Assembly (NCBI GenBank): GCA_964554185.1 | Contig: CAZKNJ010000009.1 | Span: 5-64,004, forward strand | Source: an uncultured Planctomycetales bacterium | GTDB lineage: Bacteria; 4484-113 | DNA: 64,000 bases | Reading direction: 5' to 3' | Shown: positions 1-64,000 of the stretch, in pieces | Layout: every line of letters begins with the position of its first letter | How positions within the stretch are numbered: position 1 is the first letter of the stretch | Translations under genes and position numbers: made by a program | The notes under the pieces: generated by a model | Seen by the model: the letters and a program-made list of their open reading frames with translations, nothing else | The model's database searches: none | What the model was told of the DNA's origin: nothing

Positions 1-56
1 TCGCGTCCTGCGCGGGCGGGGGGCTGGAGCGGCGGGCGGCGGATTTCTACAGCTAT

Positions 57-461
57 ATGGTGGGGCAGCGGCCTAACAAGACCATCCTCAACTACATCTC
101 GCCGGCCTTCCGCGCCTACCTGGAGCAAGAGCATGGTAAGGACGAGGTGGCGCAGTACGGGAACCGGCAGAAGCCGCCGGGCGTCAGCAAGAAAGCGCCG
201 AAGCGCTCATCTATCCGTACACAGATTGAAGGCAATTTCGCGCTCACCTGGGTGGAGGGGCGGCCGGATGAGCCGCTGGTCGGCAGCGAGCCGGTGATGT
301 GGGTGCGCGACGGCGGCAGGTGGTACTTGTACTACGGCACCGAGGCCGAAGTGACGAAGTACTCGGAGTTTCCGGCAGAACTCAAGGCGAAGGTGGGAGT
401 GCCCAAGGCGTCGGACATCGCAGACAAGCCCAAGCCGCAGAAGCAGGAAAGCGGGAAGTAA
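57..461 (+). CDS. hypothetical protein (134 aa), basic/Lys-Pro rich C-terminus
   Basis: Intact ORF with no recognisable motif. It is convergent with the ORF at 464..922. Confidence 0.35.
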   Translation: MVGQRPNKTILNYISPAFRAYLEQEHGKDEVAQYGNRQKPPGVSKKAPKRSSIRTQIEGNFALTWVEGRPDEPLVGSEPVMWVRDGGRWYLYYGTEAEVTKYSEFPAELKAKVGVPKASDIADKPKPQKQESGK

Positions 462-463
462 GG

Positions 464-922
464 CTAGGCCTCAAACATGCGGTTCGGGCGGGTGTAGCCC
501 TGAACTTCTTTCAGCCGCGCAATCGTCTCCACTTCGCTCATCGAAAGCCTCAGCGTCATCGCAACCTTCCACGGCTCATCGCCGGCGTCAAGCATGCGCT
601 GGGCCTCCTGGTACACCGCCGAAGTGAATTCAACCGCCGTGGCCACCGGCTGGCGCCGCGCAGGTGCATCGCTTGAAGCCGGGCGCTGCTCCTTCGCGCG
701 GTTGAGCATACCCTCTACTTCGTTGCGCAGTCGCACGCGCTCGATCTGGGCTTCCTGCACCAGCCGGCAGACCTGATCCAGCCGGTGGTCCAGCGCCTTC
801 ATGCGCAGCTCGTCGTTGAGGATGGCTTTGTAGTCAATGCGCTGGTAGTGGCGCAACGTGAGGTAGAGGTTAACCACGAACGCGGTGAGCACGACGATGA
901 GCGCTAGCAGGAGATAATCCAT
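464..922 (-). CDS. membrane-anchored coiled-coil hypothetical protein (152 aa)
   Basis: N-terminal hydrophobic helix (LLALIVVLTAFVVNLYL) followed by a charged, heptad-like region. It is 30 nt downstream of nth on the same strand. Confidence 0.4.
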   Translation of the reverse strand: MDYLLLALIVVLTAFVVNLYLTLRHYQRIDYKAILNDELRMKALDHRLDQVCRLVQEAQIERVRLRNEVEGMLNRAKEQRPASSDAPARRQPVATAVEFTSAVYQEAQRMLDAGDEPWKVAMTLRLSMSEVETIARLKEVQGYTRPNRMFEA

Positions 923-952
923 CCACCTGGATTATAACACGAGATTCGCGGG

Positions 953-1603
953 CTAGCGGCTGTGGGTGACGCCGATTCGCGGACATGTATCCGCCAACAT
1001 GCACTCGCTGCAGCGGGGCGAGGTGGGGTGGCAGGTTTGCTGTCCGTGGTTCACCAGCACGCGGTTGATGACGGCCCACTTGTCCTGGGGCAGCAACTTC
1101 ATTAGGGCTACTTCGGTGTCATCCACGCTTTCAGTTTCCACCCACCCAAGGCGGTTGCTGATACGGTGGACGTGGGTGTCCACGCAGATGGCGGGGACGT
1201 CAAAGGCGACCGAGAGGATGAGATTGGCAGTCTTGCGGCCGACGCCGGGAAGCTCCATCAGCTCTTCGCGCGTCTGCGGCACTTCGCCGCCGAAGCGCTC
1301 AAGCAGGATACGGGCAAGTTCATGCAGATGCTTGGCTTTGGTCTTGTAGAAGCCGACGGGGTAGACGAGTTGGGCAATACGGTCTTCGGGCATCGCTAGC
1401 AAGTCCTGCGGGGTATCGATTTCGCTGAAGAGGCGTTTGGTGGCTTCCACCGTGACCGGGTCTTTGGTGCGAGCGCTCATAAGGGTTGACACCAGCGTCC
1501 GGAACGGACGGGTGCGGCGGCTGATGCGCAGTGGATGCGCCTGGTACTTCGCCTCTAGGAGCTCCACAGTCTCGGTGATCTGCGTTTTCCGCGGTTTTAC
1601 CAC
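953..1603 (-). CDS. nth: endonuclease III (DNA glycosylase/AP lyase)
   Basis: HhH-GPD motif LPGVGRKTANLIL. Aspartate in VDTHVHRI. C-terminal 4Fe-4S cluster C-x6-C-x2-C-x5-C (CHPTSPRCSECMLADTC). Confidence 0.9.
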   Translation of the reverse strand: MVKPRKTQITETVELLEAKYQAHPLRISRRTRPFRTLVSTLMSARTKDPVTVEATKRLFSEIDTPQDLLAMPEDRIAQLVYPVGFYKTKAKHLHELARILLERFGGEVPQTREELMELPGVGRKTANLILSVAFDVPAICVDTHVHRISNRLGWVETESVDDTEVALMKLLPQDKWAVINRVLVNHGQQTCHPTSPRCSECMLADTCPRIGVTHSR

Positions 1604-1634
1604 AGGCGGATTATAGCGGGGGCGCGCAGGCCTG

Positions 1635-1643
1635 TGTTAGAAT
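1635..1643 (+). promoter_or_regulatory. extended -10 element (TGtTAGAAT) 7 nt upstream of the ATG of the exonuclease gene; predicted leaderless transcript
   Basis: tgtTAGAATctatggaATG. No Shine-Dalgarno sequence between the -10 element and the start codon. Confidence 0.45.
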
Positions 1644-1650
1644 CTATGGA

Positions 1651-2280
1651 ATGTCGCTGCCGCGGAAGAAGTTCCAGCTCATCCCCCAACAGGGGGACAG
1701 CGAGCTTGACCGGACGGAGTTTGCGGTAGTTGACCTGGAGACTACCGGCGGCCAGCCCGACCAGGAGCGCATCATTGAGATCGCTTGCTTCGTCGCCCAG
1801 GGCGGCGTGGTCACCCGTGAGTTTCATACGCTGGTAAACCCGGACCGATCCATCCCGCCGTTCATCACGCGGCTGACAGGCATCTCCGAGGATATGGTTC
1901 ACAGCCATCCGCCTATTTCGGAAGTGCTGCCCGGCTTTCTACAGTTTCTGAACGGCACCGTGTTTGTGGCCCACCATGCGGACTTCGACGCGGGATTCGT
2001 GCGGGCCTCGCTGCTGCGCGAGCTGGGCAAGGAGCTGCCCAACGACGTGCTCTGCACGCGTAAGCTGGGGAAATACCTGCTGCCGTGGCTGCCCAGCCAC
2101 AGCCTCTCCACCATCGCGGACTTCTTCGGGATTGAAATAAAGAACCGGCACCGCGCCTTCGGCGACGCTTACGCGACCACGGTTATACTGAGTATTTACC
2201 TGAAGTACATGGCCTACCAGGGCATCCGCGAACTCGCACAGGTTCACGCGATTGAGCAGGGACGGCTGGCGCTCAGCTAG
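1651..2280 (+). CDS. DEDDh-family 3'-5' exonuclease (DNA polymerase III epsilon-like)
   Basis: Exo I motif VDLETTG. Exo II motif VAHHADFDAGF. Exo III motif HRAFGDAYAT. Confidence 0.8.
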   Translation: MSLPRKKFQLIPQQGDSELDRTEFAVVDLETTGGQPDQERIIEIACFVAQGGVVTREFHTLVNPDRSIPPFITRLTGISEDMVHSHPPISEVLPGFLQFLNGTVFVAHHADFDAGFVRASLLRELGKELPNDVLCTRKLGKYLLPWLPSHSLSTIADFFGIEIKNRHRAFGDAYATTVILSIYLKYMAYQGIRELAQVHAIEQGRLALS

Positions 2281-2708
2281 CCGCAAGCGGTGTCAAGCCC
2301 TTCCGCCAGGACCATCAGGCATCTTCCCTCAACCAGCACTTCCTCGTCGTCAGCCAGCCTGAGTTGTGCTTCCGCGCGGAAGAAACGCCCCCGGCGCTCC
2401 ACCAGCCGCGCTTCGCAAACCAACTCGCGCCCCACCGGCACCGGCTGACGGAAGCGGGTCTCCATCGTGGCGGTGACGACTATCTCGCCGCAAGTGCGCG
2501 TGACGAGGTTGTTCATCACATCGTCAAGCACCGTGCTCGATATGCCGCCGTGCAGGACTCCGGCGAAGCCCTGCAGATGCGGCCCGGGAGTGAACCGCGC
2601 CGTGACGGCGTCGCCCTCAACCGCGAACCGCAAGTGCAGGCCGAAGGGATTCTTCGTCCCGCAGGCAAAGCAGTAGTCGTTGTCCAGAAAAACCGGCGTG
2701 TCAGCCAT
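2277..2708 (-). CDS. PaaI/YbgC-type hotdog-fold thioesterase
   Basis: 143 aa. Contains the GVLHGG motif typical of PaaI-family thioesterases. It is the last gene of the TamB operon. Confidence 0.7.
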   Translation of the reverse strand: MADTPVFLDNDYCFACGTKNPFGLHLRFAVEGDAVTARFTPGPHLQGFAGVLHGGISSTVLDDVMNNLVTRTCGEIVVTATMETRFRQPVPVGRELVCEARLVERRGRFFRAEAQLRLADDEEVLVEGRCLMVLAEGLDTACG

Positions 2709-2718
2709 TCACACCACC

Positions 2719-5700
2719 TCAGAAGCGGAAACTGACGCCCACATTGGCCACCCACTCTTCCTGCACCTGGCCGCGCTGGCGCCATAGAATTTCACCAAAC
2801 GCCCGCCCTCCGTAACGCTCGTAAAGGTAGTACTTAGCGCCGTATTCCTCGCGCTGGTCTACTTCGGATAGGAAGGTTCGCAAGTAGTTAACGGTGAAGC
2901 CGGGGAAGAGCTCCTTCTCCACGTTCAGCAGGAACGGAGTGCCGGATTTGCCCGTTAGGTCGCTTGACAGGGCACGGAGCTCGAAACGCTTGAAGTCCAG
3001 GCTTTCTTCCAGAAAGCGCGAGAGGCGGGAGCCGGTGAAAGCCAGTGCCTCGCTGCCGATGAAGGTCTGCATCCCGCTGCGCGTCAGATCAAGGCCGGAG
3101 CCGCCGAGCAGGTAGGCGAGGAGGGTCTCGCGCGCGAGCGGCGGGTGGGAGTACATATCTATTTCGTCGAGGTTCTGCTCATCCATCAGCGCCTGCAACG
3201 GCATGTCGTGAAAGCGGAAGTAGATGGTCAGGTCTTCGCCGGTGGGCGCGAAAGGAAGCTCGCTGGGGAGAATCTCCACCGGCATATCGCCGCGCGAAGA
3301 TCGCAGCACACCCGGCAGCTCCACCGCGGCAGTGCCGAACAGGTGCGGTGAGAGGCCGTACTCGGGCTGCATTATTATCTTCGCGGGCTCATCAACCTCG
3401 GTCAGGCGCACGATGCGGTTGAGCACGAGCAGCGAGCCGCGCGTCACATCCAACCGCCCGGAAACCTGCGGCTGCTGCAGCGTTCCGGTGATGTGCACCG
3501 CCTCGGGGCTGTGGAGGGCGACTTCCATCATCAGCGGCCGGTACTTGATCCAGCATTCCTGGCGCACAGATAGCCTGAGGTCAACGTAGGCGTTGAGCGG
3601 GCCGGTTACCGGCGCGGCCGAGGCCAGGGTCGGCAGTTGCACCACAGCGCCGGAACGAACCGCGATATCGCCGGAGATAACGATCGGCTGCTCGCGGAAC
3701 TCCTTGTTGACCGAGACTGTGCCGTCCAGGCCACCCTTGAACAGACCCCTGATCTCCAGTAACTCCAGGCCGGTGAGATCAAGTTCCAGGCCCATTGCTT
3801 CTATCCCGCGAAAGCCGGGGGCAAACTGCACGCGCGAGATGTCCATCCGCGCGAGGTTGTTGCCGCCCTTTCCGTTGGTAGGACGGAGCACTGCGCCCTT
3901 GCCGGTGATAGTGCGCCCGTCAAAGTCAATGTCAGCGCTCAGACTCGCCAACGCAACCATGTCGCGGTAGCCGAGCCCGGACAAGTCGAGCTTGGCATTG
4001 CCGTAGACGAGCGGATCGGACAGCGTGCCTGCGACATCGAGTTCGCAGGTCAGTTTCCCCGCATACTTGACATCTTCCAAAGGGAACAGCGGCTGGGCGC
4101 CTCCCAGGGCGAAATCCTGCGCGCTGACATGCAGGTCAAACGCGTCACTCAGCCCCGGCACCGGCATTACGCCGTTCGCGTACAGCATGGAGCCGCTAGA
4201 GGTAATGGAGGCGTCCCGCAACTCCAGCGCCCCGGAGGCGAACCGTAACATACCGGACACGCTATCGGCCACGATGCCGCCGGCGCTGATCCCGCGCTCG
4301 TCCGCCGAATGAAACGATCCCTCCAGCGCCGGATGCCCCTGCTCATCGCTGGTGACCGCCACGATTAAGCCGATGCCGCCGGATAGCGGGCGGAAGGCCT
4401 CCGGCACCAACGGCTCGAGCATCTCGAGGTCAAGGTAGGGGATGTACAGGTCTATCATTGTGTCTTCCGGCTTCCAGCTCCAGAAACCGGAGGCGGTGGC
4501 GATGGTTTCTTCGTTGTAGGCCTGGAAGCTGTCCACGCGGATGCCGTCGGGCTGGATGTTGAAGGAAATCAGCGCCTCGTCAATGGGAGTGTTCAACACC
4601 GCCCCGTTTTCCAATGAGACCTTGCCCTGCACCACCGGCGTCTCCAGACTTCCCAGGCTCACCATCTCGCCGGTGAGGCCGCCCTTCAAGCCAAGCTTCG
4701 CCAGAGCCGGCGTGACCCGCGCCCAGGGCTCGACCGGGAAATGGTCCATCTGCAGATTCCAATCGCTGCTGCGCCCATTCGCCAATCGCCAGGAACCGTT
4801 GGTTTCCAGCGAGCCGTCGCCCAGGCGGATGCTGCCGCGCTTGACCGTGAGGCCGTTGCCGTTGTACTCCGCATCCACGATGAACTCGTGGAGTTCCTCA
4901 CCGCCGACGCTGCCGCTGGACTGGGCATAACTGCAGGCGACCACCGGAGCGGAGTACTTTCCGTGGGCGTTCACCGCCAAGAGCCCGTCGCCGGTGGCGG
5001 GCAGGCTGAGCTCGGGGTACAAGTGGTCAAGCGCACTCGCGAGCGAGAAATGGTCGTCGCCAACGCGCAGGCTGAATTCGTCTACGGCCAACCAGCCGCT
5101 AGCATTGAGCAGCTCTCCACCAATGCGGGCGTACGCTTTCTCCAGCACCATGTGTCCAGGCTCCAACGCATAGCCGGCTGACACTTCGTAGGCGGTAATC
5201 TGCCTGCCTGCCACCTCCGCTCCCACGCGATTGACAAACGCAGTGCCGTGCAAAAAAGGGTGGTGCATGCTCCCCGAAACAGTGCCGCTGGTGGTCACCG
5301 GATCGATGATTGGTAGGACGCCAAGCCACTTGTGGAGCGAGAGATCTTTGATCTCGTAGCCCAGCAACAGCTTGCTGCCGTCCACGCGCATTGAGCCCTG
5401 GGAGGAAACGGCAGCGGTAGCGTAGCGGCCGGCTAGAGCGAGCACAGCTTCCGTGCCAGCAGTTTTCGCCGCTAGTGATGCCCACAACGGCTCGTCGCCG
5501 ACAACGCCGGAAAGCGTGGCCTGCAGCGTGAAATCCTGCGGAACGCCGCCGCCGTAGGCGCGGAAGTACAAGCGCTCATCCCCGATCTCGGCCTTGCCCG
5601 ATGAACTTGCGCGAGCGCGCCAGCCGTGTTGAGTACGGGACGCCTTGAGGTCAGCAGATGCGACGACGCGGGAGGGAAGGCGCTCGCGTGGAAGAGCAAT

Positions 5701-7350
5701 GTCCGCCGGCCAGCGGGGCTGGAACACCACCTGCGGGGCCAGAATAGTGGCCGCGTCCAGGCTCAGGTCAAAGCTGACGCCAGGCGAGGAGACGGTGCCG
5801 TCGGTGAGCTCAATCAGCGCATGCTGCGTGCGCCCAACCACGCGCTTGCCGGCGACATCAACCTGTCCCTTGAGCGCAAGGTCGGCGCGCCTGATGCGGG
5901 AAATCGCGGGGTGCAGCGCTCTCAAGCTGCGGGGCAAGGCGGATGGCGCTGCTGTAATCTTAGCGGTTCCCTCCACCTTCGAGTCCGCAATGACCAGGTT
6001 GGCCGCGAGGAACTCGCGCCCGGATTGGGTTGCCGTGATGTCGGCATGCACCGTGCCGCCGGCGCGCCGCAGCCGGGCGGTCACGCCCTCGGCCAGCAGC
6101 ATTCCGTCGCGGCTGAGACCGGCAACGCTCATGTCCGCGGTAATATCGGACTTCTCCAGCTCAAAGGGCTCTCCCGCTTCCACCGTCATCTGCAAGCCTT
6201 CAGCGGAGACGCCCGCGACGCTGGTAACGAATGCCGCGATACCGGGCACGTTGAAGTTGGCGCGCAGACCTTTGCCGCCTGAGGTGTCCAGGCTGACGGC
6301 AAATGGCCCGCCGCCGGCCAGCCCGTCAACGGTCACTGCCGTTCCCCCGGAATCCATTGCACCAGCTGCCGAGCCGATCTCAATGCGCGAGGCTCCTGCC
6401 GGGAGGAGCACGATGTTGGACAGCTCCGCTGCGAACTCCTTCAGCTCGGGCTTGCCGTCGGAGGAGACGACCGCTTTCAGTTGATCAACCGTCGCTTCCG
6501 AAAGGTCCCATATCCCTTCGCCGGACGCGATGAAGGGGAGCGTATCCAGCTTCACTCCGCGCGCCGCCGCCTCCGCCCGGAAGGAAGCCTTGTCTGTCTG
6601 GCCGCTTAGCTTGAGCGAAAGGGCTACGGGGCTTTCGACTTGAACGACCCCGTCAAACGCGCGCTTCACCGGCCGCACCGTCAAATCCGCCGCGAAGGCG
6701 ACGCGAAGCGAATCTTGCAGCTCAACCAGCGGTTCGTGGAGCGCGCTGCGCAAGTCAGCGGCAAAACCCTCCGCCAGCACGACTTCGTTTGATTCAAGCC
6801 AGGCTGCGAGCTTGTTCCAGGCTGCCTCCCTAGTCTTGTTGAGCTTCTCATCAATGAGTCCGTTAATCTCATCCCTGGCCGCAGGCGCGAGCTTCAGTGT
6901 GATCGCGGAATCCCGCAGCCGGAGATTCAGTGTTTCCAGCTTGGTTTCTTTGGGCTCCGGCAAGCGCTCCAGCAAGTCGGAGAAGCTCCACTTGCCCTTC
7001 CCTTCATACTCGATGGAAGCCGAAAGTCCCTTGATGGTCACCGTGAGCGACTGCTTACCGGCGAGGTTGCGTAGCATGTCCAACCAGGAGGCGCCAATGG
7101 AAACCTCCTCCGCCGAGATGTAGTCTTCGCCTGTATCAGGATGCTGCAGGCGCGGATGAGATAGAGTGATGCTGCCGCGGTCAAGTTTGATCTCGTCAAA
7201 GGAGAGTTTACCGACGGACGTGTCGAAGCCCGTGGCGGCAAGGCGGCGCAGTAGCATCTGGCGGCCGACCGTCAGCAGCAGCACGAGCACAAGCACGATA
7301 ACAAGCGCGACCGTGCCGGCAACAGCCAGAGCTTTTCGCCATCTTCTCAC
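2719..7350 (-). CDS. tamB: TamB/AsmA-like translocation-and-assembly-module protein (DUF490 C-terminus), 1543 aa
   Basis: Single N-terminal TM anchor (LAVAGTVALVIVLVLVLLLTV). Very long beta-rich body. C-terminus ...YYLYERYGG...GVSFRF is typical of TamB/DUF490. Start is 2 nt after the mlaD stop. Confidence 0.75.
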   Translation of the reverse strand: MRRWRKALAVAGTVALVIVLVLVLLLTVGRQMLLRRLAATGFDTSVGKLSFDEIKLDRGSITLSHPRLQHPDTGEDYISAEEVSIGASWLDMLRNLAGKQSLTVTIKGLSASIEYEGKGKWSFSDLLERLPEPKETKLETLNLRLRDSAITLKLAPAARDEINGLIDEKLNKTREAAWNKLAAWLESNEVVLAEGFAADLRSALHEPLVELQDSLRVAFAADLTVRPVKRAFDGVVQVESPVALSLKLSGQTDKASFRAEAAARGVKLDTLPFIASGEGIWDLSEATVDQLKAVVSSDGKPELKEFAAELSNIVLLPAGASRIEIGSAAGAMDSGGTAVTVDGLAGGGPFAVSLDTSGGKGLRANFNVPGIAAFVTSVAGVSAEGLQMTVEAGEPFELEKSDITADMSVAGLSRDGMLLAEGVTARLRRAGGTVHADITATQSGREFLAANLVIADSKVEGTAKITAAPSALPRSLRALHPAISRIRRADLALKGQVDVAGKRVVGRTQHALIELTDGTVSSPGVSFDLSLDAATILAPQVVFQPRWPADIALPRERLPSRVVASADLKASRTQHGWRARASSSGKAEIGDERLYFRAYGGGVPQDFTLQATLSGVVGDEPLWASLAAKTAGTEAVLALAGRYATAAVSSQGSMRVDGSKLLLGYEIKDLSLHKWLGVLPIIDPVTTSGTVSGSMHHPFLHGTAFVNRVGAEVAGRQITAYEVSAGYALEPGHMVLEKAYARIGGELLNASGWLAVDEFSLRVGDDHFSLASALDHLYPELSLPATGDGLLAVNAHGKYSAPVVACSYAQSSGSVGGEELHEFIVDAEYNGNGLTVKRGSIRLGDGSLETNGSWRLANGRSSDWNLQMDHFPVEPWARVTPALAKLGLKGGLTGEMVSLGSLETPVVQGKVSLENGAVLNTPIDEALISFNIQPDGIRVDSFQAYNEETIATASGFWSWKPEDTMIDLYIPYLDLEMLEPLVPEAFRPLSGGIGLIVAVTSDEQGHPALEGSFHSADERGISAGGIVADSVSGMLRFASGALELRDASITSSGSMLYANGVMPVPGLSDAFDLHVSAQDFALGGAQPLFPLEDVKYAGKLTCELDVAGTLSDPLVYGNAKLDLSGLGYRDMVALASLSADIDFDGRTITGKGAVLRPTNGKGGNNLARMDISRVQFAPGFRGIEAMGLELDLTGLELLEIRGLFKGGLDGTVSVNKEFREQPIVISGDIAVRSGAVVQLPTLASAAPVTGPLNAYVDLRLSVRQECWIKYRPLMMEVALHSPEAVHITGTLQQPQVSGRLDVTRGSLLVLNRIVRLTEVDEPAKIIMQPEYGLSPHLFGTAAVELPGVLRSSRGDMPVEILPSELPFAPTGEDLTIYFRFHDMPLQALMDEQNLDEIDMYSHPPLARETLLAYLLGGSGLDLTRSGMQTFIGSEALAFTGSRLSRFLEESLDFKRFELRALSSDLTGKSGTPFLLNVEKELFPGFTVNYLRTFLSEVDQREEYGAKYYLYERYGGRAFGEILWRQRGQVQEEWVANVGVSFRF

Positions 7351-7351
7351 T

Positions 7352-8695
7352 TCAGAACGAGAGCTGTACCCCCGCGTTCACCTGGTTCTCATCGCCGATG
7401 TCTTCCACGCCAACGAGCATGTTGTAGCGGTCCGCTAGCGGGAAGGTCAGGTAGGAATTGAGCTTGGGGTTGTTGATGTCGTACAGGTCGCCGGTCAGCC
7501 CTAATCCCCCGCCCTGCGAGTAGTCAAAACCCAGGCCGAACTCCGAGCGGAAAATGCCGCCGCGGAACAGAAGCGAGTTACCCATGTACTTCCCGGCCTG
7601 CGCGGTGACGCCCACTTTCTCCGGCGTCTCGCTGCCGATATTCTCCACGCCGAGGTCATAGGCGCTGTCGCCCACCCGCAGGCGCGTCTTCACATCAACA
7701 TACGCATTGTCGCTGCGGTTCGTCTGGTGGACGCTTTCGTTGCGGATGTTCACTTTGCCCTTGAAGCCGATGGGGCCGATATTATCCATTTTCTCGTTTA
7801 CGCGCTCTAGCGTCCCGCGCATCGTCCGCAGTGTTTTCTCGGCCTCTTCCAGCGTGGACTTGGTCAAGGTAATGCTGTCCTTGAGGTCCTGTTTGACCTT
7901 GTCGTCGCCGCTGATGTCGCGAATGTCGCCGGAAATCTCCTTCATGTCGGCGAGCAGCACGTCAATGTCGCCGAGCAGGGAATCCATACGCGTGCCGATG
8001 TCCATCGACTCCACCGTGCCTCGCAACCCGCTGGTGAGCGCGAGCATGTCCTCGCTGAGCGCGTGCACATTGGTCATGGTGGAAGTCACCTTGCCCTCAT
8101 TCATAGCAATGAGCCGGTCGGTGCGCGTGAGCATCCTGTTGGCCACCTCAACCGTGTCGCTGAGCTGCACGGCCAAGTCGCTCATGATACCGCCCATCTT
8201 CTCTTCGCTCATGAAGCCTTCCACGACGTCCAGCAGCGTGTTGACTTTCACCAGCGCGAGGTTGGCGTTGCTTATCATATCGGTGAGGCCGGGGTCCGGC
8301 TGACCTTTGAAAACCTGGTCGGCCTGCGCGTCGCCCGCAAGCGGGTTGGGGTTGGGATTGTCGCGGATAGAAAGATACTTCTCCTCAATCAGCCCCTCGG
8401 ACATAATGTAGAACTTGGCGTCCGCCGGGAAGGTGATGCCGGGGAAGATGTTCACTTCCGCCCTCGCCACGCCCCGGTCAGGATCGAGCTTCACGCTGCT
8501 GACCCATCCGATGTCGGTGCCGGCGCGCTGGACAGAAGTGCCCTTCTTGATGCCGCGCGCGTTGTCAAACTCCACCTTCACGGAGTAGCCCGACTCGCGG
8601 TTGAGCTCCAGCACCGCGCGGTACGCGCCAACTGCCAGAATGATGCCGATGACTACAACCAGACCGACCTTGATCTGGTAAGTGATTCCCTTCAT
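7352..8695 (-). CDS. mlaD: MCE/MlaD-family protein with long C-terminal extension (447 aa)
   Basis: N-terminal TM, then an MCE domain (YSVKVEFDNARGIKKGTSVQRAGTDIGWVSSVKLDP...). About 250 extra residues are helical with heptad-like spacing and end in a Gly/aromatic-rich segment terminating ...GVQLSF. Confidence 0.75.
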   Translation of the reverse strand: MKGITYQIKVGLVVVIGIILAVGAYRAVLELNRESGYSVKVEFDNARGIKKGTSVQRAGTDIGWVSSVKLDPDRGVARAEVNIFPGITFPADAKFYIMSEGLIEEKYLSIRDNPNPNPLAGDAQADQVFKGQPDPGLTDMISNANLALVKVNTLLDVVEGFMSEEKMGGIMSDLAVQLSDTVEVANRMLTRTDRLIAMNEGKVTSTMTNVHALSEDMLALTSGLRGTVESMDIGTRMDSLLGDIDVLLADMKEISGDIRDISGDDKVKQDLKDSITLTKSTLEEAEKTLRTMRGTLERVNEKMDNIGPIGFKGKVNIRNESVHQTNRSDNAYVDVKTRLRVGDSAYDLGVENIGSETPEKVGVTAQAGKYMGNSLLFRGGIFRSEFGLGFDYSQGGGLGLTGDLYDINNPKLNSYLTFPLADRYNMLVGVEDIGDENQVNAGVQLSF

Positions 8696-9495
8696 ACCCT
8701 TCCTCCTTCAACAGCCTTGCCCGCGTCATACAGGTCGGGGTGCATTAGCCGGCGGTACATCTCCACGTGCTCCCGCCAGCTCTTGGTAAAGTGCTGAACC
8801 TCGGGCTCGTCGCTGGTAAGCAGATTGCTGGGCTTGCCCACATCCAGCGCCACGCCCTCGTGAACCAGGAACACGCGGTCGGCCACATCCAGCACGCTTT
8901 CCAGGTCGTGGGACACGAGGATTGAGGTTACCTGGAACTTCTCATTCATCTCCCGGATGATGTCGTCTACATGGCCGATCATCGTGGGGTCCAGTCCGGT
9001 AGTGGGCTCATCATAGAGCAGTATCTTGGGTTTGTATATCAGCGTCCGGCCGAGGGCAACGCGGCGCCTCATCCCACCGGACAGCTCCGACGGGTACTTG
9101 TCTTCAACCCCGGGCAAGTCCAGCAGCTCCAGCATCTCCTGCACCAGCTTCATTACCTGCCGCCAAGGCTTCTTTTCGTGGTAGTACGGGAAGAAGCCCA
9201 CATTCTCCGCGACCGTGAGCGAATCGAAGAGCGCTGAGTCCTGGAACACCAGGCCCATCTTCGTGCGGTGGCGCTCAAACTCGCTTTCAGATATGCGCGT
9301 CACGTCTTCGCCGGCGATGAAAAGCTTGCCGGCCCAGGGCTTGAGGAAGCCCATTATCACCTTGAGTGCCGTGCTCTTGCCGCTGCCGGAACCACCGACT
9401 ATGGCGGTGGTGACACGCTCCTCCGCCACCAGGCTGACGCCGTGCAGAATCTCGGTGTTGCCGTATCCCGCCCGTATGTTTTCCAGCCGCAGCAT
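8692..9495 (-). CDS. mlaF: ABC transporter ATP-binding protein, MlaF-like
   Basis: Walker A GGSGSGKST. ABC signature LSGGMRRRVALGR. Walker B ILLYDEPTTGLD. 4-nt overlaps with both neighbours. Confidence 0.85.
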   Translation of the reverse strand: MLRLENIRAGYGNTEILHGVSLVAEERVTTAIVGGSGSGKSTALKVIMGFLKPWAGKLFIAGEDVTRISESEFERHRTKMGLVFQDSALFDSLTVAENVGFFPYYHEKKPWRQVMKLVQEMLELLDLPGVEDKYPSELSGGMRRRVALGRTLIYKPKILLYDEPTTGLDPTMIGHVDDIIREMNEKFQVTSILVSHDLESVLDVADRVFLVHEGVALDVGKPSNLLTSDEPEVQHFTKSWREHVEMYRRLMHPDLYDAGKAVEGGRV

Positions 9496-9497
9496 AA

Positions 9498-10244
9498 TCA
9501 GAACAGTATCGGCAGCAGTGCAAGGTCAAGGCCGAAAATCATCACGATGCTAACCACCACGGAGTTGGTGACCTCGCGGCCCACGCCGGCCGCGCCACCT
9601 TTCACCCGGTAGCCCATGAAACAGCCAACCGTGGCCACCACCGCGCCGAATACCAAGCACTTGATCAAGCATGCGTAGAAGTCGTTCGCATCGGTGAAGG
9701 CGGTGAGGTTTGAGGTGAAACTCGCGTAGCTGATGCCAATCTTGTAGTGCGCCATGGCGTAGCCGGCGTAGAAGCCCGAGACGCCGGCGAAAGCCCCGAC
9801 GATTGGCAACATCACCAGCAGCGCGACCACTCGCGGGGCGGTAAGAAACCAGTGCGGGTCGGTGGAAAGCGCCTGCAGCGCGTCAATCTGCGAGGAAATC
9901 TTCATTGAGCCGATCTCGCTCGTGATTGCCGCGCCAGCCTTGCCAGCCATCACCACGCCCGTCAGCACCGGAATGAACTCGCGCAGCAGGCCGACCAGCA
10001 GGAAGCCGCCGGTATAGCCTTCCGCCCCGCGCTTGCCCAACTCTTCGGCGAGCAAGTAGCACATAGTCGCGCCGACAAAGGAGAGCACCAGGATCGCCAG
10101 TGGAATCGTGTTGACGCCGAGGAACTCCATCTGGCGCGCGGTTAGGCGGAGGTTGAGCTTGCCTGTAAACAAGTAGCCCAGCGTGCGCGCGAAATAGATG
10201 ATAATCGCGCCGAGGAAGTCGAAAACACTGAGAACATGCCCCAC
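9498..10244 (-). CDS. mlaE: ABC transporter permease, MlaE/YrbE family
   Basis: 248 aa, polytopic, with the typical MlaE layout. Confidence 0.8.
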   Translation of the reverse strand: MGHVLSVFDFLGAIIIYFARTLGYLFTGKLNLRLTARQMEFLGVNTIPLAILVLSFVGATMCYLLAEELGKRGAEGYTGGFLLVGLLREFIPVLTGVVMAGKAGAAITSEIGSMKISSQIDALQALSTDPHWFLTAPRVVALLVMLPIVGAFAGVSGFYAGYAMAHYKIGISYASFTSNLTAFTDANDFYACLIKCLVFGAVVATVGCFMGYRVKGGAAGVGREVTNSVVVSIVMIFGLDLALLPILF

Positions 10245-10291
10245 GCGGGTAGTATAGGCGTTGCGCGTGGGTTAGTAAAGCACTTTGGAGC

Positions 10292-13200
10292 CTATAGCGG
10301 GCCGCGCTGCCAGATAATCAAACGGTCGGCACTCCCAGGGCCGCTGGCGTAGATCAGCAGTGGATAATCCGCGGACTCGTTCGGTAAAAGCACGATGGGC
10401 GCGTTGAAATGCATGTACAGCGGAACGCTTTCCGCAACCACTTCGGTGTCCCAGTCCCCCGCGGGCTGGCGCCAGCCGAAGTATACATCCGCCCAGTGGA
10501 ACGCGTTAACATCGTCCGGCGGGTCGGTCTGGCGTGAGAAGGACGCTATGGCCGGGCGCCCATCCAGCAGGGCAATGTCAACATTGTGGTAGTAATTCGC
10601 GGCTTTATCATCCGGATCAGGCAGATCCACGGGGAAAGCGTTCTCAACCGTAAACGCCGTACCGTCATAAGTGGCATATCGGATAAACGCAATTGGCGGA
10701 TTAGTGCTGGCTTTCAAGTCCAAGTAAGCCAGGTACAGCGTTTGAGAAGCAAACAGCGTAGTTAGATTGCGACCGGTGTTGCTGTCTCCCAGGTTTTCCC
10801 CCGCATCCAGCAGTTCCGTGCTCCAAGTCCCTTCCGCATATTCGGCCAGCCACAGCTCACCTTTACTAGGGAAAGTGCTGGCTTCATAATGGTCTAGCGC
10901 TTTTTCATAAAGCACCATCTGCTCTTCGCCAGAACCGAAGTCTGCGATGAGGGCTTTCAGGTGCATGGACTTCTCGGTGTCGGGATCGGGCTCCTCGAAG
11001 CTTTGCCAACTTGTAGTGTCGCCCCGTCTTGCTCTCAAATCGAGCGTCTCGTCCGGAGGGAAAGAGGTTACCAGGTCGTTGCAGGCTTGCATACGGATAT
11101 CGGTGCCGAAGGCGGTGGAGATCACCGGCTGGGTCGGCAGGGAGATGGTGGCGAGCGTGTCAATGCTCCAGGTTTCCGGCGCGGTGCGGGTAGCCGTTCG
11201 GTAGTAGTCCCAGCCGGAGAAGGAGATGACCGGCTCGCCGGAAAAGCCATGGGACAGTTCTAACTGGCGGGGAAGTCCAAAGCCCGGCGGCGGGGAGGCC
11301 AGAATGGGGCCCTCAAACAGAGTGACTGCTCCATCCCATCGCATGTAGTAGACATTGCCGGTGTGGTCGGCAGGGTGTTCGGAGCCGAGGGCGAATTCCA
11401 CGATCCCTGCGCTCTGGGCCGCGTCGAAGTAGGTGATGCTCCAAATCTCGGGCAGGTCAACGCCCACCACCAGTTCGTCCAGCACATTCCACGGGGGGGT
11501 TGCGCCGAGGTAGTTCTCATTGGCATCCATGTTGGGGTCGTCGTCCAGGCGCCGGTCGGATACACGAACTGCGAAGTAGTAGCGCTCCCCGTCCTCCAAG
11601 CCGTCTATCGTGTAGGAATGCGTGGACGCCCCGGTGTCGGCAATGTCCTTCACCTGGGGGTCGTCCCAATCAAACGCCGGAGTTGTCCCGTAGCAGATAT
11701 GGTAATACACCTTGCGCCCGTAGAAATCGTCGGTGGCGTAATCCCAGTTAACCGTGGCTTCGCCGAAGCCGGTGGAGACGCTGCGGATGCCCTCCTCGCC
11801 CACCCAAACCGGCGCGGTCATGTCCGGATTCATCTGGAGCATGGTTAGCACGGAGTTGGAGTTGGTGACGTACACTCGGTCGGCAATGAGCGCGGCGCTG
11901 GAGTGAATCGGCGCGGCCAGGTCCACCGTTTGCTTGATGGCGCCGTAGAAATCCAACACATAGAAGTTACCGTTCTGCGAGCCGGCAAACACGCGCGTGT
12001 CGGAGGCAACCGGTGAAGCATAGATCCGGCCGATGTCCGCCGTCTGCCACAGCAGCGCGCCCGTCTGCAAGTCGTATGCAGCTATCTTTCCGGAATCGAT
12101 GGGCGGCATAGTGCTGAAGCGCCCTTGCCCGACAACCACCATCTCCACGTCGCCGCGAGAAACCACCAGAGGGGAGCCTTCCACCCCGAAATCGGTCACG
12201 TAGGCAGCAACCGTTGCAAGGTCGGAGAGGCGCAGCGCATAGGCCGCGTTGTCGCCTCCCTCCACGAAGTCGGTGCCGACCAGCAATACTGCAGGGGATT
12301 CGCGCGGATAGAGGACGGGTGAGGAGGTGCTGATGGTGCCCAGGTCGGCGGGGGAACGCAGGATTTCGTCGCCGGTCTCGCGGTCAAGCTTGTGGATGTA
12401 GCCGTTGCGGCTGGCCACGTAAATGTAAACACCGTCAGTGACCGGTGCGCAGTTTATCGCGCCGGAGTTCAGGCTGACCGACCACACCTCGCTTCCGTCA
12501 ATGATGTCAAACGCGTGGACGTTCCCATCCAGGTCACCGGCGTACGCCACGCCCTCCACGACCAGCGGCGAGGACTTGACCGGCAGGCCGCTCGCGAGGC
12601 CGTACTGACCACGGCTGGTGCCGTCTTCGCGGTCAAGAATGAAGTAGGCGCCGGCTCCGCCCACGGCGAGGTAGTCGCCATAGAGCGAGATGGTGGAATC
12701 GGAAAACTGAGTCGTGACCTTCTGGGAGTAGTGGGTGGAGTCCGGGCTTATTTGGCCGAAGCAAGCAAGGTACCCGTCCTGAGAAGCGATATACACGCGG
12801 CCGTCGTCCAGCACCGGGCAAGAAGCGTTGTGCGTGCCGGTTACGCGGTACTCGCGCTGCCACTGGATGGACAGCGGCTCGCGCAGACTGCTTCCCTCCA
12901 GCCGTCCGGTATTCTGCTCGTCTTTGCGGAAGGACGGCCAGGGGAAGGGGCTGGGCGTGTAGGGCTGCGGAGTGGCGGTCAGCACCACGATGTTGGGCGG
13001 AGATTCTTCCAGATCGTCCTCGTCATAGATGCGGACAAGGAAGGCGTAGGTGGTTCCATTGGCGAGGCTCGTGACCGTGTGGCTGAAAGGCGGCAAGCCG
13101 GTGAAGGAGCTGCGATCCAGCCGAATGCTCTGTGCCGTAGCCGTGTCAACGGTCAGGCCTTCCTCGTAATACAGGGTGTAATAGATGTCGTCGCCGTCCG

Positions 13201-14416
13201 GATCGGTAGCGTCGCCGAATGTGAGCGTTACCTGCCCTTTAGCGGGAGTGGCGGAGATGAGGCCGACCGCACCCATCCAGATTGGCGGGCGGTTCTCGCC
13301 GGAGCCGGTGAGGTCGGCTTTACGGATATTGGAGAAATGCACGGCACCATAGTCGTCGGCGACCTGCGAGAAGGCGCGCACAGCGAATGCATAGGTGCCG
13401 GCCGGCATCTCGCGGCCGTAGTAGTAGTTGATGCGAGTAGGGGGCGCTATCGGCGGGTCGCCGATGTAGAAGCGCGTGCGCTTGACCGAGGGGCGCGGCT
13501 CCGAGGGGGTCTCGTTATCGTCAAAGGGCGGGACGCTGAAGAAGTCGTCTTCCGAAACTTCAGCCGCCAAAGAGGGAATCGTGAGCGCGAACACGTCGTA
13601 TCCCGTAATAGAGCGCCCGAAGTTCCGCGCCAGCGGCGTGATGTCAGCAATCTGCACTTGCCCGTTGTGGTCGCCATCCACGATTTCAGCATCCGGGTGC
13701 TCGCTGACAAGCTGCTGGAAGTGCACCGCTACCGGCGTTATATCGGCGATGTTCACTCTCCCGCTGTTGTCGTAGTCGCCGGTGGTGACTTCGGTCCAAG
13801 ATAGCCCCACCTGCTGGCTGTCAACGTCAACTTCCAGGTCGGACACGCGTTGAAGTTCGCCCTCAAAGGGCACGCTGGCGGACTTGATCGCCTGCGGGCG
13901 TTTCCCGCCGCTGGTGAAGACTACCGGCCCCAGGGACTCGCCCTGACCGAAAGCGAGTGTCAGCCTGAACTCCAGCCCCACCTCGCCGGCGGCGTCGGCC
14001 ACGCCCACCGGCAGCACGCCATCCAGGCGTCCCGGCAGCACCACGCCGATGACCTCGCTCGCGGAGTCCAGCTTCAGATCAACCAGCTGCGAATCCGCCG
14101 GAGGCCGGACGTAGAGATAGGCGGACTCGTGCGTGTCCGAGGAGAACGAGAGCTCCAGGCTGCCCTGTGTTGCGCAAAGCTCAAGGCGCGACAGCATAGC
14201 CGGAGCATCATGCAGCTCCGCGTCCAGGCACTGAACGGTGAAGCCTCCGGCGGTGAGCGAGCCAGCTTCGGCGAGCCTGGCGGCGTAGAACTGGTTCACG
14301 GTGGGCTTTACCGGCTCCGGCAGCGCTCCACCGATATGGGCGGACTTGCCGCATGCGGCTGCAAGCAGCAGCGCTGCCAGCGCAAGCAAAATGCTGCGAA
14401 ACTTATACATCATCAT
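10292..14416 (-). CDS. giant secreted lipoprotein (1374 aa) with PQQ-type beta-propeller repeats, Fn3-like modules and a dockerin-like Ca-binding repeat pair
   Basis: Lipobox LLAAAC-G. Repeated motifs of the type GxxYALD/VWxxxL (YIASQDGYLACFG, GNVHAFDIIDGSEVWSVSL, YVASRNGYIHKLD, GKIAAYDLQTGALLWQ, GNFYVLD). Two dockerin-like loops DYDNSGRVNIADITPVAVHF and DGDHNGQVQIADITPLARNF about 25 aa apart. Confidence 0.65.
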   Translation of the reverse strand: MMMYKFRSILLALAALLLAAACGKSAHIGGALPEPVKPTVNQFYAARLAEAGSLTAGGFTVQCLDAELHDAPAMLSRLELCATQGSLELSFSSDTHESAYLYVRPPADSQLVDLKLDSASEVIGVVLPGRLDGVLPVGVADAAGEVGLEFRLTLAFGQGESLGPVVFTSGGKRPQAIKSASVPFEGELQRVSDLEVDVDSQQVGLSWTEVTTGDYDNSGRVNIADITPVAVHFQQLVSEHPDAEIVDGDHNGQVQIADITPLARNFGRSITGYDVFALTIPSLAAEVSEDDFFSVPPFDDNETPSEPRPSVKRTRFYIGDPPIAPPTRINYYYGREMPAGTYAFAVRAFSQVADDYGAVHFSNIRKADLTGSGENRPPIWMGAVGLISATPAKGQVTLTFGDATDPDGDDIYYTLYYEEGLTVDTATAQSIRLDRSSFTGLPPFSHTVTSLANGTTYAFLVRIYDEDDLEESPPNIVVLTATPQPYTPSPFPWPSFRKDEQNTGRLEGSSLREPLSIQWQREYRVTGTHNASCPVLDDGRVYIASQDGYLACFGQISPDSTHYSQKVTTQFSDSTISLYGDYLAVGGAGAYFILDREDGTSRGQYGLASGLPVKSSPLVVEGVAYAGDLDGNVHAFDIIDGSEVWSVSLNSGAINCAPVTDGVYIYVASRNGYIHKLDRETGDEILRSPADLGTISTSSPVLYPRESPAVLLVGTDFVEGGDNAAYALRLSDLATVAAYVTDFGVEGSPLVVSRGDVEMVVVGQGRFSTMPPIDSGKIAAYDLQTGALLWQTADIGRIYASPVASDTRVFAGSQNGNFYVLDFYGAIKQTVDLAAPIHSSAALIADRVYVTNSNSVLTMLQMNPDMTAPVWVGEEGIRSVSTGFGEATVNWDYATDDFYGRKVYYHICYGTTPAFDWDDPQVKDIADTGASTHSYTIDGLEDGERYYFAVRVSDRRLDDDPNMDANENYLGATPPWNVLDELVVGVDLPEIWSITYFDAAQSAGIVEFALGSEHPADHTGNVYYMRWDGAVTLFEGPILASPPPGFGLPRQLELSHGFSGEPVISFSGWDYYRTATRTAPETWSIDTLATISLPTQPVISTAFGTDIRMQACNDLVTSFPPDETLDLRARRGDTTSWQSFEEPDPDTEKSMHLKALIADFGSGEEQMVLYEKALDHYEASTFPSKGELWLAEYAEGTWSTELLDAGENLGDSNTGRNLTTLFASQTLYLAYLDLKASTNPPIAFIRYATYDGTAFTVENAFPVDLPDPDDKAANYYHNVDIALLDGRPAIASFSRQTDPPDDVNAFHWADVYFGWRQPAGDWDTEVVAESVPLYMHFNAPIVLLPNESADYPLLIYASGPGSADRLIIWQRGPL

Positions 14417-15155
14417 AGTCCGCGAGATGAACGCTGTTATCCTCCAGCCAGGCCTTCAGGCCGCTGGAGCAGAGGGCCGTCAGCTCCTGTTCTCGCTCCT
14501 CATAATACTCCGTGTGCTCCCTCGGAAGCCCGGCAGTCAGCCCGGGGTGGCACATCACTTCCATAATGCCATCCTTTCCGCGAACGGAATTGAGCAGCGA
14601 CAGCAGCTGTACTTCCCCTATGTTATTCTTCCCAAAAAAACCGGATATCAGCATTGCCGGGTGCCGAACGCCTTTCCAGTCCAGATAGGCGGACATTGCG
14701 GGCGAAAGCGTGCGCATTGCGAGCCCGCGCTCCAAAGCAATGTCAGCAGCCACATCCAGCACATTCACGAACGAATGGATGTTCTGATGGCTGTCCAGGT
14801 GCGTAATCGCGATGCCGGCATCCGCTAGCCTTCCCACCTGGGCTTCAAATTCGGCGCGGATTACACGCTCCCGCAGCAGCGGCGCACCTTCGGGGAAGTA
14901 CATCTTGGCACGGGAGAACTTGCCGCCCTCAAGGTACCGGGGGTTAAGACTGGTGAGCGGCTTGCCCTTAGTCAGGTTCAGGTGCACACCAACCGACACC
15001 TGCGACAGCGCTGCCAGGGCGGAAAGCGATTCGTCATCAACCATGTTTGCCAGCACGGTGGCGGAGCGCACGACGCCTTGCTCAATCGCCTGGATAATGC
15101 CCCGGGAGATGGTTGGGTGAGAGCCAAAGTCGTCAGCATTGAATACCAGCTTCAT
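14403..15155 (-). CDS. YdjC/ChbG-family carbohydrate deacetylase
   Basis: N-terminal NADDFG motif. Conserved HLDSHQ (the YdjC His-x-D-x-H metal site). Overlaps the lipoprotein start by 14 nt. Confidence 0.7.
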   Translation of the reverse strand: MKLVFNADDFGSHPTISRGIIQAIEQGVVRSATVLANMVDDESLSALAALSQVSVGVHLNLTKGKPLTSLNPRYLEGGKFSRAKMYFPEGAPLLRERVIRAEFEAQVGRLADAGIAITHLDSHQNIHSFVNVLDVAADIALERGLAMRTLSPAMSAYLDWKGVRHPAMLISGFFGKNNIGEVQLLSLLNSVRGKDGIMEVMCHPGLTAGLPREHTEYYEEREQELTALCSSGLKAWLEDNSVHLADYDDV

Positions 15156-17560
15156 GGCTTGCCGTTACCCCGCATCTTCTGCTCAACCAGGCGCCGCACC
15201 AGCTCGACGAACTGCCTCGCCCAGCGGGCATCGTCCACCCCCGGCTGCCGGGGCGAGAAAGCCGAATCCTCGTAAAGAGAGATGAAGCGGCGCAGGTCGC
15301 CGCCGTATTCGCCGAGGAAACCCACAACCCGGTCGAGGTATTCCTTGTGGGTGTCGCTGGGGTAACGGAGAAGCGAGGAGGCCGCGAGGGCATCAGATAG
15401 CGCGATGTACTCGCGCACCAGCTCGTTTTCGGGAACGAAGAAAGACTTCCGGCGGAAGCCGCGCCGCAGCCGCCAGACGGCAACGCCCAGCAGAATAGCG
15501 GTTCCAAGCACCAAGACTACCAGGTACCAGCGCGTTGCAAGGGCCGGGCCAACGAGATTGTAGAGGCCGACGAAGAAGCTCACAATCGTCTCGCGGGCGC
15601 CTGCCGGGTCGATGACGAACAGGTTCTCCATGAAGCCCACAGTGTTGCTTCCCATCTCGCGTATGCGGCTCAGGCTGAAGAGGTCGCTGGAAGCGGGCGT
15701 GGGGTCAAACATCACCCAGCCCAGGCCGTCGAAGTACACCTCCACCCAGGCGTGGGCGTTGCGGTCGCGGTAGACATACTTGTTGCCGATGACCGAGTAG
15801 CTGCCGGGGGCATAGCCGGTTACCACGCGGGCGGGGATATTCTGCGTACGGCAGAGCACCGCCATGGCTGACGCGAACTGCTGGCAGAAACCCGCCCGGG
15901 AGGTGAATAGCAAGTAGGAAGTGGCTTCCTGGTACTCGTTCAGCTCGGGGAACTCCAGCGTGTAGGCGAACCTATCAGTGTCCTTGAGGTAGCTGTAGAT
16001 CGCCAGCACCTTGTCGTAGGGCGTAGTGGCTCCCGCGACAACGCGGTCGGCTTCGCGGAACACCTCTTCCGGCACCGACAACACATTCACCCCGGCGCCA
16101 ACTTCACTCTGGTAGCGGGCGATTTTGGAGGCAATCGGCAGGCCGGTGTAGCGATCCACTATCACGGGAGGAGGCGCACCGAGGCTTTCCTTCATTTGCG
16201 CACGGTGCACATCCGGCGCGAGAATGGTCGCACGGTAGGTGAACCGGCCGGGGTGGCGCGGAAGCTGGGAATGGGGCACGGAGAAGTCGTCCAGCAGCGG
16301 CGGAACGTTCACCGGCTCATCATCGCGCGTGCGAATCATGGACACGCTCTCCAGCTTGACCGGCTGGTAGGAGCTGAAAAACACCGGAGGATGGTCCTTG
16401 AGCAGGGTCACTTCCTGGGTGAAGATCCTGTAGTTTAGATCGGATATTTCGTTCTGGGAATACAGGTTGTCTTTGTCAATGAGGATGTCTTTCCTCTTCA
16501 GCTCGTTCTCGGCGTAATGGCGGCTGGGGAAATCAATCACCGGCAGGGCGTAAGACGGAGTGGCTTCGTAGCGCCGCGTGCGCATGGGCACGGTGCGCAT
16601 GTTGAGTTCCGTCCGTTTCGAGCGCTTCCACGACTGGCCGGTGTACACGTCAAAGGCAGTCCCGCGGACATAGCCGTTACGGGCACTGCGGATTTCCAGC
16701 GCTGGGTCGTCGCTGAGAAACAGCGATTGCGGGCCGAAGATGGAGCTGCTGCCAGACAGGTCAAAGGTGCCGGAGAAGCCGCTGGTGGCCAGATCGCCGG
16801 CGGAGAGGTTCAGCGATTCGTCCGCGCGGCGCTGAAGGTCCTCCAGGCTCTCATCCAGCACCGCGGAGCTCGGCAGGAAGAAGGACGGGCGGTTCATGTC
16901 GGTGTAGTGCGGGACGAGCACATACACAATCACCGACACCGCGACGATGCCGACGACCATCTTAATAATGAGTCCGCCGACCGCCAAGGTGAACTGGGCC
17001 GCCTGCTCCGGCCGGAGCTTTTCGTCACGCCCGACGTGAGCGATTCCCTCTTGCAGATCAATCGTGTTGATGAAGTAGAAACTCGCGGTAGTGAAGATTA
17101 GAAACAGCGGGAAGTAGACCACAAGCAGAAGGTCGTAACTCGTGGTGGCGGAGAATAGGACGAACACCACGCCAATCAGCAGAAGCTGGCGGTGGATGGA
17201 AGTGGTGAAAGCGATGAATGCTAGCAAGCCCAGCAGCACGCCGAGCAGCATCCCCAAGTAGTTACCAATGAGGAACGGGTCGTCCGCCATCAGCCGGAAA
17301 TAGTGGATGACTGCGAGAATGCCGATTACGTCCACTGCAATGATGGTGAACCGGTGGTAGTTCTCACCGATGAAGTAGCTGTAGAAGTAGCCCGCGATGG
17401 CCACGAGCATGAGGATAAGCTTCAGGTCGGGGCGGTCAAGTCCGAGATCCAGGACCTGTAGGCCGACGATGGACGCCAGGCAGGTGCTGATGAAGAGGAG
17501 TAGGCGCTCGCGCCGTCCGCTGGCGTCAAGCTGCAATAAGAGCGAGCGCCCCAGGCTCAT
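15152..17560 (-). CDS. tgpA: transglutaminase-like protein TgpA (DUF3488 membrane domain + transglutaminase core + DUF4129-like tail)
   Basis: Multiple N-terminal TMs. Cys-His-Asp core (GFCQQFASAMAVLCR ... HAWVEVYFDGLGWVMFDPT). C-terminal TM plus a YPSDTHKEY...YEDSAFSP tail. 4-nt overlaps with the DUF58 and YdjC genes. Confidence 0.8.
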   Translation of the reverse strand: MSLGRSLLLQLDASGRRERLLLFISTCLASIVGLQVLDLGLDRPDLKLILMLVAIAGYFYSYFIGENYHRFTIIAVDVIGILAVIHYFRLMADDPFLIGNYLGMLLGVLLGLLAFIAFTTSIHRQLLLIGVVFVLFSATTSYDLLLVVYFPLFLIFTTASFYFINTIDLQEGIAHVGRDEKLRPEQAAQFTLAVGGLIIKMVVGIVAVSVIVYVLVPHYTDMNRPSFFLPSSAVLDESLEDLQRRADESLNLSAGDLATSGFSGTFDLSGSSSIFGPQSLFLSDDPALEIRSARNGYVRGTAFDVYTGQSWKRSKRTELNMRTVPMRTRRYEATPSYALPVIDFPSRHYAENELKRKDILIDKDNLYSQNEISDLNYRIFTQEVTLLKDHPPVFFSSYQPVKLESVSMIRTRDDEPVNVPPLLDDFSVPHSQLPRHPGRFTYRATILAPDVHRAQMKESLGAPPPVIVDRYTGLPIASKIARYQSEVGAGVNVLSVPEEVFREADRVVAGATTPYDKVLAIYSYLKDTDRFAYTLEFPELNEYQEATSYLLFTSRAGFCQQFASAMAVLCRTQNIPARVVTGYAPGSYSVIGNKYVYRDRNAHAWVEVYFDGLGWVMFDPTPASSDLFSLSRIREMGSNTVGFMENLFVIDPAGARETIVSFFVGLYNLVGPALATRWYLVVLVLGTAILLGVAVWRLRRGFRRKSFFVPENELVREYIALSDALAASSLLRYPSDTHKEYLDRVVGFLGEYGGDLRRFISLYEDSAFSPRQPGVDDARWARQFVELVRRLVEQKMRGNGKP

Positions 17561-18798
17561 CGCACGAATCCCACCTTCTCGACAAAGGTCTCCAGCTGCC
17601 GCGACAGGTCGTCGCCGTACGCCAGCTCAAAGATGAGGAAGTTCTGGCCGAAGCTTACCCGAGAGCGCGGAGTTCGGCGCGCCATCCCTTTGCGGAAGCT
17701 GTCCACATCAAAGGTTATCACCGAAAGCAGCCGGTAGTGCAGTCGGAGGTTTGCTAAAAACTCCGCTTCACCTCCGCCCAAGTGGGGAATGAAGACTATC
17801 AGGTCGGAGGACTCCGGAAGGTAGCGCAGGATTTCGGTGGAGTGGCCTTTCAGGTCAAGGTTCTCACCTGGCGTGATTTCTGCCAGCAACAGCGATATCT
17901 CCTGAAAGAGGCTGCTACCCATACCGGAGCAATGACGCTCGGCCGCACCGCTCAGCTCTAAAAAGGAGAAGTAGTAGTTGGAACGGCTGGTCTCCCGCGC
18001 CAGCGTGGAGATCAGCGTGATGGAGTACTCCAGCGGATTGTGCTCTTCGCTGCGCCCCACTGCTGAACGGTCGTCATTGACCAGTAGCACGCTCATCGTA
18101 GAGGCGACGTTGCGCTCAAACTGCTTGGTTATGAGCTTGCCCATGCGGGCAGTGCTGGCCCAGTGGACTTTGCGCAGCGGGTCGCCCGGCTGGTACTCGG
18201 TTACGCCCAGGAACTCGGTGGACTCCCCGCTGAACGGGACGGTCGCCAGCTCATCCTTGGGCACCATTGAGGAGCTGTTGAGGTAGTTCACGCGTGTGTC
18301 CAGCGGGCGCGGAAACACGGTAAGCGGAGTCATCACGCTCATTGCGCGCACGTGGCGGAAGAAGCCGAGTGGGTCGCCGGAGTAGAACATGAAGGGGCCA
18401 ATCTCAAACTTGCCGCGCCGGGCAGGCAGCGCCTCATACCTGACCGCTGCGCTGGAACCGGGCGCCAGGCTGAGAAGAGCGATCTCGCGGTGTTGCTCCC
18501 CCTCACGGGCGGCGGGGAAGTAGTCGTAACCCACCAGCGAGAAGCGGGCGGTGCGCAGCTTGTTGGTTATCACCAGGTCAACACCGAGGGGGAAGCCCTT
18601 CATACAGGTGGCGGGATGCTCGCGGTGGACCGAGAGCCCCCGGGTGCTGAGCAGCGACCAGAGGAAGAGCCCGGTGTTTAGCGTAACGAAGAGGACAAGG
18701 GTGTACACCAGCAGGTGGTTGCGGAAGATGAGGACAAGCAGCAGGGTGAACGCGGTAAGCGCCAGAGATATCCGCGAGAGTGGAGTTAAACGATACAA
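17557..18798 (-). CDS. DUF58-family protein (vWA-like, MoxR partner), paralog 1
   Basis: Two N-terminal TMs. Conserved DUF58 core ...GDPLRKVHWASTARMGKLITKQFE... Confidence 0.8.
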   Translation of the reverse strand: MYRLTPLSRISLALTAFTLLLVLIFRNHLLVYTLVLFVTLNTGLFLWSLLSTRGLSVHREHPATCMKGFPLGVDLVITNKLRTARFSLVGYDYFPAAREGEQHREIALLSLAPGSSAAVRYEALPARRGKFEIGPFMFYSGDPLGFFRHVRAMSVMTPLTVFPRPLDTRVNYLNSSSMVPKDELATVPFSGESTEFLGVTEYQPGDPLRKVHWASTARMGKLITKQFERNVASTMSVLLVNDDRSAVGRSEEHNPLEYSITLISTLARETSRSNYYFSFLELSGAAERHCSGMGSSLFQEISLLLAEITPGENLDLKGHSTEILRYLPESSDLIVFIPHLGGGEAEFLANLRLHYRLLSVITFDVDSFRKGMARRTPRSRVSFGQNFLIFELAYGDDLSRQLETFVEKVGFVR

Positions 18799-18818
18799 CC
18801 TCGGTCACCCGCGATGGA

Positions 18819-19841
18819 CTACTGCACCGGAACCGGCACTTTCTTGAGGACGCTTTCCACCACCACCGACGCTTTCACCCCCGCCAGCTGCGCGGAGGGC
18901 AACATCAGCAGCCGGTGGCTCAGCACCAGCGGCGCCATCAGCTTGACGTCGTCGGGAGTGACGTAGTCGCGCCCTTCAATCAGCGCCCAGGCCTGCGCTA
19001 CGCGCATCATGCCGAGACTGCCGCGGATGGAAGCGCCTACCAGCACATCCGGATGGCTGCGCGTCTCCGTGCTCAGCCGGACGATATACTCGCGCATTGC
19101 CGGCTTCAGAAACACCTTGCGCGCGAGCTTCTGGAATTCGGCGAGCTCGTCCAGGTCAATCACGCTGTCAATCTCGCCGATAGGATGTTCCTCGCGCTGC
19201 GCCTCCAGTATTTCCTCTTCGACCGCGGCACCTGGATAGCCGATGCCCAGGCGCACGAGGAAGCGGTCAAGCTGGGCCTCGGGCAGATCATAGGTTCCCT
19301 GGTGCTCTATGGGATTCTGGGTGGCGACCACGAAGAAGGGAACCGGCAGCGGATGCGACATGCTGCCCACCGTGACCTGGCGCTCTTCCATCGCCTCCAG
19401 CAGTGCGGACTGGGTGCGTGGGGAAGTGCGGTTTATCTCGTCGGCGAGCATTATGTTGGTGAACACCGGGCCGGGATTGAAGTCGAACTCGCCGGTCTTC
19501 TGGTTGAAGACATTGCTGCCGGTGACATCCGCCGGGAGCAGGTCGGGAGTGAACTGGATGCGCGTGAACCTGGCGCTGATGGAGCGAGCCAGTGCGCGGG
19601 CGAGCATAGTCTTGCCCACGCCCGGCACGTCCTCCAGCAGCACGTGACCGTCCGCCAGCATCGCGGCGAGCACCTGCCGGATGACCTTGTCTTTGCCGAG
19701 AATGACCCGTCCCACGTTGCCCGTTACCAGGGCAATCCGGTTGGCCGCCTGCATCGCGGCCTCCGGCGTCAGGGCCGTCCTTTCGGCGACCATCTTTTCA
19801 GTTTTGGCGTCCCTCATCAGCCGTAGTTCCGATGCGGGCAA
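18819..19841 (-). CDS. moxR: MoxR-family AAA+ ATPase
   Basis: Walker A GVGKTMLARALA. Walker B and sensor LADEINRTSPRTQSALLEAMEERQVTV. Layout is diagnostic of the MoxR/RavA subfamily. Confidence 0.9.
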   Translation of the reverse strand: MPASELRLMRDAKTEKMVAERTALTPEAAMQAANRIALVTGNVGRVILGKDKVIRQVLAAMLADGHVLLEDVPGVGKTMLARALARSISARFTRIQFTPDLLPADVTGSNVFNQKTGEFDFNPGPVFTNIMLADEINRTSPRTQSALLEAMEERQVTVGSMSHPLPVPFFVVATQNPIEHQGTYDLPEAQLDRFLVRLGIGYPGAAVEEEILEAQREEHPIGEIDSVIDLDELAEFQKLARKVFLKPAMREYIVRLSTETRSHPDVLVGASIRGSLGMMRVAQAWALIEGRDYVTPDDVKLMAPLVLSHRLLMLPSAQLAGVKASVVVESVLKKVPVPVQ

Positions 19842-19873
19842 TTATAGCAAAGGAACGCTCGCTCCCCGCGCGG

Positions 19874-19882
19874 TGGTATAAT
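19874..19882 (+). promoter_or_regulatory. extended -10 element (TGgTATAAT) 7 nt upstream of the ATG at 19890; leaderless
   Basis: gcggTGgTATAATccgcgccATG. Confidence 0.45.
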
Positions 19883-19889
19883 CCGCGCC

Positions 19890-20120
19890 ATGGTCAACGA
19901 GGTTAAACCCAAGGTTTACTGCCCATCATGCCATCGGCTGCTGAATGTTACGGAAGGCAAGGGGGAAGGTGATGAAATGGGATGCCCTTACTGCCTGGCG
20001 CAGTTTAAGCTGCTGGTTGTCAAGGCTTACCGGGGTGAGATCAGCCAGCCCAGCCCGCATGCAGTCACCGACGAAAAGACGCCGGCCGCTTGGCGATCTG
20101 GGGGAACGGCTGGCGGCTAG
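19890..20120 (+). CDS. small zinc-ribbon protein (76 aa), uncertain
   Basis: CPSC-x16-CPYC arrangement. Its ATG sits exactly where a leaderless promoter predicts. Its 3' end overlaps the yraN start region in another frame. Confidence 0.35.
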   Translation: MVNEVKPKVYCPSCHRLLNVTEGKGEGDEMGCPYCLAQFKLLVVKAYRGEISQPSPHAVTDEKTPAAWRSGGTAGG

Positions 20121-20433
20121 GCACCTCGCCGGCGAGGGCCACCGCATTCTTGAGCGCAACTTCCGCTGTAAGCTCGGCGAAATAGACCTCATCAGCCGTT
20201 GCGGCGACTGGCTCGTGTTCACTGAAGTGAAATCGGCAGTGCATTCTGAAGGCTACCGCCCCGGCGACCATCTCAACGACTGGAAGAAGCGCAGGGTCCG
20301 CCGCCTGGCGGAATACTACCTGGCGCTAAACCCGCCGGAGGAGATGAACCTGCGGTTTGACCTAGTAGAAGTGGTGTTCCCTGTAGAGGGGCGGGGGCAT
20401 CCCGAAATCCAGCACTTTGAGAACGCTTTCTGA
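20059..20433 (+). CDS. yraN: YraN/UPF0102-family putative endonuclease
   Basis: LGERLAARHLAGEGHRILERNFR...GEIDLI...LVFTEVK matches the YraN family core. Start is uncertain. The ORF extends upstream to 19945. Confidence 0.7.
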   Translation: MQSPTKRRRPLGDLGERLAARHLAGEGHRILERNFRCKLGEIDLISRCGDWLVFTEVKSAVHSEGYRPGDHLNDWKKRRVRRLAEYYLALNPPEEMNLRFDLVEVVFPVEGRGHPEIQHFENAF

Positions 20434-20460
20434 GCTCCACAAATCAGCGGCTTAAAAGAC

Positions 20461-20492
20461 AGAGCCCCGGCCTTTCGGCCGGGGCTCTTTAC
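20461..20492. terminator. bidirectional rho-independent terminator between yraN (+) and the SLH-porin gene (-)
   Basis: Perfect 12-bp stem agagccccggcc/ggccggggctct with a tttc loop. T-runs flank it on both strands. Confidence 0.7.
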
Positions 20493-20512
20493 TTCATGGC
20501 GGGGGATATTGC

Positions 20513-22183
20513 CTAGAAGTGGAGCAGGAACTCGCCGCGAACGAGAGTGATCGCGTCCTCCAGGTTGTTGAACTCACCAGCCGAGATGATGTCCAGGCCG
20601 AGAGAAGCATTCTTCTCAAACGGATAGCGGAAGTTGAACTTCAGCAGTCCGGGACGATCACTAAAGAACGCATTGATGCGCTGGCCGGTGTACCAAGTCA
20701 CCTTACCATAGAGGTCATTGCGGAACGTGTGCTCGGCGGTTAGGCCAAGGCCCTCAAAGTCCGCGGGGAAGTAGTTCTTGCCCTCGCGGCTGATGTTGAA
20801 GGCGTCGGCAACGCCGTTCACCGTGAAGTCCCACTCGCTGAACGGGTCATTGTCCACGTTGGCGTAGACCGGTAGACCTTCCAGCTGCGCGATGTCCGCG
20901 CCGGCGATGCTCACCTTGGTGCGGCCATCGTTGAACACATCGAGCTCAACGATGAGAGACATGTCCTCAAGACCAAAGTCCGAGGCATTGAGATCAGAAA
21001 CGTTGGTCGGAGTGTAGTTCCACTCGGCACGGATGCCGTTGAACCACTCATTATCAAACCACGGAATCTCCGCATTACCGGAGATGCCGATGAACTGCTC
21101 CGCGCCATAGCCGTTGGGGCTGCCGTCGAGGAACAGCTCGAGGTCATGCGCGTGGCCCGGAATAACACCCTCGTGGCCGAAGTACTTCAGGCCCAGGTTC
21201 ACGTAGTCGTCGCTGTCGTTGACGTTCACGAGGCTGGACATGTTGCTGAGGCTGGCGGGATTCCAGTAAGGATTCACGCCAAACACGGCCTCGGTGCGAT
21301 ACGCACCGACGTACGCCGCCCAGCGGGCGTCATGCCACGTGGTGTCGAAGCGATAACCGAAGTCGGAGCGGTAGCCGTTGTCGCCGGCCAGTCCGAACTC
21401 GCCCTCGCTGAAATACTGGCGACCGACGGTCAGCGTCGGGGTGTCGCCGAACGAGTGCGTGTAAGGCGTCAGGCCGATGGTGGCCCTTGCCTCGTCCAGC
21501 ACGAAGCTGCTGGACGCCGAACGGTTGCCGAACGGCGGGTTTCCCGGGCGCGCGGCCACGGTCTCGTTGTTGACGCCCGGGACAAAGCCCGTGCCAACGG
21601 TCCCCTGCGCCTCGGCGGAAGTAATCGTGAAGTCGAAGCGGATGTTCTCCTCCGGCTGGAAGCCCATATGCAAGCCTAGAGCCTGCTCATGACCGAAGTC
21701 ATTACTCCAGTCAACCGCGCCGGTGGTCACATACGCGCCCGTGCGAACACGATAGAACCCGTCGATCTCATTGTCCTTGATGAGGGACTTAAGCATGCGG
21801 ATGTCGTCGGTGTTGGTGTTGACCTGGCCCTCGAGCTGGTCAACGCGGACGCCGATCTCCGCGAGCTCATCCCTGAACTCGTTGCCGAGCCGATCAAGGC
21901 GAGCCTCGATCTCATCAAGACGACCCTGGTCCATGCCCGTCATCATGTCACTGAGCTTCGAGTACATGCGGGCGACGACCATAGCCATTTCGTAGCGGGT
22001 GAACGTCTGATTGCCCTTGAAGGTGCCATCGGGGAAACCCTCTACGAGGCCCTCCTGCTGGAGGTAGTCAATCGCTTCGTATGCCCAGTGATCGGTCGGT
22101 ACGTCACGGAACATGGCTGCCGATGCGGGCACAGCGACTGCCAGAAGCAGAATCGCTGCCAAAGAGAAAACTAAAATACGCAT
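20513..22183 (-). CDS. SLH-domain outer-membrane porin-like protein (OmpM/Omp-alpha-like)
   Basis: Signal peptide LAAILLLAVAVPASA. N-terminal SLH domain (FRDVPTDHWAYEAIDYLQQEGLVEGFPDGTFKGNQTFTRYEMAMVVARM). Coiled-coil segment. About 400-aa beta-rich Gly/aromatic-rich body ending ...LLHF. Start chosen at ATG 22183 with AAGGAG 6 nt upstream. The ORF is open back to 22231. Confidence 0.75.
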   Translation of the reverse strand: MRILVFSLAAILLLAVAVPASAAMFRDVPTDHWAYEAIDYLQQEGLVEGFPDGTFKGNQTFTRYEMAMVVARMYSKLSDMMTGMDQGRLDEIEARLDRLGNEFRDELAEIGVRVDQLEGQVNTNTDDIRMLKSLIKDNEIDGFYRVRTGAYVTTGAVDWSNDFGHEQALGLHMGFQPEENIRFDFTITSAEAQGTVGTGFVPGVNNETVAARPGNPPFGNRSASSSFVLDEARATIGLTPYTHSFGDTPTLTVGRQYFSEGEFGLAGDNGYRSDFGYRFDTTWHDARWAAYVGAYRTEAVFGVNPYWNPASLSNMSSLVNVNDSDDYVNLGLKYFGHEGVIPGHAHDLELFLDGSPNGYGAEQFIGISGNAEIPWFDNEWFNGIRAEWNYTPTNVSDLNASDFGLEDMSLIVELDVFNDGRTKVSIAGADIAQLEGLPVYANVDNDPFSEWDFTVNGVADAFNISREGKNYFPADFEGLGLTAEHTFRNDLYGKVTWYTGQRINAFFSDRPGLLKFNFRYPFEKNASLGLDIISAGEFNNLEDAITLVRGEFLLHF

Positions 22184-22345
22184 TAGGCACTCCTTGGTTA
22201 AGTTGGATTTTGGCCTAACCGAAATCCCCAAGAAGGCCGGACAAGTTGCCTAGTTACCTCTTCCAGCCGTCTTGCTTCATCCGGTGAAGCCAAGATATGG
22301 TGTTACCTACCTCGCTGCCCTAACCAAGTTGTATCACCTCCTTTT

Positions 22346-22798
22346 TCAGGGCAGTCCGGTTTCAGCGTAACCTTCTTCGGGGGCTGCGCTGCGCCTGAGC
22401 AAGACCCAGGCGGCGTAGCCATCCATCGGGGGCTTCAGAGCATAGTGGCCGAGCAGACGGATAAACCGCCCGGGCCGGGTCGTTCCCCGATGGCGCAGGT
22501 AAAGCTCCAGCGCTTCTTCGGTGCTTCCACTCTCATCCACCACGGCCACCGTGGCGGGCGCAAACACCTGCCGCGCCAACTCGGTCACCGGCCGGGAGCC
22601 CGTGCCCCCGCCAATGACGACCTGCCGCGCTGCGAAGAAGCGCGATACCTGCCGCAAGAACGTCTCAAGGTTGTCAATGTGCACCAGGCCGATTAACGGC
22701 GAATGCTGTGGCTGGCACTCAATAGCCCAGCCGCACTTAAACGTGCCGGGGTCAAGTGCCACCCTCATCCCTTGATGGGAAATATCTATCATATTCAC
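22346..22798 (-). CDS. RNase-H-fold YqgF/RuvX-like putative nuclease (uncertain)
   Basis: 150 aa. Has the ALDPGT..G.A, VVIGGG and VVDESGST blocks, which parallel the RuvX LDxGT, IVVGLP and DER/ST motifs. Confidence 0.4.
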   Translation of the reverse strand: MNMIDISHQGMRVALDPGTFKCGWAIECQPQHSPLIGLVHIDNLETFLRQVSRFFAARQVVIGGGTGSRPVTELARQVFAPATVAVVDESGSTEEALELYLRHRGTTRPGRFIRLLGHYALKPPMDGYAAWVLLRRSAAPEEGYAETGLP

Positions 22799-22824
22799 CC
22801 GTATTTGTCAAGAAAACGGGCTCC

Positions 22825-23271
22825 TCAGGGCTTGCTGGTGAGCTTCGCCACAACCGCGTCAAGCGCTAGCCGGTAGCCCTCCACTCCGAGCCCGCAAACC
22901 AGTCCGTCCGCCACCTCCGCAATGAGATCGTTGCGCCTGAATGGCTCCCGGGCAAAGATATTGCTGATATGGACGATAACCCTGGGGCCGGGAAAAGCCG
23001 CCACGCTGTCGCGCAGGGCGTAGGACTGATAAGCCAGCGCCCCCGGGTTGATTATCAGGGCGTCGAATTTCTTGTGGCTGGAGTTCAGTAGTTCGATTAT
23101 TTCCCCTTCACGGTTGCTGCGGCCGAACTCCAGCGTCACGCCCGTTAGTTTCTTCCGGCAGTAGGTCTCCAGCCCGTCTTCAAGCTGGGAAAGGGTCTTG
23201 GTGCCATAGATTTCTTGCTCCCGCGTCCCCAGCAAGTCGAGGTTAGGCCCGTTGACTACAAGTACTTTCAT
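22825..23271 (-). CDS. aroQ: type II 3-dehydroquinate dehydratase
   Basis: MKVLVVNGPNLDLLGTREQEIYG...HISNI.ARE.FR is the canonical AroQ sequence. Start is at ATG 23271 with GGGAGG upstream. Confidence 0.9.
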   Translation of the reverse strand: MKVLVVNGPNLDLLGTREQEIYGTKTLSQLEDGLETYCRKKLTGVTLEFGRSNREGEIIELLNSSHKKFDALIINPGALAYQSYALRDSVAAFPGPRVIVHISNIFAREPFRRNDLIAEVADGLVCGLGVEGYRLALDAVVAKLTSKP

Positions 23272-23356
23272 ATCCGCCTCCCTATATAGCGAGCGGGGTG
23301 CCCGCCCCGTCCCGGCAAAACCGCGCGGCAAACCGGCTGCCGCACATCCGCGAATC

Positions 23357-25828
23357 TTAGGTGAACAGCGGTTCGTCCTTGTCGTCCGCTTCCACGATCT
23401 CAACGGACGCCACCGCGTCTCCCTCGCGGAGGTTGATCACGCGCACGCCCTGGGTCGCCCGCCCCTGGCGGGAAACCTGCTTGACCTCCGAGCGGATGAG
23501 CATTCCCTCGCGCGTTACGATGATGAACTCGTCTTCCTCGCCAACGATGTGGGCTGACACCAGTGGCCCAGTCTTAGCGGAGATGCGCATACAGATGATG
23601 CCCTTGGTGCCTCGGTGCGTCTGGCGGAACTCAGAGAGCTTGGTGCGCTTGCCGCTGCCGTTGCGGCTGACCACCATAACCTCCGCCTCGAGACGAACCA
23701 CATTCATTCCCACCACGCGCGCATCGCCGGTGAGTTTGATGCCGCGCACGCCCTGGGCGGCCGTCCCCATCGCGCGGACTTCGTCCTCGCTGAAGCGCAC
23801 GGCCAGTCCCGCGCTGGTGCAGATGATGATCTCCTCCTTGCCGGTAGTGGGGCTCACGAAGTCCAGGCTGTCGTCGCCCGACAGGCCGATCGCCCGCTTT
23901 CCGGTCACCCGCAGCGCAGCAAAGCTGGACAGCTCGACTTTCTTGACGACACCCATGCGAGTGCACATGAACAGGAAGGGGCGGCTGAAGTCTTCCAGCG
24001 AGACCAGCGCGGTAACCCGCTCGTCGGCGGTTGTGCCAATGAGGTTTACAATCGGCGTGCCTTTCGCGGTGCGTTCAAAGGGCGGCACGCGGAATACCCG
24101 CAGCGAGTACACATTGCCCGTGTTCGTGAAGCAGAGAATGGTATCCAGCGTGTTGGTGGTGAGTATGTGGCGCACGATATCGTCGGCCTTCATCGTCTGG
24201 CCGATGAGCCCGCGACCGCCGCGAGCCTGCACCCGGTAGGTTGAGAGCGGAACCCGTTTGATGTAGCCGTTGCTGGTAATCGTCACGACCACCGGCTCGT
24301 TCTTCACGAGATCTTCTTCGTTAATGTCGCCGCCTTCGGTGTCCGGCAGAATGACGGTGCGGCGCTCGTCACCGAAGCGCCCCAGCGCCTCTCTAAGTTC
24401 GTTTACGAGGACCTCGTCAACCTTCTTGGGGTCGGCGAGAATGGCCTTGAACTCCTTTATCTGTTCAATCAGCGATTGGAGTTCGTTTTCCACCTTCTCG
24501 CGCTCCAGCCCGGTCAGTTGGGCCAGCCGCATATCCAGTATGGCCTTCGCCTGAACCTCAGTGAAGCCGAACTCCTCCTGCAGGCGGAAGGAAGCTGTTT
24601 CGCGGTCCTTGCTGCTGCGGATAGTCTCAATCACCTCATCCAGCCGGTCCAGCGCCAACCGCAAGCCCTCCAGGATGTGTGCGCGCTCCTCCGCCACCTG
24701 AAGGTCATGCTTGGTGCGGCGGACAATCACGATGCGGCGGTGCGAAACGAACTCGGAGAGCATTCTCTTCAAACCCATCACGCGCGGCGCGCCATCGGTG
24801 AGAGCCAGCATAATGATTCCATAGGAAATCTGCAGCGGCGTGTTCTTGTACAGGTTGTTGAGGACGACCTGCGGGTTGGCGTCGCGCTTGAGCTCCACCA
24901 CCACGCGGGTTCCCGAGCGGTCGGACTCGTCGCGGATGTCGGTGATACTTTGGAGCTTCTTGGACGCCACCAGCTCAGCAATCTTCTCCACCAGCGTGGC
25001 CTTGTTCACCTGATATGGCACTTCCGTAATGACGATGCGGAAGCGGTCGCGCTTGTCCTGCTCCACTTCGGCGCGTCCGCGGATGGTGATGGAGCCGCGG
25101 CCCTCACGGAAAGCGTCCTTGATCCCCTGAGTGCCCAGAATGAAACCTCCAGCGGGGAAGTCCGGACCTTTGACCCACTGCATCAGGTCGTCGGCGGTGG
25201 CATCAGGTGATCCCACCAAATGGATAATCGCCTCGCCCAATTCCCGGAGATTGTGCGGCGGAATGCGCGTAGCCATCCCCACGGCAATCCCCTCGGTGCC
25301 GTTCATCAGCAGCAGCGGCAGCCCGGCCGGGACTATCGCCGGCTCCTTGCCCCTGGCGTCAAAGGTCGGGGTGAACTCAACGGTGTCTTTCTTGATGTCC
25401 CGAACTAAGTACTCGGCGATAGGAAGCAGCCGCACCTCGGTGTACCTCATCGCCGCCGCCGCGTCGCCGTCGTTGGAGCCAAAGTTGCCCTGGCCCTCGA
25501 TCAGGGGGTAGCGCATATTCCATGGCTGAGCCATTCTCACCAGCGCGTCATAGATGGCGTCGTTGCCGTGCGGATGGTACTTGCCCATCACGTCGCCGAT
25601 GATCTTGGCGCTCTTGCTCGTGGGCTTGTCGGACGTGTGGCCACCCTCGCTCATCGCGTGGATGATGCGGCGGTGGATGACCTTCATACCATCGCGGACG
25701 TCGGGAATCGCCCGCCCGACGATAACGCTCATGGCGTAGTCGAGGTAGCTTTCCTCCATCTCCTCGACAATCTCGCGGGGGACGATCTTTTCGTCGAATT
25801 CAATGCGCTCAGTGCGACCCATCAGCAA
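23357..25828 (-). CDS. gyrA: DNA gyrase subunit A (type IIA topoisomerase A subunit)
   Basis: Active-site Tyr context AAAMRYTEVRL. YHPHGD-like motif KYHPHGNDAIY. GyrA-box-like QARGGRG in the C-terminal beta-pinwheel. 823 aa. Confidence 0.85.
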   Translation of the reverse strand: MLMGRTERIEFDEKIVPREIVEEMEESYLDYAMSVIVGRAIPDVRDGMKVIHRRIIHAMSEGGHTSDKPTSKSAKIIGDVMGKYHPHGNDAIYDALVRMAQPWNMRYPLIEGQGNFGSNDGDAAAAMRYTEVRLLPIAEYLVRDIKKDTVEFTPTFDARGKEPAIVPAGLPLLLMNGTEGIAVGMATRIPPHNLRELGEAIIHLVGSPDATADDLMQWVKGPDFPAGGFILGTQGIKDAFREGRGSITIRGRAEVEQDKRDRFRIVITEVPYQVNKATLVEKIAELVASKKLQSITDIRDESDRSGTRVVVELKRDANPQVVLNNLYKNTPLQISYGIIMLALTDGAPRVMGLKRMLSEFVSHRRIVIVRRTKHDLQVAEERAHILEGLRLALDRLDEVIETIRSSKDRETASFRLQEEFGFTEVQAKAILDMRLAQLTGLEREKVENELQSLIEQIKEFKAILADPKKVDEVLVNELREALGRFGDERRTVILPDTEGGDINEEDLVKNEPVVVTITSNGYIKRVPLSTYRVQARGGRGLIGQTMKADDIVRHILTTNTLDTILCFTNTGNVYSLRVFRVPPFERTAKGTPIVNLIGTTADERVTALVSLEDFSRPFLFMCTRMGVVKKVELSSFAALRVTGKRAIGLSGDDSLDFVSPTTGKEEIIICTSAGLAVRFSEDEVRAMGTAAQGVRGIKLTGDARVVGMNVVRLEAEVMVVSRNGSGKRTKLSEFRQTHRGTKGIICMRISAKTGPLVSAHIVGEEDEFIIVTREGMLIRSEVKQVSRQGRATQGVRVINLREGDAVASVEIVEADDKDEPLFT

Positions 25829-25879
25829 TCCTCAAATCAGGAAACCAAGGTGGAAAGGGTAAACATTTTGTAAGCATCT

Positions 25880-25888
25880 ATTCTAGCA
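25880..25888 (-). promoter_or_regulatory. extended -10 element TGcTAGAAT upstream of gyrA
   Basis: Minus strand reads gtgcTAGAATag. It lies about 50 nt upstream of the ATG and is followed by a GAGGA RBS. Confidence 0.4.
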
Positions 25889-25981
25889 CTTTTCGCCTGG
25901 ATTTTGAAGGCTCTGAGCGGGCAAAAAGGAGAGAAACGCTGTTACCGCGGAGGACAGCGCACGGTCGACTCATAGGGCTCT

Positions 25982-28900
25982 TCAGCTTTGGCGTGCGGGG
26001 CGGCTGGGCTTCGTTTGCGCTACAAACTCCGCTTCCAACGGCAGGCCTGGCGCAATGTTGCGGATGATGTCCGGGGCCACTCCTATCTCGCGGCTCAAGG
26101 CCACCTTGCGGGCGGTACCGTCCGCGGCCGGTATGAGCAAGTACACCGGGCATTCGCCCGGGGATTGAACCAGAAGCTCTTTCAACTGCTGCAATTCCTG
26201 CGGGGCAAATGGCCGCCGCAGCTTGAGCAGAACACGCCCGGGGCAAGGCTTCGCTTCGGCAGGAGTTACGTCATCGGAAGGCTGTACATGCTTGCCCGCC
26301 TGTGGGCGATACAATGCTATTTCGGCGACGTAGAGCTTCGCCGCATCGGAGAGGTCGTCAAAGCTCTCCTCGGTAGCCTCGTCAAAGCCCAGGGAACCTT
26401 GCACGACCACTTCGTTGCCGTCCAGCAGGATGCTGGCGACCTTCTGGTAGACCGATGGCCCAATTACGAGGTTCAAGGTGTGCTCAAGCGAGCAGAGCCG
26501 AGCGAGCGCGTACTGCTGCTTGCGGCGGGATACGAGCACCTTGACGCCGTCAAGCACGCCGCCAATCCGCACTTTGGCGTCGGACATATAGATGCCGCGC
26601 TCCGCAAGCCGCTGGAAGAGCGCGCTGAGCTGGGTCACCGCGCTGTCCGCCAGGACCCGGGAGTTCTCGTAGGGGTTGTGAGTGAGGTAAGCGCCGATGC
26701 TCTCTTTTTCCATGCGCGCGATATCCTCGGCCGAAGTGGCCTGCGAGGAAGATGGGGAGGGTGCAGAGGCAGCGTCAAACATGGCAATCTGGTTGTGGTG
26801 CACGCGGCGCGACAGGTACGAGTCCAGATCGCGCAGCAGCTCGCCACGGTCTAATCCAAACTCCTCAAACGCCCCTGCCCTCACCATAAACTCCAGCGCC
26901 GTCTTGTTGACCTTCTGTCCGTCCACCCGCTCCAGGAACTCCTCGACCGAAGTATAGGGACCGCCGGCTTGGCGCACACTTACGAGCTCATCAACCGCTA
27001 CGCGGCCGACGTGTTTGATGCCACCCAGCCCGAAAATTATCCGTCCTCTTGCGTCCGAGACAAAATCGAACTCGGATAGGTTGACGCTTGGCGGGACGAC
27101 TTCAATGCCGAGCCGCTGGCACTGGTCCAACGCGGCAGTGAGCTTGCTCGAATCCTGAATGTAGGTGTTCATCAGGGCGGCCAAGAAATGGTGCGGGTAG
27201 TAGTGTTTGAGGAACGCGGTCTGGTATGCCAGTAGCGCGTAACAGGCGGCGTGCGCCTTGTTGAAGCCGTAGCCCGCGAACTTGGCCATCATGTCCCAGA
27301 TCTCCACCGCCTTGCGTTTGTCGGTGCCGCGGGCAACGGCACGCTCGGTGAAGTCCGTTTTCTGCTGGGACATTAGCGACAGGATCTTCTTTCCCATTGC
27401 TTTACGCAGCGTATCGGCTTCGCCCAGGTTGTAACCCGCGAGTAGCCGGGCTATCTGCATCACTTGCTCCTGATAAAGCAGCACGCCACCGGTTGAGGAA
27501 AACACCGTCTCCAGCTCCGGTAGGAGTAGGGGCGCCTTGTCCGGGTCCTTGCGGTTGGCGATGTACTGCGGGATCATGTTCGCCTGCATCGGCCCGGGGC
27601 GGTTCAACGCGTTCAGTGCGGTAAGGTCTTCTATCGTCTTCGGGCGGGTTTCCTTGAGCACACGCACGATGTGGGGCGCTTCGAACTGGAAGACCCCGAA
27701 GCAGTTGCCCCGCCCGAAGATCTCTTCATACACCGCCTCGTCATCCAGGGAAATGCGATCAATATCAAGCTCGATACCCTCAACCTCGCGGACATAGCGC
27801 ACACACTTGTCTATGGTCGTGAGCGTTTTCAGCCCGAGGAAATCCAGCTTGAGCAGGCCGACCCGGGTGAGGCCGCCCATTTCGAACTGGGTGACGAGCA
27901 TGTCGGTGTCTTTGACCGCGCGCAGTGGGACATATTCCACCAGCGGGCGGTCGGCCACGACCACCCCGGCGGCGTGGACACTCATATGGCTGGCGAGCCC
28001 CTCCAGCTTCTGCGAGAGTTCCACCAACTCCCTTGCAGCCGCGTCTTTCTCGAGAAACTGGGCAAGCTCGGGATTCTGCTCTATCGCCTCCTGAATTGTT
28101 GTTTTCAGTCCAGCGATGAGCTTGGTGATGCGGTTGACGTAGGCGAACTCAAAGTCCTTCACCCGCCCCACCGCCTTCACCGCCGCCCGCGCCTTGAGGG
28201 TGGAGAAGGTGATAATCTGCGCAACGCAGCCCTCGCCGTAGCGGCTCTTGACGTAGTCAATCATCTCTTCGCGCCGCTCGTAGCAGAAGTCCAGATCGAA
28301 GTCTGGCAGCTCCACTCGCTCCTTGTTGAGAAAGCGCTCAAAGAACAAACCATACTTGAGCGGGTCGAGCTTGGTGATGCGCAGGCAGTAGGAAACGAGA
28401 CTGCCCGCAGCCGAGCCGCGGCCGGGACCGACGGGAATGCCGCTCTTCCGGGCGAAGCTCATGAGGTCCCAGACGAGCAGAAACAGCGCCGAAAAGCCGG
28501 TGCTGATGATGACGGAGAGCTCTTCTTCCAGCCGCGCCTCAACTTCGGGCGGCAACGGGTCGTCGTAGATGTCTTTCGCACCAGCATAGGCCAGCGCACG
28601 GAGGTAATCACCAAGGGTTTTCTCCTGGCGCTCCGGCGGGATGTCGAAAGTGGGGAAGTGAACCTGCGTGTCGGTGATATCCACCTGACAGCGCTCGGCG
28701 ATGTCCAGCGTCGTGTTCAACGCGTGGGGCGCTTCGGCGAATAGCGCGGCCATTTCCTTGGGGGTCTTGATGTAGTAGTTCGTGCCGGTGAAGCGCATCC
28801 GGTTGGGATCGTCAAACTTGGCGCTAGTCTGCAGGCACAGGGCTATGTCGTGCGCTTCGGCATCTTCGGGATTGACGTAGTGAGAGTCGTTGGTGGCCAC

Positions 28901-29512
28901 GACGCGCAGGCCATGTTTGCGCGCCATCCGCAGGTTAAACTCAATCGCGCGCTTTTCATCGGGCAGGTTGTGGTCCTGCAGCTCGAGGAAGAACCTCTCC
29001 GGCCCAAACAACTCTGTGTAGCGGATGATTTCACGCTCCGCCGATTCCTCGCCCTCATAGCGCAGCGGCGCGTTCACCACGCCGGAGAGGCAGGAGGACA
29101 TCGCAATCAAGCCCTCGTGCTGCGCCGCCAGCAGCTCGAAGTCAATCCGCGGACGGTAGTAGTGGCCTTCGGTGCCGGCGTGGGTGACGAGCTTCAGCAG
29201 GTTGCGGTAGCCGGCGAGGTTCTCGCAGAGCAGCACGAGGTGGCGGTTGTAGCGGTCTTCCTCGCCGTCGCGGTCGGTGCTCTTCCGCAGCGCCATGTAC
29301 ATCTCGCAGCCGATGATGGGCTTCAGTCCGGTCGCAACCATCCGGGCGTAGAAGTCCACCGCCCCGTAGAGGTTGCCGTGGTCGGTGATGGCGAAGGCCT
29401 CCATGCCGGTGGACTTAAGGCGCGAGACAATGTCGTCGAATTTGGAGATGCCGTCCAGCAGCGAGTACTCGGTGTGGTTGTGGAGGTGGACAAACTGAGC
29501 GACGGTAGCCAT
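25982..29512 (-). CDS. dnaE: DNA polymerase III alpha subunit
   Basis: PHP domain HLHNHTEYSLLDG. Polymerase core and OB-fold layout. 1176 aa. Confidence 0.95.
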   Translation of the reverse strand: MATVAQFVHLHNHTEYSLLDGISKFDDIVSRLKSTGMEAFAITDHGNLYGAVDFYARMVATGLKPIIGCEMYMALRKSTDRDGEEDRYNRHLVLLCENLAGYRNLLKLVTHAGTEGHYYRPRIDFELLAAQHEGLIAMSSCLSGVVNAPLRYEGEESAEREIIRYTELFGPERFFLELQDHNLPDEKRAIEFNLRMARKHGLRVVATNDSHYVNPEDAEAHDIALCLQTSAKFDDPNRMRFTGTNYYIKTPKEMAALFAEAPHALNTTLDIAERCQVDITDTQVHFPTFDIPPERQEKTLGDYLRALAYAGAKDIYDDPLPPEVEARLEEELSVIISTGFSALFLLVWDLMSFARKSGIPVGPGRGSAAGSLVSYCLRITKLDPLKYGLFFERFLNKERVELPDFDLDFCYERREEMIDYVKSRYGEGCVAQIITFSTLKARAAVKAVGRVKDFEFAYVNRITKLIAGLKTTIQEAIEQNPELAQFLEKDAAARELVELSQKLEGLASHMSVHAAGVVVADRPLVEYVPLRAVKDTDMLVTQFEMGGLTRVGLLKLDFLGLKTLTTIDKCVRYVREVEGIELDIDRISLDDEAVYEEIFGRGNCFGVFQFEAPHIVRVLKETRPKTIEDLTALNALNRPGPMQANMIPQYIANRKDPDKAPLLLPELETVFSSTGGVLLYQEQVMQIARLLAGYNLGEADTLRKAMGKKILSLMSQQKTDFTERAVARGTDKRKAVEIWDMMAKFAGYGFNKAHAACYALLAYQTAFLKHYYPHHFLAALMNTYIQDSSKLTAALDQCQRLGIEVVPPSVNLSEFDFVSDARGRIIFGLGGIKHVGRVAVDELVSVRQAGGPYTSVEEFLERVDGQKVNKTALEFMVRAGAFEEFGLDRGELLRDLDSYLSRRVHHNQIAMFDAASAPSPSSSQATSAEDIARMEKESIGAYLTHNPYENSRVLADSAVTQLSALFQRLAERGIYMSDAKVRIGGVLDGVKVLVSRRKQQYALARLCSLEHTLNLVIGPSVYQKVASILLDGNEVVVQGSLGFDEATEESFDDLSDAAKLYVAEIALYRPQAGKHVQPSDDVTPAEAKPCPGRVLLKLRRPFAPQELQQLKELLVQSPGECPVYLLIPAADGTARKVALSREIGVAPDIIRNIAPGLPLEAEFVAQTKPSRPARQS

Positions 29513-29523
29513 CGGGTTGAAAC

Positions 29524-30732
29524 CTACTTGCCGGCAAGATAGTCCAGCGCGACCTGCTTGAGCAGCTCCACGCCGGTGGGCAACACATCCTCGTCAATGC
29601 GGAATTTCGGATGGTGGTGGGGATAGGTGATGCCTTTCTTCTCATTGCGGGCGCCGAGATAGGCGAATACTATCGGCGCAACTTCGCCATAACGCGAAAA
29701 GTCTTCGCCGCCCATCGAGGGTTCGGCGTCAACTACATGCCGCTTGCCTACGATTCCACGCGCCAACTCGCGCACGCGCCCGGCATGCTTGGCGTCATTC
29801 ACCGTGGCATTGAGCATACGCCGGTAGTCCACTTCCGCCTTGCAGCCGAGCGCCTTGGCGGTGTCGGCGGTGCACTTCTTCAGCCGACGTTCAATCAGCT
29901 TCCTAACGTCCGGGTGGAAAGTGCGCACCGTGCCTTTCATCACGACTTTCGGCGGAATGATGTTGAACGCGGTGCCTCCCTGGATGGAGGCGATGGTGAG
30001 CACCGCCGGCAGCAGCGGGTTGACGTTGCGCGAGACGATAGTGTGGAGGTTGAGGACGATGGAGCTGGCGGCCACCACCGGGTCAACGCTGCCGTGGGGA
30101 TAAGCTGCATGGCCGCCGACGCCTTCCACCGTGATGATGAACTCGTCAACCGCCGCCATGCACGGCCCCGCAAGCACGGCAATCTTGGGCGCGTCCAGAG
30201 GCACCCAGGCGTGCAGCGCAAAGGCGAAATCCACCTTCGGGTCTTTCATCACGCCAGCCTTGACCATAGCGCCGCCGCCGTCCGCGCCCTCTTCACCGGG
30301 CTGGAAGCAGAACTTCACCCGCCCGCGGGGCAGCCCCAGTTGGGTAAGCACTTTGGCGGCGATGAGCAGCATCGCCACATGCGAGTCGTGACCGCAGGCG
30401 TGCATCACGCCGGGGGTCTTGCTCACGTATGTGTGGGTGTTTTCCTCGGTGATCGGCAGCGCATCCATGTCTGCGCGCAGCATGATGGTAGGCCCGGGCT
30501 TGCCCGAGTCCAGCAAAGCAACTACGCCCGTTCCCGCCAGACGCTTAGTGGGGAGCCTGAGCTGCTTCAAGTAGGATTCCACGAAGGCAGAGGTCTTGCG
30601 CTCCTGGAAAGCGACTTCCGGGTTCTGGTGTATGTGCCGCCGCAGCGCAATGAGCTCGCCGGTGAGAGCCTTGACTTCGGCTGAAACGGCAGGTTCGTGG
30701 CGGGCGGCGGTTTTGGCAGGGTCCATTGGCAA
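29524..30732 (-). CDS. M20D-family amidohydrolase (N-acyl-amino-acid amidohydrolase/hippurate hydrolase-like)
   Basis: HACGHDSH and GEEG..GG metal-binding motifs. Its stop is 11 nt upstream of the dnaE start. Confidence 0.8.
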   Translation of the reverse strand: MPMDPAKTAARHEPAVSAEVKALTGELIALRRHIHQNPEVAFQERKTSAFVESYLKQLRLPTKRLAGTGVVALLDSGKPGPTIMLRADMDALPITEENTHTYVSKTPGVMHACGHDSHVAMLLIAAKVLTQLGLPRGRVKFCFQPGEEGADGGGAMVKAGVMKDPKVDFAFALHAWVPLDAPKIAVLAGPCMAAVDEFIITVEGVGGHAAYPHGSVDPVVAASSIVLNLHTIVSRNVNPLLPAVLTIASIQGGTAFNIIPPKVVMKGTVRTFHPDVRKLIERRLKKCTADTAKALGCKAEVDYRRMLNATVNDAKHAGRVRELARGIVGKRHVVDAEPSMGGEDFSRYGEVAPIVFAYLGARNEKKGITYPHHHPKFRIDEDVLPTGVELLKQVALDYLAGK

Positions 30733-30834
30733 CTCCTCGCGGGATTCCCGGCAATCATACCACGGGATTCGGCGCGGCTGGGATGTGGCCAGCGGGGTTT
30801 GGGCGGCCAGCCGATAATCTGATGCTGGCGAAGG

Positions 30835-30840
30835 TATAAT
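30835..30840 (+). promoter_or_regulatory. -10 hexamer TATAAT 8 nt upstream of the def GTG start; leaderless
   Basis: gaaggTATAATctactgccGTG. Confidence 0.4.
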
Positions 30841-30848
30841 CTACTGCC

Positions 30849-31328
30849 GTGACGCGCAAAATCAGAGAATACCCGGACGAAGTCCTGACTAAGCCGGCGA
30901 GGAAAGTCGGCCGCAAGGACGTGGAAGACGTGCGCCAGCTGGTTGAGGACATGGTGGATACCATGGATGAGTTCGGCGGCGTGGGGCTGGCGGCCAACCA
31001 GGTCGGCGAGACTCTGCGGGTGATATTGGTGCGCGATCTGGAACACGACGAGACCCACTACTACATCAACCCTACCATCACCGGCGGCCAGGGCGAGGAG
31101 CTGGACGAGGAAGGCTGCCTGTCCTTCCCCGAGCTGGTGGGGCTGATACCGCGCTACGAGAAAGTGACGGTGAAGTTCCAGGATCTGGAGCTGAACACCT
31201 ACAAGCTGGAGCTGGAGGGGCTGGACGCCCGCATAGTGCAGCACGAAGTTGACCACCTCAACGGCGTCACCATCCGCGACCGCAGCACCGTGGAGCTTTA
31301 CCGCAAGAAAGCCGACGACGAGGACTGA
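30849..31328 (+). CDS. def: peptide deformylase
   Basis: GVGLAANQVG, EGCLSFP and QHEVDHLNG motifs. Confidence 0.9.
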   Translation: MTRKIREYPDEVLTKPARKVGRKDVEDVRQLVEDMVDTMDEFGGVGLAANQVGETLRVILVRDLEHDETHYYINPTITGGQGEELDEEGCLSFPELVGLIPRYEKVTVKFQDLELNTYKLELEGLDARIVQHEVDHLNGVTIRDRSTVELYRKKADDED

Positions 31329-31354
31329 GCCGCGCCGGATGGCGCAAGGGCCTG

Positions 31355-31363
31355 TGATAAACT
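31355..31363 (+). promoter_or_regulatory. extended -10-like element TGaTAAACT 6 nt upstream of the ruvB ATG; leaderless
   Basis: cctgTGaTAAACTtacggcATG. Confidence 0.35.
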
Positions 31364-31369
31364 TACGGC

Positions 31370-32443
31370 ATGGCGCGCGGCGGGAGCTCCACACCTGAAT
31401 CCCCGGATGAACGGCTGGTCTCGGCCGAGGCCGTGGAGTTTTCCGCGTTCACCAAGAAGCGGCCGGAGTCGTTTGAGCAGTTCGTGGGCCAGCCGCAGAC
31501 GGTGAGCAACCTCCAGGTGATGCTGCAGGCCGCCTGCAAGCGCGGCGCGGCGCTTGAGCACGTGCTGTTCGCCGGCCCGCCGGGGCTGGGCAAGACCACG
31601 CTGGCGCACATCATCGCCCACGAGATGGGCGTGGGGCTCACTTCCACCACCGGGCCGCTGCTGGAGCGGCCGGGCGACCTGCTCGCGATACTCACGGCGC
31701 TGGGCGAGCGGCAGGTGCTGTTCATTGACGAGATTCACCGGCTGAACCGCGCGGTGGAGGAGACGCTCTACTCGGCGATGGAGCAGTTCAAGGTGGACGT
31801 CATCATCGGCAAGGGACCGGGGGCGCGCACGATACCGCTGAACCTGAGCCCGTTCACCCTGGTGGGCGCGACCACCCGCAGCGGGCTGCTCACCGCGCCC
31901 TTGCGCGACCGCTTCGGCGCGCTGTTCCACCTGAGCTTCTACGCGCCGGAGGAGCTGGCCGAGATCATCCGCCGCAAGGCCCGGGAGCACGGCATCGGCA
32001 TCGCCGAAGACAGCCTGCAGTCCATCGCCGCCAAGTCGCGCGGGACGCCGCGCATCGCGCTGCGCCTGTTCAAGCGCGTGTGGGATTTCGCCGTGGTCGC
32101 GAGCGAAGAGGTTATCAGCAAGCAGCTGGCGGAGGAGTCGCTGGCGCGGCTGGGCATCGGCGACGAGGGGCTGGACGAGATGGACCGCCGCATCCTGAAG
32201 CTCATCCTGAAGAACTTCGATGGTGGGCCGGTGGGCATCAGCACGATTGCGGCAGTGCTCAATGAAGAGCGCGACACGATTGAGGATGTGTATGAGCCAT
32301 TCCTGATGAAGGCGGGATTCCTGGAGAAGACGCCGCGCGGGCGCTGCGCCACGCAGAAGACTTACGAGTACTTCAAGCTACCTTATGCGCCAAGGGAGAT
32401 GCCGCATGGGCCCGAGGCGCCGCTGTTCGGCGAGGAGCAGTGA
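31370..32443 (+). CDS. ruvB: Holliday junction branch-migration ATPase RuvB
   Basis: Walker A GPPGLGKTTLA. Walker B LFIDEIHRL. RuvB winged-helix tail. Confidence 0.95.
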   Translation: MARGGSSTPESPDERLVSAEAVEFSAFTKKRPESFEQFVGQPQTVSNLQVMLQAACKRGAALEHVLFAGPPGLGKTTLAHIIAHEMGVGLTSTTGPLLERPGDLLAILTALGERQVLFIDEIHRLNRAVEETLYSAMEQFKVDVIIGKGPGARTIPLNLSPFTLVGATTRSGLLTAPLRDRFGALFHLSFYAPEELAEIIRRKAREHGIGIAEDSLQSIAAKSRGTPRIALRLFKRVWDFAVVASEEVISKQLAEESLARLGIGDEGLDEMDRRILKLILKNFDGGPVGISTIAAVLNEERDTIEDVYEPFLMKAGFLEKTPRGRCATQKTYEYFKLPYAPREMPHGPEAPLFGEEQ

Positions 32444-32449
32444 GCGCGG

Positions 32450-33049
32450 TCACTCATGCTTCTCGCCACGCTTGATGGCTTCCCAGTTCGTGAGCACATC
32501 CTCGGCTGATTCCACTTCCACCTCGCCGAACACGTGTGGGTGGCGGCGGATGAGCTTCTCGGTGATGCCGTCCACTATATCGTCCAAGCTGAAGTAGCCG
32601 ATAGCCTCAGCCAGCGCTCCGAGCAGAACCGGCTGAAGAAGCAGGTCGCCGAGTTCCAAACGTAATTCCTCCAGGGCAGCCGCGCGCGCGTTTTCCAGCT
32701 CTGGCGGTAAGTCGCCCGTCCCCAGGGGCGCGCCAGAAGCGGAAGCCTCCTGGCTGAAATCTTCGCGCGCGGGATGGTGGGCGTGAGCCCTGCCCTTCTT
32801 CTCGTGTTGAGTGGAAAAGCCCTCCGGCGGCTGCGGATTTGAGGTGGGCAGGCCGCGGTGCGCCCGGATGCGCTCTTCCACCGCCAGCAGGCGGTCAATG
32901 GCGGCCACCACCTCGCCAGCTTCCTCCTCCACGTACTGCCGCAGCGAGGCCGGCGTCTGCTCCCGATCCCAGGGGCAGCCGCCGGGCGCCAACAGCCGGC
33001 GAACCACTGCCACGAACTCCGCGTAGCGCTCTTGCGCAGGGGCATCCAT
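32450..33049 (-). CDS. mazG: MazG-family nucleoside triphosphate pyrophosphohydrolase with internal low-complexity insertion
   Basis: GCPWDREQT and EExGE motifs. C-terminal RRHPHVFG. About 70-aa His/Pro/Gly-rich insert between the two conserved helices. Confidence 0.75.
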   Translation of the reverse strand: MDAPAQERYAEFVAVVRRLLAPGGCPWDREQTPASLRQYVEEEAGEVVAAIDRLLAVEERIRAHRGLPTSNPQPPEGFSTQHEKKGRAHAHHPAREDFSQEASASGAPLGTGDLPPELENARAAALEELRLELGDLLLQPVLLGALAEAIGYFSLDDIVDGITEKLIRRHPHVFGEVEVESAEDVLTNWEAIKRGEKHE

Positions 33050-33127
33050 ACGGCGCGGATTGTAGCACGGCGGGCTGGCGGTGGTATAATACGTGTTCGC
33101 GTTTTGAGAGCCTATAACTCACAACTT

Positions 33128-33952
33128 GGGCTGCTGCTGCCCCGCTTCCGGCTGGACTGGATTGGGGTTAACCTGGAGGATTTCCTCCGGAGGGTGCTGC
33201 TCGCCGCCAAGTCGGCGCATCCGGAGAACTTCAGCTATGAGCTGTATCCGGTGGCCAAGGCGGGCGTGGGCGCCGGGATGGCCTCCACCAGCAATTCAGA
33301 TCTGGCGCAGCTCTACGAGCACAATCTATCGCGCTACCACATCCTTCCGCAGGAGCGGCAGCTGATAGCGCTATACCGCAAGCTCAACCGCGACGCGCAG
33401 CTTCCCAGCTACCCGCGCGCATGGGAGAAAGTGAGCTTCCACGAGCGTTACTTGCAGGCTGGGGACTTTCCGGTGCTGAATACGTGTTTTGACGCGTTGA
33501 TGTGGTTCTTCGTCCGGCACACAACGCGCTCTATCACCGCCACCGACGGGCTGGAGCTGGTGCGGACATTCTTCATGGAGCCGGCGGTGCTCACTGCAAC
33601 AGACCGGGTGCAGGCTGCCCTGGAACGCCTGGAGCCACTTATACGGCCGGGATTCGCCGTGTTTGACCACTGGGCGGAGCTGGCGCAGAGCGCCTTCCAG
33701 CCGGGGACGCGCTTCATCATCACCGGCAGCGATGAGGCGCCGATTGAGGGGCCGAACACCGTCATCGCATCGTTCCAAGACAATCCGCTGCGCCTGGAGC
33801 TGAGAAGCTACCTGCTGGAGACGGAGCTAGCGCAGGTTGCGCCGTTCCGCGAGCGCAAGGCAGAGCTGGCGGGCAGGATGGCCGCGCTGTCCGAAGCCAG
33901 GCTCGGGGCGTTCACCGAAACTGACAACCAAGGAGCGGAGGACGCGGCGTAG
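33128..33952 (+). CDS. hypothetical protein (about 274 aa; start uncertain)
   Basis: ORF is open from 32858 but overlaps mazG on the opposite strand. First plausible start after mazG is TTG at 33128. No recognisable motif. Confidence 0.35.
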   Translation, partial: GLLLPRFRLDWIGVNLEDFLRRVLLAAKSAHPENFSYELYPVAKAGVGAGMASTSNSDLAQLYEHNLSRYHILPQERQLIALYRKLNRDAQLPSYPRAWEKVSFHERYLQAGDFPVLNTCFDALMWFFVRHTTRSITATDGLELVRTFFMEPAVLTATDRVQAALERLEPLIRPGFAVFDHWAELAQSAFQPGTRFIITGSDEAPIEGPNTVIASFQDNPLRLELRSYLLETELAQVAPFRERKAELAGRMAALSEARLGAFTETDNQGAEDAA

Positions 33953-33957
33953 GGCTT

Positions 33958-34563
33958 ATGCTCAACGGCATCATAATTTCCGGCTGTTCCGGAGTGGGCA
34001 AGAGCACGGTAATCCGCCGGCTGCTGGAGCTTCATCTCGACTACACTTTCTCCATTAGCTGCACCACGCGCAAACCGCGAAAAGGTGAGATTGATGGGGT
34101 GCACTACCATTTCATTGACCACGCCGAGTTCGAGCGGCGGATTGAGGATGGGTACTTCCTGGAGTGGGAGAAGGTGTACACCGACTACTACGGGACACCG
34201 AAGACTGTAATTGATGAGGCCGAGCGGTTCCCCAAGGTGGTCATCTTTGAGCTGGACACCCGGGGCGCGCTGGTGCTGAAGCAGAAATACCCCCAGTTCA
34301 CGGCAGTGGCCCTGCTGCCTCCTAGCATTGAGGACCTGGCCAAGCGGCTGAGCATGCGCGGGTCGGAGGACGAAAAATCACTGGCGGAACGGCAGCTTTA
34401 CACCAAAGAGGAGCTTCACCGGCTGCAGAAGTCGGATTACGCGATAATCAACCGCAGTATTGATGATACGGTAGGGGCGCTTGAGACCATTATTCTGAGC
34501 CTCAACCACCGCACGAGGTTTGCGGAAGGGCATATAGAGGGGCTGCTAAAGGCCCTCAAGTAG
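33958..34563 (+). CDS. gmk: guanylate kinase
   Basis: P-loop GCSGVGKST. SCTTR motif. GxxYxF motif. Confidence 0.9.
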   Translation: MLNGIIISGCSGVGKSTVIRRLLELHLDYTFSISCTTRKPRKGEIDGVHYHFIDHAEFERRIEDGYFLEWEKVYTDYYGTPKTVIDEAERFPKVVIFELDTRGALVLKQKYPQFTAVALLPPSIEDLAKRLSMRGSEDEKSLAERQLYTKEELHRLQKSDYAIINRSIDDTVGALETIILSLNHRTRFAEGHIEGLLKALK

Positions 34564-34571
34564 GAGGAGAC

Positions 34572-35006
34572 GTGGACGAACGCAAAGAACGCGGAACCAA
34601 GGACACACTGATGTACCCGCTGCTGGAGGATCTGCTCAAGCAGCTGCCCAGCAAATATGAATTGGTGACCCTTGCGTCCCTCAGGGCCAAGCAGGTCATC
34701 GGCAAACTACGCATCGGCCCGACCTTTGAAGGCGAAGTGGACGACGACGTGAAGGCGCTGGCGGGCGGCCTCAAGCCGCTGTCGTTGGCGCTAAGGGAAA
34801 TCGCCAGCGGCAAGCTTGACCGCGAGAAAATGTACCTGTTGGAGTACCTGGAGAGCTTCCGCAAGGGTGACGAAACAGCTTCGATCTCCGCGCCGCCGGA
34901 GAGTGAATTCGTCTTTGTGGCGCCGGAGGAAAACCCCGCCCTGCCGGAAGGCGACGAGACCGAAGTGACGGACGAAACCGACCTAGATGAAGAAACCGAC
35001 GAATAG
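34572..35006 (+). CDS. rpoZ: DNA-directed RNA polymerase omega subunit with acidic C-terminal tail
   Basis: YELVTLASLRAKQV core. AGGAGG RBS before the GTG start. Position between gmk and coaBC matches Firmicutes. Confidence 0.7.
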   Translation: MDERKERGTKDTLMYPLLEDLLKQLPSKYELVTLASLRAKQVIGKLRIGPTFEGEVDDDVKALAGGLKPLSLALREIASGKLDREKMYLLEYLESFRKGDETASISAPPESEFVFVAPEENPALPEGDETEVTDETDLDEETDE

Positions 35007-36237
35007 CAGCGACCGGGCGGTGCTAGTCGGCGTTTCCGGCGGCATCGCCGCCTACAAGATGTGCGATGTCATCCGGCGGCTGGCCGACCGCGGCATCAAG
35101 TGCCGCGTGGTGATGACACCCAACGCAACCAGGTTCATCACCCCACTCACTCTCGCCGCCCTGGCCGGCACGCAAGTGCTGGTGGACGAGTTCCCGCCGG
35201 AGGCGGGTGCGGTTTGCAGCAGCTTCGACCCTCTGGCGCACATCTCGCTTTCCGAGGAGTGTGAAGTGCTCCTGATCGCCCCGGCTACAGCGAACACCAT
35301 CGCCAAGCTCGCCAACGGCATCGCCGACAACCTGCTCACTTCGGCGGCGCTCGCCTGGGAGGGGCCCGTGCTGATCGCCCCCGCAATGAACACGCGGATG
35401 TACGCCCATTCGGCGACGCAGGAGAACCTGCGGCGACTGAAGGAGCGCGGCATTTACGAGATTGAACCGGACGAGGGCTGGCTCGCCTGCGGTGAAACCG
35501 GCCGCGGCCGTTTGGCCACCCCCGAGCGCATTGTCACCGAAGTCGTGCGCGCGCTGGCCGACGAGGACGGGCCGCTGACCGGCAAGCGCATTGTCGTCAC
35601 CGCCGGGGGCACCCGCGAGTACCTTGACCCCATCAGGTTTGTCTCCAACGCTTCCACCGGCACGCTGGCGCTGATGTGCGCCTACCAACTAGCGCTGCAC
35701 GGCGCTATGATTGAGCTCATCGCCGGCCCCGGCACCAGACAAGACCTGCTGGTGGAGCTGCCGGCGCAAGTTATCGCTGTAACAACCTCAGAAGATATGC
35801 GCCGGGCGGTGGTGGACCGCACTGCCGGCTGCGACGCGCTGCTGATGCTGGCGGCGGTCGCAGATTTCGCGCCGGAGCCGGTGGGTCACAAGATCAAGAA
35901 AGAGGAGTTCGCCGAGCTTACGCTCAAGCTCAAGCGGACCACGGACATACTGGCGGAGCTGGCGGATAACCGCACCTTCGTTAAGGTGGGTGCCTCGGTG
36001 GAAACCGAGCAGGCCCAGGAGCGCGCGCAGGCGAAGCTCGCTGCCAAGAAGCTGGACGCCATCGTCGCGGTGGATTACAGCGCGGAGCGTCCGCCTTTTG
36101 GCGACGGCACGATCAAAGCCGGCGTGTTTACTGGCAGTGGAGTGGAGCTGGAGACCGCCGAAAGAGAGAAACTTGAACTCGCGGAGCGGATTACCCATCT
36201 CATCATTAAGCTCATAACCGAAAAGGAGAAACCATGA
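34987..36237 (+). CDS. coaBC: bifunctional phosphopantothenoylcysteine decarboxylase / phosphopantothenate-cysteine ligase
   Basis: N-terminal flavoprotein fold VLVGVSGGIAAYK. C-terminal CoaB domain. Confidence 0.9.
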   Translation: MKKPTNSSDRAVLVGVSGGIAAYKMCDVIRRLADRGIKCRVVMTPNATRFITPLTLAALAGTQVLVDEFPPEAGAVCSSFDPLAHISLSEECEVLLIAPATANTIAKLANGIADNLLTSAALAWEGPVLIAPAMNTRMYAHSATQENLRRLKERGIYEIEPDEGWLACGETGRGRLATPERIVTEVVRALADEDGPLTGKRIVVTAGGTREYLDPIRFVSNASTGTLALMCAYQLALHGAMIELIAGPGTRQDLLVELPAQVIAVTTSEDMRRAVVDRTAGCDALLMLAAVADFAPEPVGHKIKKEEFAELTLKLKRTTDILAELADNRTFVKVGASVETEQAQERAQAKLAAKKLDAIVAVDYSAERPPFGDGTIKAGVFTGSGVELETAEREKLELAERITHLIIKLITEKEKP

Positions 36238-37157
36238 GTTCCCGTAACCTGAGAATCACCTTTGCCATAGGACTGCTGGCGGCAGTGCTCGCGGCCGTGC
36301 CCGCCTCGGCAGCGGGAAACACGCCGCTGGCCGAACACAATGGCGTGAAATATGTGCTGGACGATTTCCACATCTTCTTCATGCGCCAGCTCGGCGCGCG
36401 CGGCCTGGTGACCTTCCTGGAACAGGCGATTGTCTATGAGGAAGCCACGAAGGTCGGCCTGACCCCGACCGACGCGGAACGCAGCAAGTTTATCCAGGAG
36501 AACATGTCTCAGGAGATCTACGACGGCTTCAAACAGCTTTACCCCCAGGATGTGCTGAGCCGCTTTGTGGATTACACCATAATGAACCGCAAGTTCCAAG
36601 ACTACCTTGAAGCCAAGTTCATCAAGGAAAAGAACATTGTCGTCACCGACGATGACGCCAACAAGTACTACTTGCAGAACATCAAGGTATTCCAACCGCC
36701 GGAACGAGTGTGGATGTCCATCATCTCGGTGGAGACGCTGGAGACGGCGAAGGAGGTGCTTGCGAAACTGGACAAGGGCGAGAACTTCAACGAGCTCGCC
36801 AGCGTGTATAACTCCGATCCGGAACTAAGAGCGCGCGCGGGCTATGTGGGCGTGATGGAACGAGGCGCAGGGCTGCCGGCTCCGATTGAGGAGGCGGCGT
36901 TCGCGCTCAGCCCCGACAAGTACTCGCAGGTAATAAAAGGCACGCTCTTCCATGTGCTCTATGTTCACGACAAACGGCCGGCGGAGCTTCACGAGTTTGC
37001 CGAGGTGAAGGACGAAATCAAGGCCACGCTCAGGGATATGCTGGTGCAGAACTACATCGACGAGTACTTAAACGAGCTGTACACGCGGGAGCTGCCGAAG
37101 TTCGATATCAGGGCCAACCTGTTTAACGTGGGCGAAGGCGAAACGCCCACCGGCTAG
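36234..37157 (+). CDS. secreted parvulin-type (PpiC) peptidyl-prolyl isomerase, PrsA/SurA-like
   Basis: Signal peptide AAVLAAVPASAAG. PpiC domain region ...VWMSIISVETLETAKEV...GYVGVM.... Confidence 0.75.
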   Translation: MSSRNLRITFAIGLLAAVLAAVPASAAGNTPLAEHNGVKYVLDDFHIFFMRQLGARGLVTFLEQAIVYEEATKVGLTPTDAERSKFIQENMSQEIYDGFKQLYPQDVLSRFVDYTIMNRKFQDYLEAKFIKEKNIVVTDDDANKYYLQNIKVFQPPERVWMSIISVETLETAKEVLAKLDKGENFNELASVYNSDPELRARAGYVGVMERGAGLPAPIEEAAFALSPDKYSQVIKGTLFHVLYVHDKRPAELHEFAEVKDEIKATLRDMLVQNYIDEYLNELYTRELPKFDIRANLFNVGEGETPTG

Positions 37158-37192
37158 ACAATACTCATATCAACTAACCTTGGGGTGGGACG

Positions 37193-39313
37193 GTGAAGAC
37201 CGCGGAAGTCTACCTCCTGACGCGAAGCCCAGCATTCCAGCCGTTCACCTACTCGATTCCGCCGCATTTCGCCATAGAGCCAGGAAGCCTGGTAGCAGTC
37301 CCTTTCCGCAACGGGTTTGATCTCGGAGTGGTGGCAGAGCTTGCGGAAGCGCTCGATGCGCGTAGCCGCGAGATGCTGAAGCCCGTAGTCGGATTGGCTG
37401 AGGGACCGGCAGTACGACCGCCTTTCGGCAAGCTTCTGCTTTTCCTCGCGCAGCTGGCGATGTGCTCACCCAGCGAAATGTTCGCGCAAGCCACCTTCGG
37501 TAATGCGGCCCGCAGAAGCGCGCTGTTTCTCTCCCCGGGCGGCAGGAGTGCGCCCGTCGAACTACGCACGGGGCTGGAAGTGGTGCGCATGATGCTACCG
37601 CGCAAGCGCACGCGAATCTCCAGCGCTTTAGTGGGCAAGCTGATGAAGTCGGTCGGCTTCAGCGAATTGCTCGCGCTGGTTGAGTGCGGCGCGCTCGTGG
37701 TTGAAGGCCACATCGGGTTAGGCGTGCAGGATGCTCCCGCTCCCCCACCAGCTTCCAGGCAGAAGCTGCTGTTTCCGCCGGGGGCGGCGGGCATTCAGCT
37801 CGACCCGGAGCTGGCGCTGGCCGGGCAGATTGACCGTGCTCTGACTGCTGCGTCGCTGCGGCCCACGGAGTCTTATCCCGCTGCCTGCCGCCGGGTTGAC
37901 TGGCGCAGTTTCCTCTCCTCACGGTCTGTGGTTGAACTGCTCACTCGCAGGCGCGGAAGGAAGCTGGTGCTCGTGCCCACTGAGTGGCATGTCCACCGGT
38001 TTCTGCAGGATGTGCCAGCGAGGTTCAGGGGGCAGGTGCTGGCGTTTGACACATCAATGAAGGTTGCGGAGTTCCGGCTGCTCGCGGAACAGCTTGCGAG
38101 CAGTGAGCCCACAATCGTGGTGGGGAAGCGGTCAGCGCAGTTCCTGGCGATGTACGCCGAGTTTGATGAGATAGTCGTGTTTGATCCAACAGCGCCGCAG
38201 TTCCGCGCCGAGCAGTATCCGCGCTACGACACCTTCGCCAACCTGATGGGGCTTGGCAGGGCGACAGGCCGGCAGGTAACTATGCTGCCGCTGGCGCCGC
38301 TGGCGCTGGGCGTATGGGAGGAGACACTCAGCGCGGAGGTGGTGGCTCTGCCGCCAAGCCCCGGCGAGAGGATCGACCGCATCGCCGAGCTGGTGGCAGA
38401 GCATGCGCAGTCTGGCCAGCAACTGCTGGTGTACAACAATGCCGTGGGCGGGGGGCAGGAAGTATTCTGCGCCGCCTGCGGGGAGGGCATGCGCTGCTCC
38501 CAGTGCGGCCGCCGACTCGTGTTTGTTACTGAAAGCTCCGAGGCCGCCTGCCGCGGGTGCGGCTACCGGGAGAAGGCGCCCAGATGCCAAGACTGCGGCT
38601 CGCAGGACCTGGGAGTGGAAATAATCGGCGTGGTTGGTTTGACCCGGCTGGTGCGCAAGCTCCTGCGGGAGTCAGGGAAGCGTCCGACGCCACGGGTGGG
38701 GCCGCTTGATGGTTCCAGGCGTGAGAAGATACGCGTACCGAACCTCGCCCGCACGGATGTGCTAATCGGCACTAGCACGCTGTTGACCCCACTGGAGTTC
38801 TACCGGCCGAAATCAATAATCTACGTGGCACAGGAGCTGTTCCGACCAGGCCCCGGCGGCATCCCGGAGGCCGCAGTAGTGGAGGAAGCCACGCGCCTCA
38901 GCCGCCTTTACGGCATCAACGCCGGACGCGTGGTGATTGCCGCGCCGCAAGCGCTGGCGGAGGCCATTCGCGCGCAGCTTGGGCCGGGGGGTGCGCGGGC
39001 CCGCGAGGAGCTGAATGGAATCCGGCGGCAGTTCCAGCTGCCGCCGTACAACGTGCGCGTGCATTTCACGCTGTACAGCACAAAGGCGAAGGCCCTGAAG
39101 GACTTCGCCGAAGAGATGAAGGGGCAGCTTGACTTTGCCAACCGCATCATTGAGTGGGACTTGAGCCGCACCGTCAGAACCCACCGCAAGGGCACCCTCG
39201 CCATGAGCGGCAGCGTGCTGCTGGACCGCTTTTCGGCGGGGGCGTTCTATGATTTGCGCAAACGGGGCAAAGGGAAGAGAATAGACCTCGTGTACTGGCC
39301 CCAGTACTACTAA
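37193..39313 (+). CDS. priA: PriA-like primosomal protein lacking helicase ATPase motifs
   Basis: N-terminal 3' DNA-binding-domain-like region. Cys-rich zinc region CAACGEGMRCSQCG...CRGCGY...CQDCGS. Helicase-core collinearity is present (LVLVPT..., TIVVGKRSAQF...) but GxGKT is absent (replaced by DWRSFLSS) and DEEH is replaced by FDPT. Confidence 0.7.
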   Translation: MKTAEVYLLTRSPAFQPFTYSIPPHFAIEPGSLVAVPFRNGFDLGVVAELAEALDARSREMLKPVVGLAEGPAVRPPFGKLLLFLAQLAMCSPSEMFAQATFGNAARRSALFLSPGGRSAPVELRTGLEVVRMMLPRKRTRISSALVGKLMKSVGFSELLALVECGALVVEGHIGLGVQDAPAPPPASRQKLLFPPGAAGIQLDPELALAGQIDRALTAASLRPTESYPAACRRVDWRSFLSSRSVVELLTRRRGRKLVLVPTEWHVHRFLQDVPARFRGQVLAFDTSMKVAEFRLLAEQLASSEPTIVVGKRSAQFLAMYAEFDEIVVFDPTAPQFRAEQYPRYDTFANLMGLGRATGRQVTMLPLAPLALGVWEETLSAEVVALPPSPGERIDRIAELVAEHAQSGQQLLVYNNAVGGGQEVFCAACGEGMRCSQCGRRLVFVTESSEAACRGCGYREKAPRCQDCGSQDLGVEIIGVVGLTRLVRKLLRESGKRPTPRVGPLDGSRREKIRVPNLARTDVLIGTSTLLTPLEFYRPKSIIYVAQELFRPGPGGIPEAAVVEEATRLSRLYGINAGRVVIAAPQALAEAIRAQLGPGGARAREELNGIRRQFQLPPYNVRVHFTLYSTKAKALKDFAEEMKGQLDFANRIIEWDLSRTVRTHRKGTLAMSGSVLLDRFSAGAFYDLRKRGKGKRIDLVYWPQYY

Positions 39314-39323
39314 GGTAGCCGGC

Positions 39324-40094
39324 ATGAACACCGCCCTGAGAGCCGCACTCATAACCACTGCGCTGGGATGCGCGCTGTTCGCTGCGCCCATAGTTGCCCC
39401 ATCGCAGGACAACGCGGGAACCGGAGCTAAGGCAGTAATGGACGGCGGCGTTTCGCCACCCACTCCCGACGATGCGAAGGCGCAGCACCTGCGCGGCGAG
39501 ATAGAGCGGATACTCGCGCAATCGCAGTTCAAGAGCCTGCGCCCCGGCGAGAGGAAGCCGCTGCCGCGGTGGCTGCGTCTGCTGAGGGGTTTCTGGGAGG
39601 ACTTGTGGTCAACCGTTTCAGGGGGAGCTGCCCGCCTGGGCGAGAGCAATCCGTGGGCGGTGTTTGTAGTCATCGGGCTGTGCGCACTGGTGCTGCTGGA
39701 AATGCTGCGTCGGGTGCTGCGGGACAGCCTGTTCTATGCTCCCAAGCAGCAGGACGGCCAGGATAAGGCGCACTTGACGCCCGAAGAGCTGCTGTCGAGG
39801 GCGGCGCAAGCGCACAGAGATGGAAACGACCCGGAGGCGTTACGGCTGGTGTTTCACGCGGCGCTGCTAAGCCTGTTTGGCGAGGCGGCCGAGCAAACGC
39901 CCAGCCTGAAGCTGGCGGCGGAGCTTGCGGCAGCAGCGGACGCGCCGGTGGATGCCTTTCAGAATCTCAACCGCAGCTTTGAGCGGGCGTTTTACGGTGG
40001 TGCGGAGGTTCGCAGCGCCGACTACGAGCAAGCCCGCAGCCTGACCGCAACCTTGCGGCGGTTTGCCGGTAAAGGTGAGGACGATGAAGCGTAG
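39324..40094 (+). CDS. DUF4129-like membrane protein
   Basis: Signal/TM segment, then a central TM. C-terminal ...FQNLNRSFERAFYGGAEV... resembles the DUF4129 tail that is also present at the TgpA C-terminus. Confidence 0.5.
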   Translation: MNTALRAALITTALGCALFAAPIVAPSQDNAGTGAKAVMDGGVSPPTPDDAKAQHLRGEIERILAQSQFKSLRPGERKPLPRWLRLLRGFWEDLWSTVSGGAARLGESNPWAVFVVIGLCALVLLEMLRRVLRDSLFYAPKQQDGQDKAHLTPEELLSRAAQAHRDGNDPEALRLVFHAALLSLFGEAAEQTPSLKLAAELAAAADAPVDAFQNLNRSFERAFYGGAEVRSADYEQARSLTATLRRFAGKGEDDEA

Positions 40095-41355
40095 GAAGGG
40101 ACTGCAGCCACTACTCATCTGCGCGGCGTTCGCGGCGATTCTCGCGCTGCTGCTGTACGCCGCCCAGCCCGGCGGCGACACGGTGGAAAACCCGCTTTCG
40201 GCAACCAGCACCACGCCGCTGGGACTTAACGCGTTCTACCAGCTACTGAAATCGGAGCGGATGCAGCCAGCTTTCTATGGGCATGAGCTGAGCGTGCTGC
40301 CCTATGGCTCAACGATACTAGTCGGAGACGACATCCCTTACCGGGGATGGGAGCGCTACCTTGATCGCCAAGAGCTGTGGGATACAGCTGGCTCCAGAGC
40401 GGCGAACGTCATCTACCTGACAGCGGTTCAGGATCACGCATTTGTGGCGACAAACGAGCCCGCTCCCGAAGACCTGGAGACTGTCACTCCGATAGAGGAC
40501 GACAGCGAGGCCCTGGACCCGGAACTGGGGGAGCAGGTGGAAGTATTCGAGGTGCCGTGGGAGCTTGGCAGCGATGGCTATACGCGCATGCACACAGCTA
40601 ACCTTGACTCGGCCATCTTCAAGGGTGTGCGGCTGCTGGAAGCGGGCAGCTTCACGCCGACAATGGTCCCGCCACTGAGCGCGAATCGCGAGCTTGCGCA
40701 GGCGGCACGTGAAGTGTATCTGTTTAGGGGAACTGACCGGCCGCTGGTGGTAACAGCGCAGTTGGGGCGCGGTACCTGGATCACAGTGTTTGCCGCCGAG
40801 CTGTTTGCCAACCGCGACATCGGCCGCGCGGACAACGTGGTTTTTGCATACAACGTCGCGGCGGAGGCGGGTAAAGCCGGCGTCGGGCCAGTGTACTTCC
40901 TTGAGTCGATTCACGGCTACAGCGTGGAGGACACTGGCGTGTTGAGCCTACTGCTTTTCACCTGGTGGGGGCAGCTGGCGCTCTTGGGATTGGTGGGAGC
41001 GGTTATCATCTATCTGCCGAGCATGTTCCCGCTGGGGCGGGAGGTTGAGACGCCCGTGGTGAAGTTCCCTTCCGCGTTGCTGCGGGTGCGGGCGCTGGCG
41101 GAAATCTGGCGCAGATCGCCGGACCAAACGGCTGCCAGGAAGTTCGCCGTCGCTGCGGCCCTCGGTATTGAGCCCGACACCATCGGGGCGAGGAAGATAA
41201 CCGGGATGTTGCAGGAGCTGGGTTACCCGCAGGTCCGCGCCGCGGAGCTGGCGAATGAGCTGGCGTCAGGTGAAGACGGGAGGATGCGGGCGGAAGTTAT
41301 ACGCGCTTACAATAGGCTGGTGCAGCGGTTCGGGCGCATCAGCCGTTTCAACTAG
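40084..41355 (+). CDS. DUF4350-like membrane-anchored protein (424 aa)
   Basis: N-terminal TM (LLICAAFAAILALLLYAA) and one TM near the C-terminus. Call is by architecture and neighbourhood to DUF4129. ATG overlaps the upstream stop by 11 nt. Confidence 0.4.
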   Translation: MKRRKGLQPLLICAAFAAILALLLYAAQPGGDTVENPLSATSTTPLGLNAFYQLLKSERMQPAFYGHELSVLPYGSTILVGDDIPYRGWERYLDRQELWDTAGSRAANVIYLTAVQDHAFVATNEPAPEDLETVTPIEDDSEALDPELGEQVEVFEVPWELGSDGYTRMHTANLDSAIFKGVRLLEAGSFTPTMVPPLSANRELAQAAREVYLFRGTDRPLVVTAQLGRGTWITVFAAELFANRDIGRADNVVFAYNVAAEAGKAGVGPVYFLESIHGYSVEDTGVLSLLLFTWWGQLALLGLVGAVIIYLPSMFPLGREVETPVVKFPSALLRVRALAEIWRRSPDQTAARKFAVAAALGIEPDTIGARKITGMLQELGYPQVRAAELANELASGEDGRMRAEVIRAYNRLVQRFGRISRFN

Positions 41356-41365
41356 GACTGACTCT

Positions 41366-42481
41366 ATGCAGCACTCTTATACGAGAGTGGAAATAGACCT
41401 CCGGAAATACCGGGGGAACCTGGACCTGATACGCAGCGAGCTGGGCGGTACACGGCTGCTCCTGGTGCTGAAGGCGAACGCCTACGGGCTGGGCGCAGTG
41501 GGAATGCTGCCCGCCATCAGCGACCTCCCTGACATCTTCGTGGGAGTTGCGATGGTCGATGAGGCGCTGGAGCTGCGCCAGGCCGACTATCGGGGAAACA
41601 TCCTGGTAATGGGGTACACGCCGCCGGAGCAGTACAAGCTCGCGTTGCGGCACTTCCTGAGCCTCGGCGTGTACCACCCGGAGAACATCGCCAAGCTGGA
41701 AGACGCCGCGGCGGAAAGGGGGACGGTGGCGAAGGTGCATATCAAGGTTGACACCGGCATGCACCGCGTAGGCGTGATGCCCGCAGACCTGCCGAAGCTA
41801 CTGGACGAGATTAAGGAAAACCCGCATGTGGCGGTGGAAGGAGTGTTCTCCCACTTGGCGGGCGCGGGTGATCCCGCCGACCCGCTGATTCCGCAGCAGG
41901 TGACCGCTTTCCGCGAGTGCGCCTCGCGAATTGAAGATGAACTTGGAGTTCACACCATCAAGCATATCGCCAACACTTCGGGCGCTTTGGCTTTTCCCGA
42001 GAGCCGCTTTGATATGGTGCGCATCGGCATACTCCCCATCGGATTCCATCCGCCGGGCTTTGCCGTGCAGAAGCTGCCGGTGCAGCCGATACTCCGGTTC
42101 AGCACCGAAGTGGTGGACGCCCGCCGCGTGCCCGCCGGCACCGGCGTGTCCTACGGCCACAAGTTCCATACGGAAACAGATAGCACCATCATCACGGTTC
42201 CGCTGGGGTACGCCGACGGCATCCCGTACCACTTCTTCCCCGAGGGGCGGGTGCTTTTCCGGGGTAAGAGACGCAGGATTGCCGGCGCGGTGAATATGGA
42301 CTACTTGATGATCAGCGCCGATGACGAGACAGATGTGCAGATCGGCGAAGAGGTTGTGCTCGTGGGCCGGCAGGGCGATGAGGAGATCTCGCTCAACGAG
42401 TTCGCCGACTACTGCGAGAGTGTCAACTACGACATCATCTGCAAGATGGGCCGCCGCATCCGGCGGGATTACCTCTGGTGA
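41366..42481 (+). CDS. alr: alanine racemase
   Basis: PLP-lysine motif VLKANAYGLG. Two-domain layout. ORF is open from 41255. Start chosen at ATG 41366. Confidence 0.9.
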   Translation: MQHSYTRVEIDLRKYRGNLDLIRSELGGTRLLLVLKANAYGLGAVGMLPAISDLPDIFVGVAMVDEALELRQADYRGNILVMGYTPPEQYKLALRHFLSLGVYHPENIAKLEDAAAERGTVAKVHIKVDTGMHRVGVMPADLPKLLDEIKENPHVAVEGVFSHLAGAGDPADPLIPQQVTAFRECASRIEDELGVHTIKHIANTSGALAFPESRFDMVRIGILPIGFHPPGFAVQKLPVQPILRFSTEVVDARRVPAGTGVSYGHKFHTETDSTIITVPLGYADGIPYHFFPEGRVLFRGKRRRIAGAVNMDYLMISADDETDVQIGEEVVLVGRQGDEEISLNEFADYCESVNYDIICKMGRRIRRDYLW

Positions 42482-42530
42482 GGCGGGCATTGCCACCAAG
42501 CCGCGTCGCGCCTACAATGGGCAGCGCCCT

Positions 42531-44870
42531 GTGACCTTACGCATCGTAACAGCCGTTATCATCATCGCTGCAGCACTCGGAGGCTGCGGTTACTGGTTTT
42601 ACCACGCGGTTTACCCGCGGATGCTGACCTTTGAAGAGAAGGTCGATGGGGGCTTTCTGGAAGCGGCATATGGTCAGGCAAGAGTGGAGGTTCGCCGCGA
42701 TCCGTGCAAGCGGACATATGGCCAGCTTGCGCGCATACTGCTGTTGCGCGGCAACATCGGCCGGGCCGACCTCATTGTGCGCGTAACCGGCGCAAGCGAG
42801 CCGCTGGTTGAGGAAGTTCGCGGCTTCCAGGCATCGGTGCTGCGCGAAGCCGAGGAAAGCGGTACGGTCAGCAACCGTTTTGCGCAGGGCGGGCTGGCGG
42901 AACTGAGGGGCTTCCCGGTCTATCAGGACCTCAAGTTCTTTGCGGGCTACCGCCTGGCGTTGCTGGGAGACTGGCGCGGGGCGCAAGACTATTTCCTGAT
43001 GGCCGAGCGGGGCGGAGTGTCCCCCGAGCTGAGTCCCTACTTGAAGTACTATTTGGCGCGCGCACTGACGAAGTCCGCGGATACTAAGGACAGTAAGCGT
43101 GGGTATAGCCTACTGGGCAAGCTGACTGATCCGAAAGACCGGCACGGCCTGCAAGCGCGGGTGTGGCTGAACCTCCTGCAATCGGCCATCGCCAGCGACA
43201 ATCCCGGCTTCTTCAATATGTACCTGATGCACATAGACCGGCTGCACAATTCCTGGGAGTACGCCAAGGCGGAGGTGGCGGTGGGCGACTACTTCCTTAG
43301 CCGTGACGACCCCATCAAAGCAGCCAAGGCTTGTGCGAGAGCGCTGGAGAACTACCCCGACAGCGCGAACACGCGGTTGTCAGCCGCCCAGGGCTTGCTG
43401 AAAGCGCTGACGGTGCTGAATGGCGATTTCCGCAGCCTGGAAGCGGAACTAGCTACTGCGGAATGTTCCAATATCCTCTACCGGTTCGCCGAGACACTGG
43501 ATCAGCCTAATGATCTTGCCGCAGCGGCAGAAACGCTGCGCGGGTCGCTGCGCAACGGCGCGAACAACAGCAGCCGCTTCCTGGCGATGGAGGCGCTTTC
43601 GCTGCTTTACCTGAAGCAAGGGCAAAAGGAGAAGCTGGAAGAGCTGCTGCTGCTGGAAAACCTCGCTCCGGCGCCGGAGAACGTGATTCAAACCTCATAC
43701 TTAAACAACGCCAGGCTGCTGGAGAAGACGGGGCAGACGCTGCAAGCCCGGGGGTATTACGAGAGCGCCGCGAAGCTTGAAGGGCCACGCCGGAGCGAAG
43801 CCCTGTTTGAGCACTACAGCCTGCTCAAGGAAAAGGCAGCTAGCCTTGACGGTTCGGCAGCCATTCGGCTGCTGACGGAAGTGGTGGAGGACGCGGAAAG
43901 CTCTAACCGGCTGAAGGCCTGCGAAGAGCTCATACCGCTGGCTATCGCGGCGGGCCGCACGGATACCGCCAAGCGGTCGATTGAGATTGCCGGCGAACTG
44001 GACGACGCGCTGGCGCGGTTCTGGCGCATCTACCTGGCCGAGCACGGCGGGGACGCGAAAGAGGCGGAACGGCTGCGCTCGGAAATCATGGTTAGGGCCT
44101 TTAGCTACTACGAGCTGCAACCGCTGGGGAAGCTGGAGAAGAAGCGGATTGAGTGCAGGAGTGCGCCTTTCTACCTGGAAGACGAGACCGCAGCGGAATA
44201 CCTGGTGGGGTTGTTCCTCACTGACCTGGCCTGCGAAGTGAGCGACGTTTCCCGACCGTATGAGCTTTCGGCGGTGCCAGCCGCCATCGTGCTGCGCAAT
44301 TACGAGTTTGCTGAGAGTGTCAAGACCAGCAGCTGGTTCGCCACTGAAATGCTGGAACAGGGGCCGATGATGGATGGCGCGCTGACCAGCTACGCCCTGC
44401 GGCTGGCATATCCCCTTCCCTACAAAGACGAGGTGGCGCAGGCGGCGCAGCGTTACTCTGTCCCCGAAGAGCTTATATATGCGGTGATGAAGAAGGAGAG
44501 CAATTTTGACCCGATTGCCACCTCCAAGGCAGGAGCGAGGGGGCTGATGCAGCTTATGCCGGCAACCGCGGAGGTCTTCTCCCGCTTCCTGCTCCCGGAG
44601 CTGGCCGGCAGGCCGCTCGGTGATCCGTCCAAGAATGTACACCTGGGTGCATCGTACCTCGCGAGCCTGACCACGGCTTACCGGCAGCAGTATCTGGTAC
44701 TATCGGCGTATAATGGCGGTCCAGGCAACTTGAACCGCTGGAGGCAGCAGGCCGTAACCGACGACCCGCTGGTCTTTCTGGAGATAATCCCGAACAGCGA
44801 AAACGAGGCTTTCGTCAAGAAAACCACGAAGTACGCGCTGATTTATCGCTATGTCTTGGCTGCAAACTAG
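42531..44870 (+). CDS. slt: soluble lytic murein transglycosylase (superhelical TPR-like N-domain + SLT catalytic domain)
   Basis: C-terminal SLT motifs MKKESNFDP, GLMQLMP and YNGGPGN. N-terminal TM after a GTG start at 42531. ORF is open from 42321 overlapping alr. Confidence 0.8.
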   Translation: MTLRIVTAVIIIAAALGGCGYWFYHAVYPRMLTFEEKVDGGFLEAAYGQARVEVRRDPCKRTYGQLARILLLRGNIGRADLIVRVTGASEPLVEEVRGFQASVLREAEESGTVSNRFAQGGLAELRGFPVYQDLKFFAGYRLALLGDWRGAQDYFLMAERGGVSPELSPYLKYYLARALTKSADTKDSKRGYSLLGKLTDPKDRHGLQARVWLNLLQSAIASDNPGFFNMYLMHIDRLHNSWEYAKAEVAVGDYFLSRDDPIKAAKACARALENYPDSANTRLSAAQGLLKALTVLNGDFRSLEAELATAECSNILYRFAETLDQPNDLAAAAETLRGSLRNGANNSSRFLAMEALSLLYLKQGQKEKLEELLLLENLAPAPENVIQTSYLNNARLLEKTGQTLQARGYYESAAKLEGPRRSEALFEHYSLLKEKAASLDGSAAIRLLTEVVEDAESSNRLKACEELIPLAIAAGRTDTAKRSIEIAGELDDALARFWRIYLAEHGGDAKEAERLRSEIMVRAFSYYELQPLGKLEKKRIECRSAPFYLEDETAAEYLVGLFLTDLACEVSDVSRPYELSAVPAAIVLRNYEFAESVKTSSWFATEMLEQGPMMDGALTSYALRLAYPLPYKDEVAQAAQRYSVPEELIYAVMKKESNFDPIATSKAGARGLMQLMPATAEVFSRFLLPELAGRPLGDPSKNVHLGASYLASLTTAYRQQYLVLSAYNGGPGNLNRWRQQAVTDDPLVFLEIIPNSENEAFVKKTTKYALIYRYVLAAN

Positions 44871-44922
44871 TGCCGTAAGGCGCGAAATGCGGTAGAATGA
44901 GGCCACCTGGAGGTGTTTCCAC

Positions 44923-45318
44923 TTGGTCAATAATGTTGAGCTGTTCTCTGACGCGAAAGCCAGTACGGCCATGTCGCCCCGTGCCCGTGAGGATAGGCTG
45001 AAGCGCGCGAAGGAGAGATATGACGCGGAAACGAGTTCGCTGGAAGCGATGATCGCTTACGCTGACGCCCTCTTTGACAACCACCGCTTTGCCGAAGCGG
45101 AGGATGTTCTGCGAATGGCCACTACCGCCGACGACAGCAACACCGATATTCTGTACAACCTGGCATTTGTGTATGCGCTGAACGGCAAAGAGGACAAGGC
45201 CAGGGAGTCGTACCGCCGCGTGGTTGTGCTAAAGCCCGATACGGCGTTGGCCAAGAGCGCCGAGTATGAGCTGTGGAAAATGGGTGAGCAGATAGACGCC
45301 CGGTGGCTGCGGAAGTAG
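44923..45318 (+). CDS. TPR-repeat protein (131 aa)
   Basis: Two to three TPR-like units (AEAEDVLRMA...ILYNLAFVYALNGKEDKARESYRRVV). TAGAAT -10 at 44893..44898 and a GGAGG RBS before the TTG start. Confidence 0.55.
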   Translation: MVNNVELFSDAKASTAMSPRAREDRLKRAKERYDAETSSLEAMIAYADALFDNHRFAEAEDVLRMATTADDSNTDILYNLAFVYALNGKEDKARESYRRVVVLKPDTALAKSAEYELWKMGEQIDARWLRK

Positions 45319-45322
45319 CCGG

Positions 45323-45793
45323 CTATCCGGTCTCCGCCCTCGCTATATCATCCAGCAACTTGCTGAACAATGGATGGCGCGTGGTGTACCGCGGGTCGTC
45401 CAGCACCAGTTGCCGCCCCTTGCGTGTCTGCGAGTTGATGACCACCGGCCCGAGCAGGTTGGCCGACGAACGGATGAAATCCTCGTGGATGGTTACAATA
45501 ACGTAGACGCGGATGAGAGCCAGCTCTGCGTCAGAATTCAGCAGGCAGCGCACCTTGTCCAGACTGATTTCGTAATCGGGGAAGAACAAGAACGGGTCAA
45601 CCACGAAAAACGAGAGGTCGGCGCTTTCCAGGCTGACCAGCCACATGAAGGGCTCCAAGTCGGCGTCCTTGTGCACGATGAACTGCTTGTACTCCGGGAA
45701 GCCGACCATGCCGTGCGGGAAGGTGAGGATGTCCTCCATTGTGTATTCCAGTAGGCCGAGTCGGTTGCTTCTAACCCGCACGTAATTCCCCAA
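45323..45793 (-). CDS. fliW: flagellar assembly factor FliW
   Basis: ...ILTFPHGMVGFPEYKQFIV...FVVDPF...YEISL... matches the FliW fold. Start may be the internal ATG at 45739. Confidence 0.8.
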   Translation of the reverse strand: MGNYVRVRSNRLGLLEYTMEDILTFPHGMVGFPEYKQFIVHKDADLEPFMWLVSLESADLSFFVVDPFLFFPDYEISLDKVRCLLNSDAELALIRVYVIVTIHEDFIRSSANLLGPVVINSQTRKGRQLVLDDPRYTTRHPLFSKLLDDIARAETG

Positions 45794-45873
45794 TGTATTT
45801 ATCGGTCGGCAGCGACTTCATTTGAGCCGTCGCGCGCAGTGAACAAGCTATAAGGTAGGCAATTATCATCGCG

Positions 45874-46326
45874 TCAGGCGCTCCTTGAGTTAGCCCCGAA
45901 ACCGCTGATGTATGAGATACCCACGGACGATGGCGTGTAGTCAATCCACAGCCCTCCGCTCCTGATGGCGATGCTGGGACGGGACTTCGGGATTAGATCA
46001 ACATTGAAGTACTTGTCCCGCAGATCCAACATTGTCCGCTCGTAGGACAGCTCGGCGAACGCATTCCCGGGCTCGTACGCCTGAGCCATTCGCTCTCCGG
46101 CGGCTACGGTGTCCGAGATACCCTTGGCGACCTGAGCCTGAGCGAACTCGGCGTCCTTCCGCGCCTGCGCGACCGCTTTCTCATAACCCATCTCGGAGCG
46201 CAGCTTGGTGCAGTCCACCTCGATCTGAGGCAGCTCTCGTTGCAGCTCCAACCGGCCGCGCTCGGTGTGGATGGCGAGCCGGCCGCCCATGAAACCACCT
46301 GAGGTTGTCGCCGACAGGTCAATCAT
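45874..46326 (-). CDS. hypothetical protein in the flgL-fliW interval (YviE-like position)
   Basis: 150 aa with no known motif. Occupies the slot held by yviE in Bacillus-type flgK-flgL-yviE-fliW operons. Confidence 0.35.
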   Translation of the reverse strand: MIDLSATTSGGFMGGRLAIHTERGRLELQRELPQIEVDCTKLRSEMGYEKAVAQARKDAEFAQAQVAKGISDTVAAGERMAQAYEPGNAFAELSYERTMLDLRDKYFNVDLIPKSRPSIAIRSGGLWIDYTPSSVGISYISGFGANSRSA

Positions 46327-46332
46327 CGCGAG

Positions 46333-49038
46333 TTACCGCAAGTAATCAAACAACGAGGGCGGAAGCAGCTGCGCACCCACGCCCAGCGACGCGTTCAATA
46401 CATTCTCCAGCGTCTTGAGCTCGGTGATGATGCGTGCCATGTCCACATCGTCGTTGCTGGATTTCAGCTCGGTGAGATTCTGGATAATCCCTTCGTTCTG
46501 GGTTTGTGTTCTCTCCAGCCGGTTGGTACGCGAGCCCACCTGCGCCTGGGCGGAGAGGATGGTCTCTATGCCGGTGTCCAGGTTCGTTAGCCGGTCGTCC
46601 AGGTTGATAAACCGCTCGTCCTCACCGAGGCTCAGGCTGCGCATCTCCCCCTGCGGCACCAGATTGCCGGACACGCCGGCAAAGGCGCTATTAAACGCGT
46701 CCACCGGGTTTCCCGCAGGGTCTTCCGCCATCACCGAGATGCCCGTCACGGTCGCGGTGGTTGTGTTGGAGATATAGAAAGAGCCGTCAGCGCCCAGCCG
46801 AGCCTCAATGCCCGCACCGAGCCTGCGCTCCAGCTCATCGGCGAGCTCTTCGCAGGTGGTGAACCGGCGCACTATGAAATCGCTGCTGACACCCGCGGCG
46901 GTGATGGTTATCTTGCTGCCCGGAAACAGACCCAGCGGTTTGCCAGAAGCATCAAGCATATCAACCAGCTTGCTGTCGCGATCCGCATAGCCCAGCAGCG
47001 CGTCGCGGATGCGTATCATCGTGTCCACGATGTTGTCGGGCAGCTCAATCTTCCCCTGGCCGTCGGCGCTGCCCGCGCCGGGCACCGTGGATCCGCCAAG
47101 CCCCAGCCCCGCGAGCGTTCCCACCGCCACATCCGCTACTACCAGGTCATCAGCCTGAACCCGGCTGCCGGTCGCGACGGTTTCCAAGATGATGTTGCCG
47201 AAGCCGTCGTCCCGGGCCTGCACCGTGCCGCGCAGCACGTTGTTCAGGTTAATCTGGTTGTTCAGCTCATTGGTGATGGAGTTGATGGTGGCGTAGGCAC
47301 CGGGGGTGAGCGTTATCGTCTGCGGTGGGGGGTTGGTTCCATCAAGGCTGGCGCCCGCCCCCAGGTCAATGGTGAACTGGTCGTTGACGCCCGCAGTGAT
47401 AATGACGCCTGGCGGGAAGCTGACGGTGCCCTGGATGTAAGCCGGCCTGGGCGTGTCCGAGAGCCCCAGTGACGCCAGAGTCCCCGCGGCAGCGTCGGAT
47501 ATCGCCAGATCAGAACCGAGTACGTCAATGCCCTTCTTGTAGGTCTCCAGGCGCAGGCGTCCACCGTCATTGCGGGCGCGAATGAGTCCAGTAAGCTCCG
47601 GGCTGCGATCTATCTGCTCGTTGATGCTCTGCACCAGGCCGTCGATGTTGACCGCAACGGTTGCGTCTATGTTGATCTCAACCGCAGCGGGATCATAGGC
47701 CTTGTCGCCGCGCCAGACGCTCGGTCCCAGGTCAATGACGAAACGGTCATTGCCGTCAGTGCCGGCGAAGTCCGCGAGATCCGGCCCTCCCGCCGCCGTC
47801 AGGCCCAGCACCACCGACGCCGTGTCTGTCTCGCCCAGGTCGCTCATGCCGCCAAGCTGGAAGTCGGCGGTGGAAACCGTGCTGTTTTGTACGAAAGTCT
47901 CCAGCTGCAGGAAGCCGCCGCCATCGGTGACCATGACCTTGTCCTCTCCGAAGGCGCCATCGATGCGCGCCTGCAGCTCCGCGGCAATCTCGGCCACTGA
48001 GTTGTAGGCCTGGTGGGTGAGCTTGATTGCCTTGCTCTCGTTAGCCCCCTGGTTGGCGTTTGGCCCCAGGCGCACTACCAGCGTGTCGTTGGTGGCGTTG
48101 ACTGTAAGCGGGGTGCCCAGCGCGCCTCCAATGTGGATAGCGCCGGTGGAATCAATCAGCGGCAGCGCGGGCGCGGTGCGCGCGAGGTTGAACGCGCCCT
48201 GCGGCAGAATCCCCATGTCTTCCAGGACGGTGCCGGACTGGTCGGAAACCTCAATCGGCTCGCTGGAATTCAGCGACTCCAGTTTCAGCACGAAGTTGCG
48301 GTCAATGCGGGCGTAAATCTCGGCAGCTGGATCAGCGTTTATCTTGTCTCTGACGGTAGTCAGCGTGTCGTTCGCGTCAATCAAGAAGCTGCGGCCGTTA
48401 ATGATGATGGTGCCGGCAAAGCCCAGCGGCCCGCCACCAAGCTGCTTGCTGGTAAGAGTGTAGGTCTTCTCCAGGTAGACGTCCTTGCCGTTCAGGTTCA
48501 CATACAGGTCCTGACCGACCTGGATGTTACGGTCGATCTGCCCGGTGTCTCCGCGGAAGGTCACAGAGGACATGTGGGACGAGCCGGTCTCGTAGTTGAA
48601 ATCGAAGGTCTTGGTCAGTGTCTCCCAGCCGGAGAAGATGTAGTTTCCGCGGAAATTGGAGTTGCCCAGCGCAGTGACGCTCTCCAGCAGCTGATTGATT
48701 TCCAGGGCGAGGGCGCCCCGATCATCGCGCGTGAGATAAGTACTGGCGCCTTGAACCGTCAGCTCGCGCACGCGCTGAATCTGCTGGTTGGTGTCCGACA
48801 ACGCGGTCTCGGTGAAGGACAGGCGCGATGTGCCGTCTTCTATGTTGCGGTTGTACTGGTTGAGAAACGCCAGGACGCTGTCAAGGTTCATACTGGTGGC
48901 CACCGCCGCCGGCGCGTCCTGCGGCCGGCTGAACTTCTTCCCGGTGGCGGTCTGATGCTGAAGCTCGGCCAGCCGCTGCTGCACCAAGCTCAGGTCACGC
49001 AGGAAGTTCTCCATCAGCAAACCACTGGTTACTCGCAT
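46333..49038 (-). CDS. flgL: flagellar hook-associated protein 3 (FlgL), giant 901-aa form with internal flagellin-IN-like repeats
   Basis: Flagellin-type N-terminal helices (MRVTSGLLMENFLRDL...SRPQDAP...). Flagellin-type C-terminal helices (...ILSAQAQVGSRTNRLERTQ...LPPSLFDYLR). About 5 internal about 60-70-aa repeats sharing IN....I.A.I...F.L.LET...G.V......G.L..LGL. Confidence 0.8.
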   Translation of the reverse strand: MRVTSGLLMENFLRDLSLVQQRLAELQHQTATGKKFSRPQDAPAAVATSMNLDSVLAFLNQYNRNIEDGTSRLSFTETALSDTNQQIQRVRELTVQGASTYLTRDDRGALALEINQLLESVTALGNSNFRGNYIFSGWETLTKTFDFNYETGSSHMSSVTFRGDTGQIDRNIQVGQDLYVNLNGKDVYLEKTYTLTSKQLGGGPLGFAGTIIINGRSFLIDANDTLTTVRDKINADPAAEIYARIDRNFVLKLESLNSSEPIEVSDQSGTVLEDMGILPQGAFNLARTAPALPLIDSTGAIHIGGALGTPLTVNATNDTLVVRLGPNANQGANESKAIKLTHQAYNSVAEIAAELQARIDGAFGEDKVMVTDGGGFLQLETFVQNSTVSTADFQLGGMSDLGETDTASVVLGLTAAGGPDLADFAGTDGNDRFVIDLGPSVWRGDKAYDPAAVEINIDATVAVNIDGLVQSINEQIDRSPELTGLIRARNDGGRLRLETYKKGIDVLGSDLAISDAAAGTLASLGLSDTPRPAYIQGTVSFPPGVIITAGVNDQFTIDLGAGASLDGTNPPPQTITLTPGAYATINSITNELNNQINLNNVLRGTVQARDDGFGNIILETVATGSRVQADDLVVADVAVGTLAGLGLGGSTVPGAGSADGQGKIELPDNIVDTMIRIRDALLGYADRDSKLVDMLDASGKPLGLFPGSKITITAAGVSSDFIVRRFTTCEELADELERRLGAGIEARLGADGSFYISNTTTATVTGISVMAEDPAGNPVDAFNSAFAGVSGNLVPQGEMRSLSLGEDERFINLDDRLTNLDTGIETILSAQAQVGSRTNRLERTQTQNEGIIQNLTELKSSNDDVDMARIITELKTLENVLNASLGVGAQLLPPSLFDYLR

Positions 49039-49041
49039 CTC

Positions 49042-50847
49042 TTATCCTCCGGCCGCTCCCACGAGATTGACAATCACGTCAAGGATGTCGTCTATCGTCG
49101 TTATGGCACGGGCGGACGCCGTAAAAGCCTTCTGGTAACGGATCAGGTTCACTGCTTCTTCGTCCAGCGACACACCGGACACGGATTCCCGCCGTGCCTT
49201 GACCTCGTCCAGCACCTGCTGCTGCGCCTGCCGACTGCTCACCATCACCGCGCCGTCCGCCCCCAGGATGGAAATCAGCCCCTGGTAGTACTCGCTGAAA
49301 GTGGCCTTGAGGAAGCCGTCCTTCTCATTCTTCAAGTCAGCGATGGCAAGCGCGGTGCGGTTATCCCCGGGCCCACCCATCTGACCAGAGCCATCGTCCG
49401 CGGCGGCGGCGATGGCTTGCAGGCTGGAGAGGATGCTGGGAGACAGGCCGAACGCCTTCAACGAGCCACCGTACTCGGCAGAGCCCAGGAGCTGCTGCTG
49501 CTGATCAGGATCCAAGCCGGCGAGCTCAAAGAAGTTGCAGGTTCCGTCCTTGATATTGATGCGCTCATCGGCGCTGACCGGGTTCATCTTCTCCACCACT
49601 ATGCGGGGGAATCCCAGCGTAGTGTCGAGCGAAAAGCGCAGATCGGGAGTGGCCGAGTTCATCCGATCAAGCAGCTCGCCCAACGTCAGCGCAGTACCGG
49701 GCCGCACTTCCTCCGGCGAGACCTCCACCCGCACGCCTTCAAGGAAGAAATCACCGTAAACTACACCCAACTCGTCCAGCGTGGTATCCAGCGTCGTGCC
49801 TGACGCCAGCGGCTTCAGTCCATCCAGCTTCCATGTCCCGAAATCGTTGAAGAACGGGCGATTGCTGTTGCCGTCAAGACCGAAGCCCTCCAAGTGCATC
49901 ATGTTGATCCGGTTCGCGAGGGTCGTTACCAAAGTACCGAACTCGTCGCGGAAAGCCGGGATGTACTGGTCACGCAAGTTGACCAGGCCGAGCAACTCGC
50001 CATCGGTCAGCGGCGCCGCCACCTTGGACTTGGTGAAGCGCAGCATCGGCCGCTCGGTTTCGGTTTCACTCATCCCCAGCTCCAGCTGGTCGAAGAAGCC
50101 GTCCTGGACAATCGGGTGTCCCATCAGGTAGACGGATACGCCGCCGTCCGGAGTATCTTCCGTGCGCACGTTGATCATCTTGGACATCTCGCGCACGAGC
50201 TGGTCGCGGGAATCCTTCAGGTCGTTAGCGTTCTGGTTGCCCCCGCCGGTTTCAATCTGGATTATCTGCTCGTTCAGGCTCGCGATTTCGCGGGCAAGGC
50301 TGTTGACCTCGGTAATCTTGGTCTCCAGCTGGTCGTTGATGTTCTTTACTTCCAGATCCAGCTTGCGGGCCGCTTCGTTCACGAAGCCGGTGAGCGAGCG
50401 GGTAACCTCCACCAGGTTGGTGCGCGCGGAGAGGCTCTCGGGCGAATTGGACATGTCCTCCCAGGCGTCAAAGAACTCGGACAGCAGCTGGTTGAACCCG
50501 TAGTCGCTGGGATCGGCGAAGATGTTCTCAATGCGCCGGAGCCCGTCATCTACAACCTCATAGCGCCCCAAGGTGCTGCCTTCTTTGAGCAACTGGGACT
50601 CGATGAACTCGTCGCGGATGCGGGTGATGCTCTTGATCTCTACGCCGGTTCCGATGGTGCCGGGCTTGAGAGTGACTCCGATACCGGGGAACGTCAGAGG
50701 GAAGCTGGCCTTCAGGTCGACCCGCTGGCGGGTGTAGCCCTCGGTGTTGGCGTTGGCGATGTTATGGGAAACAGTATCCAGCGCCCCACGGGCGGCTAGC
50801 ACGCCCTTCTTGGCTATTTCCAGACCCAGAAATGTCCCTCGTATCAT
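49042..50847 (-). CDS. flgK: flagellar hook-associated protein 1 (FlgK)
   Basis: N-terminus GLEIAKKGVLAARGALDTVSHNIANANTEGYTRQRV. C-terminal FlgK helices. Confidence 0.9.
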   Translation of the reverse strand: MIRGTFLGLEIAKKGVLAARGALDTVSHNIANANTEGYTRQRVDLKASFPLTFPGIGVTLKPGTIGTGVEIKSITRIRDEFIESQLLKEGSTLGRYEVVDDGLRRIENIFADPSDYGFNQLLSEFFDAWEDMSNSPESLSARTNLVEVTRSLTGFVNEAARKLDLEVKNINDQLETKITEVNSLAREIASLNEQIIQIETGGGNQNANDLKDSRDQLVREMSKMINVRTEDTPDGGVSVYLMGHPIVQDGFFDQLELGMSETETERPMLRFTKSKVAAPLTDGELLGLVNLRDQYIPAFRDEFGTLVTTLANRINMMHLEGFGLDGNSNRPFFNDFGTWKLDGLKPLASGTTLDTTLDELGVVYGDFFLEGVRVEVSPEEVRPGTALTLGELLDRMNSATPDLRFSLDTTLGFPRIVVEKMNPVSADERINIKDGTCNFFELAGLDPDQQQQLLGSAEYGGSLKAFGLSPSILSSLQAIAAAADDGSGQMGGPGDNRTALAIADLKNEKDGFLKATFSEYYQGLISILGADGAVMVSSRQAQQQVLDEVKARRESVSGVSLDEEAVNLIRYQKAFTASARAITTIDDILDVIVNLVGAAGG

Positions 50848-50857
50848 CCTTAGCTCC

Positions 50858-51367
50858 TCAGAAGCGGTGGTCTACCAGGTGTCTTTGGGCAGAGCCGACG
50901 GGGACGCCGCCGTAGCCCGACGATTCCTCAACGCCCAGCAGCAACCTGAAGACAGCATTGATGTAGGTGTTCAGGCTGTTGAGCAGAGCGTTGTTGGTGG
51001 TGGTCAGTTCGGCGGTCCGCGCCGTGGATTCCCGAAGTTGCCGCGCCAAGGAAGAGAACTCATCCGCCCGCGCCGCGCCAATGTGGTCCGCCGCAGCGGA
51101 CAAGAGAGGCTGAAGCCGCAACTCGCCGCCAACGCCGACTTCGCGGGAAAGCGCCGCAAGCTCGCCGCGCAAGTCCAGCTCGCATCGACGAAGGTCAAAG
51201 GCGAGCTTCTCCTGCTCGGGGGCAAGCTGCGCAAGCCGTTCATAATCGCAGCCGACGAGCGCCGTCACTCCGTCTTCAAGCGCCGCGTTCAGCCGCACGG
51301 AAAGGTCCAGACAGTTGGACAGCCCGGTTTTAACTCTCGATAAGGTCGTCAAACACGCCCTCCGCAA
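50858..51367 (-). CDS. flgN: FlgN-like flagellar export chaperone (start uncertain)
   Basis: Small helical protein immediately upstream of flgK. ORF begins at TTG 51367, overlapping the flgM stop. An alternative GTG start is at 51301. Confidence 0.55.
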   Translation of the reverse strand: MRRACLTTLSRVKTGLSNCLDLSVRLNAALEDGVTALVGCDYERLAQLAPEQEKLAFDLRRCELDLRGELAALSREVGVGGELRLQPLLSAAADHIGAARADEFSSLARQLRESTARTAELTTTNNALLNSLNTYINAVFRLLLGVEESSGYGGVPVGSAQRHLVDHRF

Positions 51368-51635
51368 TCATCTTCTCGGCCAAGGCACGCTCATCAACGG
51401 TGATTTCACCTTTTTCGTAGAGCGCCTTTAGCTCAGTGATGCGGGCGGATCGTTCTTTGGCAAAACTCTCCCTGAGGACGTGGTCGAAAGCCACCTGGCC
51501 GCGGTCGCTAATCTCGACCGTATCTCCAGCCTTCCTGGCCTTCCGTTCAAGTTCAACGGCTCCCTTCCCCTCCTTCAGATGCAGGCGGGCGAGGGACAAG
51601 ATCGCATTGATATCAGGAATCTTCATCGCCGTCAC
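51330..51635 (-). CDS. flgM: anti-sigma-28 factor FlgM
   Basis: 101 aa. C-terminal ...ITELKALYEKGEITVDERALAEKMI... matches the FlgM sigma-28-binding helices. Confidence 0.7.
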   Translation of the reverse strand: MTAMKIPDINAILSLARLHLKEGKGAVELERKARKAGDTVEISDRGQVAFDHVLRESFAKERSARITELKALYEKGEITVDERALAEKMIAEGVFDDLIES

Positions 51636-51709
51636 TTGACTCCAGAAATGGTATCACACCTCCCGTTCGTTGTGCGGCGCAGGCCGTGCGGGCCGCTCCG
51701 CCGTTAACT

Positions 51710-51738
51710 ATATCGGCAGGATGCAGTGGTGGCTTTAG
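51710..51738 (-). promoter_or_regulatory. sigma-28 (FliA)-type promoter upstream of flgM
   Basis: Minus strand reads cTAAAGccaccactgcatcctGCCGATATagt, compared with consensus TAAA-N15-GCCGATAA. It lies about 75 nt upstream of the flgM ATG. Confidence 0.55.
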
Positions 51739-51747
51739 CGTAGCGCG

Positions 51748-52173
51748 CTAGTGCGCGGTGTATTGGAGGAGCGCCAGGTCGAGCGGATTAAGCGCATCCG
51801 GTGTTCCGGCATCGTCAAGAGGCCTTGAATCCCCACTTCCCTGAAGCTGGGACAATAGCAGGTCTGACACTCCCAACGGTGAGCCGCTTTCGGTTAGCGC
51901 GTCGGCCAGCTGCTCGTAGTACATTTCTCGGTAGAAGCGCGATGCCATGCTGTCGCCAAAGAGGGAGGAGCGGTTCACCGTCTTGTCCATCTCCTTGAGC
52001 AGCATGTACAGAAAGAAGGATTCGAACTGGCGGGCTGCTTCTTCTGCTGTGGCCCGGCTGGGAGCGACCGGGGGATTGGTGGAAGCGGCCGGTTGAGCAG
52101 AGGAGGGCCCTGCGGGTACAGAGCCCTCCTGGGGTAAGGGTAACCGGGGTAGTTGTGAAATGGCCATTTCCAT
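51748..52173 (-). CDS. rod-binding (FlgJ N-terminal domain-like) protein
   Basis: AARQFESFFLYMLLKEM matches the Rod-binding family core (AAxQFEsxFlxxMLK). No glucosaminidase domain. Confidence 0.65.
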   Translation of the reverse strand: MEMAISQLPRLPLPQEGSVPAGPSSAQPAASTNPPVAPSRATAEEAARQFESFFLYMLLKEMDKTVNRSSLFGDSMASRFYREMYYEQLADALTESGSPLGVSDLLLSQLQGSGDSRPLDDAGTPDALNPLDLALLQYTAH

Positions 52174-53243
52174 CTACCTATAAGGGTTATCGGATTGGGC
52201 AGGCGATTCTTTATGATAAACTGCACGCCGTGCGCACCAGGCGCCCCTTCATCATCGACTCACACGAGGATATCGGCTGGCATCTCGCCAAGCACAACCG
52301 CCCCTTCTTTCAGCCCGTCCACGACGGGCAATCCATGGTGACATATGAGAAGCTGGTTGAGGGCCGCGTAGTGCTGTCCATCGCCACGCTTTTCGCCGAA
52401 CACGACGCGGGCAAGGACGTGAGGCGGGAGCGGTTGCACCGGCAGCTGGAGATGTATCGCAACTTGCCTCATGCAGGGTGCGGGAGTGTGCGTCAGGTGC
52501 TCAACCGCGCACAACTGAAAGACCTGATGGCTGCGTACGGGCGCGGAGAGGAGGCCTGGGGATTTGTGCTGATGCTGGAAGGCGCCGACCTACTGCAAAG
52601 CCCAGACGAGCTGGATGAGCTTTACGCCAGCGGGCTTCGGCTGCTATCGCTCACATGGAACGAGGACAACCAGTGGGCGGCGGGCGCCAAGCACCGCAAA
52701 GGCCTAAAACCGGCGGGGCGGGAGCTGCTGCGCAAGATGCGCGAGCTGGGAATGGTGCTTGATGTGTCGCATCTTAACCATCAGAGCTTTGCCGATGCGA
52801 TGGAGGCCTGGGAAGGCCCCGTGTGCGCCACCCACAGCAATCCAGCCGCGGTGTGCGCAGGATTCCGCAACCTGTTGGACGAGGAACTGGCGGAGCTTAG
52901 GCGGCGCGAGGCCGTGGTGGGCGTGCTGCTGTACAACATGTTCCTGGAAGACGGCTGGCGCGACGGACAGCGGCAAACGCCACTGAGCAAGGTGGGGGAA
53001 CACATCCTGTACTTGCTGGATAAGCTGGGTGAGGATAGCGTGGGCATCGGATCGGATCTCGACGGCGGCCTCACGCCGAAGAACACGCCGGAAGGTGTCA
53101 ACACCGTGGCGGACCTGCGCCTCATTGAGGAGGAACTGGCCCGCCGCGATGTTGCCGAAGATACTATACGAAAGGTAATGGGCGAGAACTGGTTCCGCTT
53201 TCTACAGTGGCACCTGCCTGCCGGCGCTAGCCCTCCACCTTGA
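52155..53243 (+). CDS. membrane dipeptidase (peptidase M19 family)
   Basis: IIDSHEDIGW, DVSHLNHQSF, ATHSNP and GIGSDLDGG parallel the M19 metal-binding blocks. Start uncertain (GTG at 52155 or GTG at 52230). Confidence 0.65.
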   Translation: MKWPFPSTYKGYRIGQAILYDKLHAVRTRRPFIIDSHEDIGWHLAKHNRPFFQPVHDGQSMVTYEKLVEGRVVLSIATLFAEHDAGKDVRRERLHRQLEMYRNLPHAGCGSVRQVLNRAQLKDLMAAYGRGEEAWGFVLMLEGADLLQSPDELDELYASGLRLLSLTWNEDNQWAAGAKHRKGLKPAGRELLRKMRELGMVLDVSHLNHQSFADAMEAWEGPVCATHSNPAAVCAGFRNLLDEELAELRRREAVVGVLLYNMFLEDGWRDGQRQTPLSKVGEHILYLLDKLGEDSVGIGSDLDGGLTPKNTPEGVNTVADLRLIEEELARRDVAEDTIRKVMGENWFRFLQWHLPAGASPPP

Positions 53244-54411
53244 GCAGAACCGAGTCGCCCTGCCCGGAGCCGGAACAGATCGCCGCTATCCCATAGCCGC
53301 CACCTCGCCGTCTCAGTTCGTAGGCCAAGGTCATGGTGACGCGCGCGCCACTCATTCCGATAGGGTGGCCGAAGGCGATGGCGCCACCGTTGACGTTGAC
53401 CTTATTCACGTCCCAATTGAGCTCGGCGCCGCATGCCAGTGCGACCGCTGCAAAGGCTTCGTTGAACTCCATAAGATCAATCTGGTCGAGGGTCATTCCG
53501 ACCTTGTCGAGCAGCTTCTTGGTGGACATCGCCGGGGCGATGGGAAACTCCGACGGCTTCATCGCCACGTAGGCGTAGTCCACAATCGTGGCCAGCGGCT
53601 TGACCCCCAGCTTGTCGGCCCACTCGCGCGTGCACACGACCATAGCGCCGCCACCGTCGTTTACGCCGGGAGCGTTACCCGCCGTAATCGTTCCGTCTTT
53701 GGCGAACACGGGAGGCAGCTTCGCCAGGCTCTCTACCGTAGTACCGAAGCGCGGGAACTCGTCCTGCGCAAACATAACCGGGTCTCCCTTGCGCTGCGGA
53801 ACCGGGAAGGGCGTAATCTCCTCCGCCAGCCGTCCTTCGGTGATAGCCGCTTCCGCCAGGTTCTGGCTGCGGCAGGCGTACTCGTCCTGTTGCTGGCGCG
53901 TAAGGTTGTACTTACTGGCGATAGTGTTGCCGTGAATGGCCATGTGCACGTTGTCAAACGCGCACCACAGGCCGTCGGCCACCATCAGGTCTACGAGCTT
54001 GTCGTCGCCCATTTTCATGCCCCAGCGCGTGTTGTAGGACGCGTAGGGCACGCGGCTCATCGACTCAATGCCGCCGGCGATGATCAGATCCGCTTCGCCG
54101 GCCCTGATCATGGTCGCCGCTAGCGTTGCCGCCCGCATACCCGAGGCGCAGACCTTGTTGATGGTCATTGAGGGCACTTCCGCCGGGATGCCGGCCTTGA
54201 TGGCGCACTGGCGCGAGGGGATCTGGCCGGCGCCCGCCTGCACCACCATCCCCATTAGCACATTGTCAATCCCGCCAGGGGGAATCTTGTTGCGCTCAAC
54301 CAGGGTCTTGATGCAGTGCGCGCCTAGGTTCACAGCGGGAATGTCTTTGAGTGTTCCGCCGTACTTACCGATTGGTGTTCGAGTCGCGTCGAGAATCACG
54401 ACATCGGACAT
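53227..54411 (-). CDS. acetyl-CoA C-acetyltransferase (thiolase II)
   Basis: MSDVVILDATRTPIGKYGG. Active-site Cys context VNKVCASGMRA. C-terminal GHPIGMSGAR and AICSGSGQG. Extended -10 TGaTAGAAT at 54440..54448 and a GGGAGG RBS. Confidence 0.9.
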   Translation of the reverse strand: MSDVVILDATRTPIGKYGGTLKDIPAVNLGAHCIKTLVERNKIPPGGIDNVLMGMVVQAGAGQIPSRQCAIKAGIPAEVPSMTINKVCASGMRAATLAATMIRAGEADLIIAGGIESMSRVPYASYNTRWGMKMGDDKLVDLMVADGLWCAFDNVHMAIHGNTIASKYNLTRQQQDEYACRSQNLAEAAITEGRLAEEITPFPVPQRKGDPVMFAQDEFPRFGTTVESLAKLPPVFAKDGTITAGNAPGVNDGGGAMVVCTREWADKLGVKPLATIVDYAYVAMKPSEFPIAPAMSTKKLLDKVGMTLDQIDLMEFNEAFAAVALACGAELNWDVNKVNVNGGAIAFGHPIGMSGARVTMTLAYELRRRGGGYGIAAICSGSGQGDSVLLKVEG

Positions 54412-54455
54412 GGGTTTCCACCTCCCAGAGAGTTTTGAGTATTCTATCACAAGCT

Positions 54456-55331
54456 TCATGCGCGGAAGCGCACTAATACCCGGCAATACTCCCCTGCTGC
54501 GGCGAAGTCACCGCTGAGCAGCCGTTGAGGAATTCGCAATAGCAGGTAAAGCCGGAAAAGCGGCACGGGGCGCAGTGCATCCAGGTTGCGGCGCAGGAAG
54601 ACTGCCTGGTTGCGCAGCATGTTTCGGCGCTTGCCGCGGTCGCCAAGGACTTCGTCCATGGTTATGGAATGGCGGTGAAGGACGGTTGCAGCCGGGCAGA
54701 CCATTGTCTCGTAGCCGAGCTTGCGGGCGCGCACGCCCAGATCCACATCCTCCCAGTAAGCGCGTCCGAATTCCGGGCTGAAGCCGCCTAGCTCGCGGAA
54801 GAGCCGCGCGTGACAAACGAAGAACGCGCCGCAGAGCTGAACCTGGCTCGGCGCTTCCAGATGGGCTGCCGTGCTGGCTGGGTTTTCCAGCGGTATGCCC
54901 GGAACCGGCCGTAGCCAAGGTAGGCCGCGGGAAATCCACAGCTCCTGCACATTTTCCACCCGCCCCAGCCCCTCGGCAAACACGAGAGGCATTACAGCGA
55001 AAAGGTTCGGGCTCAAGCACTCCAGCAGCGGGGTGAACACATCGGTGTCAATCTCGACATCACTGTTAACAAACGCCAGGCACTCGCCCCGGGCCTGCTC
55101 CGCGCCGCGGTTGCAGTTGCCGCCAAAGCCGACGTTGGCCTCACCGCAGGCGAGCTTCACTTGCGGAAACTCCCGCTCCACCAGCGCGCAGCTGCCATCA
55201 GTAGAAACGTCGTCTGAGACGATTATCTCCCAGGCGTAAGGCGCAGACGCGAGGGCACGGAGGACCTGCGGGAGGAGCACGGCAAGGAGCTTCTCGCCGT
55301 TGTAGTTTGGAATAATGACCGAAAGCCGCAT
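54456..55331 (-). CDS. family 2 glycosyltransferase
   Basis: VIIPNYNGEKLL. The motifs VSDDVSTDGS and NSD. Confidence 0.8.
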   Translation of the reverse strand: MRLSVIIPNYNGEKLLAVLLPQVLRALASAPYAWEIIVSDDVSTDGSCALVEREFPQVKLACGEANVGFGGNCNRGAEQARGECLAFVNSDVEIDTDVFTPLLECLSPNLFAVMPLVFAEGLGRVENVQELWISRGLPWLRPVPGIPLENPASTAAHLEAPSQVQLCGAFFVCHARLFRELGGFSPEFGRAYWEDVDLGVRARKLGYETMVCPAATVLHRHSITMDEVLGDRGKRRNMLRNQAVFLRRNLDALRPVPLFRLYLLLRIPQRLLSGDFAAAGEYCRVLVRFRA

Positions 55332-55333
55332 AG

Positions 55334-55364
55334 AAAAAGCCCCGCAGCTCGCAAGCCGCGGGGC
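55334..55364 (-). terminator. intrinsic terminator hairpin abutting the GT2 start codon
   Basis: Minus strand reads AGCCCCGC-ggcttgcgagct-GCGGGGCTTTTTctATG. 8-bp GC stem, U5 tract, then ATG with no SD. Confidence 0.55.
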
Positions 55365-55394
55365 TGATTCTAGCAGGTATAGCCTGAACCGACC

Positions 55395-57368
55395 TTAGAT
55401 TGGCGTCATGAATATCGTGTGGTCAACCGTGGTCTGACCCGCCACGATATGGACATCCTTGGTTAGCGTGGCGTAGCCGTTGGCCGAGATTTCCACCTGG
55501 TAGTCGCCTGCCAGGATGTCGTCGAAGCTGTACTTGCCGTACACATCGCTCATGGCCTCCATAGATGTAGGCAGGATGCGCACGGTGGCACCGCCAACCG
55601 GCAGCCGCGTTACTTCGTTGTAGAGGTAGCCCACGTAGCCGCCGTTGACATGGCCCTGGCGCGGATAGAGGTTGAAGTTCACCTGCACGGTCTCGTCGCG
55701 GACGAGGTCAACATCGGTATGGTCGGTGGAGTAGTTGGTCTTCAGCGCAACCAGGTGGTAAATGCCGAGCGGCAGATTCTCAAACCGGTATTCGCCGTTT
55801 ATGTTGGTCTCGGCTGAAGCGACCGTACCGATCGCCCCGGAAATGGAAACGGTTGCGCCCACCATTGGCCCCGGCGGGTTCAGACCGGCGTTGAATACGA
55901 AGCCGCCGACGCTGCCGAACTCGGGCGCGGAGGGCGCACTCGGGAATACGCGCAGCAGGCCAGTCTGGGAGCCGTCGCCCAGCGTGTCGCACACGAATAC
56001 GGTGCCGTCAAGGCCGATGGTCACCCTGCTGGGCGCAACAAGCCGGTTTCCGGCCGTGCCCCGCAACCCGTCGCCAATCTGCCGGACATAGAAACCGTCA
56101 GTGTCAAATACTTGCACCCGGCGGTTACCGGGATCGCAGGCATATAAATAATCGGTGCGGGGGTCAACCCCCAGGCCCGAAGGGCCGCCCTGGTCAAGGT
56201 CCGGGTCTTCCAGACCACCGCCTGGCGCGAACGGCGGGCCCCAGGAGAAGCTCCCGGGTAAAGCGCCGGCAGGCAGGCCGATGATCCGAGAGTAGCCGTA
56301 CGGTGTGTCCAGCAACGCGGCAACAGTGTAGGTGAACGGAGGCAAGGTCATATCCACCGTCAGGCTGCTGAAACCAATGTAATCCGCTTCCATTAGGAAG
56401 TCATTCACGAAGAGCCTCTGGGTCTCTGTCCTGTTCTGCGGATATGTGTTCGCAAACGCCAGGTGTCCGAGCCAGCCAACAGCGTCACCCCATTCCTTCC
56501 AGCGGAAGGGCCGGTCAAAGGTCCTCATCTGACCCTCGTCGCCCACCTCAACGGATATTGTTCCGCCCACCCTGGGGGATATCAGGTAGTCTGTGTGGGG
56601 GTCGAAGAAGAGCATCGCCTGTGGATAGTCAGGATAAGGCGGCGTGCCAGGAATGTCGATATCGACTATCATTACTATCGCGCCCTCGCGGGTCACGCTT
56701 ATATCGTAGGTGTATACGAGAAGAAGCATCGGATCCGGAAGCGGGGGGGGATTACAAGGAGTACACGGCCAGAGACCATAATCCAAGAAGTCCTCAATCC
56801 TGGGTATGGGATAGAATTTCAGCGCGGCATATGGATTCTCGGCGTCCTCAATAGTGACAACTTCATCGAGATTGGGCGCGTAGATAACCGCGCAGCCTCC
56901 CCAGGTGGCGAAGTCAAATGGATTAACCGCGACTACGGGATACTCCGGAAAGGGATAGCGTGTGGCATCGCCATCTCCGGGAAAGGGGTCTCGCGGTATT
57001 ACCGCAACGCCCTGTATCCTCTCCCAACCGGTGAAACCACCTGTAACCACGTTGACGAGATTACCCTGAAGGTCAAACGCGTAGAGGGCGTCCACGTCCG
57101 CCACGTAGATATACCTAGTACTCGTAGCGACGCCGCGCATATCGCCGAAGGACGCTCCGCCCGGCAGAGTGAATGCTCCCCGGAAATACTGCGTGGATTC
57201 CTCCGGGTCGCCGCCCGGAGGGGCTCCGGACGGGGGTAGCGGGGCAAACCCTTCCTGGCCGGGGGCGCCGGGAGGCAGGCCGCCGCCACCGCCGCCGCAA
57301 GACGCGGCCGCGAGTATCACCAGAAACAGAGCTACTGTCAGCAGTTTCGTAACCGTTAGTTTCATCAT
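55395..57368 (-). CDS. lipoprotein with NHL-repeat beta-propeller segment and C-terminal CarbopepD_reg-like beta-sandwich domains
   Basis: Lipobox LAAAS-C followed by poly-Gly. NHL-like unit LYACDPGNRRVQVFDTDGFYVRQIG. Two C-terminal units GATV.I...NGEYRF..L..G.Y. Start is ATG 57368 or GTG 57374. Confidence 0.65.
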   Translation of the reverse strand: MMKLTVTKLLTVALFLVILAAASCGGGGGGLPPGAPGQEGFAPLPPSGAPPGGDPEESTQYFRGAFTLPGGASFGDMRGVATSTRYIYVADVDALYAFDLQGNLVNVVTGGFTGWERIQGVAVIPRDPFPGDGDATRYPFPEYPVVAVNPFDFATWGGCAVIYAPNLDEVVTIEDAENPYAALKFYPIPRIEDFLDYGLWPCTPCNPPPLPDPMLLLVYTYDISVTREGAIVMIVDIDIPGTPPYPDYPQAMLFFDPHTDYLISPRVGGTISVEVGDEGQMRTFDRPFRWKEWGDAVGWLGHLAFANTYPQNRTETQRLFVNDFLMEADYIGFSSLTVDMTLPPFTYTVAALLDTPYGYSRIIGLPAGALPGSFSWGPPFAPGGGLEDPDLDQGGPSGLGVDPRTDYLYACDPGNRRVQVFDTDGFYVRQIGDGLRGTAGNRLVAPSRVTIGLDGTVFVCDTLGDGSQTGLLRVFPSAPSAPEFGSVGGFVFNAGLNPPGPMVGATVSISGAIGTVASAETNINGEYRFENLPLGIYHLVALKTNYSTDHTDVDLVRDETVQVNFNLYPRQGHVNGGYVGYLYNEVTRLPVGGATVRILPTSMEAMSDVYGKYSFDDILAGDYQVEISANGYATLTKDVHIVAGQTTVDHTIFMTPI

Positions 57369-57418
57369 ACTCACTCCATTTCCACCTGCCGTGGATGAAT
57401 CGGCTCACCTGCCCAAGT

Positions 57419-59173
57419 TTACAGGCCCGGGCCGCCTCCACCGGTATCTTCAACCTGCACCGAGGAGACACTGAAATCGATTTTGCGCACGCCGCCCGGG
57501 CAGATGTCTATCACCTTGGACTGGGGCGTGAATAGCGTCACCGGGTCGCCGTTCGGGTCGGTCACCACGCAGGTGACGGTCACCCGGCCCGCAGGGACAA
57601 CAAGGATATAGTTGTTATCTGGATTGGTCAGCGGGTTCTCGTCAAAAGTAGGGTTGACGTATCCGGCGATATCGCCCCCGAAGTAATACTCACACTGTAT
57701 CGTCCACATAAGGTCAATCTGCATTGTCTGGAGGTTGCCCTCTCCATCCTGGTAGGTGAAAGTGCGCTGGAAGTTCGGCACGCGCCCGTGGATGAAGCCA
57801 CAGCTTAAGTCCGCCAACGCAGGATCGCGGGGCACGCGCATGTCGTCCATATTAGTGGTGAAGGGGTACATCAGCGAGACCTGCGCGGTTTCGCGGATAT
57901 CCCGGGTCCTCAGCTCGCTGCCCAGATGGGCGGTCTGGAACCAGTACATATACTGGTATTTCGTAGTCAGCGCCTCGCCGCGGAGAATGACCATAACCTC
58001 GTCGTCGAGGCTGAAGCCCTGGGTAGTCCAGTTGCCGCTGCTCACAGTCACGCTGGGAACTCCGCCAGCGGCAGAGTGGTCCGCGTACATGAACTTGTGG
58101 TTGAGGTGCATCCCCACGCTGGCCCAGATGTTGCTGGGCGGCTGGTTGATGAGGAAGCCCGTTGGGTATCCTTCCTCACCACCGGTGCCGCCGCCGCCGG
58201 CCATGCCTGCAACCAGCGCGTCGTAGATGGCATTCTCCACTGCGTCCCCGTAAACGCCGATGTCGTTCAGCGTCAGGTACATGATCCGGTCTTCGGGGCT
58301 GGCAGAGCCCACGCCGCTGAGCCACTGGATAACGCGGTTGGCCATGTTGATGTCAGAGAACTGCTGGACGGCAGCGATAATCACCTGGGAGGCGTCCATC
58401 TCGGATGTCAGAATGTCATTGAGCCCGTCCGTCGGGCCGAAGTAAACTTCTATCTGGCCCGCGCCGCCGGCGATGCCGAAAGCATGCTGCGTGGCGTCGC
58501 GCTTATGGACGCCGAACTTGCCTTCGGCGAACATCTGGTTGAACTGGTTGGTGAAGGCGTCGGCAATACGAGAATCGTTGATCACCAGAACGTCGCCTGT
58601 CGTGCGCTCGCTGCCCTCAACGCCCCAGTTGTAGCTCCCCATCGCGACCTTTGCCCGGTCGATGATGATGAACCGGGAGTGCATCAACCGGGGCTCACCG
58701 TCCAGGTCGGTGTGAATCTCGATGTTGCCGTTATTGCGCAATGGGTTAAGCAGCTGCTGATAGAACGGACGGTAAAGCGGGTCGTCGTAGTACGCCTTTT
58801 CGGTGACTATGCGAATGTTGCAGGTCGCCGACTTGTCCAGCAGCGCGTCCACGAAGGCTTGGCGGTTGATGCGCATAACGGCGATGTCCAAGCTTGAACG
58901 CGCCTGTGAAATAAGATCGTACACCGGGTCCCAGGCCTTGGGGTCGTCCGTAAAACTTGACGTGCGGTAGGTTTGGTCAACGAAATGGGCCGTGACGCCC
59001 GGGAACAGGTCGTACACCTTGGCGGGGTTCGTGGTCCCCGACGGGGTTTCGCCCTGCTCCTCCGGCGGAGCCACCGTGCCATCGCCTCCGCCCCCGCTGC
59101 ATCCGGCGAGCGCAAGGAACGCCAGAAGCGCTGCTATCATCAATATCCGCGAGATTCGGGCCAACGACATCAT
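57419..59173 (-). CDS. lipoprotein with two divergent PLD-like (HKD-fold) repeats and C-terminal Ig-like domain
   Basis: Lipobox LALAG-C. First motif HSRFIIID...GSYNW (HxR in place of HxK). Second motif NHKFMYAD...SSGNW. Start chosen at ATG 59173 with a GGAGG RBS. Confidence 0.5.
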   Translation of the reverse strand: MMSLARISRILMIAALLAFLALAGCSGGGGDGTVAPPEEQGETPSGTTNPAKVYDLFPGVTAHFVDQTYRTSSFTDDPKAWDPVYDLISQARSSLDIAVMRINRQAFVDALLDKSATCNIRIVTEKAYYDDPLYRPFYQQLLNPLRNNGNIEIHTDLDGEPRLMHSRFIIIDRAKVAMGSYNWGVEGSERTTGDVLVINDSRIADAFTNQFNQMFAEGKFGVHKRDATQHAFGIAGGAGQIEVYFGPTDGLNDILTSEMDASQVIIAAVQQFSDINMANRVIQWLSGVGSASPEDRIMYLTLNDIGVYGDAVENAIYDALVAGMAGGGGTGGEEGYPTGFLINQPPSNIWASVGMHLNHKFMYADHSAAGGVPSVTVSSGNWTTQGFSLDDEVMVILRGEALTTKYQYMYWFQTAHLGSELRTRDIRETAQVSLMYPFTTNMDDMRVPRDPALADLSCGFIHGRVPNFQRTFTYQDGEGNLQTMQIDLMWTIQCEYYFGGDIAGYVNPTFDENPLTNPDNNYILVVPAGRVTVTCVVTDPNGDPVTLFTPQSKVIDICPGGVRKIDFSVSSVQVEDTGGGGPGL

Positions 59174-59200
59174 CGCCTCCAGATTGAAGTCAACCCCGGT

Positions 59201-59230
59201 ATTATCCTTCACCTGCATTCCCAGTGTCAA
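59201..59230 (-). promoter_or_regulatory. sigma-70-type promoter TTGACA-N18-GATAAT for the PLD-like lipoprotein gene
   Basis: Minus strand reads ccTTGACActgggaatgcaggtgaagGATAATaccgg. It lies about 28 nt upstream of the RBS and ATG. The ORF-finder 'start' at 59230 is the TTG of this -35 hexamer. Confidence 0.5.
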
Positions 59231-59346
59231 GGATGGATAGGGGCCGGCTTCGGGCTGTTTCTTATGCCAGCACTATTATACCCGCCCGCACAGCCCGCTA
59301 AACCCGCCCAACGGGGAGGACGGGCGCCGCCCAACCTGCGCGCATA

Positions 59347-60648
59347 CTACGCGAGGTTACGGGCCTTGAGTTCAAGGTATTTGTTAATCACGTCAGCGGA
59401 GAGCCTGCTCGCGTAGGTGCGAACAACATCCACCCCGGAGCGCCTTAGCCTCTCACAGAACGCCTTCTTCTCCTTGAGATAGGCAACCGCGGCGGCATGC
59501 AGCAGGAAATGCTCCTCGCGGGTCATGGGGGCCACGGCGGTGGAGTACATCTCGGGGTCGTCCATCATTATTACGACTATCTGGTGCCGCCGGGCCAGGA
59601 CCGACAAGGTGTTAAGCGCCTTCCTGCAGGTGATGCTGTCAGTCAGCTCGGTGAAAAGGAAAAGCACCGCCCGCTTGGGGTGGTTGCGCTGCAAAAAGGC
59701 GAGGAGGCGGGGGAAATCGCTTTCCACGTGCTGTGGGTAGAAGGGGAACAGGTCGGCCAGCACATCAGGCTGGCGGGTGGGCTGGCGGTAGAATCGCACT
59801 TCGCGATCAAACAGCGCCACGCCCATCCGGTCGTTTTCCAGCTTGAGCGCATAGCTGAGCTGCGCGATGGCGTCCAGACAACGGTCAAACCGCGACTTGC
59901 CTTCAATGCCGGTGAACATCTGACGCCCACCGTCCAGTACGGCTATCACCTCGCGGTCGCGTTCAGCCCGGTACTCACTGACGATCGGGCGGTTGAGCCG
60001 GGCGGTGGCCTTCCAGTTAATCTTGCTGTAAGCGTCGTCCGGAAGGTAGTCGCGCAAGCTGTCGAAGTCGGTTCCTTCGCCCAGCATCCGAATCGTGTGC
60101 TGGCCGCGCATGTACACGCGCAGGCGGTGATGAAACGGGTTTAGCGCCAGGTAATCGGAGATATGGGGAAAGACCTTTATGCGGCCTTCGGGGTGCCGCC
60201 GCCGGGCAATCTGCCAGAGGCCAAACTTGCTCGTATAGCGCGCGAAGATAGGCCCGGGATCCAGCGCTCCCCGGACCAGGGCGGTGAACTTCACTTCAAA
60301 TCGCCTGGCGGCGCCCCGGGTAAGCTCAAATCTCTGCTCCGGGAAGGTCTTGCGCAGATGGGTGTAGGAGTTCTCGTCAAAGACACCGCGAATCGGGCGC
60401 GAAAGCGTGTTGCGGATGGTGACTGTGTAAGTTCCGGGGAAGTCCACCGCCCAGATATCGGGCGCATCGCGCTCAATCTCCGGCCCGGATTCGCGCGCAG
60501 AAAGGGCCAGGTCAACCAGAGCGCCAGCAACTAGCACGCCGAGAATCACCTTGAACGCGGTAAGGGCCAGCGGGCTGGACATTCCCAAGTACAGGAATCC
60601 GAGGCTGATCAGCAGGAGCAACCCGAAATTCTTGGAGGGGATGGTCAT
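59347..60648 (-). CDS. DUF58-family protein (vWA-like), paralog 2, translationally coupled to flhB
   Basis: Two N-terminal TMs. DUF58 core ...YSKINWKATARLNRPIVSEYRAERD.... Its ATG overlaps the flhB stop (ATGA at 60645..60648). Confidence 0.8.
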   Translation of the reverse strand: MTIPSKNFGLLLLISLGFLYLGMSSPLALTAFKVILGVLVAGALVDLALSARESGPEIERDAPDIWAVDFPGTYTVTIRNTLSRPIRGVFDENSYTHLRKTFPEQRFELTRGAARRFEVKFTALVRGALDPGPIFARYTSKFGLWQIARRRHPEGRIKVFPHISDYLALNPFHHRLRVYMRGQHTIRMLGEGTDFDSLRDYLPDDAYSKINWKATARLNRPIVSEYRAERDREVIAVLDGGRQMFTGIEGKSRFDRCLDAIAQLSYALKLENDRMGVALFDREVRFYRQPTRQPDVLADLFPFYPQHVESDFPRLLAFLQRNHPKRAVLFLFTELTDSITCRKALNTLSVLARRHQIVVIMMDDPEMYSTAVAPMTREEHFLLHAAAVAYLKEKKAFCERLRRSGVDVVRTYASRLSADVINKYLELKARNLA

Positions 60649-61721
60649 GCCCGCAGTGAAGATAGCTTGCGCCGTAGCTTCTCGTCAACCCGGGTAAGGA
60701 ACGCCAGCACTTGGGCGACCGCCTGGAACAGGGCGGGCGGGATAATGTCATCCACCTCCAGCCTATAGAGCGCCTGGGCGAGGTAGCGGTCTTCGTAGAG
60801 AGGGATGCCGTGTTTCATCGCCTCGCGCCTGATGCGCTCGGCCATGTAGTCCTTGCCCTTTGCAATGATGCGCGGCGCGGCGAACTCCGGCTCGTAGAGC
60901 AGCGCCACGGCGTACTGCGTCGGGTTGGTGATAACCACATCGGCTTCCTTCACCCGCTGCATCATCCGCCGGAAAGCGATTGCACGGCCGAATTCGCGCA
61001 GGCGGCGCTTGATGAGCGGGTCGCCCTCCTGCTCTTTCATCTCATCCTTCACCTCGCGCTTGGACATGCGGACGCCCTTCTCAAACTCAAAGCGCTGGTA
61101 GGCGTAGTCCAGCAGCGCCAGGATTAGCAGCACGGCGGAGGAAACGAACCCAATTTTCAGGGCAATGCGGAAAACAGCGGCAAAGGCGGCTTCCGGCGTC
61201 ATGCCGGACAGCATCAGCAGCACGGGAGCCTCCGCGCGTAGGATCATCACCACTATCACCGCCACGGCCAGAATCTTCAGGAGGTTTTTCAGCGTATCAA
61301 AGGCTGCCCTGAGCGAAAACAGGCGCTTGAAGCCGTTGATGGGGTTGATGCGATCGAGCTTGGGCGTAATGGGGTCGGAGGAGAACACCAGCCCGACCTG
61401 CGCCATGCTAGATAGCAGCCCTGCTGCGAAAACCACGATGAGCACCGGGCCGAGAAGGGTGAGCGTCATGGTAATCACGAGGTTGAAGATGCCGGGGAGG
61501 GTCTCGGTGGAAATATCCATCCCGCCGGCATTGCCCACGAGCTGCCTGAACAGGCGGTTGAACGTGTCACCCATATAGCCTTGAAGCAGGCTCACCGCGC
61601 CGAAGACCAGGAGCAGGGTCACGGCGGAGACGACTTCCACCGAACGGGCCACCTGCCCCTTCTCGCGGGCCTTGCGGCGCTTTCGCGGCGTAGCCGGTTC
61701 GGTTTTATTTTCGTCAGCCAT
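60645..61721 (-). CDS. flhB: flagellar biosynthesis protein FlhB (export gate/substrate-specificity switch)
   Basis: N-terminus PRKRRKAREKGQVARS. Four TMs. Autocleavage-site region VVITNPTQYAVAL has NPTQ in place of the usual NPTH. Confidence 0.9.
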   Translation of the reverse strand: MADENKTEPATPRKRRKAREKGQVARSVEVVSAVTLLLVFGAVSLLQGYMGDTFNRLFRQLVGNAGGMDISTETLPGIFNLVITMTLTLLGPVLIVVFAAGLLSSMAQVGLVFSSDPITPKLDRINPINGFKRLFSLRAAFDTLKNLLKILAVAVIVVMILRAEAPVLLMLSGMTPEAAFAAVFRIALKIGFVSSAVLLILALLDYAYQRFEFEKGVRMSKREVKDEMKEQEGDPLIKRRLREFGRAIAFRRMMQRVKEADVVITNPTQYAVALLYEPEFAAPRIIAKGKDYMAERIRREAMKHGIPLYEDRYLAQALYRLEVDDIIPPALFQAVAQVLAFLTRVDEKLRRKLSSLRA

Positions 61722-61728
61722 CGGGCAA

Positions 61729-62502
61729 TCATCCGGTTATGAACCGCAGCGTATCCTGGAATATGGTGCGGCTGGCGCGCTCGGTGAGCACTCCGTAGGT
61801 CATCACCGCCGCCGAGAGCATGAACAGGCCAAAGGCAATCTTAATGGGCAGACCCACAAAGAAGACATTCATCTGGGGCATAATCCGCGCCAGAATGCCA
61901 AGCGAGATGTCAGTGAGTATGAGAAACGCCATCAACGGGGCCGCGAGCTGGAATGCGATGATGAACATGTCGGTGCAGACGCGCCCGAGGTCGGCGAGGC
62001 TCCATAGCCCCATGTCTACCTGGCCCGGCGGCGCCAGTACCAGCGAGTCGTGCCAGATATAGATGAGGCCGTGGTGGAGGTTGAGGTTGAGGAATACGAG
62101 CATCGAGAGGGTGAACAGGAATTCGGCGATCAAGGAAGTCTGCTGCTGGGTGGCGAAATCAAAGACATTGACCACGGCGAAGCCCATCTGATAGCCGATG
62201 TGCTCGCCTGCTACGTAGAAGGCGACGAAGATGAGGCCCACAAAGAAGCCCAGCAGCGCGCCAACCGCCAACTCGGTCATCATTGCGGGGACGTAGTTGC
62301 TCATCTCCAGCAGCTCGGGGTGCAGCTCCGGCCGGTTCACAACAAAGAACAGCAGTGCCAGGAAGAAGGAGAGCGTAATCTTAAACACCGCGGGCACATT
62401 GCGCCCGGAGAAGAGAGGCGCCACGAAGAAGAACGCCGAGATGCGCGCGAAATACAGCGAAAACAGCGCGAACTGGAACGTCCCGAGGTCGAGAATGGTC
62501 AT
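61729..62502 (-). CDS. fliR: flagellar biosynthesis protein FliR
   Basis: 257-aa polytopic protein. N-terminus LFSLYFARISAFFFVAPLFSGRNVP is typical of FliR. Start is 7 nt after the flhB-preceding stop. Confidence 0.85.
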   Translation of the reverse strand: MTILDLGTFQFALFSLYFARISAFFFVAPLFSGRNVPAVFKITLSFFLALLFFVVNRPELHPELLEMSNYVPAMMTELAVGALLGFFVGLIFVAFYVAGEHIGYQMGFAVVNVFDFATQQQTSLIAEFLFTLSMLVFLNLNLHHGLIYIWHDSLVLAPPGQVDMGLWSLADLGRVCTDMFIIAFQLAAPLMAFLILTDISLGILARIMPQMNVFFVGLPIKIAFGLFMLSAAVMTYGVLTERASRTIFQDTLRFITG

Positions 62503-62541
62503 CTACCCTACACCCCTGCCCCGCGCGGCCTACCCCTAAGC

Positions 62542-62790
62542 CTACGCGAGGTTGCGGAATATCAACGCAAACACGAAGGTTACAATGAGGAAGGCGTACC
62601 CGAACTGGGAGAGCAGCCGGCGCTTCTTCTCTTCCACGCCCACTGCGCCGCGGTAGGAGTCGCCGGCGCTGCCAGTAATGGCCGCGCCCAGCCCCTCGCT
62701 CTTGGTATTGAGCGACAGGGTCAGCACGATCATGGAGATGCTGATGCCAGCGATGATTAGAAGCAAGATTAAACCGATAACCGTGGTCAT
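62542..62790 (-). CDS. secG: SecG-like preprotein translocase subunit (82 aa)
   Basis: TM1, then a Gly/Ser/Ala-rich loop (SLNTKSEGLGAAITGSAGDSYRG), then TM2 (LSQFGYAFLIVTFVFALIF). This parallels the SecG layout. There is no FliQ QxxE/T motif. Confidence 0.55.
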   Translation of the reverse strand: MTTVIGLILLLIIAGISISMIVLTLSLNTKSEGLGAAITGSAGDSYRGAVGVEEKKRRLLSQFGYAFLIVTFVFALIFRNLA

Positions 62791-62808
62791 GTAACCTCCG
62801 CGCGCCGG

Positions 62809-62837
62809 ATTCTAGCAAATGGGCGGCATATGCACAA
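62809..62837 (-). promoter_or_regulatory. TTGTGC-N17-TAGAAT promoter upstream of the SecG-like gene
   Basis: Minus strand reads ccTTGTGCatatgccgcccatttgcTAGAATccggcgcgcGGAGGttacATG. Confidence 0.4.
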
Positions 62838-62950
62838 GGAGCTGGGGCGGGACGCTATGGTGGGCTCCCGCAAATGTTAGAGAAGAGAAGGTCGGCAGTG
62901 AGTGAAGGAAGAAGGTGCCTGCCAGTCGGTATGCTGAACCCGTGGCTATG

Positions 62951-63226
62951 CTAGGCTGAGAACCGGTGATCTTGACGCATCGCCAGCCAGGTTTCCGGAT
63001 TGGCCTGCGGCGGCATCGGCAGGGCATCCAGTTCGGCGAGGGCTTCGTCCAGGGATTGCCGGGACGCGCTGCCTGATTGGGTTTCAGGCGACCCCCGTGT
63101 AGTGACCTGTGGTGTGGCCAAGTCTGCCGTGCCGCGGTCCTTGCCGCACGATGTGGGGGCCAAGACAGTCAACAATGCCAGGAGAGCTAGCACTCCCGGC
63201 AGTAGCTTGATGATAACGCTCTTCAT
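62951..63226 (-). CDS. small lipoprotein (91 aa), hypothetical
   Basis: Signal peptide plus lipobox LAPTS-C. Confidence 0.4.
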   Translation of the reverse strand: MKSVIIKLLPGVLALLALLTVLAPTSCGKDRGTADLATPQVTTRGSPETQSGSASRQSLDEALAELDALPMPPQANPETWLAMRQDHRFSA

Positions 63227-63299
63227 TTTACCGTTCCTCCTGTTTCAAGTTGCCAATATGCACGGTTCCGCTTGCGCGGATTGTGGCCAATGCGGTGTG

Positions 63300-63926
63300 T
63301 TACCAGTGGCGGGCTATGTGCGTCTGGCCCACCATTAGTGGCATCCCATCTGCTGCAACACGCACTTCAGCACCATAGAATTCTGGAGTAGGGAACACTG
63401 CGGAAGTCCATACCGATTCGCAGCGCCATGCGAAGAACTGGTTAGACTGGGATGGGTCGTTGAAAGTGACCAGCACCGTATCGGGCAGCTTGGCCAGGGC
63501 GTCTAGGCCCGGCAGCAGTGCGGGGGATGTGGTACTGTAATAGTAGACATGTTCTGCAGCTTCTATATGTGCAGCCTCAGCGACAAACACTGTCGTCGGG
63601 TAGTAGCCCGATCCGTATTCCACCTCTCCGAAGAGTATCGAGGGCTCGCTCCCAACATTCAGGGCGATGTCTAGCGGGAAAAACCTGTGTGTGTAGTCTT
63701 CCTCGTCAACAAAGGACTCCTTCAGCCGTTCAACCAGCCAGTTCCCTTGCTCCTCCTTGCCATAGCAGAGAGTTCCCGCGTCCGAGAACACCAGCTCCAG
63801 ACGGTCATCAACTCGTATTTCCGCATTTGTGTAGTTGACTTCACCTGCTGCCTCCCACACTCGTTTCTTCTCCCACACCCCCGGGGCCGTTCGCCGGGCC
63901 ACCCAGATGGCGCCATAGACCAGCAC
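63300..63926 (-). CDS. hypothetical protein (208 aa)
   Basis: Intact ORF with no recognisable motif. Confidence 0.35.
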   Translation of the reverse strand: MLVYGAIWVARRTAPGVWEKKRVWEAAGEVNYTNAEIRVDDRLELVFSDAGTLCYGKEEQGNWLVERLKESFVDEEDYTHRFFPLDIALNVGSEPSILFGEVEYGSGYYPTTVFVAEAAHIEAAEHVYYYSTTSPALLPGLDALAKLPDTVLVTFNDPSQSNQFFAWRCESVWTSAVFPTPEFYGAEVRVAADGMPLMVGQTHIARHW

Positions 63927-64000
63927 CGCCCGGTTCGCCGAGTCAAACAGGAGCTGGCCGGTCTGATCTATCTCCTCTTGCTCCCATCCCTCCGCTGTCC

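Follow-up and report, generated by a model that had tools for sequence, protein, structure and literature searches.

Two tandem envelope operons probably make up a ten-gene MoxR/TgpA and Mla/TamB array in an uncultured bacterial lineage

In a 64-kb window, the whole stretch of DNA analyzed here, ten consecutive minus-strand genes place a MoxR/DUF58/TgpA module beside an MlaEFD/TamB lipid-transport module. With a probability of roughly 0.7, the array is predicted to be two ordinary envelope operons standing back to back, each of a known kind and each with its own conserved predicted promoter. Unit A (moxR-DUF58-tgpA-ydjC-lipoprotein, 19849-10292) is an enlarged form of the widespread MoxR(MRP)-DUF58-TgpA membrane module. 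Unit B (mlaE-mlaF-long mlaD-tamB-thioesterase, 10279-2277) matches the published ‘ancestral’ MlaEFD-TamB system.

The open reading frames, recomputed from the sequence, cover 17.5 kb (2277-19841; Table 1). A sequence-only reading had proposed this array: its coordinates stand, its gene identities were borne out by Pfam and NCBIfam profile matches, and the same ten-gene order was found in at least nine other genomes, so the ORFs do not line up merely by chance. The junctions it listed were also reproduced, except at mlaE/mlaF, where a 2-nt gap was found; the proposed 4-nt overlap is impossible because the listed ORF already takes the earliest start codon available. Within each half the genes are tightly coupled (overlaps, or gaps of at most 20 nt), and the single 47-nt gap (10245-10291) lies between the halves. 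The array ends are clear-cut on both sides.

Table 1 Features of the array and its borders, in the order of minus-strand transcription (negative junctions are overlaps)
Feature	Coordinates	Strand	Junction with preceding gene (nt)	Details
Strong bidirectional terminator	20461-20488			Upstream of the array, beyond yraN
yraN (UPF0102)	19945-20433	+		Divergent, upstream end of the array
P_moxR, predicted unit A promoter	19841-19849	-		Extended -10 box TGCTATAAT, read directly in the sequence
moxR, MRP-type MoxR AAA+ ATPase	18819-19817	-		332 aa; probable start ATG 19817
DUF58 protein	17557-18798	-	+20	413 aa; PF01882 32.8 bits (cut-off 23.4)
tgpA, polytopic membrane transglutaminase-like protein	15152-17560	-	-4	802 aa
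ydjC, YdjC-family carbohydrate deacetylase	14403-15155	-	-4	250 aa; PF04794 161.6 bits
Lipoprotein	10292-14416	-	-14	1374 aa; last gene of unit A
P_mlaE, predicted internal sigma-70-like promoter of unit B	10251-10279	-		TTTACT-17 nt-TATACT
mlaE, ABC permease	9498-10244	-	+47	248 aa; GTG start; PF02405 215.9 bits
mlaF-like ABC ATPase	8692-9495	-	+2	267 aa; ABC_tran 110.7 bits
mlaD, elongated	7352-8695	-	-4	447 aa; PF02470 58 bits
tamB / AsmA-like protein	2719-7350	-	+1	1543 aa
Hotdog-fold (4HBT) thioesterase	2277-2708	-	+10	143 aa; PF03061 47.2 bits; last gene of unit B
RNase_T gene	1651-2280	+		Convergent, downstream end of the array

One line of evidence for the division is P_mlaE, predicted in the gap between the halves. 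Its motif, TTTACT-N17-TATACT, occurs once in the window (0.04 expected) and exactly once per locus in 18/18 related loci, always before mlaE, with no match in six outgroup loci. Both hexamers and the distance between them are identical in all of these loci, whereas the letters of the spacer and the flanks differ and the rest of the intergenic sequence cannot be aligned, in gaps that range from 47 to 160 nt and differ in GC content. P_mlaE ends 6 nt ahead of the mlaE start codon, so the mlaE mRNA would be leaderless or carry a very short leader. Upstream of moxR, TGNTATAAT is kept in every related locus reaching that far, and P_moxR is the one match of this kind that the array's coding strand contains. 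Every genome shows just two promoter-like matches on that strand of the array, upstream of moxR and of mlaE respectively. The sequence-only reading had seen one transcription unit, which internal promoters would divide; at the level of prediction, the conserved promoter before mlaE splits it. No canonical intrinsic terminator was detected between the lipoprotein gene and mlaE, here or in relatives, so a full-length ten-gene read-through transcript and loose co-regulation are possible.

Unit A begins with a MoxR protein that matches AAA_3 (218.5 bits) and AAA_lid_2 (78.6 bits) in Pfam and carries the P-loop PGVGKT and the Walker B motif LADE. Its longest ORF extends to TTG 19841, which overlaps the -10 box; ATG 19817, which yields the 332-aa length called in three distant orthologues, is probably the true start. 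The DUF58 protein has two N-terminal transmembrane helices (TM-like segments at 4-52) followed by a vWA-like body. TgpA combines TgpA_N, Transglut_core (90.2 bits) and DUF4129 domains (Pfam) with an invariant catalytic triad (Cys559/His603/Asp619), and its closest solved relative is Pseudomonas aeruginosa TgpA (6g49). In P. aeruginosa, the MoxR-DUF58-TgpA genes PA2875-PA2874-tgpA are co-transcribed and tgpA is essential (PMC3507681). The two operons share the three families, their identical order and tight coupling, and both TgpA proteins have N-terminal TM helices, a Cys-His-Asp transglutaminase core and a C-terminal TM. Unlike the P. aeruginosa operon, unit A adds two translationally coupled genes, ydjC and the gene for a 779-1385-aa propeller lipoprotein, and the MIDAS position of its DUF58 protein is not conserved, the residues there differing among orthologues. 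YdjC has no signal peptide and scores under the cut-off with both the ChbG-like (160.7 bits) and HpnK (81 bits) models of NCBIfam.

The lipoprotein (lipobox LLAAAC|G) consists of an Ig/fn3-like domain, an eight-bladed PQQ/BamB-like propeller, an fn3 domain and a C-terminal region (~955-1374) that has no family match and is poorly modelled by AF2. Pfam matches are to PQQ_2 (76.7 bits) and fn3, and the AF2 model is confident only at residues 384-474, 514-864 and 878-954. It is clade-specific, with lengths of 779-1385 aa across the clade; the distant orthologues (779-889 aa) have only residues ~165-865 in common with it. Its top natural Foldseek matches are BamB (TM 0.72-0.84, 15-17% identity), likewise a lipoprotein with an eight-bladed PQQ-like propeller. 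However, it is about 3.5 times larger than BamB, bears Ig/fn3 domains and the extra C-terminal region, is encoded in a MoxR operon, and was rejected as a BamB equivalog (67.5 bits against a cut-off of 285.2 and 43.8 against 423). A parallel in gene content is the bifidobacterial PFNA cluster, pkb2-fn3-MoxR-DUF58-transglutaminase (PMC8430577, PMC6803598), which also encodes MoxR, DUF58 and transglutaminase proteins with a large surface or exported FN3-domain protein. In contrast to that cluster, unit A is found in a diderm host, lacks a Ser/Thr kinase and has its FN3-bearing protein, a propeller lipoprotein, after the triad rather than before it.

Unit B opens with mlaE, whose start position is kept in relatives as ATG. 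The ATPase scores 160 bits with the MlaF model PRK11831, below the cut-off of 441, so its assignment rests mainly on gene position. MlaD comprises a TM anchor (helix 6-30 in the AF2 model), one MCE domain (37-133), a long helical region (138-305, low confidence) and a C-terminal domain of ten beta strands (309-446, pLDDT about 60-73). TamB has an N-terminal membrane anchor (TM-like segment 4-37), a C-terminal TamB domain (46.4 bits) and an N-terminal DUF748 region scoring 32.2 bits, under the Pfam cut-off of 50. The closest solved relatives of the cytoplasmic 4HBT thioesterase are the acyl-CoA thioesterases THEM4 and THEM5, and its gene follows tamB wherever a clade contig reaches that far (L001, L002, L005-L011, L013-L016).

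The nearest known counterpart is the mlaEFD(-tolC)-tamB operon of Veillonella parvula, with an elongated MlaD and antagonistic Mla and TamB roles (Grasekamp et al. 2023, PMC10665443); MlaEFD-(TolC)-TamB with elongated MlaD also occurs in other diderm Terrabacteria (PMC10665443). Both systems have the order mlaE-mlaF-mlaD with tamB directly downstream, no MlaA, MlaB or MlaC gene in the locus, and an MlaD of about 420-450 aa with the same succession of TM anchor, MCE, long helical and ~10-strand beta domains, the barrel being here a moderate-confidence monomer model. Unlike the V. parvula system, the array lacks tolC between mlaD and tamB and carries the gene of a THEM4/5-like hotdog thioesterase after tamB; its neighbours are housekeeping genes instead of a large OM-biogenesis cluster, and its host is from an uncultured lineage and is not a Negativicute. 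The host had been framed as akin to diderm Firmicutes, which does not agree with the related MAGs, labelled Planctomycetales, Riflebacteria or just ‘bacterium’. In our literature search, no paper reported MoxR/TgpA beside Mla/TamB, in agreement with the claim that the arrangement is undescribed.

The alternative is one ten-gene operon in which the chaperone and transglutaminase module MoxR/DUF58/TgpA serves specifically to assemble or remodel the lipid-transport bridges of MlaD/TamB, as originally proposed. Genuine operons often contain internal promoters, and P_mlaE would then be a secondary, boosting promoter or a regulator site. The genes share a strand, no terminator was detected in the 47-160-nt gap, both halves are envelope-related, one including a lipoprotein with a BamB-like propeller, and a Rhizobium MRP-type MoxR operon affects envelope integrity, as cited in PMC3893208. 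Nor is the juxtaposition peculiar to one genome: the lineage keeps it in at least nine other genomes, with identities falling as low as 47% for MlaD and about 27% for TamB, and the units are adjacent in every clade locus reaching upstream of mlaE except that of MAG 4484_113. However, unrelated flanking genes (yraN, RNase_T, HhH-GPD, urocanase, gyrA, DHQ, SLH) are as syntenic as the array, so conserved adjacency is weak evidence of function. A complete -35/-10 predicted promoter also stands, conserved, exactly at the module boundary. MAG 4484_113 (locus L024; MlaE 71% identical), which a neighbor-joining tree puts within the clade or at its base, carries mlaE-mlaF-mlaD-tamB and the P_mlaE motif beside a divergent gyrA; the ~4.8 kb upstream of mlaE on its 11.4-kb contig contain no MoxR module. 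The module was likewise found near none of seven outgroup mlaEFD loci (MlaE identity 50-57%) within the 3-10 kb of upstream sequence covered; one of these certainly, and another probably, has mlaEFD-tamB, and the two form the sister group in the tree. The V. parvula MlaEFD-TamB system was also published without a MoxR module. A dedicated functional fusion is thus not supported, and we consider a single operon unlikely.

Less probable again is a different partition, in which only moxR-DUF58-tgpA is independent and the BamB-like lipoprotein, perhaps with YdjC, belongs to the lipid-transport/OM-assembly unit, where it could, for instance, partner the long MlaD or TamB/BamA at the outer membrane. 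The gene of this exported eight-bladed propeller protein, structurally closest to BamB among natural proteins, immediately precedes mlaE, and Grasekamp et al. speculate that elongated MlaD may need accessory proteins (PMC10665443). However, its 14-nt overlap with ydjC and the 4-nt ydjC/tgpA overlap couple it to unit A, the conserved P_mlaE lies downstream of it, it is absent beside mlaEFD-tamB in 4484_113 and the outgroups, it fails the BamB equivalog model (67.5 against 285.2 bits), and the PFNA cluster already links an FN3 protein to MoxR-DUF58-transglutaminase. It is highly improbable that unit A belongs to the MoxR-vWA-beta-propeller ‘ternary’ systems of conflict or defence reportedly described by Kaur et al. 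2020 and is unrelated to envelope biogenesis: it has a vWA-like and a beta-propeller protein and its MoxR passes the PF20030 (bpMoxR) cut-off (42.9 against 27 bits), but AAA_3 scores far higher (218 bits), the propeller is of PQQ/BamB type and belongs to an exported lipoprotein, not to a protein of the cytoplasm, no PADLOC model matched except for a trivial P-loop match, and the unit lies in a stable, syntenic housekeeping region.

Under the preferred reading of two tandem operons, unit A would be transcribed from the extended -10 promoter upstream of moxR. Judging from family knowledge only, cytoplasmic MoxR and the membrane-anchored vWA-like DUF58 protein may remodel or activate polytopic TgpA, whose periplasmic Cys-His-Asp transglutaminase-like domain would then modify an envelope target; the translationally coupled propeller lipoprotein would be its likeliest periplasmic partner or substrate. 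The cytoplasmic YdjC might provide or trim an envelope precursor of the GlcNAc type. Unit B, expressed from its own sigma-70-type promoter as a leaderless or near-leaderless mlaE mRNA, would encode an MlaA/B/C-less MlaEFD with an elongated, probably envelope-spanning MlaD together with TamB. By homology, it may balance phospholipid transport in the two directions, retrograde by Mla and anterograde by TamB; the THEM4/5-like acyl-CoA thioesterase is probably a lineage-specific addition.

The units presumably became neighbours in one uncultured lineage and stayed so within a generally syntenic region. They appear separable, and read-through from A to B is possible. Some functional cross-talk is plausible, given that both units are envelope-related and that the fold of the unit A lipoprotein resembles BamB. 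Selection for co-expression could explain why the units have stayed adjacent in genomes as deeply diverged as these (TamB identity about 27-37%).

The ten consecutive minus-strand ORFs that run from 19841 down to 2277 had been interpreted, in a sequence-only reading, as one fused envelope system. The ORF table reproduced the coordinates of that reading exactly, and Pfam and NCBIfam searches agreed with all ten of its gene identities. Its junction lengths also held on recomputation, except at mlaE/mlaF, where a 2-nt gap replaces the 4-nt overlap that had been reported. The ten genes form two tightly coupled blocks, each headed by a conserved promoter-like element; catalytic motifs are intact, the lipoprotein carries export signals, and the long-MlaD layout is present. 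The apparent fusion is best explained by two operons lying side by side, one extending from moxR to the lipoprotein gene and the other from mlaE to the thioesterase gene, and the evidence points to a lineage-specific neighbourhood rather than to a fused system. The array is bounded upstream by a divergent UPF0102/yraN gene, followed by a strong bidirectional terminator, and downstream by a convergent RNase_T gene. The rest of the examined window encodes housekeeping functions (gyrA, dnaE, ruvB, gmk, and coaBC), and the region is therefore not an outer-membrane biogenesis supercluster of the Negativicute kind. A structured-RNA interpretation was dropped, as no Rfam family matched within positions 1-23000.

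Genes of the two blocks in transcriptional order, with their positions and the domain matches that identify them
Gene	Position	Strand	Domain evidence
moxR	start TTG 19841 (longest ORF) or ATG 19817	minus	AAA_3 218.5 bits, AAA_lid_2 78.6 bits
DUF58 gene	20 nt downstream of moxR	minus	PF01882 32.8 bits, cut-off 23.4
tgpA	after DUF58 gene	minus	TgpA_N + Transglut_core + DUF4129
ydjC	overlaps tgpA by 4 nt	minus	YdjC-family deacetylase, 161.6 bits (Pfam)
lipoprotein gene, 1374 aa	overlaps ydjC by 14 nt	minus	PQQ/BamB-type propeller + fn3 (Pfam/NCBIfam)
mlaE	first gene of the second block	minus	PF02405 215.9 bits
mlaF-like ABC ATPase gene	2 nt after mlaE	minus	ABC_tran 110.7 bits
mlaD, 447 aa, single MCE	overlaps mlaF by 4 nt	minus	PF02470 58 bits
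tamB, 1543 aa	1 nt after mlaD	minus	TamB C-terminal domain; DUF748 N-terminal match below cut-off
4HBT hotdog thioesterase gene	after tamB	minus	nearest solved relatives THEM4, THEM5

The only real gap in the array, at 10245-10291 between the lipoprotein gene and mlaE, holds the sequence TTTACT-17 nt-TATACT, which is unique in the 64-kb window (0.04 occurrences expected). In alignments across genomes, its hexamers and their spacing are fixed against a freely varying spacer and flanks, and this holds even in L013, L014, and L016, three distant loci in which the gap is 110-160 nt long and unalignable. The pattern occurs exactly once per locus, 6-14 nt before the mlaE start, in 18/18 loci of the clade to which the window belongs, and in none of six outgroup loci. 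On the coding strand of the array, every genome has only two promoter-like matches, namely the -35/-10 pair just described, ahead of mlaE, and an extended -10 element, TGNTATAAT, ahead of moxR. Given the short distance to the start codon, the mlaE mRNA is predicted to be leaderless or near-leaderless. A third match to TGNTATAAT lies outside the array at ~931-939 on the minus strand, just upstream of a 152-aa ORF (464-922), and recurs at the equivalent place in the related locus L007. At the other end, the minus-strand sequence GATTATACCAC at 19873-19883 is the reverse complement of GTGGTATAATC, a plus-strand extended -10 box. All relatives retain this box ~50 nt upstream of the moxR -10 box, where it probably drives the divergent yraN.

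It was proposed that all ten genes form a single operon and a single system. The predicted internal promoter before mlaE, retained throughout the clade and missing from the six outgroup loci, argues against one transcription unit. The main reason to keep the proposal is that nothing resembling a canonical terminator separates the blocks: the terminator scan found no hairpin followed by a T-run in the gap of the window or of L014, and RNA folding of the L013, L014, and L016 gaps returned hairpins but no T-run, so that termination between the blocks cannot be claimed. Read-through from the moxR promoter may thus add to mla/tamB expression. Weighing both sides, we consider a single ten-gene operon unlikely.

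The two blocks are also separable across genomes. In L024, a locus from "Planctomycetales bacterium 4484_113" whose MlaE is 71% identical, mlaE-mlaF-mlaD-tamB follows a divergent gyrA with the mlaE promoter pattern in place, and no MoxR, DUF58, TgpA, YdjC, or lipoprotein gene was found in the ~4.8 kb upstream on this 11.4-kb contig. Nor was the MoxR module found within the 3-10 kb of upstream sequence in any of seven outgroup contexts (MlaE 50-57% identical). Among these outgroups, L022 has mlaEFD-tamB, L021 has mlaEFD followed by an incomplete gene of 806+ aa that is probably tamB, four have mlaEFD alone, and one has mlaE alone. We built a neighbour-joining tree from the concatenated MlaE, MlaF, and MlaD sequences; its deep-node bootstraps were artefactually low through re-rooting and were not used. 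In this tree, L021 and L022 together are sister to the clade, and L024 falls within it or at its base. This would make mlaEFD-tamB the older unit, with the MoxR unit arriving beside it later and in a single lineage.

The juxtaposition is not unique to the genome of the window and is kept within the lineage. All ten genes are found in order in L008-L012 and also in L013, L014, and L016, the most distant loci reached (MlaD 47-50%, TamB ~27%, and TgpA 42-45% identical). L012 was the one locus among the matches listed by a metagenome scan with a TgpA alignment, for which two peptide patterns were used. The flanks are kept as well, with yraN upstream and RNase_T, HhH-GPD, a hypothetical gene, urocanase, and CorC downstream, and L012 further retains gyrA-DHQ-orf150-SLH. 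As the whole region is syntenic, the conserved adjacency of the two units says little about function. We found no paper on this adjacency, in line with the earlier view that the arrangement of MoxR/TgpA with Mla/TamB was undescribed. It is very unlikely, although conceivable, that MoxR-DUF58-TgpA, the giant BamB-like lipoprotein, and YdjC were recruited in an OmpM-bearing lineage as a device dedicated to the assembly or quality control of envelope-spanning MlaD/TamB lipid bridges, co-expressed by read-through from the moxR promoter with the mlaE promoter providing a basal level. If true, a first concrete client would be at hand for the MoxR-DUF58-TgpA module, whose function is unsolved.

Taken as separate operons, each unit is of a known kind, and the variants are modest: two genes extend the MoxR triad, and tamB is followed by a thioesterase gene. 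The first unit is the widespread MoxR(MRP)-DUF58-TgpA module, with which it shares an AAA_3-type MoxR with intact Walker motifs (PGVGKT and LADE), an adjoining DUF58 gene, and a TgpA with a Cys-His-Asp triad, and from which it differs by the ydjC and propeller lipoprotein genes after tgpA. The TTG of moxR overlaps the TATAAT box, and the in-frame ATG is the likelier start, yielding a MoxR of 332 aa, as was called in three distant orthologs. The MIDAS motif and its position are not conserved in DUF58. The TgpA triad (Cys559/His603/Asp619) is invariant, and the best PDB match of this protein is 6g49, the TgpA of P. aeruginosa. In the tgpA ortholog of MAG CAVVLL01 (L011, 2720-5080), a single in-frame stop occurs at ~codon 79 of an otherwise conserved ORF; it may reflect a sequencing error, a pseudogene, or recoding. 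The MoxR-DUF58-TgpA genes of P. aeruginosa share a transcript, and tgpA, whose envelope-related role is unsolved, is essential there (PMC3507681). Membrane integrity in Rhizobium depends on an MRP-type MoxR operon, as cited in PMC3893208. From what is known of these families, MoxR and DUF58 would act on TgpA at the inner membrane, and the periplasmic domain of TgpA would modify an envelope target, most plausibly the co-encoded lipoprotein.

The ydjC and lipoprotein genes were added to this module through translational coupling, by their overlaps of 4 and 14 nt. YdjC is cytoplasmic and closest to ChbG, yet below the NCBIfam equivalog cut-off. The lipoprotein begins with MMMYKFRSILLALAALLLAAAC|GKS, a signal peptide with a lipobox. 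The AF2 model of residues 175-1374 has a mean pLDDT of 50; the parts modelled with confidence are an Ig/fn3-like domain, an eight-bladed propeller (residues 514-864), and an fn3 domain, whereas ~175-380 and ~955-1374 are uninterpretable and were excluded from any inference of function. BamB is the best natural Foldseek match of the propeller (TM 0.72-0.84, 15-17% identity), and the modelled likeness, that of a lipoprotein with an eight-bladed propeller, is at the level of the fold only. The lipoprotein is the most plastic component of the array: the versions in distant members are 779-889 aa long and have only residues ~165-865 in common with the 1374-aa form. The C-terminal ~420 residues of the latter (~955-1374; window 10292-11550) are confined to the subclade of the window, match no Pfam or NCBIfam family, and gave a low-confidence all-beta model. 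A homolog search with the 1374-aa protein returned at least four full-length relatives and missed the 38-40% identical orthologs in L013, L014, and L016, and therefore reflects word-index limits more than true rarity.

It might be argued that the lipoprotein belongs with the lipid-transport genes. However, its gene overlaps ydjC, the predicted mlaE promoter sits downstream of it, and it is absent beside mlaEFD-tamB in both L024 and L022, as it is from the sequence upstream of mlaE in L021. The bifidobacterial PFNA cluster (PMC8430577, PMC6803598) is a known case in which an FN3 protein is encoded with MoxR-DUF58-transglutaminase. In bifidobacteria, however, the pkb2 Ser/Thr kinase and fn3 genes precede MoxR-DUF58-tgm, whereas in the window the fn3-bearing protein comes after tgpA and ydjC, and Pfam detected no kinase domain among the ten array proteins. 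A MoxR-vWA-beta-propeller ternary conflict system (Kaur et al. 2020) was rejected, with bpMoxR scoring 42.9 bits against 218 bits for AAA_3 on MoxR, the propeller protein being an exported lipoprotein and not a cytoplasmic partner, and PADLOC giving no hits. The idea that the lipoprotein is the BamB of this lineage was also rejected, as the protein fell short of the BamB equivalog models (TIGR03300, 67.5 bits, cut-off 285.2; PRK11138, 43.8, cut-off 423).

The second unit is, by gene order and domain content, a predicted MlaEFD-TamB system with an elongated MlaD, of the type in which Grasekamp et al. described MlaEFD without MlaA, MlaB, or MlaC and with tamB in the operon, and for which they proposed retrograde phospholipid transport by Mla and anterograde transport by TamB (PMC10665443). 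As in that system, MlaE, the ABC ATPase, and a single-MCE MlaD are encoded consecutively (+2/-4 nt), and tamB lies downstream of mlaD in clade members and outgroup L022 as well. MlaA (PF04333), MlaC (PF05494), and STAS had no Pfam or NCBIfam match among the ten array proteins. Unlike in V. parvula, tolC is missing from this unit and a hotdog thioesterase gene trails it. The ABC ATPase was named MlaF by position because its score against the MlaF equivalog was 160 bits, below the cut-off of 441. The AF2 monomer of MlaD has a transmembrane helix (6-30), the MCE domain (37-133), a long helical region (138-305, pLDDT ~30), and ten C-terminal beta-strands (309-446, pLDDT ~60-73); this layout appears to be the published elongated one, and the putative barrel is only moderately supported by the monomer model. 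Precomputed annotation assigns PF27164 'Aq_493_lipo' to the long MlaD (window 7352-8695, C-terminus), and PF28544 'Helical_needle' to long MlaD proteins of outgroups (among L018, L021, and L022).

THEM4 and THEM5 are long-chain acyl-CoA thioesterases. From family knowledge, the thioesterase would act on acyl-CoA in the cytoplasm, and MlaFED and TamB would balance phospholipid flow between the two membranes. In L022 (12896-19038), mlaEFD is followed by a gene for a 1778-aa TamB and then by an LmeA-family (PF11209) lipid-binding gene, which occupies the position of the thioesterase gene. Lineages seem to differ in the lipid-related accessory gene that they carry after tamB.

The host had been framed as related to diderm Firmicutes, for which we found no support; its lineage is uncultured and uncertainly placed. 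Many metagenome contigs, all of one species, encode the exact MlaD, and samples that carry this species include JGI 3300063131, 3300062816, 3300062788, 3300062769, and 3300062533 and SRR8556254; the MlaE genome scan returned five MAGs labelled "Planctomycetales bacterium" or "bacterium", and one MlaD cluster member is labelled "Candidatus Riflebacteria bacterium RBG_13_59_9", so that the source labels of the relatives (Planctomycetales, Riflebacteria, 'bacterium') conflict. We take 4484_113 to be the name-giver of a separate candidate phylum in GTDB. Upstream of the array, a minus-strand gene (20513-22231) encodes a protein of 572 aa that has a signal peptide and, at its N terminus, an SLH domain. 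This candidate outer-membrane tether of the OmpM type is suggestive of a diderm envelope in the Terrabacteria style. The gene and the convergent yraN share a GC-rich bidirectional terminator of 12 bp (20461-20488). OmpM-type SLH tethers have been reported for diderm Terrabacteria, including Riflebacteria.

The main effect of these results is to remove an attractive but weakly founded idea: best read as two operons, the "fusion" should not be cited as evidence that MoxR/TgpA services lipid-transport bridges. In its place, a five-gene MoxR-DUF58-TgpA-YdjC-lipoprotein variant is defined, in which the propeller lipoprotein is a concrete candidate client of TgpA. The two predicted promoters, one of which would give a leaderless or near-leaderless mRNA, leave a clean phylogenetic footprint in a lineage without a cultured member and can help operon annotation. 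Finally, the elongated-MlaD MlaEFD-TamB arrangement is extended to another uncultured lineage, and the presence after tamB of a thioesterase gene, or of an LmeA gene in the sister group, is a hint that tamB has repeatedly acquired accessory genes for lipid handling.

Follow-up and report, generated by a model that had tools for sequence, protein, structure and literature searches.

Which of the envelope systems encoded around it does the giant lipoprotein of this locus work with? Its gene lies in a 64,000-nucleotide stretch from an uncultured Planctomycetales bacterium (the whole stretch is called the window), between ydjC and mlaE as originally predicted (MlaE at 9498-10244, 47 nt downstream of the lipoprotein gene), and the 1374-aa ORF proved to be real and to run on the minus strand (Table 1).

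Table 1. Features of the lipoprotein and its neighbouring genes, in window coordinates
Feature	Position	Strand	Residues	Basis
MlaE-MlaF-MlaD-TamB-like genes, downstream of lipoprotein	2719..10244	minus		HMM
Giant lipoprotein, whole ORF	10292..14416	minus	1374 aa	ATG-to-stop ORF
C-terminal family-specific repeat domain	10295..11521	minus	966-1374	hhalign self-comparison
Hyper-divergent 87-nt patch	11258..11344	minus	1025-1052	two-strain comparison
Fn3 domain C	11522..11821	minus	~866-965	PF00041 above cutoff
Eight-bladed PQQ-type beta-propeller	11822..12919	minus	~500-865	PF13360, PF13570, PDB matches
Fn3 domain B	12968..13285	minus	~378-483	fn3 16 bits, sub-threshold; AF2
Fn3-like domain A, dockerin host	13301..13849	minus	~190-372	fn3 HMM, AF2, Foldseek, short relatives
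Dockerin-type duplicated Ca-binding loop-helix pair	13607..13783	minus	~212-270	Pfam and family profiles
N-terminal beta-sandwich, family-specific	13907..14299	minus	~40-170	AF2
Signal peptide and lipobox (LLAAAC, Cys22)	14351..14416	minus	1-22	sequence reading; Cys conserved in relatives
YdjC-family gene	14403..15155	minus		PF04794, 161.6 bits
TgpA-like membrane transglutaminase (TgpA_N, Transglut_core, DUF4129)	15152..17560	minus		domain HMMs
DUF58 protein	17557..18798	minus		HMM
MoxR AAA+ ATPase (AAA_3), first gene of run	18819..19841	minus		HMM

From N- to C-terminus, the protein consists of a lipid anchor, a beta-sandwich, Fn3-A (with the dockerin-type pair in its B-C loop), Fn3-B, the propeller, Fn3-C and a C-terminal repeat domain. 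The predicted lipobox anchor is present (LLAAAC followed by GK, with Cys22), and a lipobox or near-lipobox is retained in the majority of relatives; full-length homologues share 99, 82, 75 and 47% identity. The N-terminal beta-sandwich was modelled with confidence (AF2, 16 sequences: mean pLDDT 82.6, core >90), had no match in Pfam or in PDB sequence searches and no known relative, and in Foldseek against the PDB gave a best E of 0.02 with no cohesin among the matches. The expected Fn3 modules were confirmed by PF00041 for the whole protein (28.9 bits, cutoff 25; best stretch 887-952), whereas both Fn3-like domains nearer the N-terminus scored under the threshold (16.2 and 15.5 bits). For Fn3-B, the sub-threshold match covers residues ~395-475, and AF2 pLDDT was 74-84 over most of the domain and lower at both ends. 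For Fn3-A, i) the fn3 HMM aligned across the splice once the insert was removed (E 0.02); ii) AF2 placed strands on either side of the dockerin insert; iii) short relatives possess the domain without the insert; and iv) Foldseek on the AF2 model of residues 23-500 matched only generic triple-Fn3 arrays. Such an architecture suggests a membrane-tethered multi-domain scaffold that would be extracytoplasmic.

The gene, translationally coupled, closes a conserved DUF58-TgpA-YdjC block, upstream of which the window encodes MoxR. The end of ydjC runs 14 nt into the lipoprotein gene, stops and starts also overlap between DUF58 and TgpA (17557-17560) and between TgpA and YdjC (15152-15155), and a strong terminator (20461-20488) lies upstream of MoxR, after an SLH porin gene. 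TgpA carries a predicted extracytoplasmic transglutaminase/peptidase core, its Cys-His-Asp motifs intact in the translation (GFCQQFA, NAHAWVEV and FDPT); DUF58 is vWA-like, while YdjC has no signal peptide and is therefore probably cytoplasmic.

All dockerin-bearing lineages examined, including those at only roughly 20-25% identity, have the lipoprotein gene last in the DUF58-TgpA-YdjC block. The window and loci L007, L008, L009 and L010 share the (MoxR-)DUF58-TgpA-YdjC-lipoprotein order, and L001-L003 have as much of it as is visible there; the YdjC-lipoprotein arrangement was as in the window in all seven of these loci. These loci span giant proteins of 99% to roughly 20-25% identity and GyrA identities as low as 59%, and stops and starts overlapped or abutted throughout. 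The host is placed in a candidate phylum near 'Riflebacteria'/4484-113. MoxR was often upstream of the block (the full MoxR-DUF58-TgpA order also in L007 and L009; not adjacent in L008 or L010), and the L008 orthologues of TgpA and DUF58 were 35% and 38% identical, respectively. The four short relatives without the dockerin insert were also without the TgpA/YdjC context in the readable cases (P0012 in L011, and P0009); such dockerin-less paralogues had secreted proteases (C1 and S8) and further PQQ-propeller proteins as neighbours.

On the observed domain content, conservation of the family and conserved gene order, we tentatively favor, with somewhat less than even confidence, the explanation that the lipoprotein is an extracytoplasmic scaffold and a partner or client of the MoxR-DUF58-TgpA module. 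Gene order is the sole tie to TgpA, which may act on the lipoprotein. The protein would be exported via Sec and then lipidated; its two propellers (the eight-bladed one and a probable one at the C-terminus) would be binding platforms kept apart by the Fn3 spacers; and the dockerin-type module, presumed to be loaded with Ca2+, would make a conserved protein-protein contact. The membrane complex of TgpA and DUF58, powered by MoxR, would then take the lipoprotein as partner or client and assemble, process or cross-link it into the envelope. MoxR-DUF58-TgpA modules are widespread; a lineage in which one particular giant lipoprotein invariably comes after the module supplies a candidate client or partner and a concrete hypothesis. 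The practical impact is limited, because all family members come from uncultured organisms.

Known MoxR systems offer three comparisons. In Pseudomonas aeruginosa, MoxR, DUF58 and TgpA are co-transcribed, and TgpA is essential and has a periplasmic transglutaminase domain (PMC3507681). The three families of that locus (PA2875-PA2873) occur in the same order in the window, co-directional and tightly packed, and in both TgpA proteins N-terminal membrane helices precede an extracytoplasmic transglutaminase core with Cys-His-Asp intact; the block here, however, goes on to include YdjC and the giant lipoprotein, and no such partner is described in PMC3507681. In the bifidobacterial PFNA cluster (pkb2-fn3-MoxR-DUF58-transglutaminase), a large secreted FN3 protein is joined to the MoxR-DUF58-transglutaminase genes (PMC8430577). 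Both loci join a large extracytoplasmic FN3 protein to the genes for MoxR, DUF58 and a membrane transglutaminase, whereas in PFNA fn3 comes first, a Ser/Thr kinase is present and the host is monoderm (PMC8430577); the description of the PFNA protein mentions no propellers, dockerin or lipobox, and the likeness lies in Fn3 and gene linkage. Lastly, MoxR-vWA-beta-propeller ternary systems (Kaur et al. 2020, PMC7159879) co-encode, as here, a MoxR together with a vWA-like co-chaperone and a protein that has a beta-propeller. Their vWA protein carries a fused propeller of about four blades; their third component combines a propeller with TPR repeats, a TM segment and an N-terminus that varies; and a GXXXTAKS P-loop is frequent in their MoxR (Kaur et al. 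2020, PMC7159879). The window's MoxR cross-matches PF20030 bpMoxR (42.9 bits; main match AAA_3, 218 bits). Membership in the ternary systems was rejected, as DUF58 lacks a propeller, the window's MoxR has a GVGKT P-loop and TPR repeats are absent from the lipoprotein. The adjacent, co-directional AAA_3 MoxR, DUF58 and TgpA_N plus Transglut_core genes are those of a MoxR-DUF58-TgpA cluster.

The lipoprotein could instead serve at the cell surface, as an adhesin or as a scaffold to which secreted enzymes are recruited in a cellulosome-like manner, with the TgpA link reflecting maturation or anchoring of a surface protein. Its modules (Fn3, propeller and dockerin) are of kinds typical for surface proteins, the dockerin-less paralogues sit among secreted C1/S8 proteases, a C1/PKD protease is encoded near the gene in L008, and the hyper-divergent inter-strain patch would fit exposure to selection from outside; on the other hand, neither CAZyme nor cohesin genes were nearby in the window, and we consider this explanation rather unlikely. 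It is compatible with the scaffold being a partner of the MoxR-DUF58-TgpA module.

The predicted duplicated dockerin loop is present between strands B and C of Fn3-A, as DYDNSGRVNIAD (residues 214-225) and DGDHNGQVQIAD (247-258), spaced by 33 residues, each followed by ITP-x-A-x-x-F and each with acidic or amide residues at positions 1, 3, 5, 9 and 12. Profile searches bore out the assignment in part: Pfam Dockerin_1 (PF00404) reported no match on the whole lipoprotein and stayed under its cutoff of 22.9 on the excised segment (15.2-16.4 bits, E 0.01-0.025, profile positions 2-54 of 57), whereas family profiles matched solved dockerins. Dockerin_1 matched 9 of the 16 family members at E<=0.01 (best 3.2e-7). 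The top PDB matches of the family profiles were 2y3n_B (E=1.4e-6) and 4fl4_A (E=1.3e-6, end to end), followed by CelD and Xyn10B, with calmodulins well below the dockerins (E >0.1 for the 4-sequence profile; best 2.8e-4 for the 16-sequence profile). As in type I dockerins (PF00404; 4fl4_A, 2y3n_B, 1ohz_B), two tandem 12-residue EF-hand-like loops, each with a helix, follow the pattern D-x-D/N-x-D/N/S-G-x-V/I-x-x-x-D ~33 residues apart and are internally symmetric. Unlike in type I dockerins, the module is internal to an Fn3 loop and not terminal, and its helices contain a conserved T-P that is not typical of clostridial dockerins; unlike cellulosomal dockerin enzymes, moreover, the lipoprotein is not a carbohydrate-active enzyme. 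The locus is a further clear example of a dockerin-type module that occurs outside cellulosomes, here inside another domain.

The majority of the 16 long family members retain both loops and their subsequent helices (IADITP-x-A/G), which argues for a conserved contact. That this contact implies a cohesin-like partner, as the original prediction held, was not borne out: unlike in cellulosomal type I systems, a scan of 38 neighbouring ORFs within the window yielded no cohesin. Structure prediction was confident for the protein's own N-terminal sandwich, which is not cohesin-like, and of low confidence for the dockerin region (pLDDT <50 in the 4-sequence model of residues 23-500, whose mean pLDDT of 56 serves for strand order only). 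Dockerin-like modules have been reported from organisms without a cellulosome (Peer et al. 2009, as cited in PMC6487960); a dockerin does not imply a cohesin. It is conceivable, though improbable, that the module, which is conserved across the candidate phylum, is the docking element of a previously unrecognised envelope machine and is bound by a non-cohesin partner in a Ca2+-dependent way; candidates for this partner are the extracytoplasmic domain of TgpA, that of DUF58 and the lipoprotein's own N-terminal sandwich. If true, the lipoprotein would be the first identified client or partner of the widespread MoxR-DUF58-TgpA module.

Alternatively, the lipoprotein may be an accessory of the downstream MlaEFD/TamB lipid transport genes, for example an outer-membrane-side lipoprotein partner that replaces MlaA. 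MlaE follows closely with no strong terminator between, and the adjacency recurs in L002, L003, L006, L009 and probably L001, but only in such close relatives: in L007, L008 and L010 convergent unrelated genes follow the lipoprotein gene while DUF58-TgpA-YdjC persists. The mlaE neighbourhood named in the original prediction is confirmed in the window, and the link to Mla is lineage-specific. The promoter and terminator scan found nothing that clearly splits or joins the lipoprotein and mla genes, a promoter-like site in the 47-nt gap is weak evidence against such a role, and we regard an Mla accessory role as decidedly improbable.

The propeller was confirmed by PF13360 PQQ_2 (76.7 bits, cutoff 27.6, residues ~538-858) and PF13570 (79.6 bits), and eight blade repeats are readable where at least five had been claimed. 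Its PDB sequence matches were BamB chains and designed 'Cake' propellers. With BamB (YfgL; TIGR03300 / PF13360) the lipoprotein shares a lipobox Cys and an eight-bladed PQQ-type propeller, and among natural proteins in the PDB, BamB chains matched its propeller sequence best (E about 1e-15 to 1e-16), so that "BamB-like" stands for the fold; for identity it does not, and BamB orthology was rejected with the equivalog models TIGR03300 and NF008351 (67.5 vs 285.2 and 43.8 vs 423 bits). At 1374 aa vs about 390 aa, the protein is 3.5x the size of BamB, with six extra domains, and, unlike those of BamB, its conserved neighbours are TgpA, YdjC and DUF58; no BamA gene was found in the window. PQQ_2 propellers are common in many unrelated proteins. 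Hence, although the BamB fold, the real dockerin-type module and envelope genes on both flanks speak for it, a BamB-like outer-membrane assembly lipoprotein docked via its dockerin to a cohesin-like partner in the periplasm or outer membrane is very unlikely, given i) equivalog scores far under cutoff; ii) PDB BamB alignments that are partial and span only about 90 residues; iii) the lack of a cohesin in any scanned window ORF and an N-terminal domain unlike one; and iv) the wide spread of such propellers. The case cautions against reading "PQQ_2 = BamB" or "dockerin = cohesin partner" off domain names.

The C-terminal repeat domain, which had no match in Pfam or PDB sequence searches, is probably a 6-7-bladed propeller: in the hhalign self-comparison its repeats were offset by ~55-70 aa (probability 93%, E 4e-7). 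Within it lies the hyper-divergent patch, which distinguishes two strains that are otherwise 99.7% identical; a diversity-generating retroelement was not supported as its origin, as the substitutions arose from all four bases and not from adenines only. Among 1.84 billion protein clusters this domain had only 26 representatives, and the lipoprotein family is very rare.

A single ORF running from ATG to stop fills the interval of the lipoprotein gene and encodes 1374 aa, with a lipoprotein signal at the N-terminus that was read from the translation (MMMYKFRSILLALAALLLAAAC followed by GK; Cys22). In Pfam scans PQQ_2 (76.7 bits; cutoff 27.6) and Beta-prop_ACSF4 (79.6 bits) matched residues ~538-858, and fn3 scored 28.9 bits (cutoff 25), its best stretch being residues 887-952. 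From residue 533 to 862 the pattern S-S-P-V...V-Y-V-G-S..G.L-Y-A-L-D is readable in eight blade repeats, so the PQQ-type propeller is complete. Thus the features named in the original prediction (lipoprotein, PQQ propeller with at least five blades, Fn3 and dockerin-type loop pair) are all present, and the recognisable modules are all of known kinds.

The two dockerin-type loops lie at residues 214-225 and 247-258. Pfam did not report Dockerin_1 when the whole lipoprotein was scanned, and the excised segment stayed below its cutoff (15.2-16.4 bits, E 0.01-0.025; cutoff 22.9), with a match spanning profile positions 2-54 of 57. However, several lines of evidence at the family level show that the module is a genuine dockerin-type EF-hand pair: i) all close relatives keep the loops and the helices after them, as do most of the 16 long members of the family; ii) a four-sequence profile searched against the PDB retrieved true dockerins as top matches (2y3n_B, E=1.4e-6; 4fl4_A, 1.1e-5), followed by CelD and Xyn10B, with calmodulins reached only at E > 0.1; iii) a 16-sequence profile aligned end to end with 4fl4_A, a C. 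thermocellum GH9 dockerin (E=1.3e-6); iv) Dockerin_1 was matched at E<=0.01 by 9 of the 16 members (best 3.2e-7).

The dockerin module is not terminal. Its flanks, VSDLEVDVDSQQVGLSWTEVTT-(insert)-ITGYDVFAL...YAFAVRAFS, correspond to Fn3 strands A, B, C and F. With the insert deleted, an fn3 HMM alignment crosses the junction (a weak match, E 0.02), the AlphaFold2 (AF2) model shows the insert flanked by strands, and four shorter relatives carry the host Fn3-like domain without it. All three observations fit an insertion of the dockerin in the Fn3 B-C loop, which we infer with moderate support.

Two further domains have no known relatives. The N-terminal one (residues ~40-170) is a family-specific beta-sandwich (AF2 from a 16-sequence alignment: mean pLDDT 82.6, core > 90) that found no sequence match in Pfam or PDB; its best Foldseek match in the PDB reached only E 0.02 and TM 0.35, the weak matches being cupins, vicilins and glycosidase accessory sandwiches, with no cohesin among them. 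The C-terminal one (residues 966-1374) likewise had no match in Pfam or PDB, and exhaustive HMMER searching of 1.84 billion cluster representatives found only 26 proteins, most of them 1100-1400 aa long with the matched region at the equivalent C-terminal position. Profile self-comparison revealed internal repeats at an offset of ~55-70 residues (probability 93%, E 4e-7), and the domain is likely a second propeller of 6-7 blades. What is new is a rare, clade-restricted family with two domains lacking known relatives, a dockerin inside an Fn3 loop and a TgpA module that carries a conserved extension.

A shorter subfamily (P0009, P0010, P0012 and P0021; 1090-1222 aa) has the propeller and C-terminal domain in common with the long members but contains neither the N-terminal sandwich nor the dockerin insert. 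Between the window and a near-identical strain (L009), 21 kb are 99.67% identical (62 mismatches, 5 gaps), and 32 of the 33 differences in the lipoprotein gene sit in one 87-nt stretch that encodes residues 1025-1052, within the first of the C-terminal domain's repeats, and change 11 residues. A DGR-like pattern was rejected, as substitutions arise from all four bases; the stretch may be a short recombination tract or may reflect diversifying selection acting on an exposed loop.

The lipoprotein lies, as had been claimed, between ydjC and mlaE, in a minus-strand run of MoxR, DUF58, TgpA-like, YdjC, lipoprotein, MlaE, MlaF, MlaD and TamB-like genes. Stop and start codons overlap at DUF58/TgpA, TgpA/YdjC and YdjC/lipoprotein, and the start of the run is marked by an intrinsic-terminator-like hairpin (12-bp stem, 10 G-C pairs) that lies upstream, after the SLH porin gene, and is the only strong one in 20 kb. 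In five close relatives (L001, L002, L003, L006, L009) YdjC lies upstream, with TgpA, DUF58 and MoxR as far as the contig extends, and MlaE downstream wherever readable. MoxR-DUF58-TgpA-YdjC also precedes a divergent long relative (P0007, locus L007), and DUF58-TgpA-YdjC precedes the lipoprotein genes at L008 (DUF58 38%, TgpA 35% identical) and L010 (a complete 2.7-Mb contig, ENA ERZ21869602, ctg94833l; GyrA 59%); in all three, convergent, unrelated genes follow. Thus the conserved unit is DUF58-TgpA-YdjC-lipoprotein, and only one lineage has the mla genes next to it. The dockerin-less paralogue P0012 (locus L011) neighbours secreted Peptidase_C1/PKD and S8/PKD proteases and other large PQQ-propeller proteins; neither TgpA nor YdjC was found around it.

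Window positions of the features discussed
Feature	Position	Strand
MlaD homologue and TamB-like protein	2719-8695	minus
Lipoprotein	10292-14416	minus
Divergent 87-nt stretch	11258-11344	minus
YdjC	14403-15155	minus
TgpA-like transglutaminase	15152-17560	minus
DUF58	17557-18798	minus
MoxR	18819-19841	minus
Terminator-like hairpin	20461-20488	minus
GyrA	23357-25828	
364-aa ORF	32858-33952	plus
DUF4129-like ORF and following ORF	39324-41355	
430-aa ORF	40063-41355	plus
901-aa flagellin-like protein	46333-49038	minus
Second DUF58 gene	59347-60648	

In P. aeruginosa, MoxR-DUF58-TgpA form one transcription unit, and TgpA is essential and has a periplasmic domain with transglutaminase activity (PMC3507681). 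In the bifidobacterial PFNA cluster, a large secreted FN3 protein is genetically tied to MoxR, DUF58 and a transglutaminase (PMC8430577). MoxR ATPases that have vWA-like partners are viewed as assembly chaperones (PMC7159879); the propeller-containing ternary systems of that paper differ in architecture from the gene block here. We therefore propose, tentatively and at somewhat short of an even chance, that the lipoprotein acts outside the cytoplasm as a partner or client of the TgpA/DUF58(/MoxR) module. Domains and synteny are direct observations; the rest of the mechanism we infer. As a long scaffold, the protein would bind ligands or proteins through its two propellers and form a conserved contact through its Ca2+-dependent dockerin-type module, and TgpA would assemble, process or cross-link it. 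YdjC has no signal peptide, and this mechanism assigns it no role.

A surface adhesin or enzyme scaffold is a rather less probable reading, partly compatible with the TgpA/DUF58 partnership. A role as Mla accessory, suggested by the adjacent genes, is unlikely, since those neighbours are lineage-specific and replaced at L007, L008 and L010. Least probable is the predicted BamB-like protein docking to a cohesin: the likeness to BamB holds at the level of fold, but both BamB equivalog models score far below cutoff (67.5 bits against 285; 43.8 against 423) and BamB chains in the PDB align over only ~90 residues, so BamB identity was rejected, and no cohesin scored among the 38 neighbouring window ORFs scanned, although a more distant gene may encode one; the N-terminal sandwich itself is not one. 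Dockerin-like modules occur in organisms without a cellulosome (Peer et al. 2009, cited in PMC6487960), so the presence of a dockerin is not enough to predict a cohesin.

The NCBI label "uncultured Planctomycetales bacterium", also carried by one relative's MAG (L004/L005), is probably misleading, because the window's GyrA is nearest to "Candidatus Riflebacteria bacterium RBG_13_59_9" (75%) and "Planctomycetales bacterium 4484_113" (69%), followed by Bacillota (52-54%). The lineage seems to be a candidate phylum of its own, which we take 4484-113 to be in GTDB. With genes for an SLH-domain porin, Mla, a TamB-like protein and flagella, the organism is a diderm.

Elsewhere in the window, the 447-aa MlaD homologue has a long C-terminal extension, and its homologues match PF27164 (Aq_493_lipo); the 1543-aa TamB-like protein begins 1 nt after it, so MlaEFD and TamB seem to belong together as a unit. 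The 364-aa and 430-aa plus-strand ORFs had no Pfam match at E<=1e-4. The 901-aa protein, which is unusually large, adjoins FlgK and has the N- and C-terminal helical regions of flagellin; it is probably FlgL, or else a giant flagellin with a long insert in its middle. Immediately upstream of flhB/fliR, and beside a 603-aa PLD-like protein, is a second DUF58 gene, and at another site a 256-aa ORF that matches DUF4129 weakly is followed by the 430-aa ORF without a Pfam match; these genes may represent additional pieces of MoxR/DUF58/TgpA-type modules.

Follow-up and report, generated by a model that had tools for sequence, protein, structure and literature searches.

A probable PriA pseudohelicase without an ATP site in an uncultured Planctomycetales bacterium

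We analysed a window of 64,000 nucleotides from an uncultured Planctomycetales bacterium (GTDB lineage Bacteria; 4484-113; GenBank assembly GCA_964554185.1, contig CAZKNJ010000009.1, positions 5 to 64,004 of the forward strand). In this window, a 706-codon open reading frame (ORF) follows gmk, rpoZ, coaBC and a gene for a ppiC-type rotamase, and precedes two genes for DUF4129-like and DUF4350-like proteins (Table 1). The frame begins with GTG, and the sequence GGGGTGGG is found just 5' of this start. Rfam and tRNA scans did not reveal any RNA gene in the window. The original prediction for the ORF was a PriA homologue, collinear with PriA throughout, in which the DNA-binding and zinc-ribbon regions are intact but Walker A and B are degenerate, so that the protein is likely to be ATPase-dead.

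Table 1. Genes of the locus and features of the PriA-like protein (positions in the 64,000-nucleotide window; residue numbers refer to the 706-residue protein).
Feature	Position	Strand	Basis or remark
gmk	33958-34563	+	Pfam
rpoZ	34572-35006	+	Pfam
coaBC	34987-36237	+	Pfam
ppiC-type rotamase gene	36234-37157	+	Pfam
priA-like gene, probable pseudohelicase PriA (706 aa)	37193-39313	+	ORF call, hhalign, AF2, Foldseek
3' DNA-binding domain (3'BD), residues 1-105	37193-37507	+	PF17764, E 2.5e-10, residues 12-99
Winged-helix-like domain, residues ~106-179	37508-37729	+	three helices and strands in AF2 model; boundaries approximate
Disordered linker, residues 180-205	37730-37807	+	AF2 pLDDT <50 for residues 180-198
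RecA-like lobe 1 without ATP site, residues ~206-375	37808-38317	+	hhalign and fold match
Motif I (Walker A) remnant, R234-V-D-W237-R238	37892-37906	+	alignment to GVTGSGKT
Motif II (Walker B) remnant, D331-P332-T333-A334 replacing DEEH	38183-38194	+	alignment
Loop after motif II, QFRAEQYPRYDT	38198-38233	+	aligns with E. coli SYKQQEGWRYHARD
Cysteine-rich (two-zinc) region, residues 422-475, insert in lobe 2	38456-38617	+	four CxxC pairs
Motif V remnant, VLIGTSTLLTP	38759-38791	+	alignment
Motif VI slot, RLSRLYG, without arginine fingers	38894-38914	+	alignment
C-terminal domain (CTD), residues ~601-706, with L616-P617-P618 motif	38993-39310	+	aligned to E. coli CTD through last residue
DUF4129-like gene	39324-40094	+	10 nt past priA stop
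DUF4350-like gene	40063-41355	+	conserved downstream pair with DUF4129-like gene

The sole domain matched by Pfam in the 706-residue protein was PriA_3primeBD (PF17764), which scored 40.5 bits (cut-off 22.7); no match to DEAD, ResIII or Helicase_C was found in the protein. The C-terminal domain and the zinc ribbon stayed below the Pfam thresholds, which counts against a PriA assignment. The NCBIfam PriA models gave scores of 20-77 bits for cut-offs of 230-1249, TIGR00595 reaching 64.6 bits (cut-off 230.35) and the best model, NF004070, 76.7 bits (cut-off 921). A profile of the clade to which the protein belongs (clade A) was then aligned by hhalign with 57 canonical PriAs, the reference set of the motif comparison. 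This alignment had a probability of 100% and an E-value of 1.2e-69 for 662 aligned columns, and ran from residue 1 to residue 706 of the protein, opposite residues 1-732 of E. coli PriA. The AF2 model (pLDDT 84.9, pTM 0.82) was compared with known structures by Foldseek. The best PDB matches were the PriA entries 4nl4, 6dgd, 6dcr and 8fak (E 1e-27 to 1e-25), and the first nine were all PriA (E 1e-27 to 1e-17), with about 760 aligned columns and TM values of 0.51-0.55; generic SF2 helicases came after them, at E-values of at least 1.5e-6. The full-length alignment and the PriA-best predicted fold confirm that the ORF is a real gene encoding a PriA homologue, collinear with PriA as predicted. 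The complete PriA architecture was shown to be present: 3'BD, winged helix, two RecA-like lobes, a two-zinc cysteine-rich insert in lobe 2, and CTD.

Several features outside the ATP site are retained. Residues F16, Y18 and K61 of the 3'-end pocket of E. coli PriA correspond to F18, Y20 and K63, which are conserved in the clade, while D17 of the E. coli pocket is Thr or Ser in the clade, a change that counts against intact 3'-end recognition. Residues ~106-179 align with the winged-helix region of E. coli PriA. In the loop following motif II, the clade profile of nine sequences shows no variation at P343 and Y345, and D346 and T347 are kept in most members; the aligned E. coli segment is presumably the aromatic-rich loop by which PriA binds ssDNA. 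Four cysteine pairs (C426/429, 435/438, 453/456 and 465/468) match the cysteine-rich region of E. coli PriA and are invariant in 17/17 sequences of clade A and of a sister clade, clade B; they constitute a predicted zinc region. In motif V, G526 and T527 are invariant, like the canonical G538 and T539 to which they correspond, and Q540 is replaced by Ser. P617 and P618 of the LPP motif are also invariant. The conserved pocket and the invariant cysteines bear out the claim that the DNA-binding and zinc-ribbon regions are intact.

The nucleotide-binding motifs gave a very different picture from those of the canonical proteins. GVTGSGKT aligned with R---VDWRS, the P-loop carrying a three-residue deletion. 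In 57/57 canonical PriAs, G224, G227, G229 and K230 are invariant; in 8/8 clade members the position of Lys230 is occupied by Trp237, and that of T231 by Arg. Because Trp237 stands at Lys230, the proposed replacement of GxGKT by DWRSFLSS was in the right place. In motif II, DEEH (320-323) has become DPTA: D320 is kept in 9/9 sequences, and the catalytic E321, Glu in all 57 canonical PriAs, is Pro in 9/9. Motif II is thus degenerate, as had been proposed; since DEEH aligns with D331-A334, however, the proposed FDPT was one residue out of register, and the first Asp is preserved. The SAT sequence of motif III is lost. Canonical motif VI (QxxGRxGR) has Q580, G583, R584 and R587 invariant in the 57 PriAs; here Q580 is replaced by Arg, G583 is variable, R584 is Leu (9/9) and R587 falls in a gap. 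Of the ATP-site residues checked against the 57 canonical PriAs, D331, the initial Asp of Walker B, is the only one left. SF2 motifs I, II and VI, which confer ATPase and 3'-5' helicase activity, are accordingly missing from the protein. The loss is wider than originally stated because motifs III and VI have disappeared as well as motifs I and II.

We searched for a cryptic Walker A motif, but no P-loop ([AG]x4GK[ST]) was present anywhere in the protein, and the same regular expression found none in any clade member. The former ATP cleft nevertheless contains three clade-invariant residues, W237, R238 and D331, so that its conservation needs explaining. These residues could belong to a non-canonical site through which the protein would still act as an NTPase or translocase, or the nucleotide site of a partner might be used in trans; indeed, E. 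coli PriA has been suggested to possess a second, weaker nucleotide site (PMC5778457). However, the single change K230R is sufficient to abolish ATPase activity in E. coli (PMC5778457), and here the P-loop glycines and Lys, the catalytic Glu, the SAT of motif III and both arginine fingers of motif VI are absent, with no P-loop elsewhere to replace them. We therefore consider residual NTPase or translocase activity to be very improbable.

Word-indexed protein searches yielded 5 close relatives, the wider family becoming visible only by exhaustive profile search. The same substitutions were found in eight relatives, and orthologues carrying them, at 40-90% identity, come from independent assemblies of different samples. 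Among orthologues that have both the changes and the gmk-rpoZ-coaBC-ppiC-priA order, identity was 40-73%, and the dN/dS ratio of the gene was 0.11-0.17 overall. When four ortholog pairs were compared domain by domain, it remained below 0.31 in each domain: in three of the four pairs constraint was weakest, though still present, in lobe 1 (0.20-0.27), and the CTD gave 0.04-0.14. These estimates show that purifying selection acts on all domains. They also bear on the idea that the gene is a pseudogene in decay or an artefact of assembly or sequencing, in favour of which the missing motifs, and nothing further, can be cited. The gene is a single unbroken frame without any frameshift, and the two alternative frames, read across motifs I and II, are full of stops and contain neither GKT nor DEEH. 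The substitutions shared by relatives, the dN/dS values and the three-frame translation thus refute this explanation, to which we give practically no weight. Clade A is a separate, metagenome-only PriA clade, more degenerate than the Deinococcus radiodurans pseudohelicase.

We also considered the genomic context. The order gmk-rpoZ-coaBC-ppiC-priA is kept in all clade A loci that reach far enough upstream, and synteny holds for 9 further loci of the clade, the most distant having 40% identity. The rpoZ-coaBC-priA slot described in the original prediction is therefore conserved, although the ppiC-type gene lies between coaBC and priA. A canonical PriA (P0006, in locus L012) is encoded directly after gmk-rpoZ, in the order gmk-rpoZ-priA-def-fmt. 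The gene studied here occupies the orthologous position downstream of gmk-rpoZ-(coaBC). The statement that it is the only PriA-like gene in the slot holds within the 64-kb window: tblastn with canonical PriA gave a sole match (E 1.6e-9), the next having an E-value of 1.8, so no second PriA-like gene was detected there.

All clade A loci carry the DUF4129-DUF4350 pair after the gene. The pair is also found directly downstream in two sister-clade loci, L013 and L016, whose upstream context is different. This conserved operon with two membrane-type proteins is not accounted for by a role in replication restart. It would fit a gene that is a diverged paralogue with another ATP-independent role, possibly linked to DUF4129/DUF4350, a canonical priA being located elsewhere in the genome. 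Such a paralogue would also fit the extreme divergence from PriA seen with TIGR00595, and the search for a second priA covered the 64-kb window only. However, the gene occupies the gmk-rpoZ-coaBC slot, which is the home of canonical priA in other bacteria, all PriA domains are retained and constrained, the window holds no second PriA-like sequence, and the DUF pair is missing downstream of other sister-clade genes. We therefore regard a paralogue as unlikely.

A crude NJ tree places the sister clade B (P0014-P0019, P0023-P0026, P0029, P0031, P0032, P0073 and P0097), which is undescribed, together with clade A. Like clade A, the members of clade B have Trp where canonical PriA has Lys230, D-P-[ST] instead of DEEH, a motif VI deleted after RLxxLY, and the eight cysteines. 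They differ from clade A in sharing only 21-25% identity with it, in ending with RGPWL instead of SPRYY, and in having loci without upstream rpoZ-coaBC. A metagenome scan with the clade B alignment yielded 5 clade B loci. Look-up of the clade B clusters returned metagenome sources only. A literature search on Planctomycetes PriA or other Walker-less PriAs found nothing relevant. We further analysed 149 sequences, made up of the top-ranking representative clusters with 500 aa or more, the earlier hits and the references; motif I was absent from at least 77 of them. The many other PriA-like clusters without the motifs suggest that such loss is common in uncultured bacteria.

A wider reading, which we hold to be doubtful, would join these observations. 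Clades A and B would be branches of one old, undescribed family descended from PriA, in which the ATP cleft, instead of simply decaying, has been rebuilt as a new conserved Trp-Arg / Asp-Pro site binding a partner or ligand; the protein would work with DUF4129/DUF4350, for example in membrane-associated reloading of the replisome or in a function other than restart. That PriA helicase activity has been lost many times, a further part of this reading, is equally tentative; if true, it would contradict the published view that the helicase is conserved 'except in Deinococcus'.

The loss of catalytic residues, the changes shared by relatives, the synteny and the purifying selection together lead us to favour a functional pseudohelicase: with a probability that we put at about 0.75, the gene product is the PriA orthologue of this organism, turned into a non-enzymatic, structure-specific scaffold. 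Conservation of the 3'-end pocket and of the DNA-binding shell, which includes the zinc region and the conserved loop that follows motif II, suggests that such a protein would recognise abandoned forks or D-loops. It might then nucleate the reloading of DnaB, either directly, as reported for PriA and DnaB of D. radiodurans, or via adaptors, and would neither translocate on the nascent lagging strand nor unwind it. Being unable to unwind, it would serve only forks on which ssDNA of the lagging template is already exposed, unless another helicase, as the original prediction suggested, or a nuclease cleared the nascent strand.

The helicase PriA is regarded as universally conserved, and why its helicase motifs are kept although E. 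coli survives without the activity is a decades-old question. The pseudohelicase described here would provide a second natural lineage, far more extreme than the first, in which the non-catalytic parts of PriA remain under selection and the ATP site has been discarded. This strengthens the view that the core job of PriA is fork recognition and primosome nucleation rather than unwinding. The invariant W-R and D-P residues of the dead cleft are positions of interest for new contacts. If loss proves common, the annotation of priA would change, because curated models miss such proteins, and so would the reconstruction of restart pathways in uncultured genomes.

Compared with canonical PriA (E. coli, K. 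pneumoniae), the protein has the same domain order and fold along its entire length. It also shares the 3'BD pocket, the eight-Cys zinc region, the GT of motif V, the RxxxLY segment preceding motif VI, the LPP motif and the position after gmk-rpoZ. It differs by its low identity (about 18%) and by the lack of every catalytic residue of motifs I, II (Glu), III and VI. To our knowledge, the partners PriB and DnaT are not expected outside Proteobacteria. The scores obtained with the PRK14873 models NF011451-NF011455 (19.6-33.5 bits against cut-offs of 812-1147) indicate that the protein does not belong to the actinobacterial subfamily. Actinobacterial PriA is annotated by database curators as being without detectable helicase domains; if this annotation is correct, the actinobacterial proteins would be a further natural case in which the ATP site does not work.

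For the abilities that an ATPase-dead PriA may retain, the E. coli K230R and K230A/D mutants offer a functional analogy. The priA300 allele (K230R) abolishes ATPase activity, while primosome assembly and restart through the PriA-PriB route persist (PMC5778457). These mutants are laboratory point changes in an otherwise intact helicase core, whereas the loss described here is natural, ancient and affects several motifs. Together with D. radiodurans PriA, priA300 indicates that restart is possible without unwinding by PriA (PMC5778457, PMC4504706).

The precedent in a radiation-resistant lineage to which the original prediction alluded is D. radiodurans PriA. Although it has neither ATPase nor helicase activity, this protein binds both ssDNA and forks, and it associates with DnaB (Lopper et al. 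2015, PMC4504706). Deinococcus-Thermus PriA and the present protein are both full-length PriAs with degenerate motifs I and II, and each is presumed to be the sole PriA of its cell. According to the same paper, a P-loop can still be recognised in the Deinococcus-Thermus proteins, its Lys having become Arg (GKT to GRx; PMC4504706). In contrast, here the P-loop is deleted, Lys is replaced by Trp and Glu by Pro, and motifs III and VI have likewise disappeared, so that the remaining Walker A and B residues are predicted to be incompatible with ATP hydrolysis. By the published description of the Deinococcus-Thermus proteins, this protein lies outside their subfamily, and its loss probably arose independently of that in Deinococcus. 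A PriA pseudohelicase was already known in Deinococcus; the probable one described here, from a lineage that has not been cultured, is much more degenerate.

The open reading frame of the priA-like gene lies exactly where the original prediction had placed it, on the forward strand with 706 codons. It begins with a GTG codon, with the purine-rich GGGGTGGG just 5' of the start, and in orthologues the start codon (ATG, GTG or TTG) falls at the equivalent position of the alignment. The sole Pfam domain detected in the window protein was the PriA 3' DNA-binding domain (residues 12-99, E 2.5e-10); the DEAD, ResIII, Helicase_C, PriA zinc-ribbon and PriA_C domains gave no match. All NCBIfam PriA equivalog models matched, with scores (20-77 bits) far below their cut-offs (230-1249), and phmmer against PDB sequences retrieved the K. 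pneumoniae and E. coli PriA proteins (E 6e-8 to 8e-6), mainly via the cysteine-rich region. Nine clade A sequences (the window protein and its relatives) and 57 canonical PriAs, headed by E. coli PriA (from NC_000913), were each made into a profile, and the two profiles were aligned. The match had a probability of 100% (E 1.2e-69) over 662 aligned columns, pairing residues 1-706 with 1-732, in agreement with the predicted collinearity throughout. The AlphaFold2 model, for which 17 sequences were used, reached a mean pLDDT of 84.9 and a pTM of 0.82, with disorder limited to a linker (residues 180-198). The nine best Foldseek matches in the PDB were PriA entries (4nl4, 6dgd, 6dcr, 8fak, 4nl8; E 1.7e-27 to 9e-18), with about 760 aligned columns, TM scores of 0.45-0.55 and a high rmsd, as expected for a multi-domain protein with mobile domains; generic SF2 helicases followed at E 1.5e-6 or above. 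The window protein is a PriA homologue across its entire length.

We then compared the helicase motifs, using E. coli numbering. Twelve residues were invariant in 57/57 canonical PriAs: G224, G227, G229, K230, D320, E321, G538, T539, Q580, G583, R584 and R587. The loss of motifs I and II was borne out by the alignment. The Walker A sequence GVTGSGKT is replaced by R---VDWRS, with a three-residue deletion and with W237 and R238 at the positions of K230 and T231 (8/8 sequences each). In Walker B, the catalytic Glu is replaced by Pro and the first Asp is retained (both 9/9); the loss thus stands, but the predicted replacement FDPT was one residue out of register, since DEEH pairs with D331-P332-T333-A334. 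Two further motifs are lost: the SAT of motif III is not conserved in the window protein and its clade, and in place of the QxxGRxGR of motif VI there are other residues or a deletion, following a conserved RLxxLY; R584 is Leu (9/9) and R587 a gap. The DNA-binding and zinc-ribbon regions are intact, as had been proposed: F16, Y18 and K61 of the 3'-end pocket are kept as F18, Y20 and K63 (D17 being Thr or Ser), and all eight cysteines are invariant in 17/17 sequences. Also kept are the loop that follows motif II (FRAEQYPRYDT in the window protein versus YKQQEGWRYHARD), the motif IV region, the Gly-Thr of motif V, the LPP motif of the C-terminal domain and the extreme C-terminus.

A cryptic Walker A elsewhere in the protein and a frameshift were both ruled out, because [AG]x4GK[ST] is absent from the full protein of every clade member and, around motifs I and II, both alternative frames are interrupted by stops and encode no motif. 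Nei-Gojobori dN/dS ratios for unsaturated orthologue pairs were 0.11-0.17 overall and, with approximate domain boundaries, below 0.31 in every domain. Constraint was weakest in RecA-like lobe 1 (0.20-0.27) for three of the four pairs, and ranked among the strongest in the cysteine-rich region and the C-terminal domain (down to 0.04). On this sequence evidence, the priA-like gene is functional and no relic.

Features of the window around and beyond the priA-like gene (+, forward strand; -, reverse strand)
Feature	Position	Strand	Remark
TamB-like protein	2719-7350		1543 aa
TgpA-like transglutaminase	15152-17560	-	with DUF4129
DUF58	17557-18798	-	
MoxR-type AAA ATPase	18819-19841	-	
SLH-domain protein	20513-22231		
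gyrA	23357-25828	-	
dnaE	25982-29512	-	
ruvB	31370-32443	+	
mazG	32450-33049	-	between ruvB and the next ORF
Conserved ORF upstream of gmk	32858-33952	+	364 aa as listed; no Pfam match
gmk, rpoZ, coaBC, ppiC-type rotamase		+	in this order, before the priA-like gene
priA-like gene	37193-39313	+	706 aa
DUF4129-like gene	39324-40094	+	10 nt 3' of the priA-like stop
DUF4350-like gene	40063-41355	+	overlaps DUF4129-like gene
alr	41255-42481	+	Pfam match from residue 47
SLT transglycosylase	42321-44870	+	Pfam match from residue 706
Flagellar genes	46333-50847; 60645-62502	-	flgK, flhB, fliR; 901-aa protein
Second DUF58	59347-60648	-	

The gene order gmk-rpoZ-coaBC-ppiC-priA*-DUF4129-DUF4350-alr-SLT (priA* being the priA-like gene) is identical in all sufficiently long clade A loci, down to 40% PriA identity. 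The locus of a canonical PriA (P0006) reads gmk-rpoZ-priA-def-fmt; the priA-like gene thus sits where priA is normally found, a point in favour of orthology with priA. It is the only PriA-like gene in the 64-kb window, where a canonical PriA query found no other. A scan of window ORFs of at least 250 aa revealed no further helicase or loader gene. Replication and repair genes lie nearby (gyrA, dnaE, ruvB; 23357-32443), dnaE and gyrA 8-14 kb upstream. The DUF4129-like and DUF4350-like proteins both have predicted N-terminal hydrophobic segments. In all clade A loci and two loci of the sister clade B (besides the window: L001, L002, L003, L004-L006, L009-L011, L013, L016), their genes come next after the PriA-like gene, at a distance of up to 10 nt or with an overlap. 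This adjacency could reflect functional coupling or ancestral synteny. DUF4129/DUF4350 proteins usually occur in clusters of the MoxR/DUF58/TgpA-like type, and one such cluster is present at 15152-19841. Elsewhere in the window, the unusually long protein among the flagellar genes has only a Flagellin_N match, and no tRNA gene or Rfam family at gathering threshold was detected (1-64000). Some starts probably lie further downstream: that of the conserved ORF upstream of gmk, because its relatives have only 281-282 aa (L009 62-907, L010 5873-6721, L011 2761-3609), and those of alr and SLT, whose longest ORFs run about 100 and 160 nt back into the neighbouring upstream genes, because the Pfam matches begin well inside. 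At L012, a canonical PriA locus, YicC-like and RemA-like genes replace the conserved ORF.

Word-indexed searches returned only five close relatives, all metagenomic. When 1.84 billion representatives were searched exhaustively with a profile, a small family emerged (P0001, P0005, P0008-P0013; 203-1380 bits), followed by a gap down to about 133 bits. Four further loci came from GTDB MAGs, half of them titled 'Planctomycetales bacterium' and half 'bacterium'. Clade B comprises PriA-like proteins of about 730 aa, found only in metagenomes (P0014-P0019, P0023-P0026, P0029, P0031, P0032, P0073, P0097; loci L013-L019). They have Trp at the Lys230 position, D-P-[ST]-H for DEEH, no Walker A, motif VI lost as in clade A, eight conserved cysteines and a C-terminal RGPWL. 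In a crude NJ tree, in which long-branch artefacts are possible, A and B each formed a clade and grouped together. DUF4129 and DUF4350 directly follow the gene at L013 (on a 2.7-Mb contig, ENA ERZ21869602 ctg94833l) and L016, with upstream genes unlike those of clade A, and at none of the other clade B loci examined.

A motif census covered 149 sequences, drawn from the top representative clusters (500 aa or longer) and earlier hits, with the E. coli and window proteins as references: 71 were canonical, 56 lacked motifs I, II and VI, and 21 lacked I and VI but kept DE; an alignment-free regex agreed. A 2015 survey of 100 PriAs from 18 phyla found the motifs conserved outside Deinococcus-Thermus (PMC4504706), and a 2018 review repeats 'except in Deinococcus' (PMC5778457). 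The absence of motif I from at least 77/149 sequences, many of 580-660 aa (e.g. P0007, P0022, P0027-P0036, P0064, P0115), contrasts with this, in a list that yields no frequency because it is biased toward proteins like the motif-less query profile. What the list does reveal is diversity among motif-less PriA-like proteins.

In the window protein, the ATP site is destroyed within an otherwise complete PriA architecture, and its gene is under purifying selection in the orthologous position. The protein belongs to the PriA family by homology, fold and synteny, not by catalytic motifs or curated thresholds. The earlier observation is confirmed, with the register correction and the further lost motifs, and its interpretation as a likely ATPase-dead PriA is supported. 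E. coli PriA K230R has no ATPase, helicase or translocase activity and retains primosome assembly; K230R cells are nearly wild type, the helicase being required for some routes only (PMC5778457). The precedent invoked by the original prediction is real: D. radiodurans PriA shows neither ATPase nor helicase activity but does bind ssDNA and forks, and DnaB is among its interaction partners (PMC4504706). By analogy, the window protein probably works like a PriA pseudohelicase. It would recognise abandoned forks via the 3'BD and DNA-binding shell and then nucleate DnaB reloading, leaving the fork unremodelled. Lagging-strand duplex clearing, if needed, would fall to another, putative enzyme, as first suggested.

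PriA pseudohelicases as a kind are already known from Deinococcus-Thermus. There, according to the published description, the P-loop Lys is changed to Arg, whereas in the window protein the P-loop is deleted. The window protein also lacks motifs III and VI, comes from a metagenome-only clade, and fails the cut-offs of curated PriA models and of the actinobacterial PRK14873 models. It thus represents a more extreme form of PriA pseudohelicase than that known from Deinococcus-Thermus.
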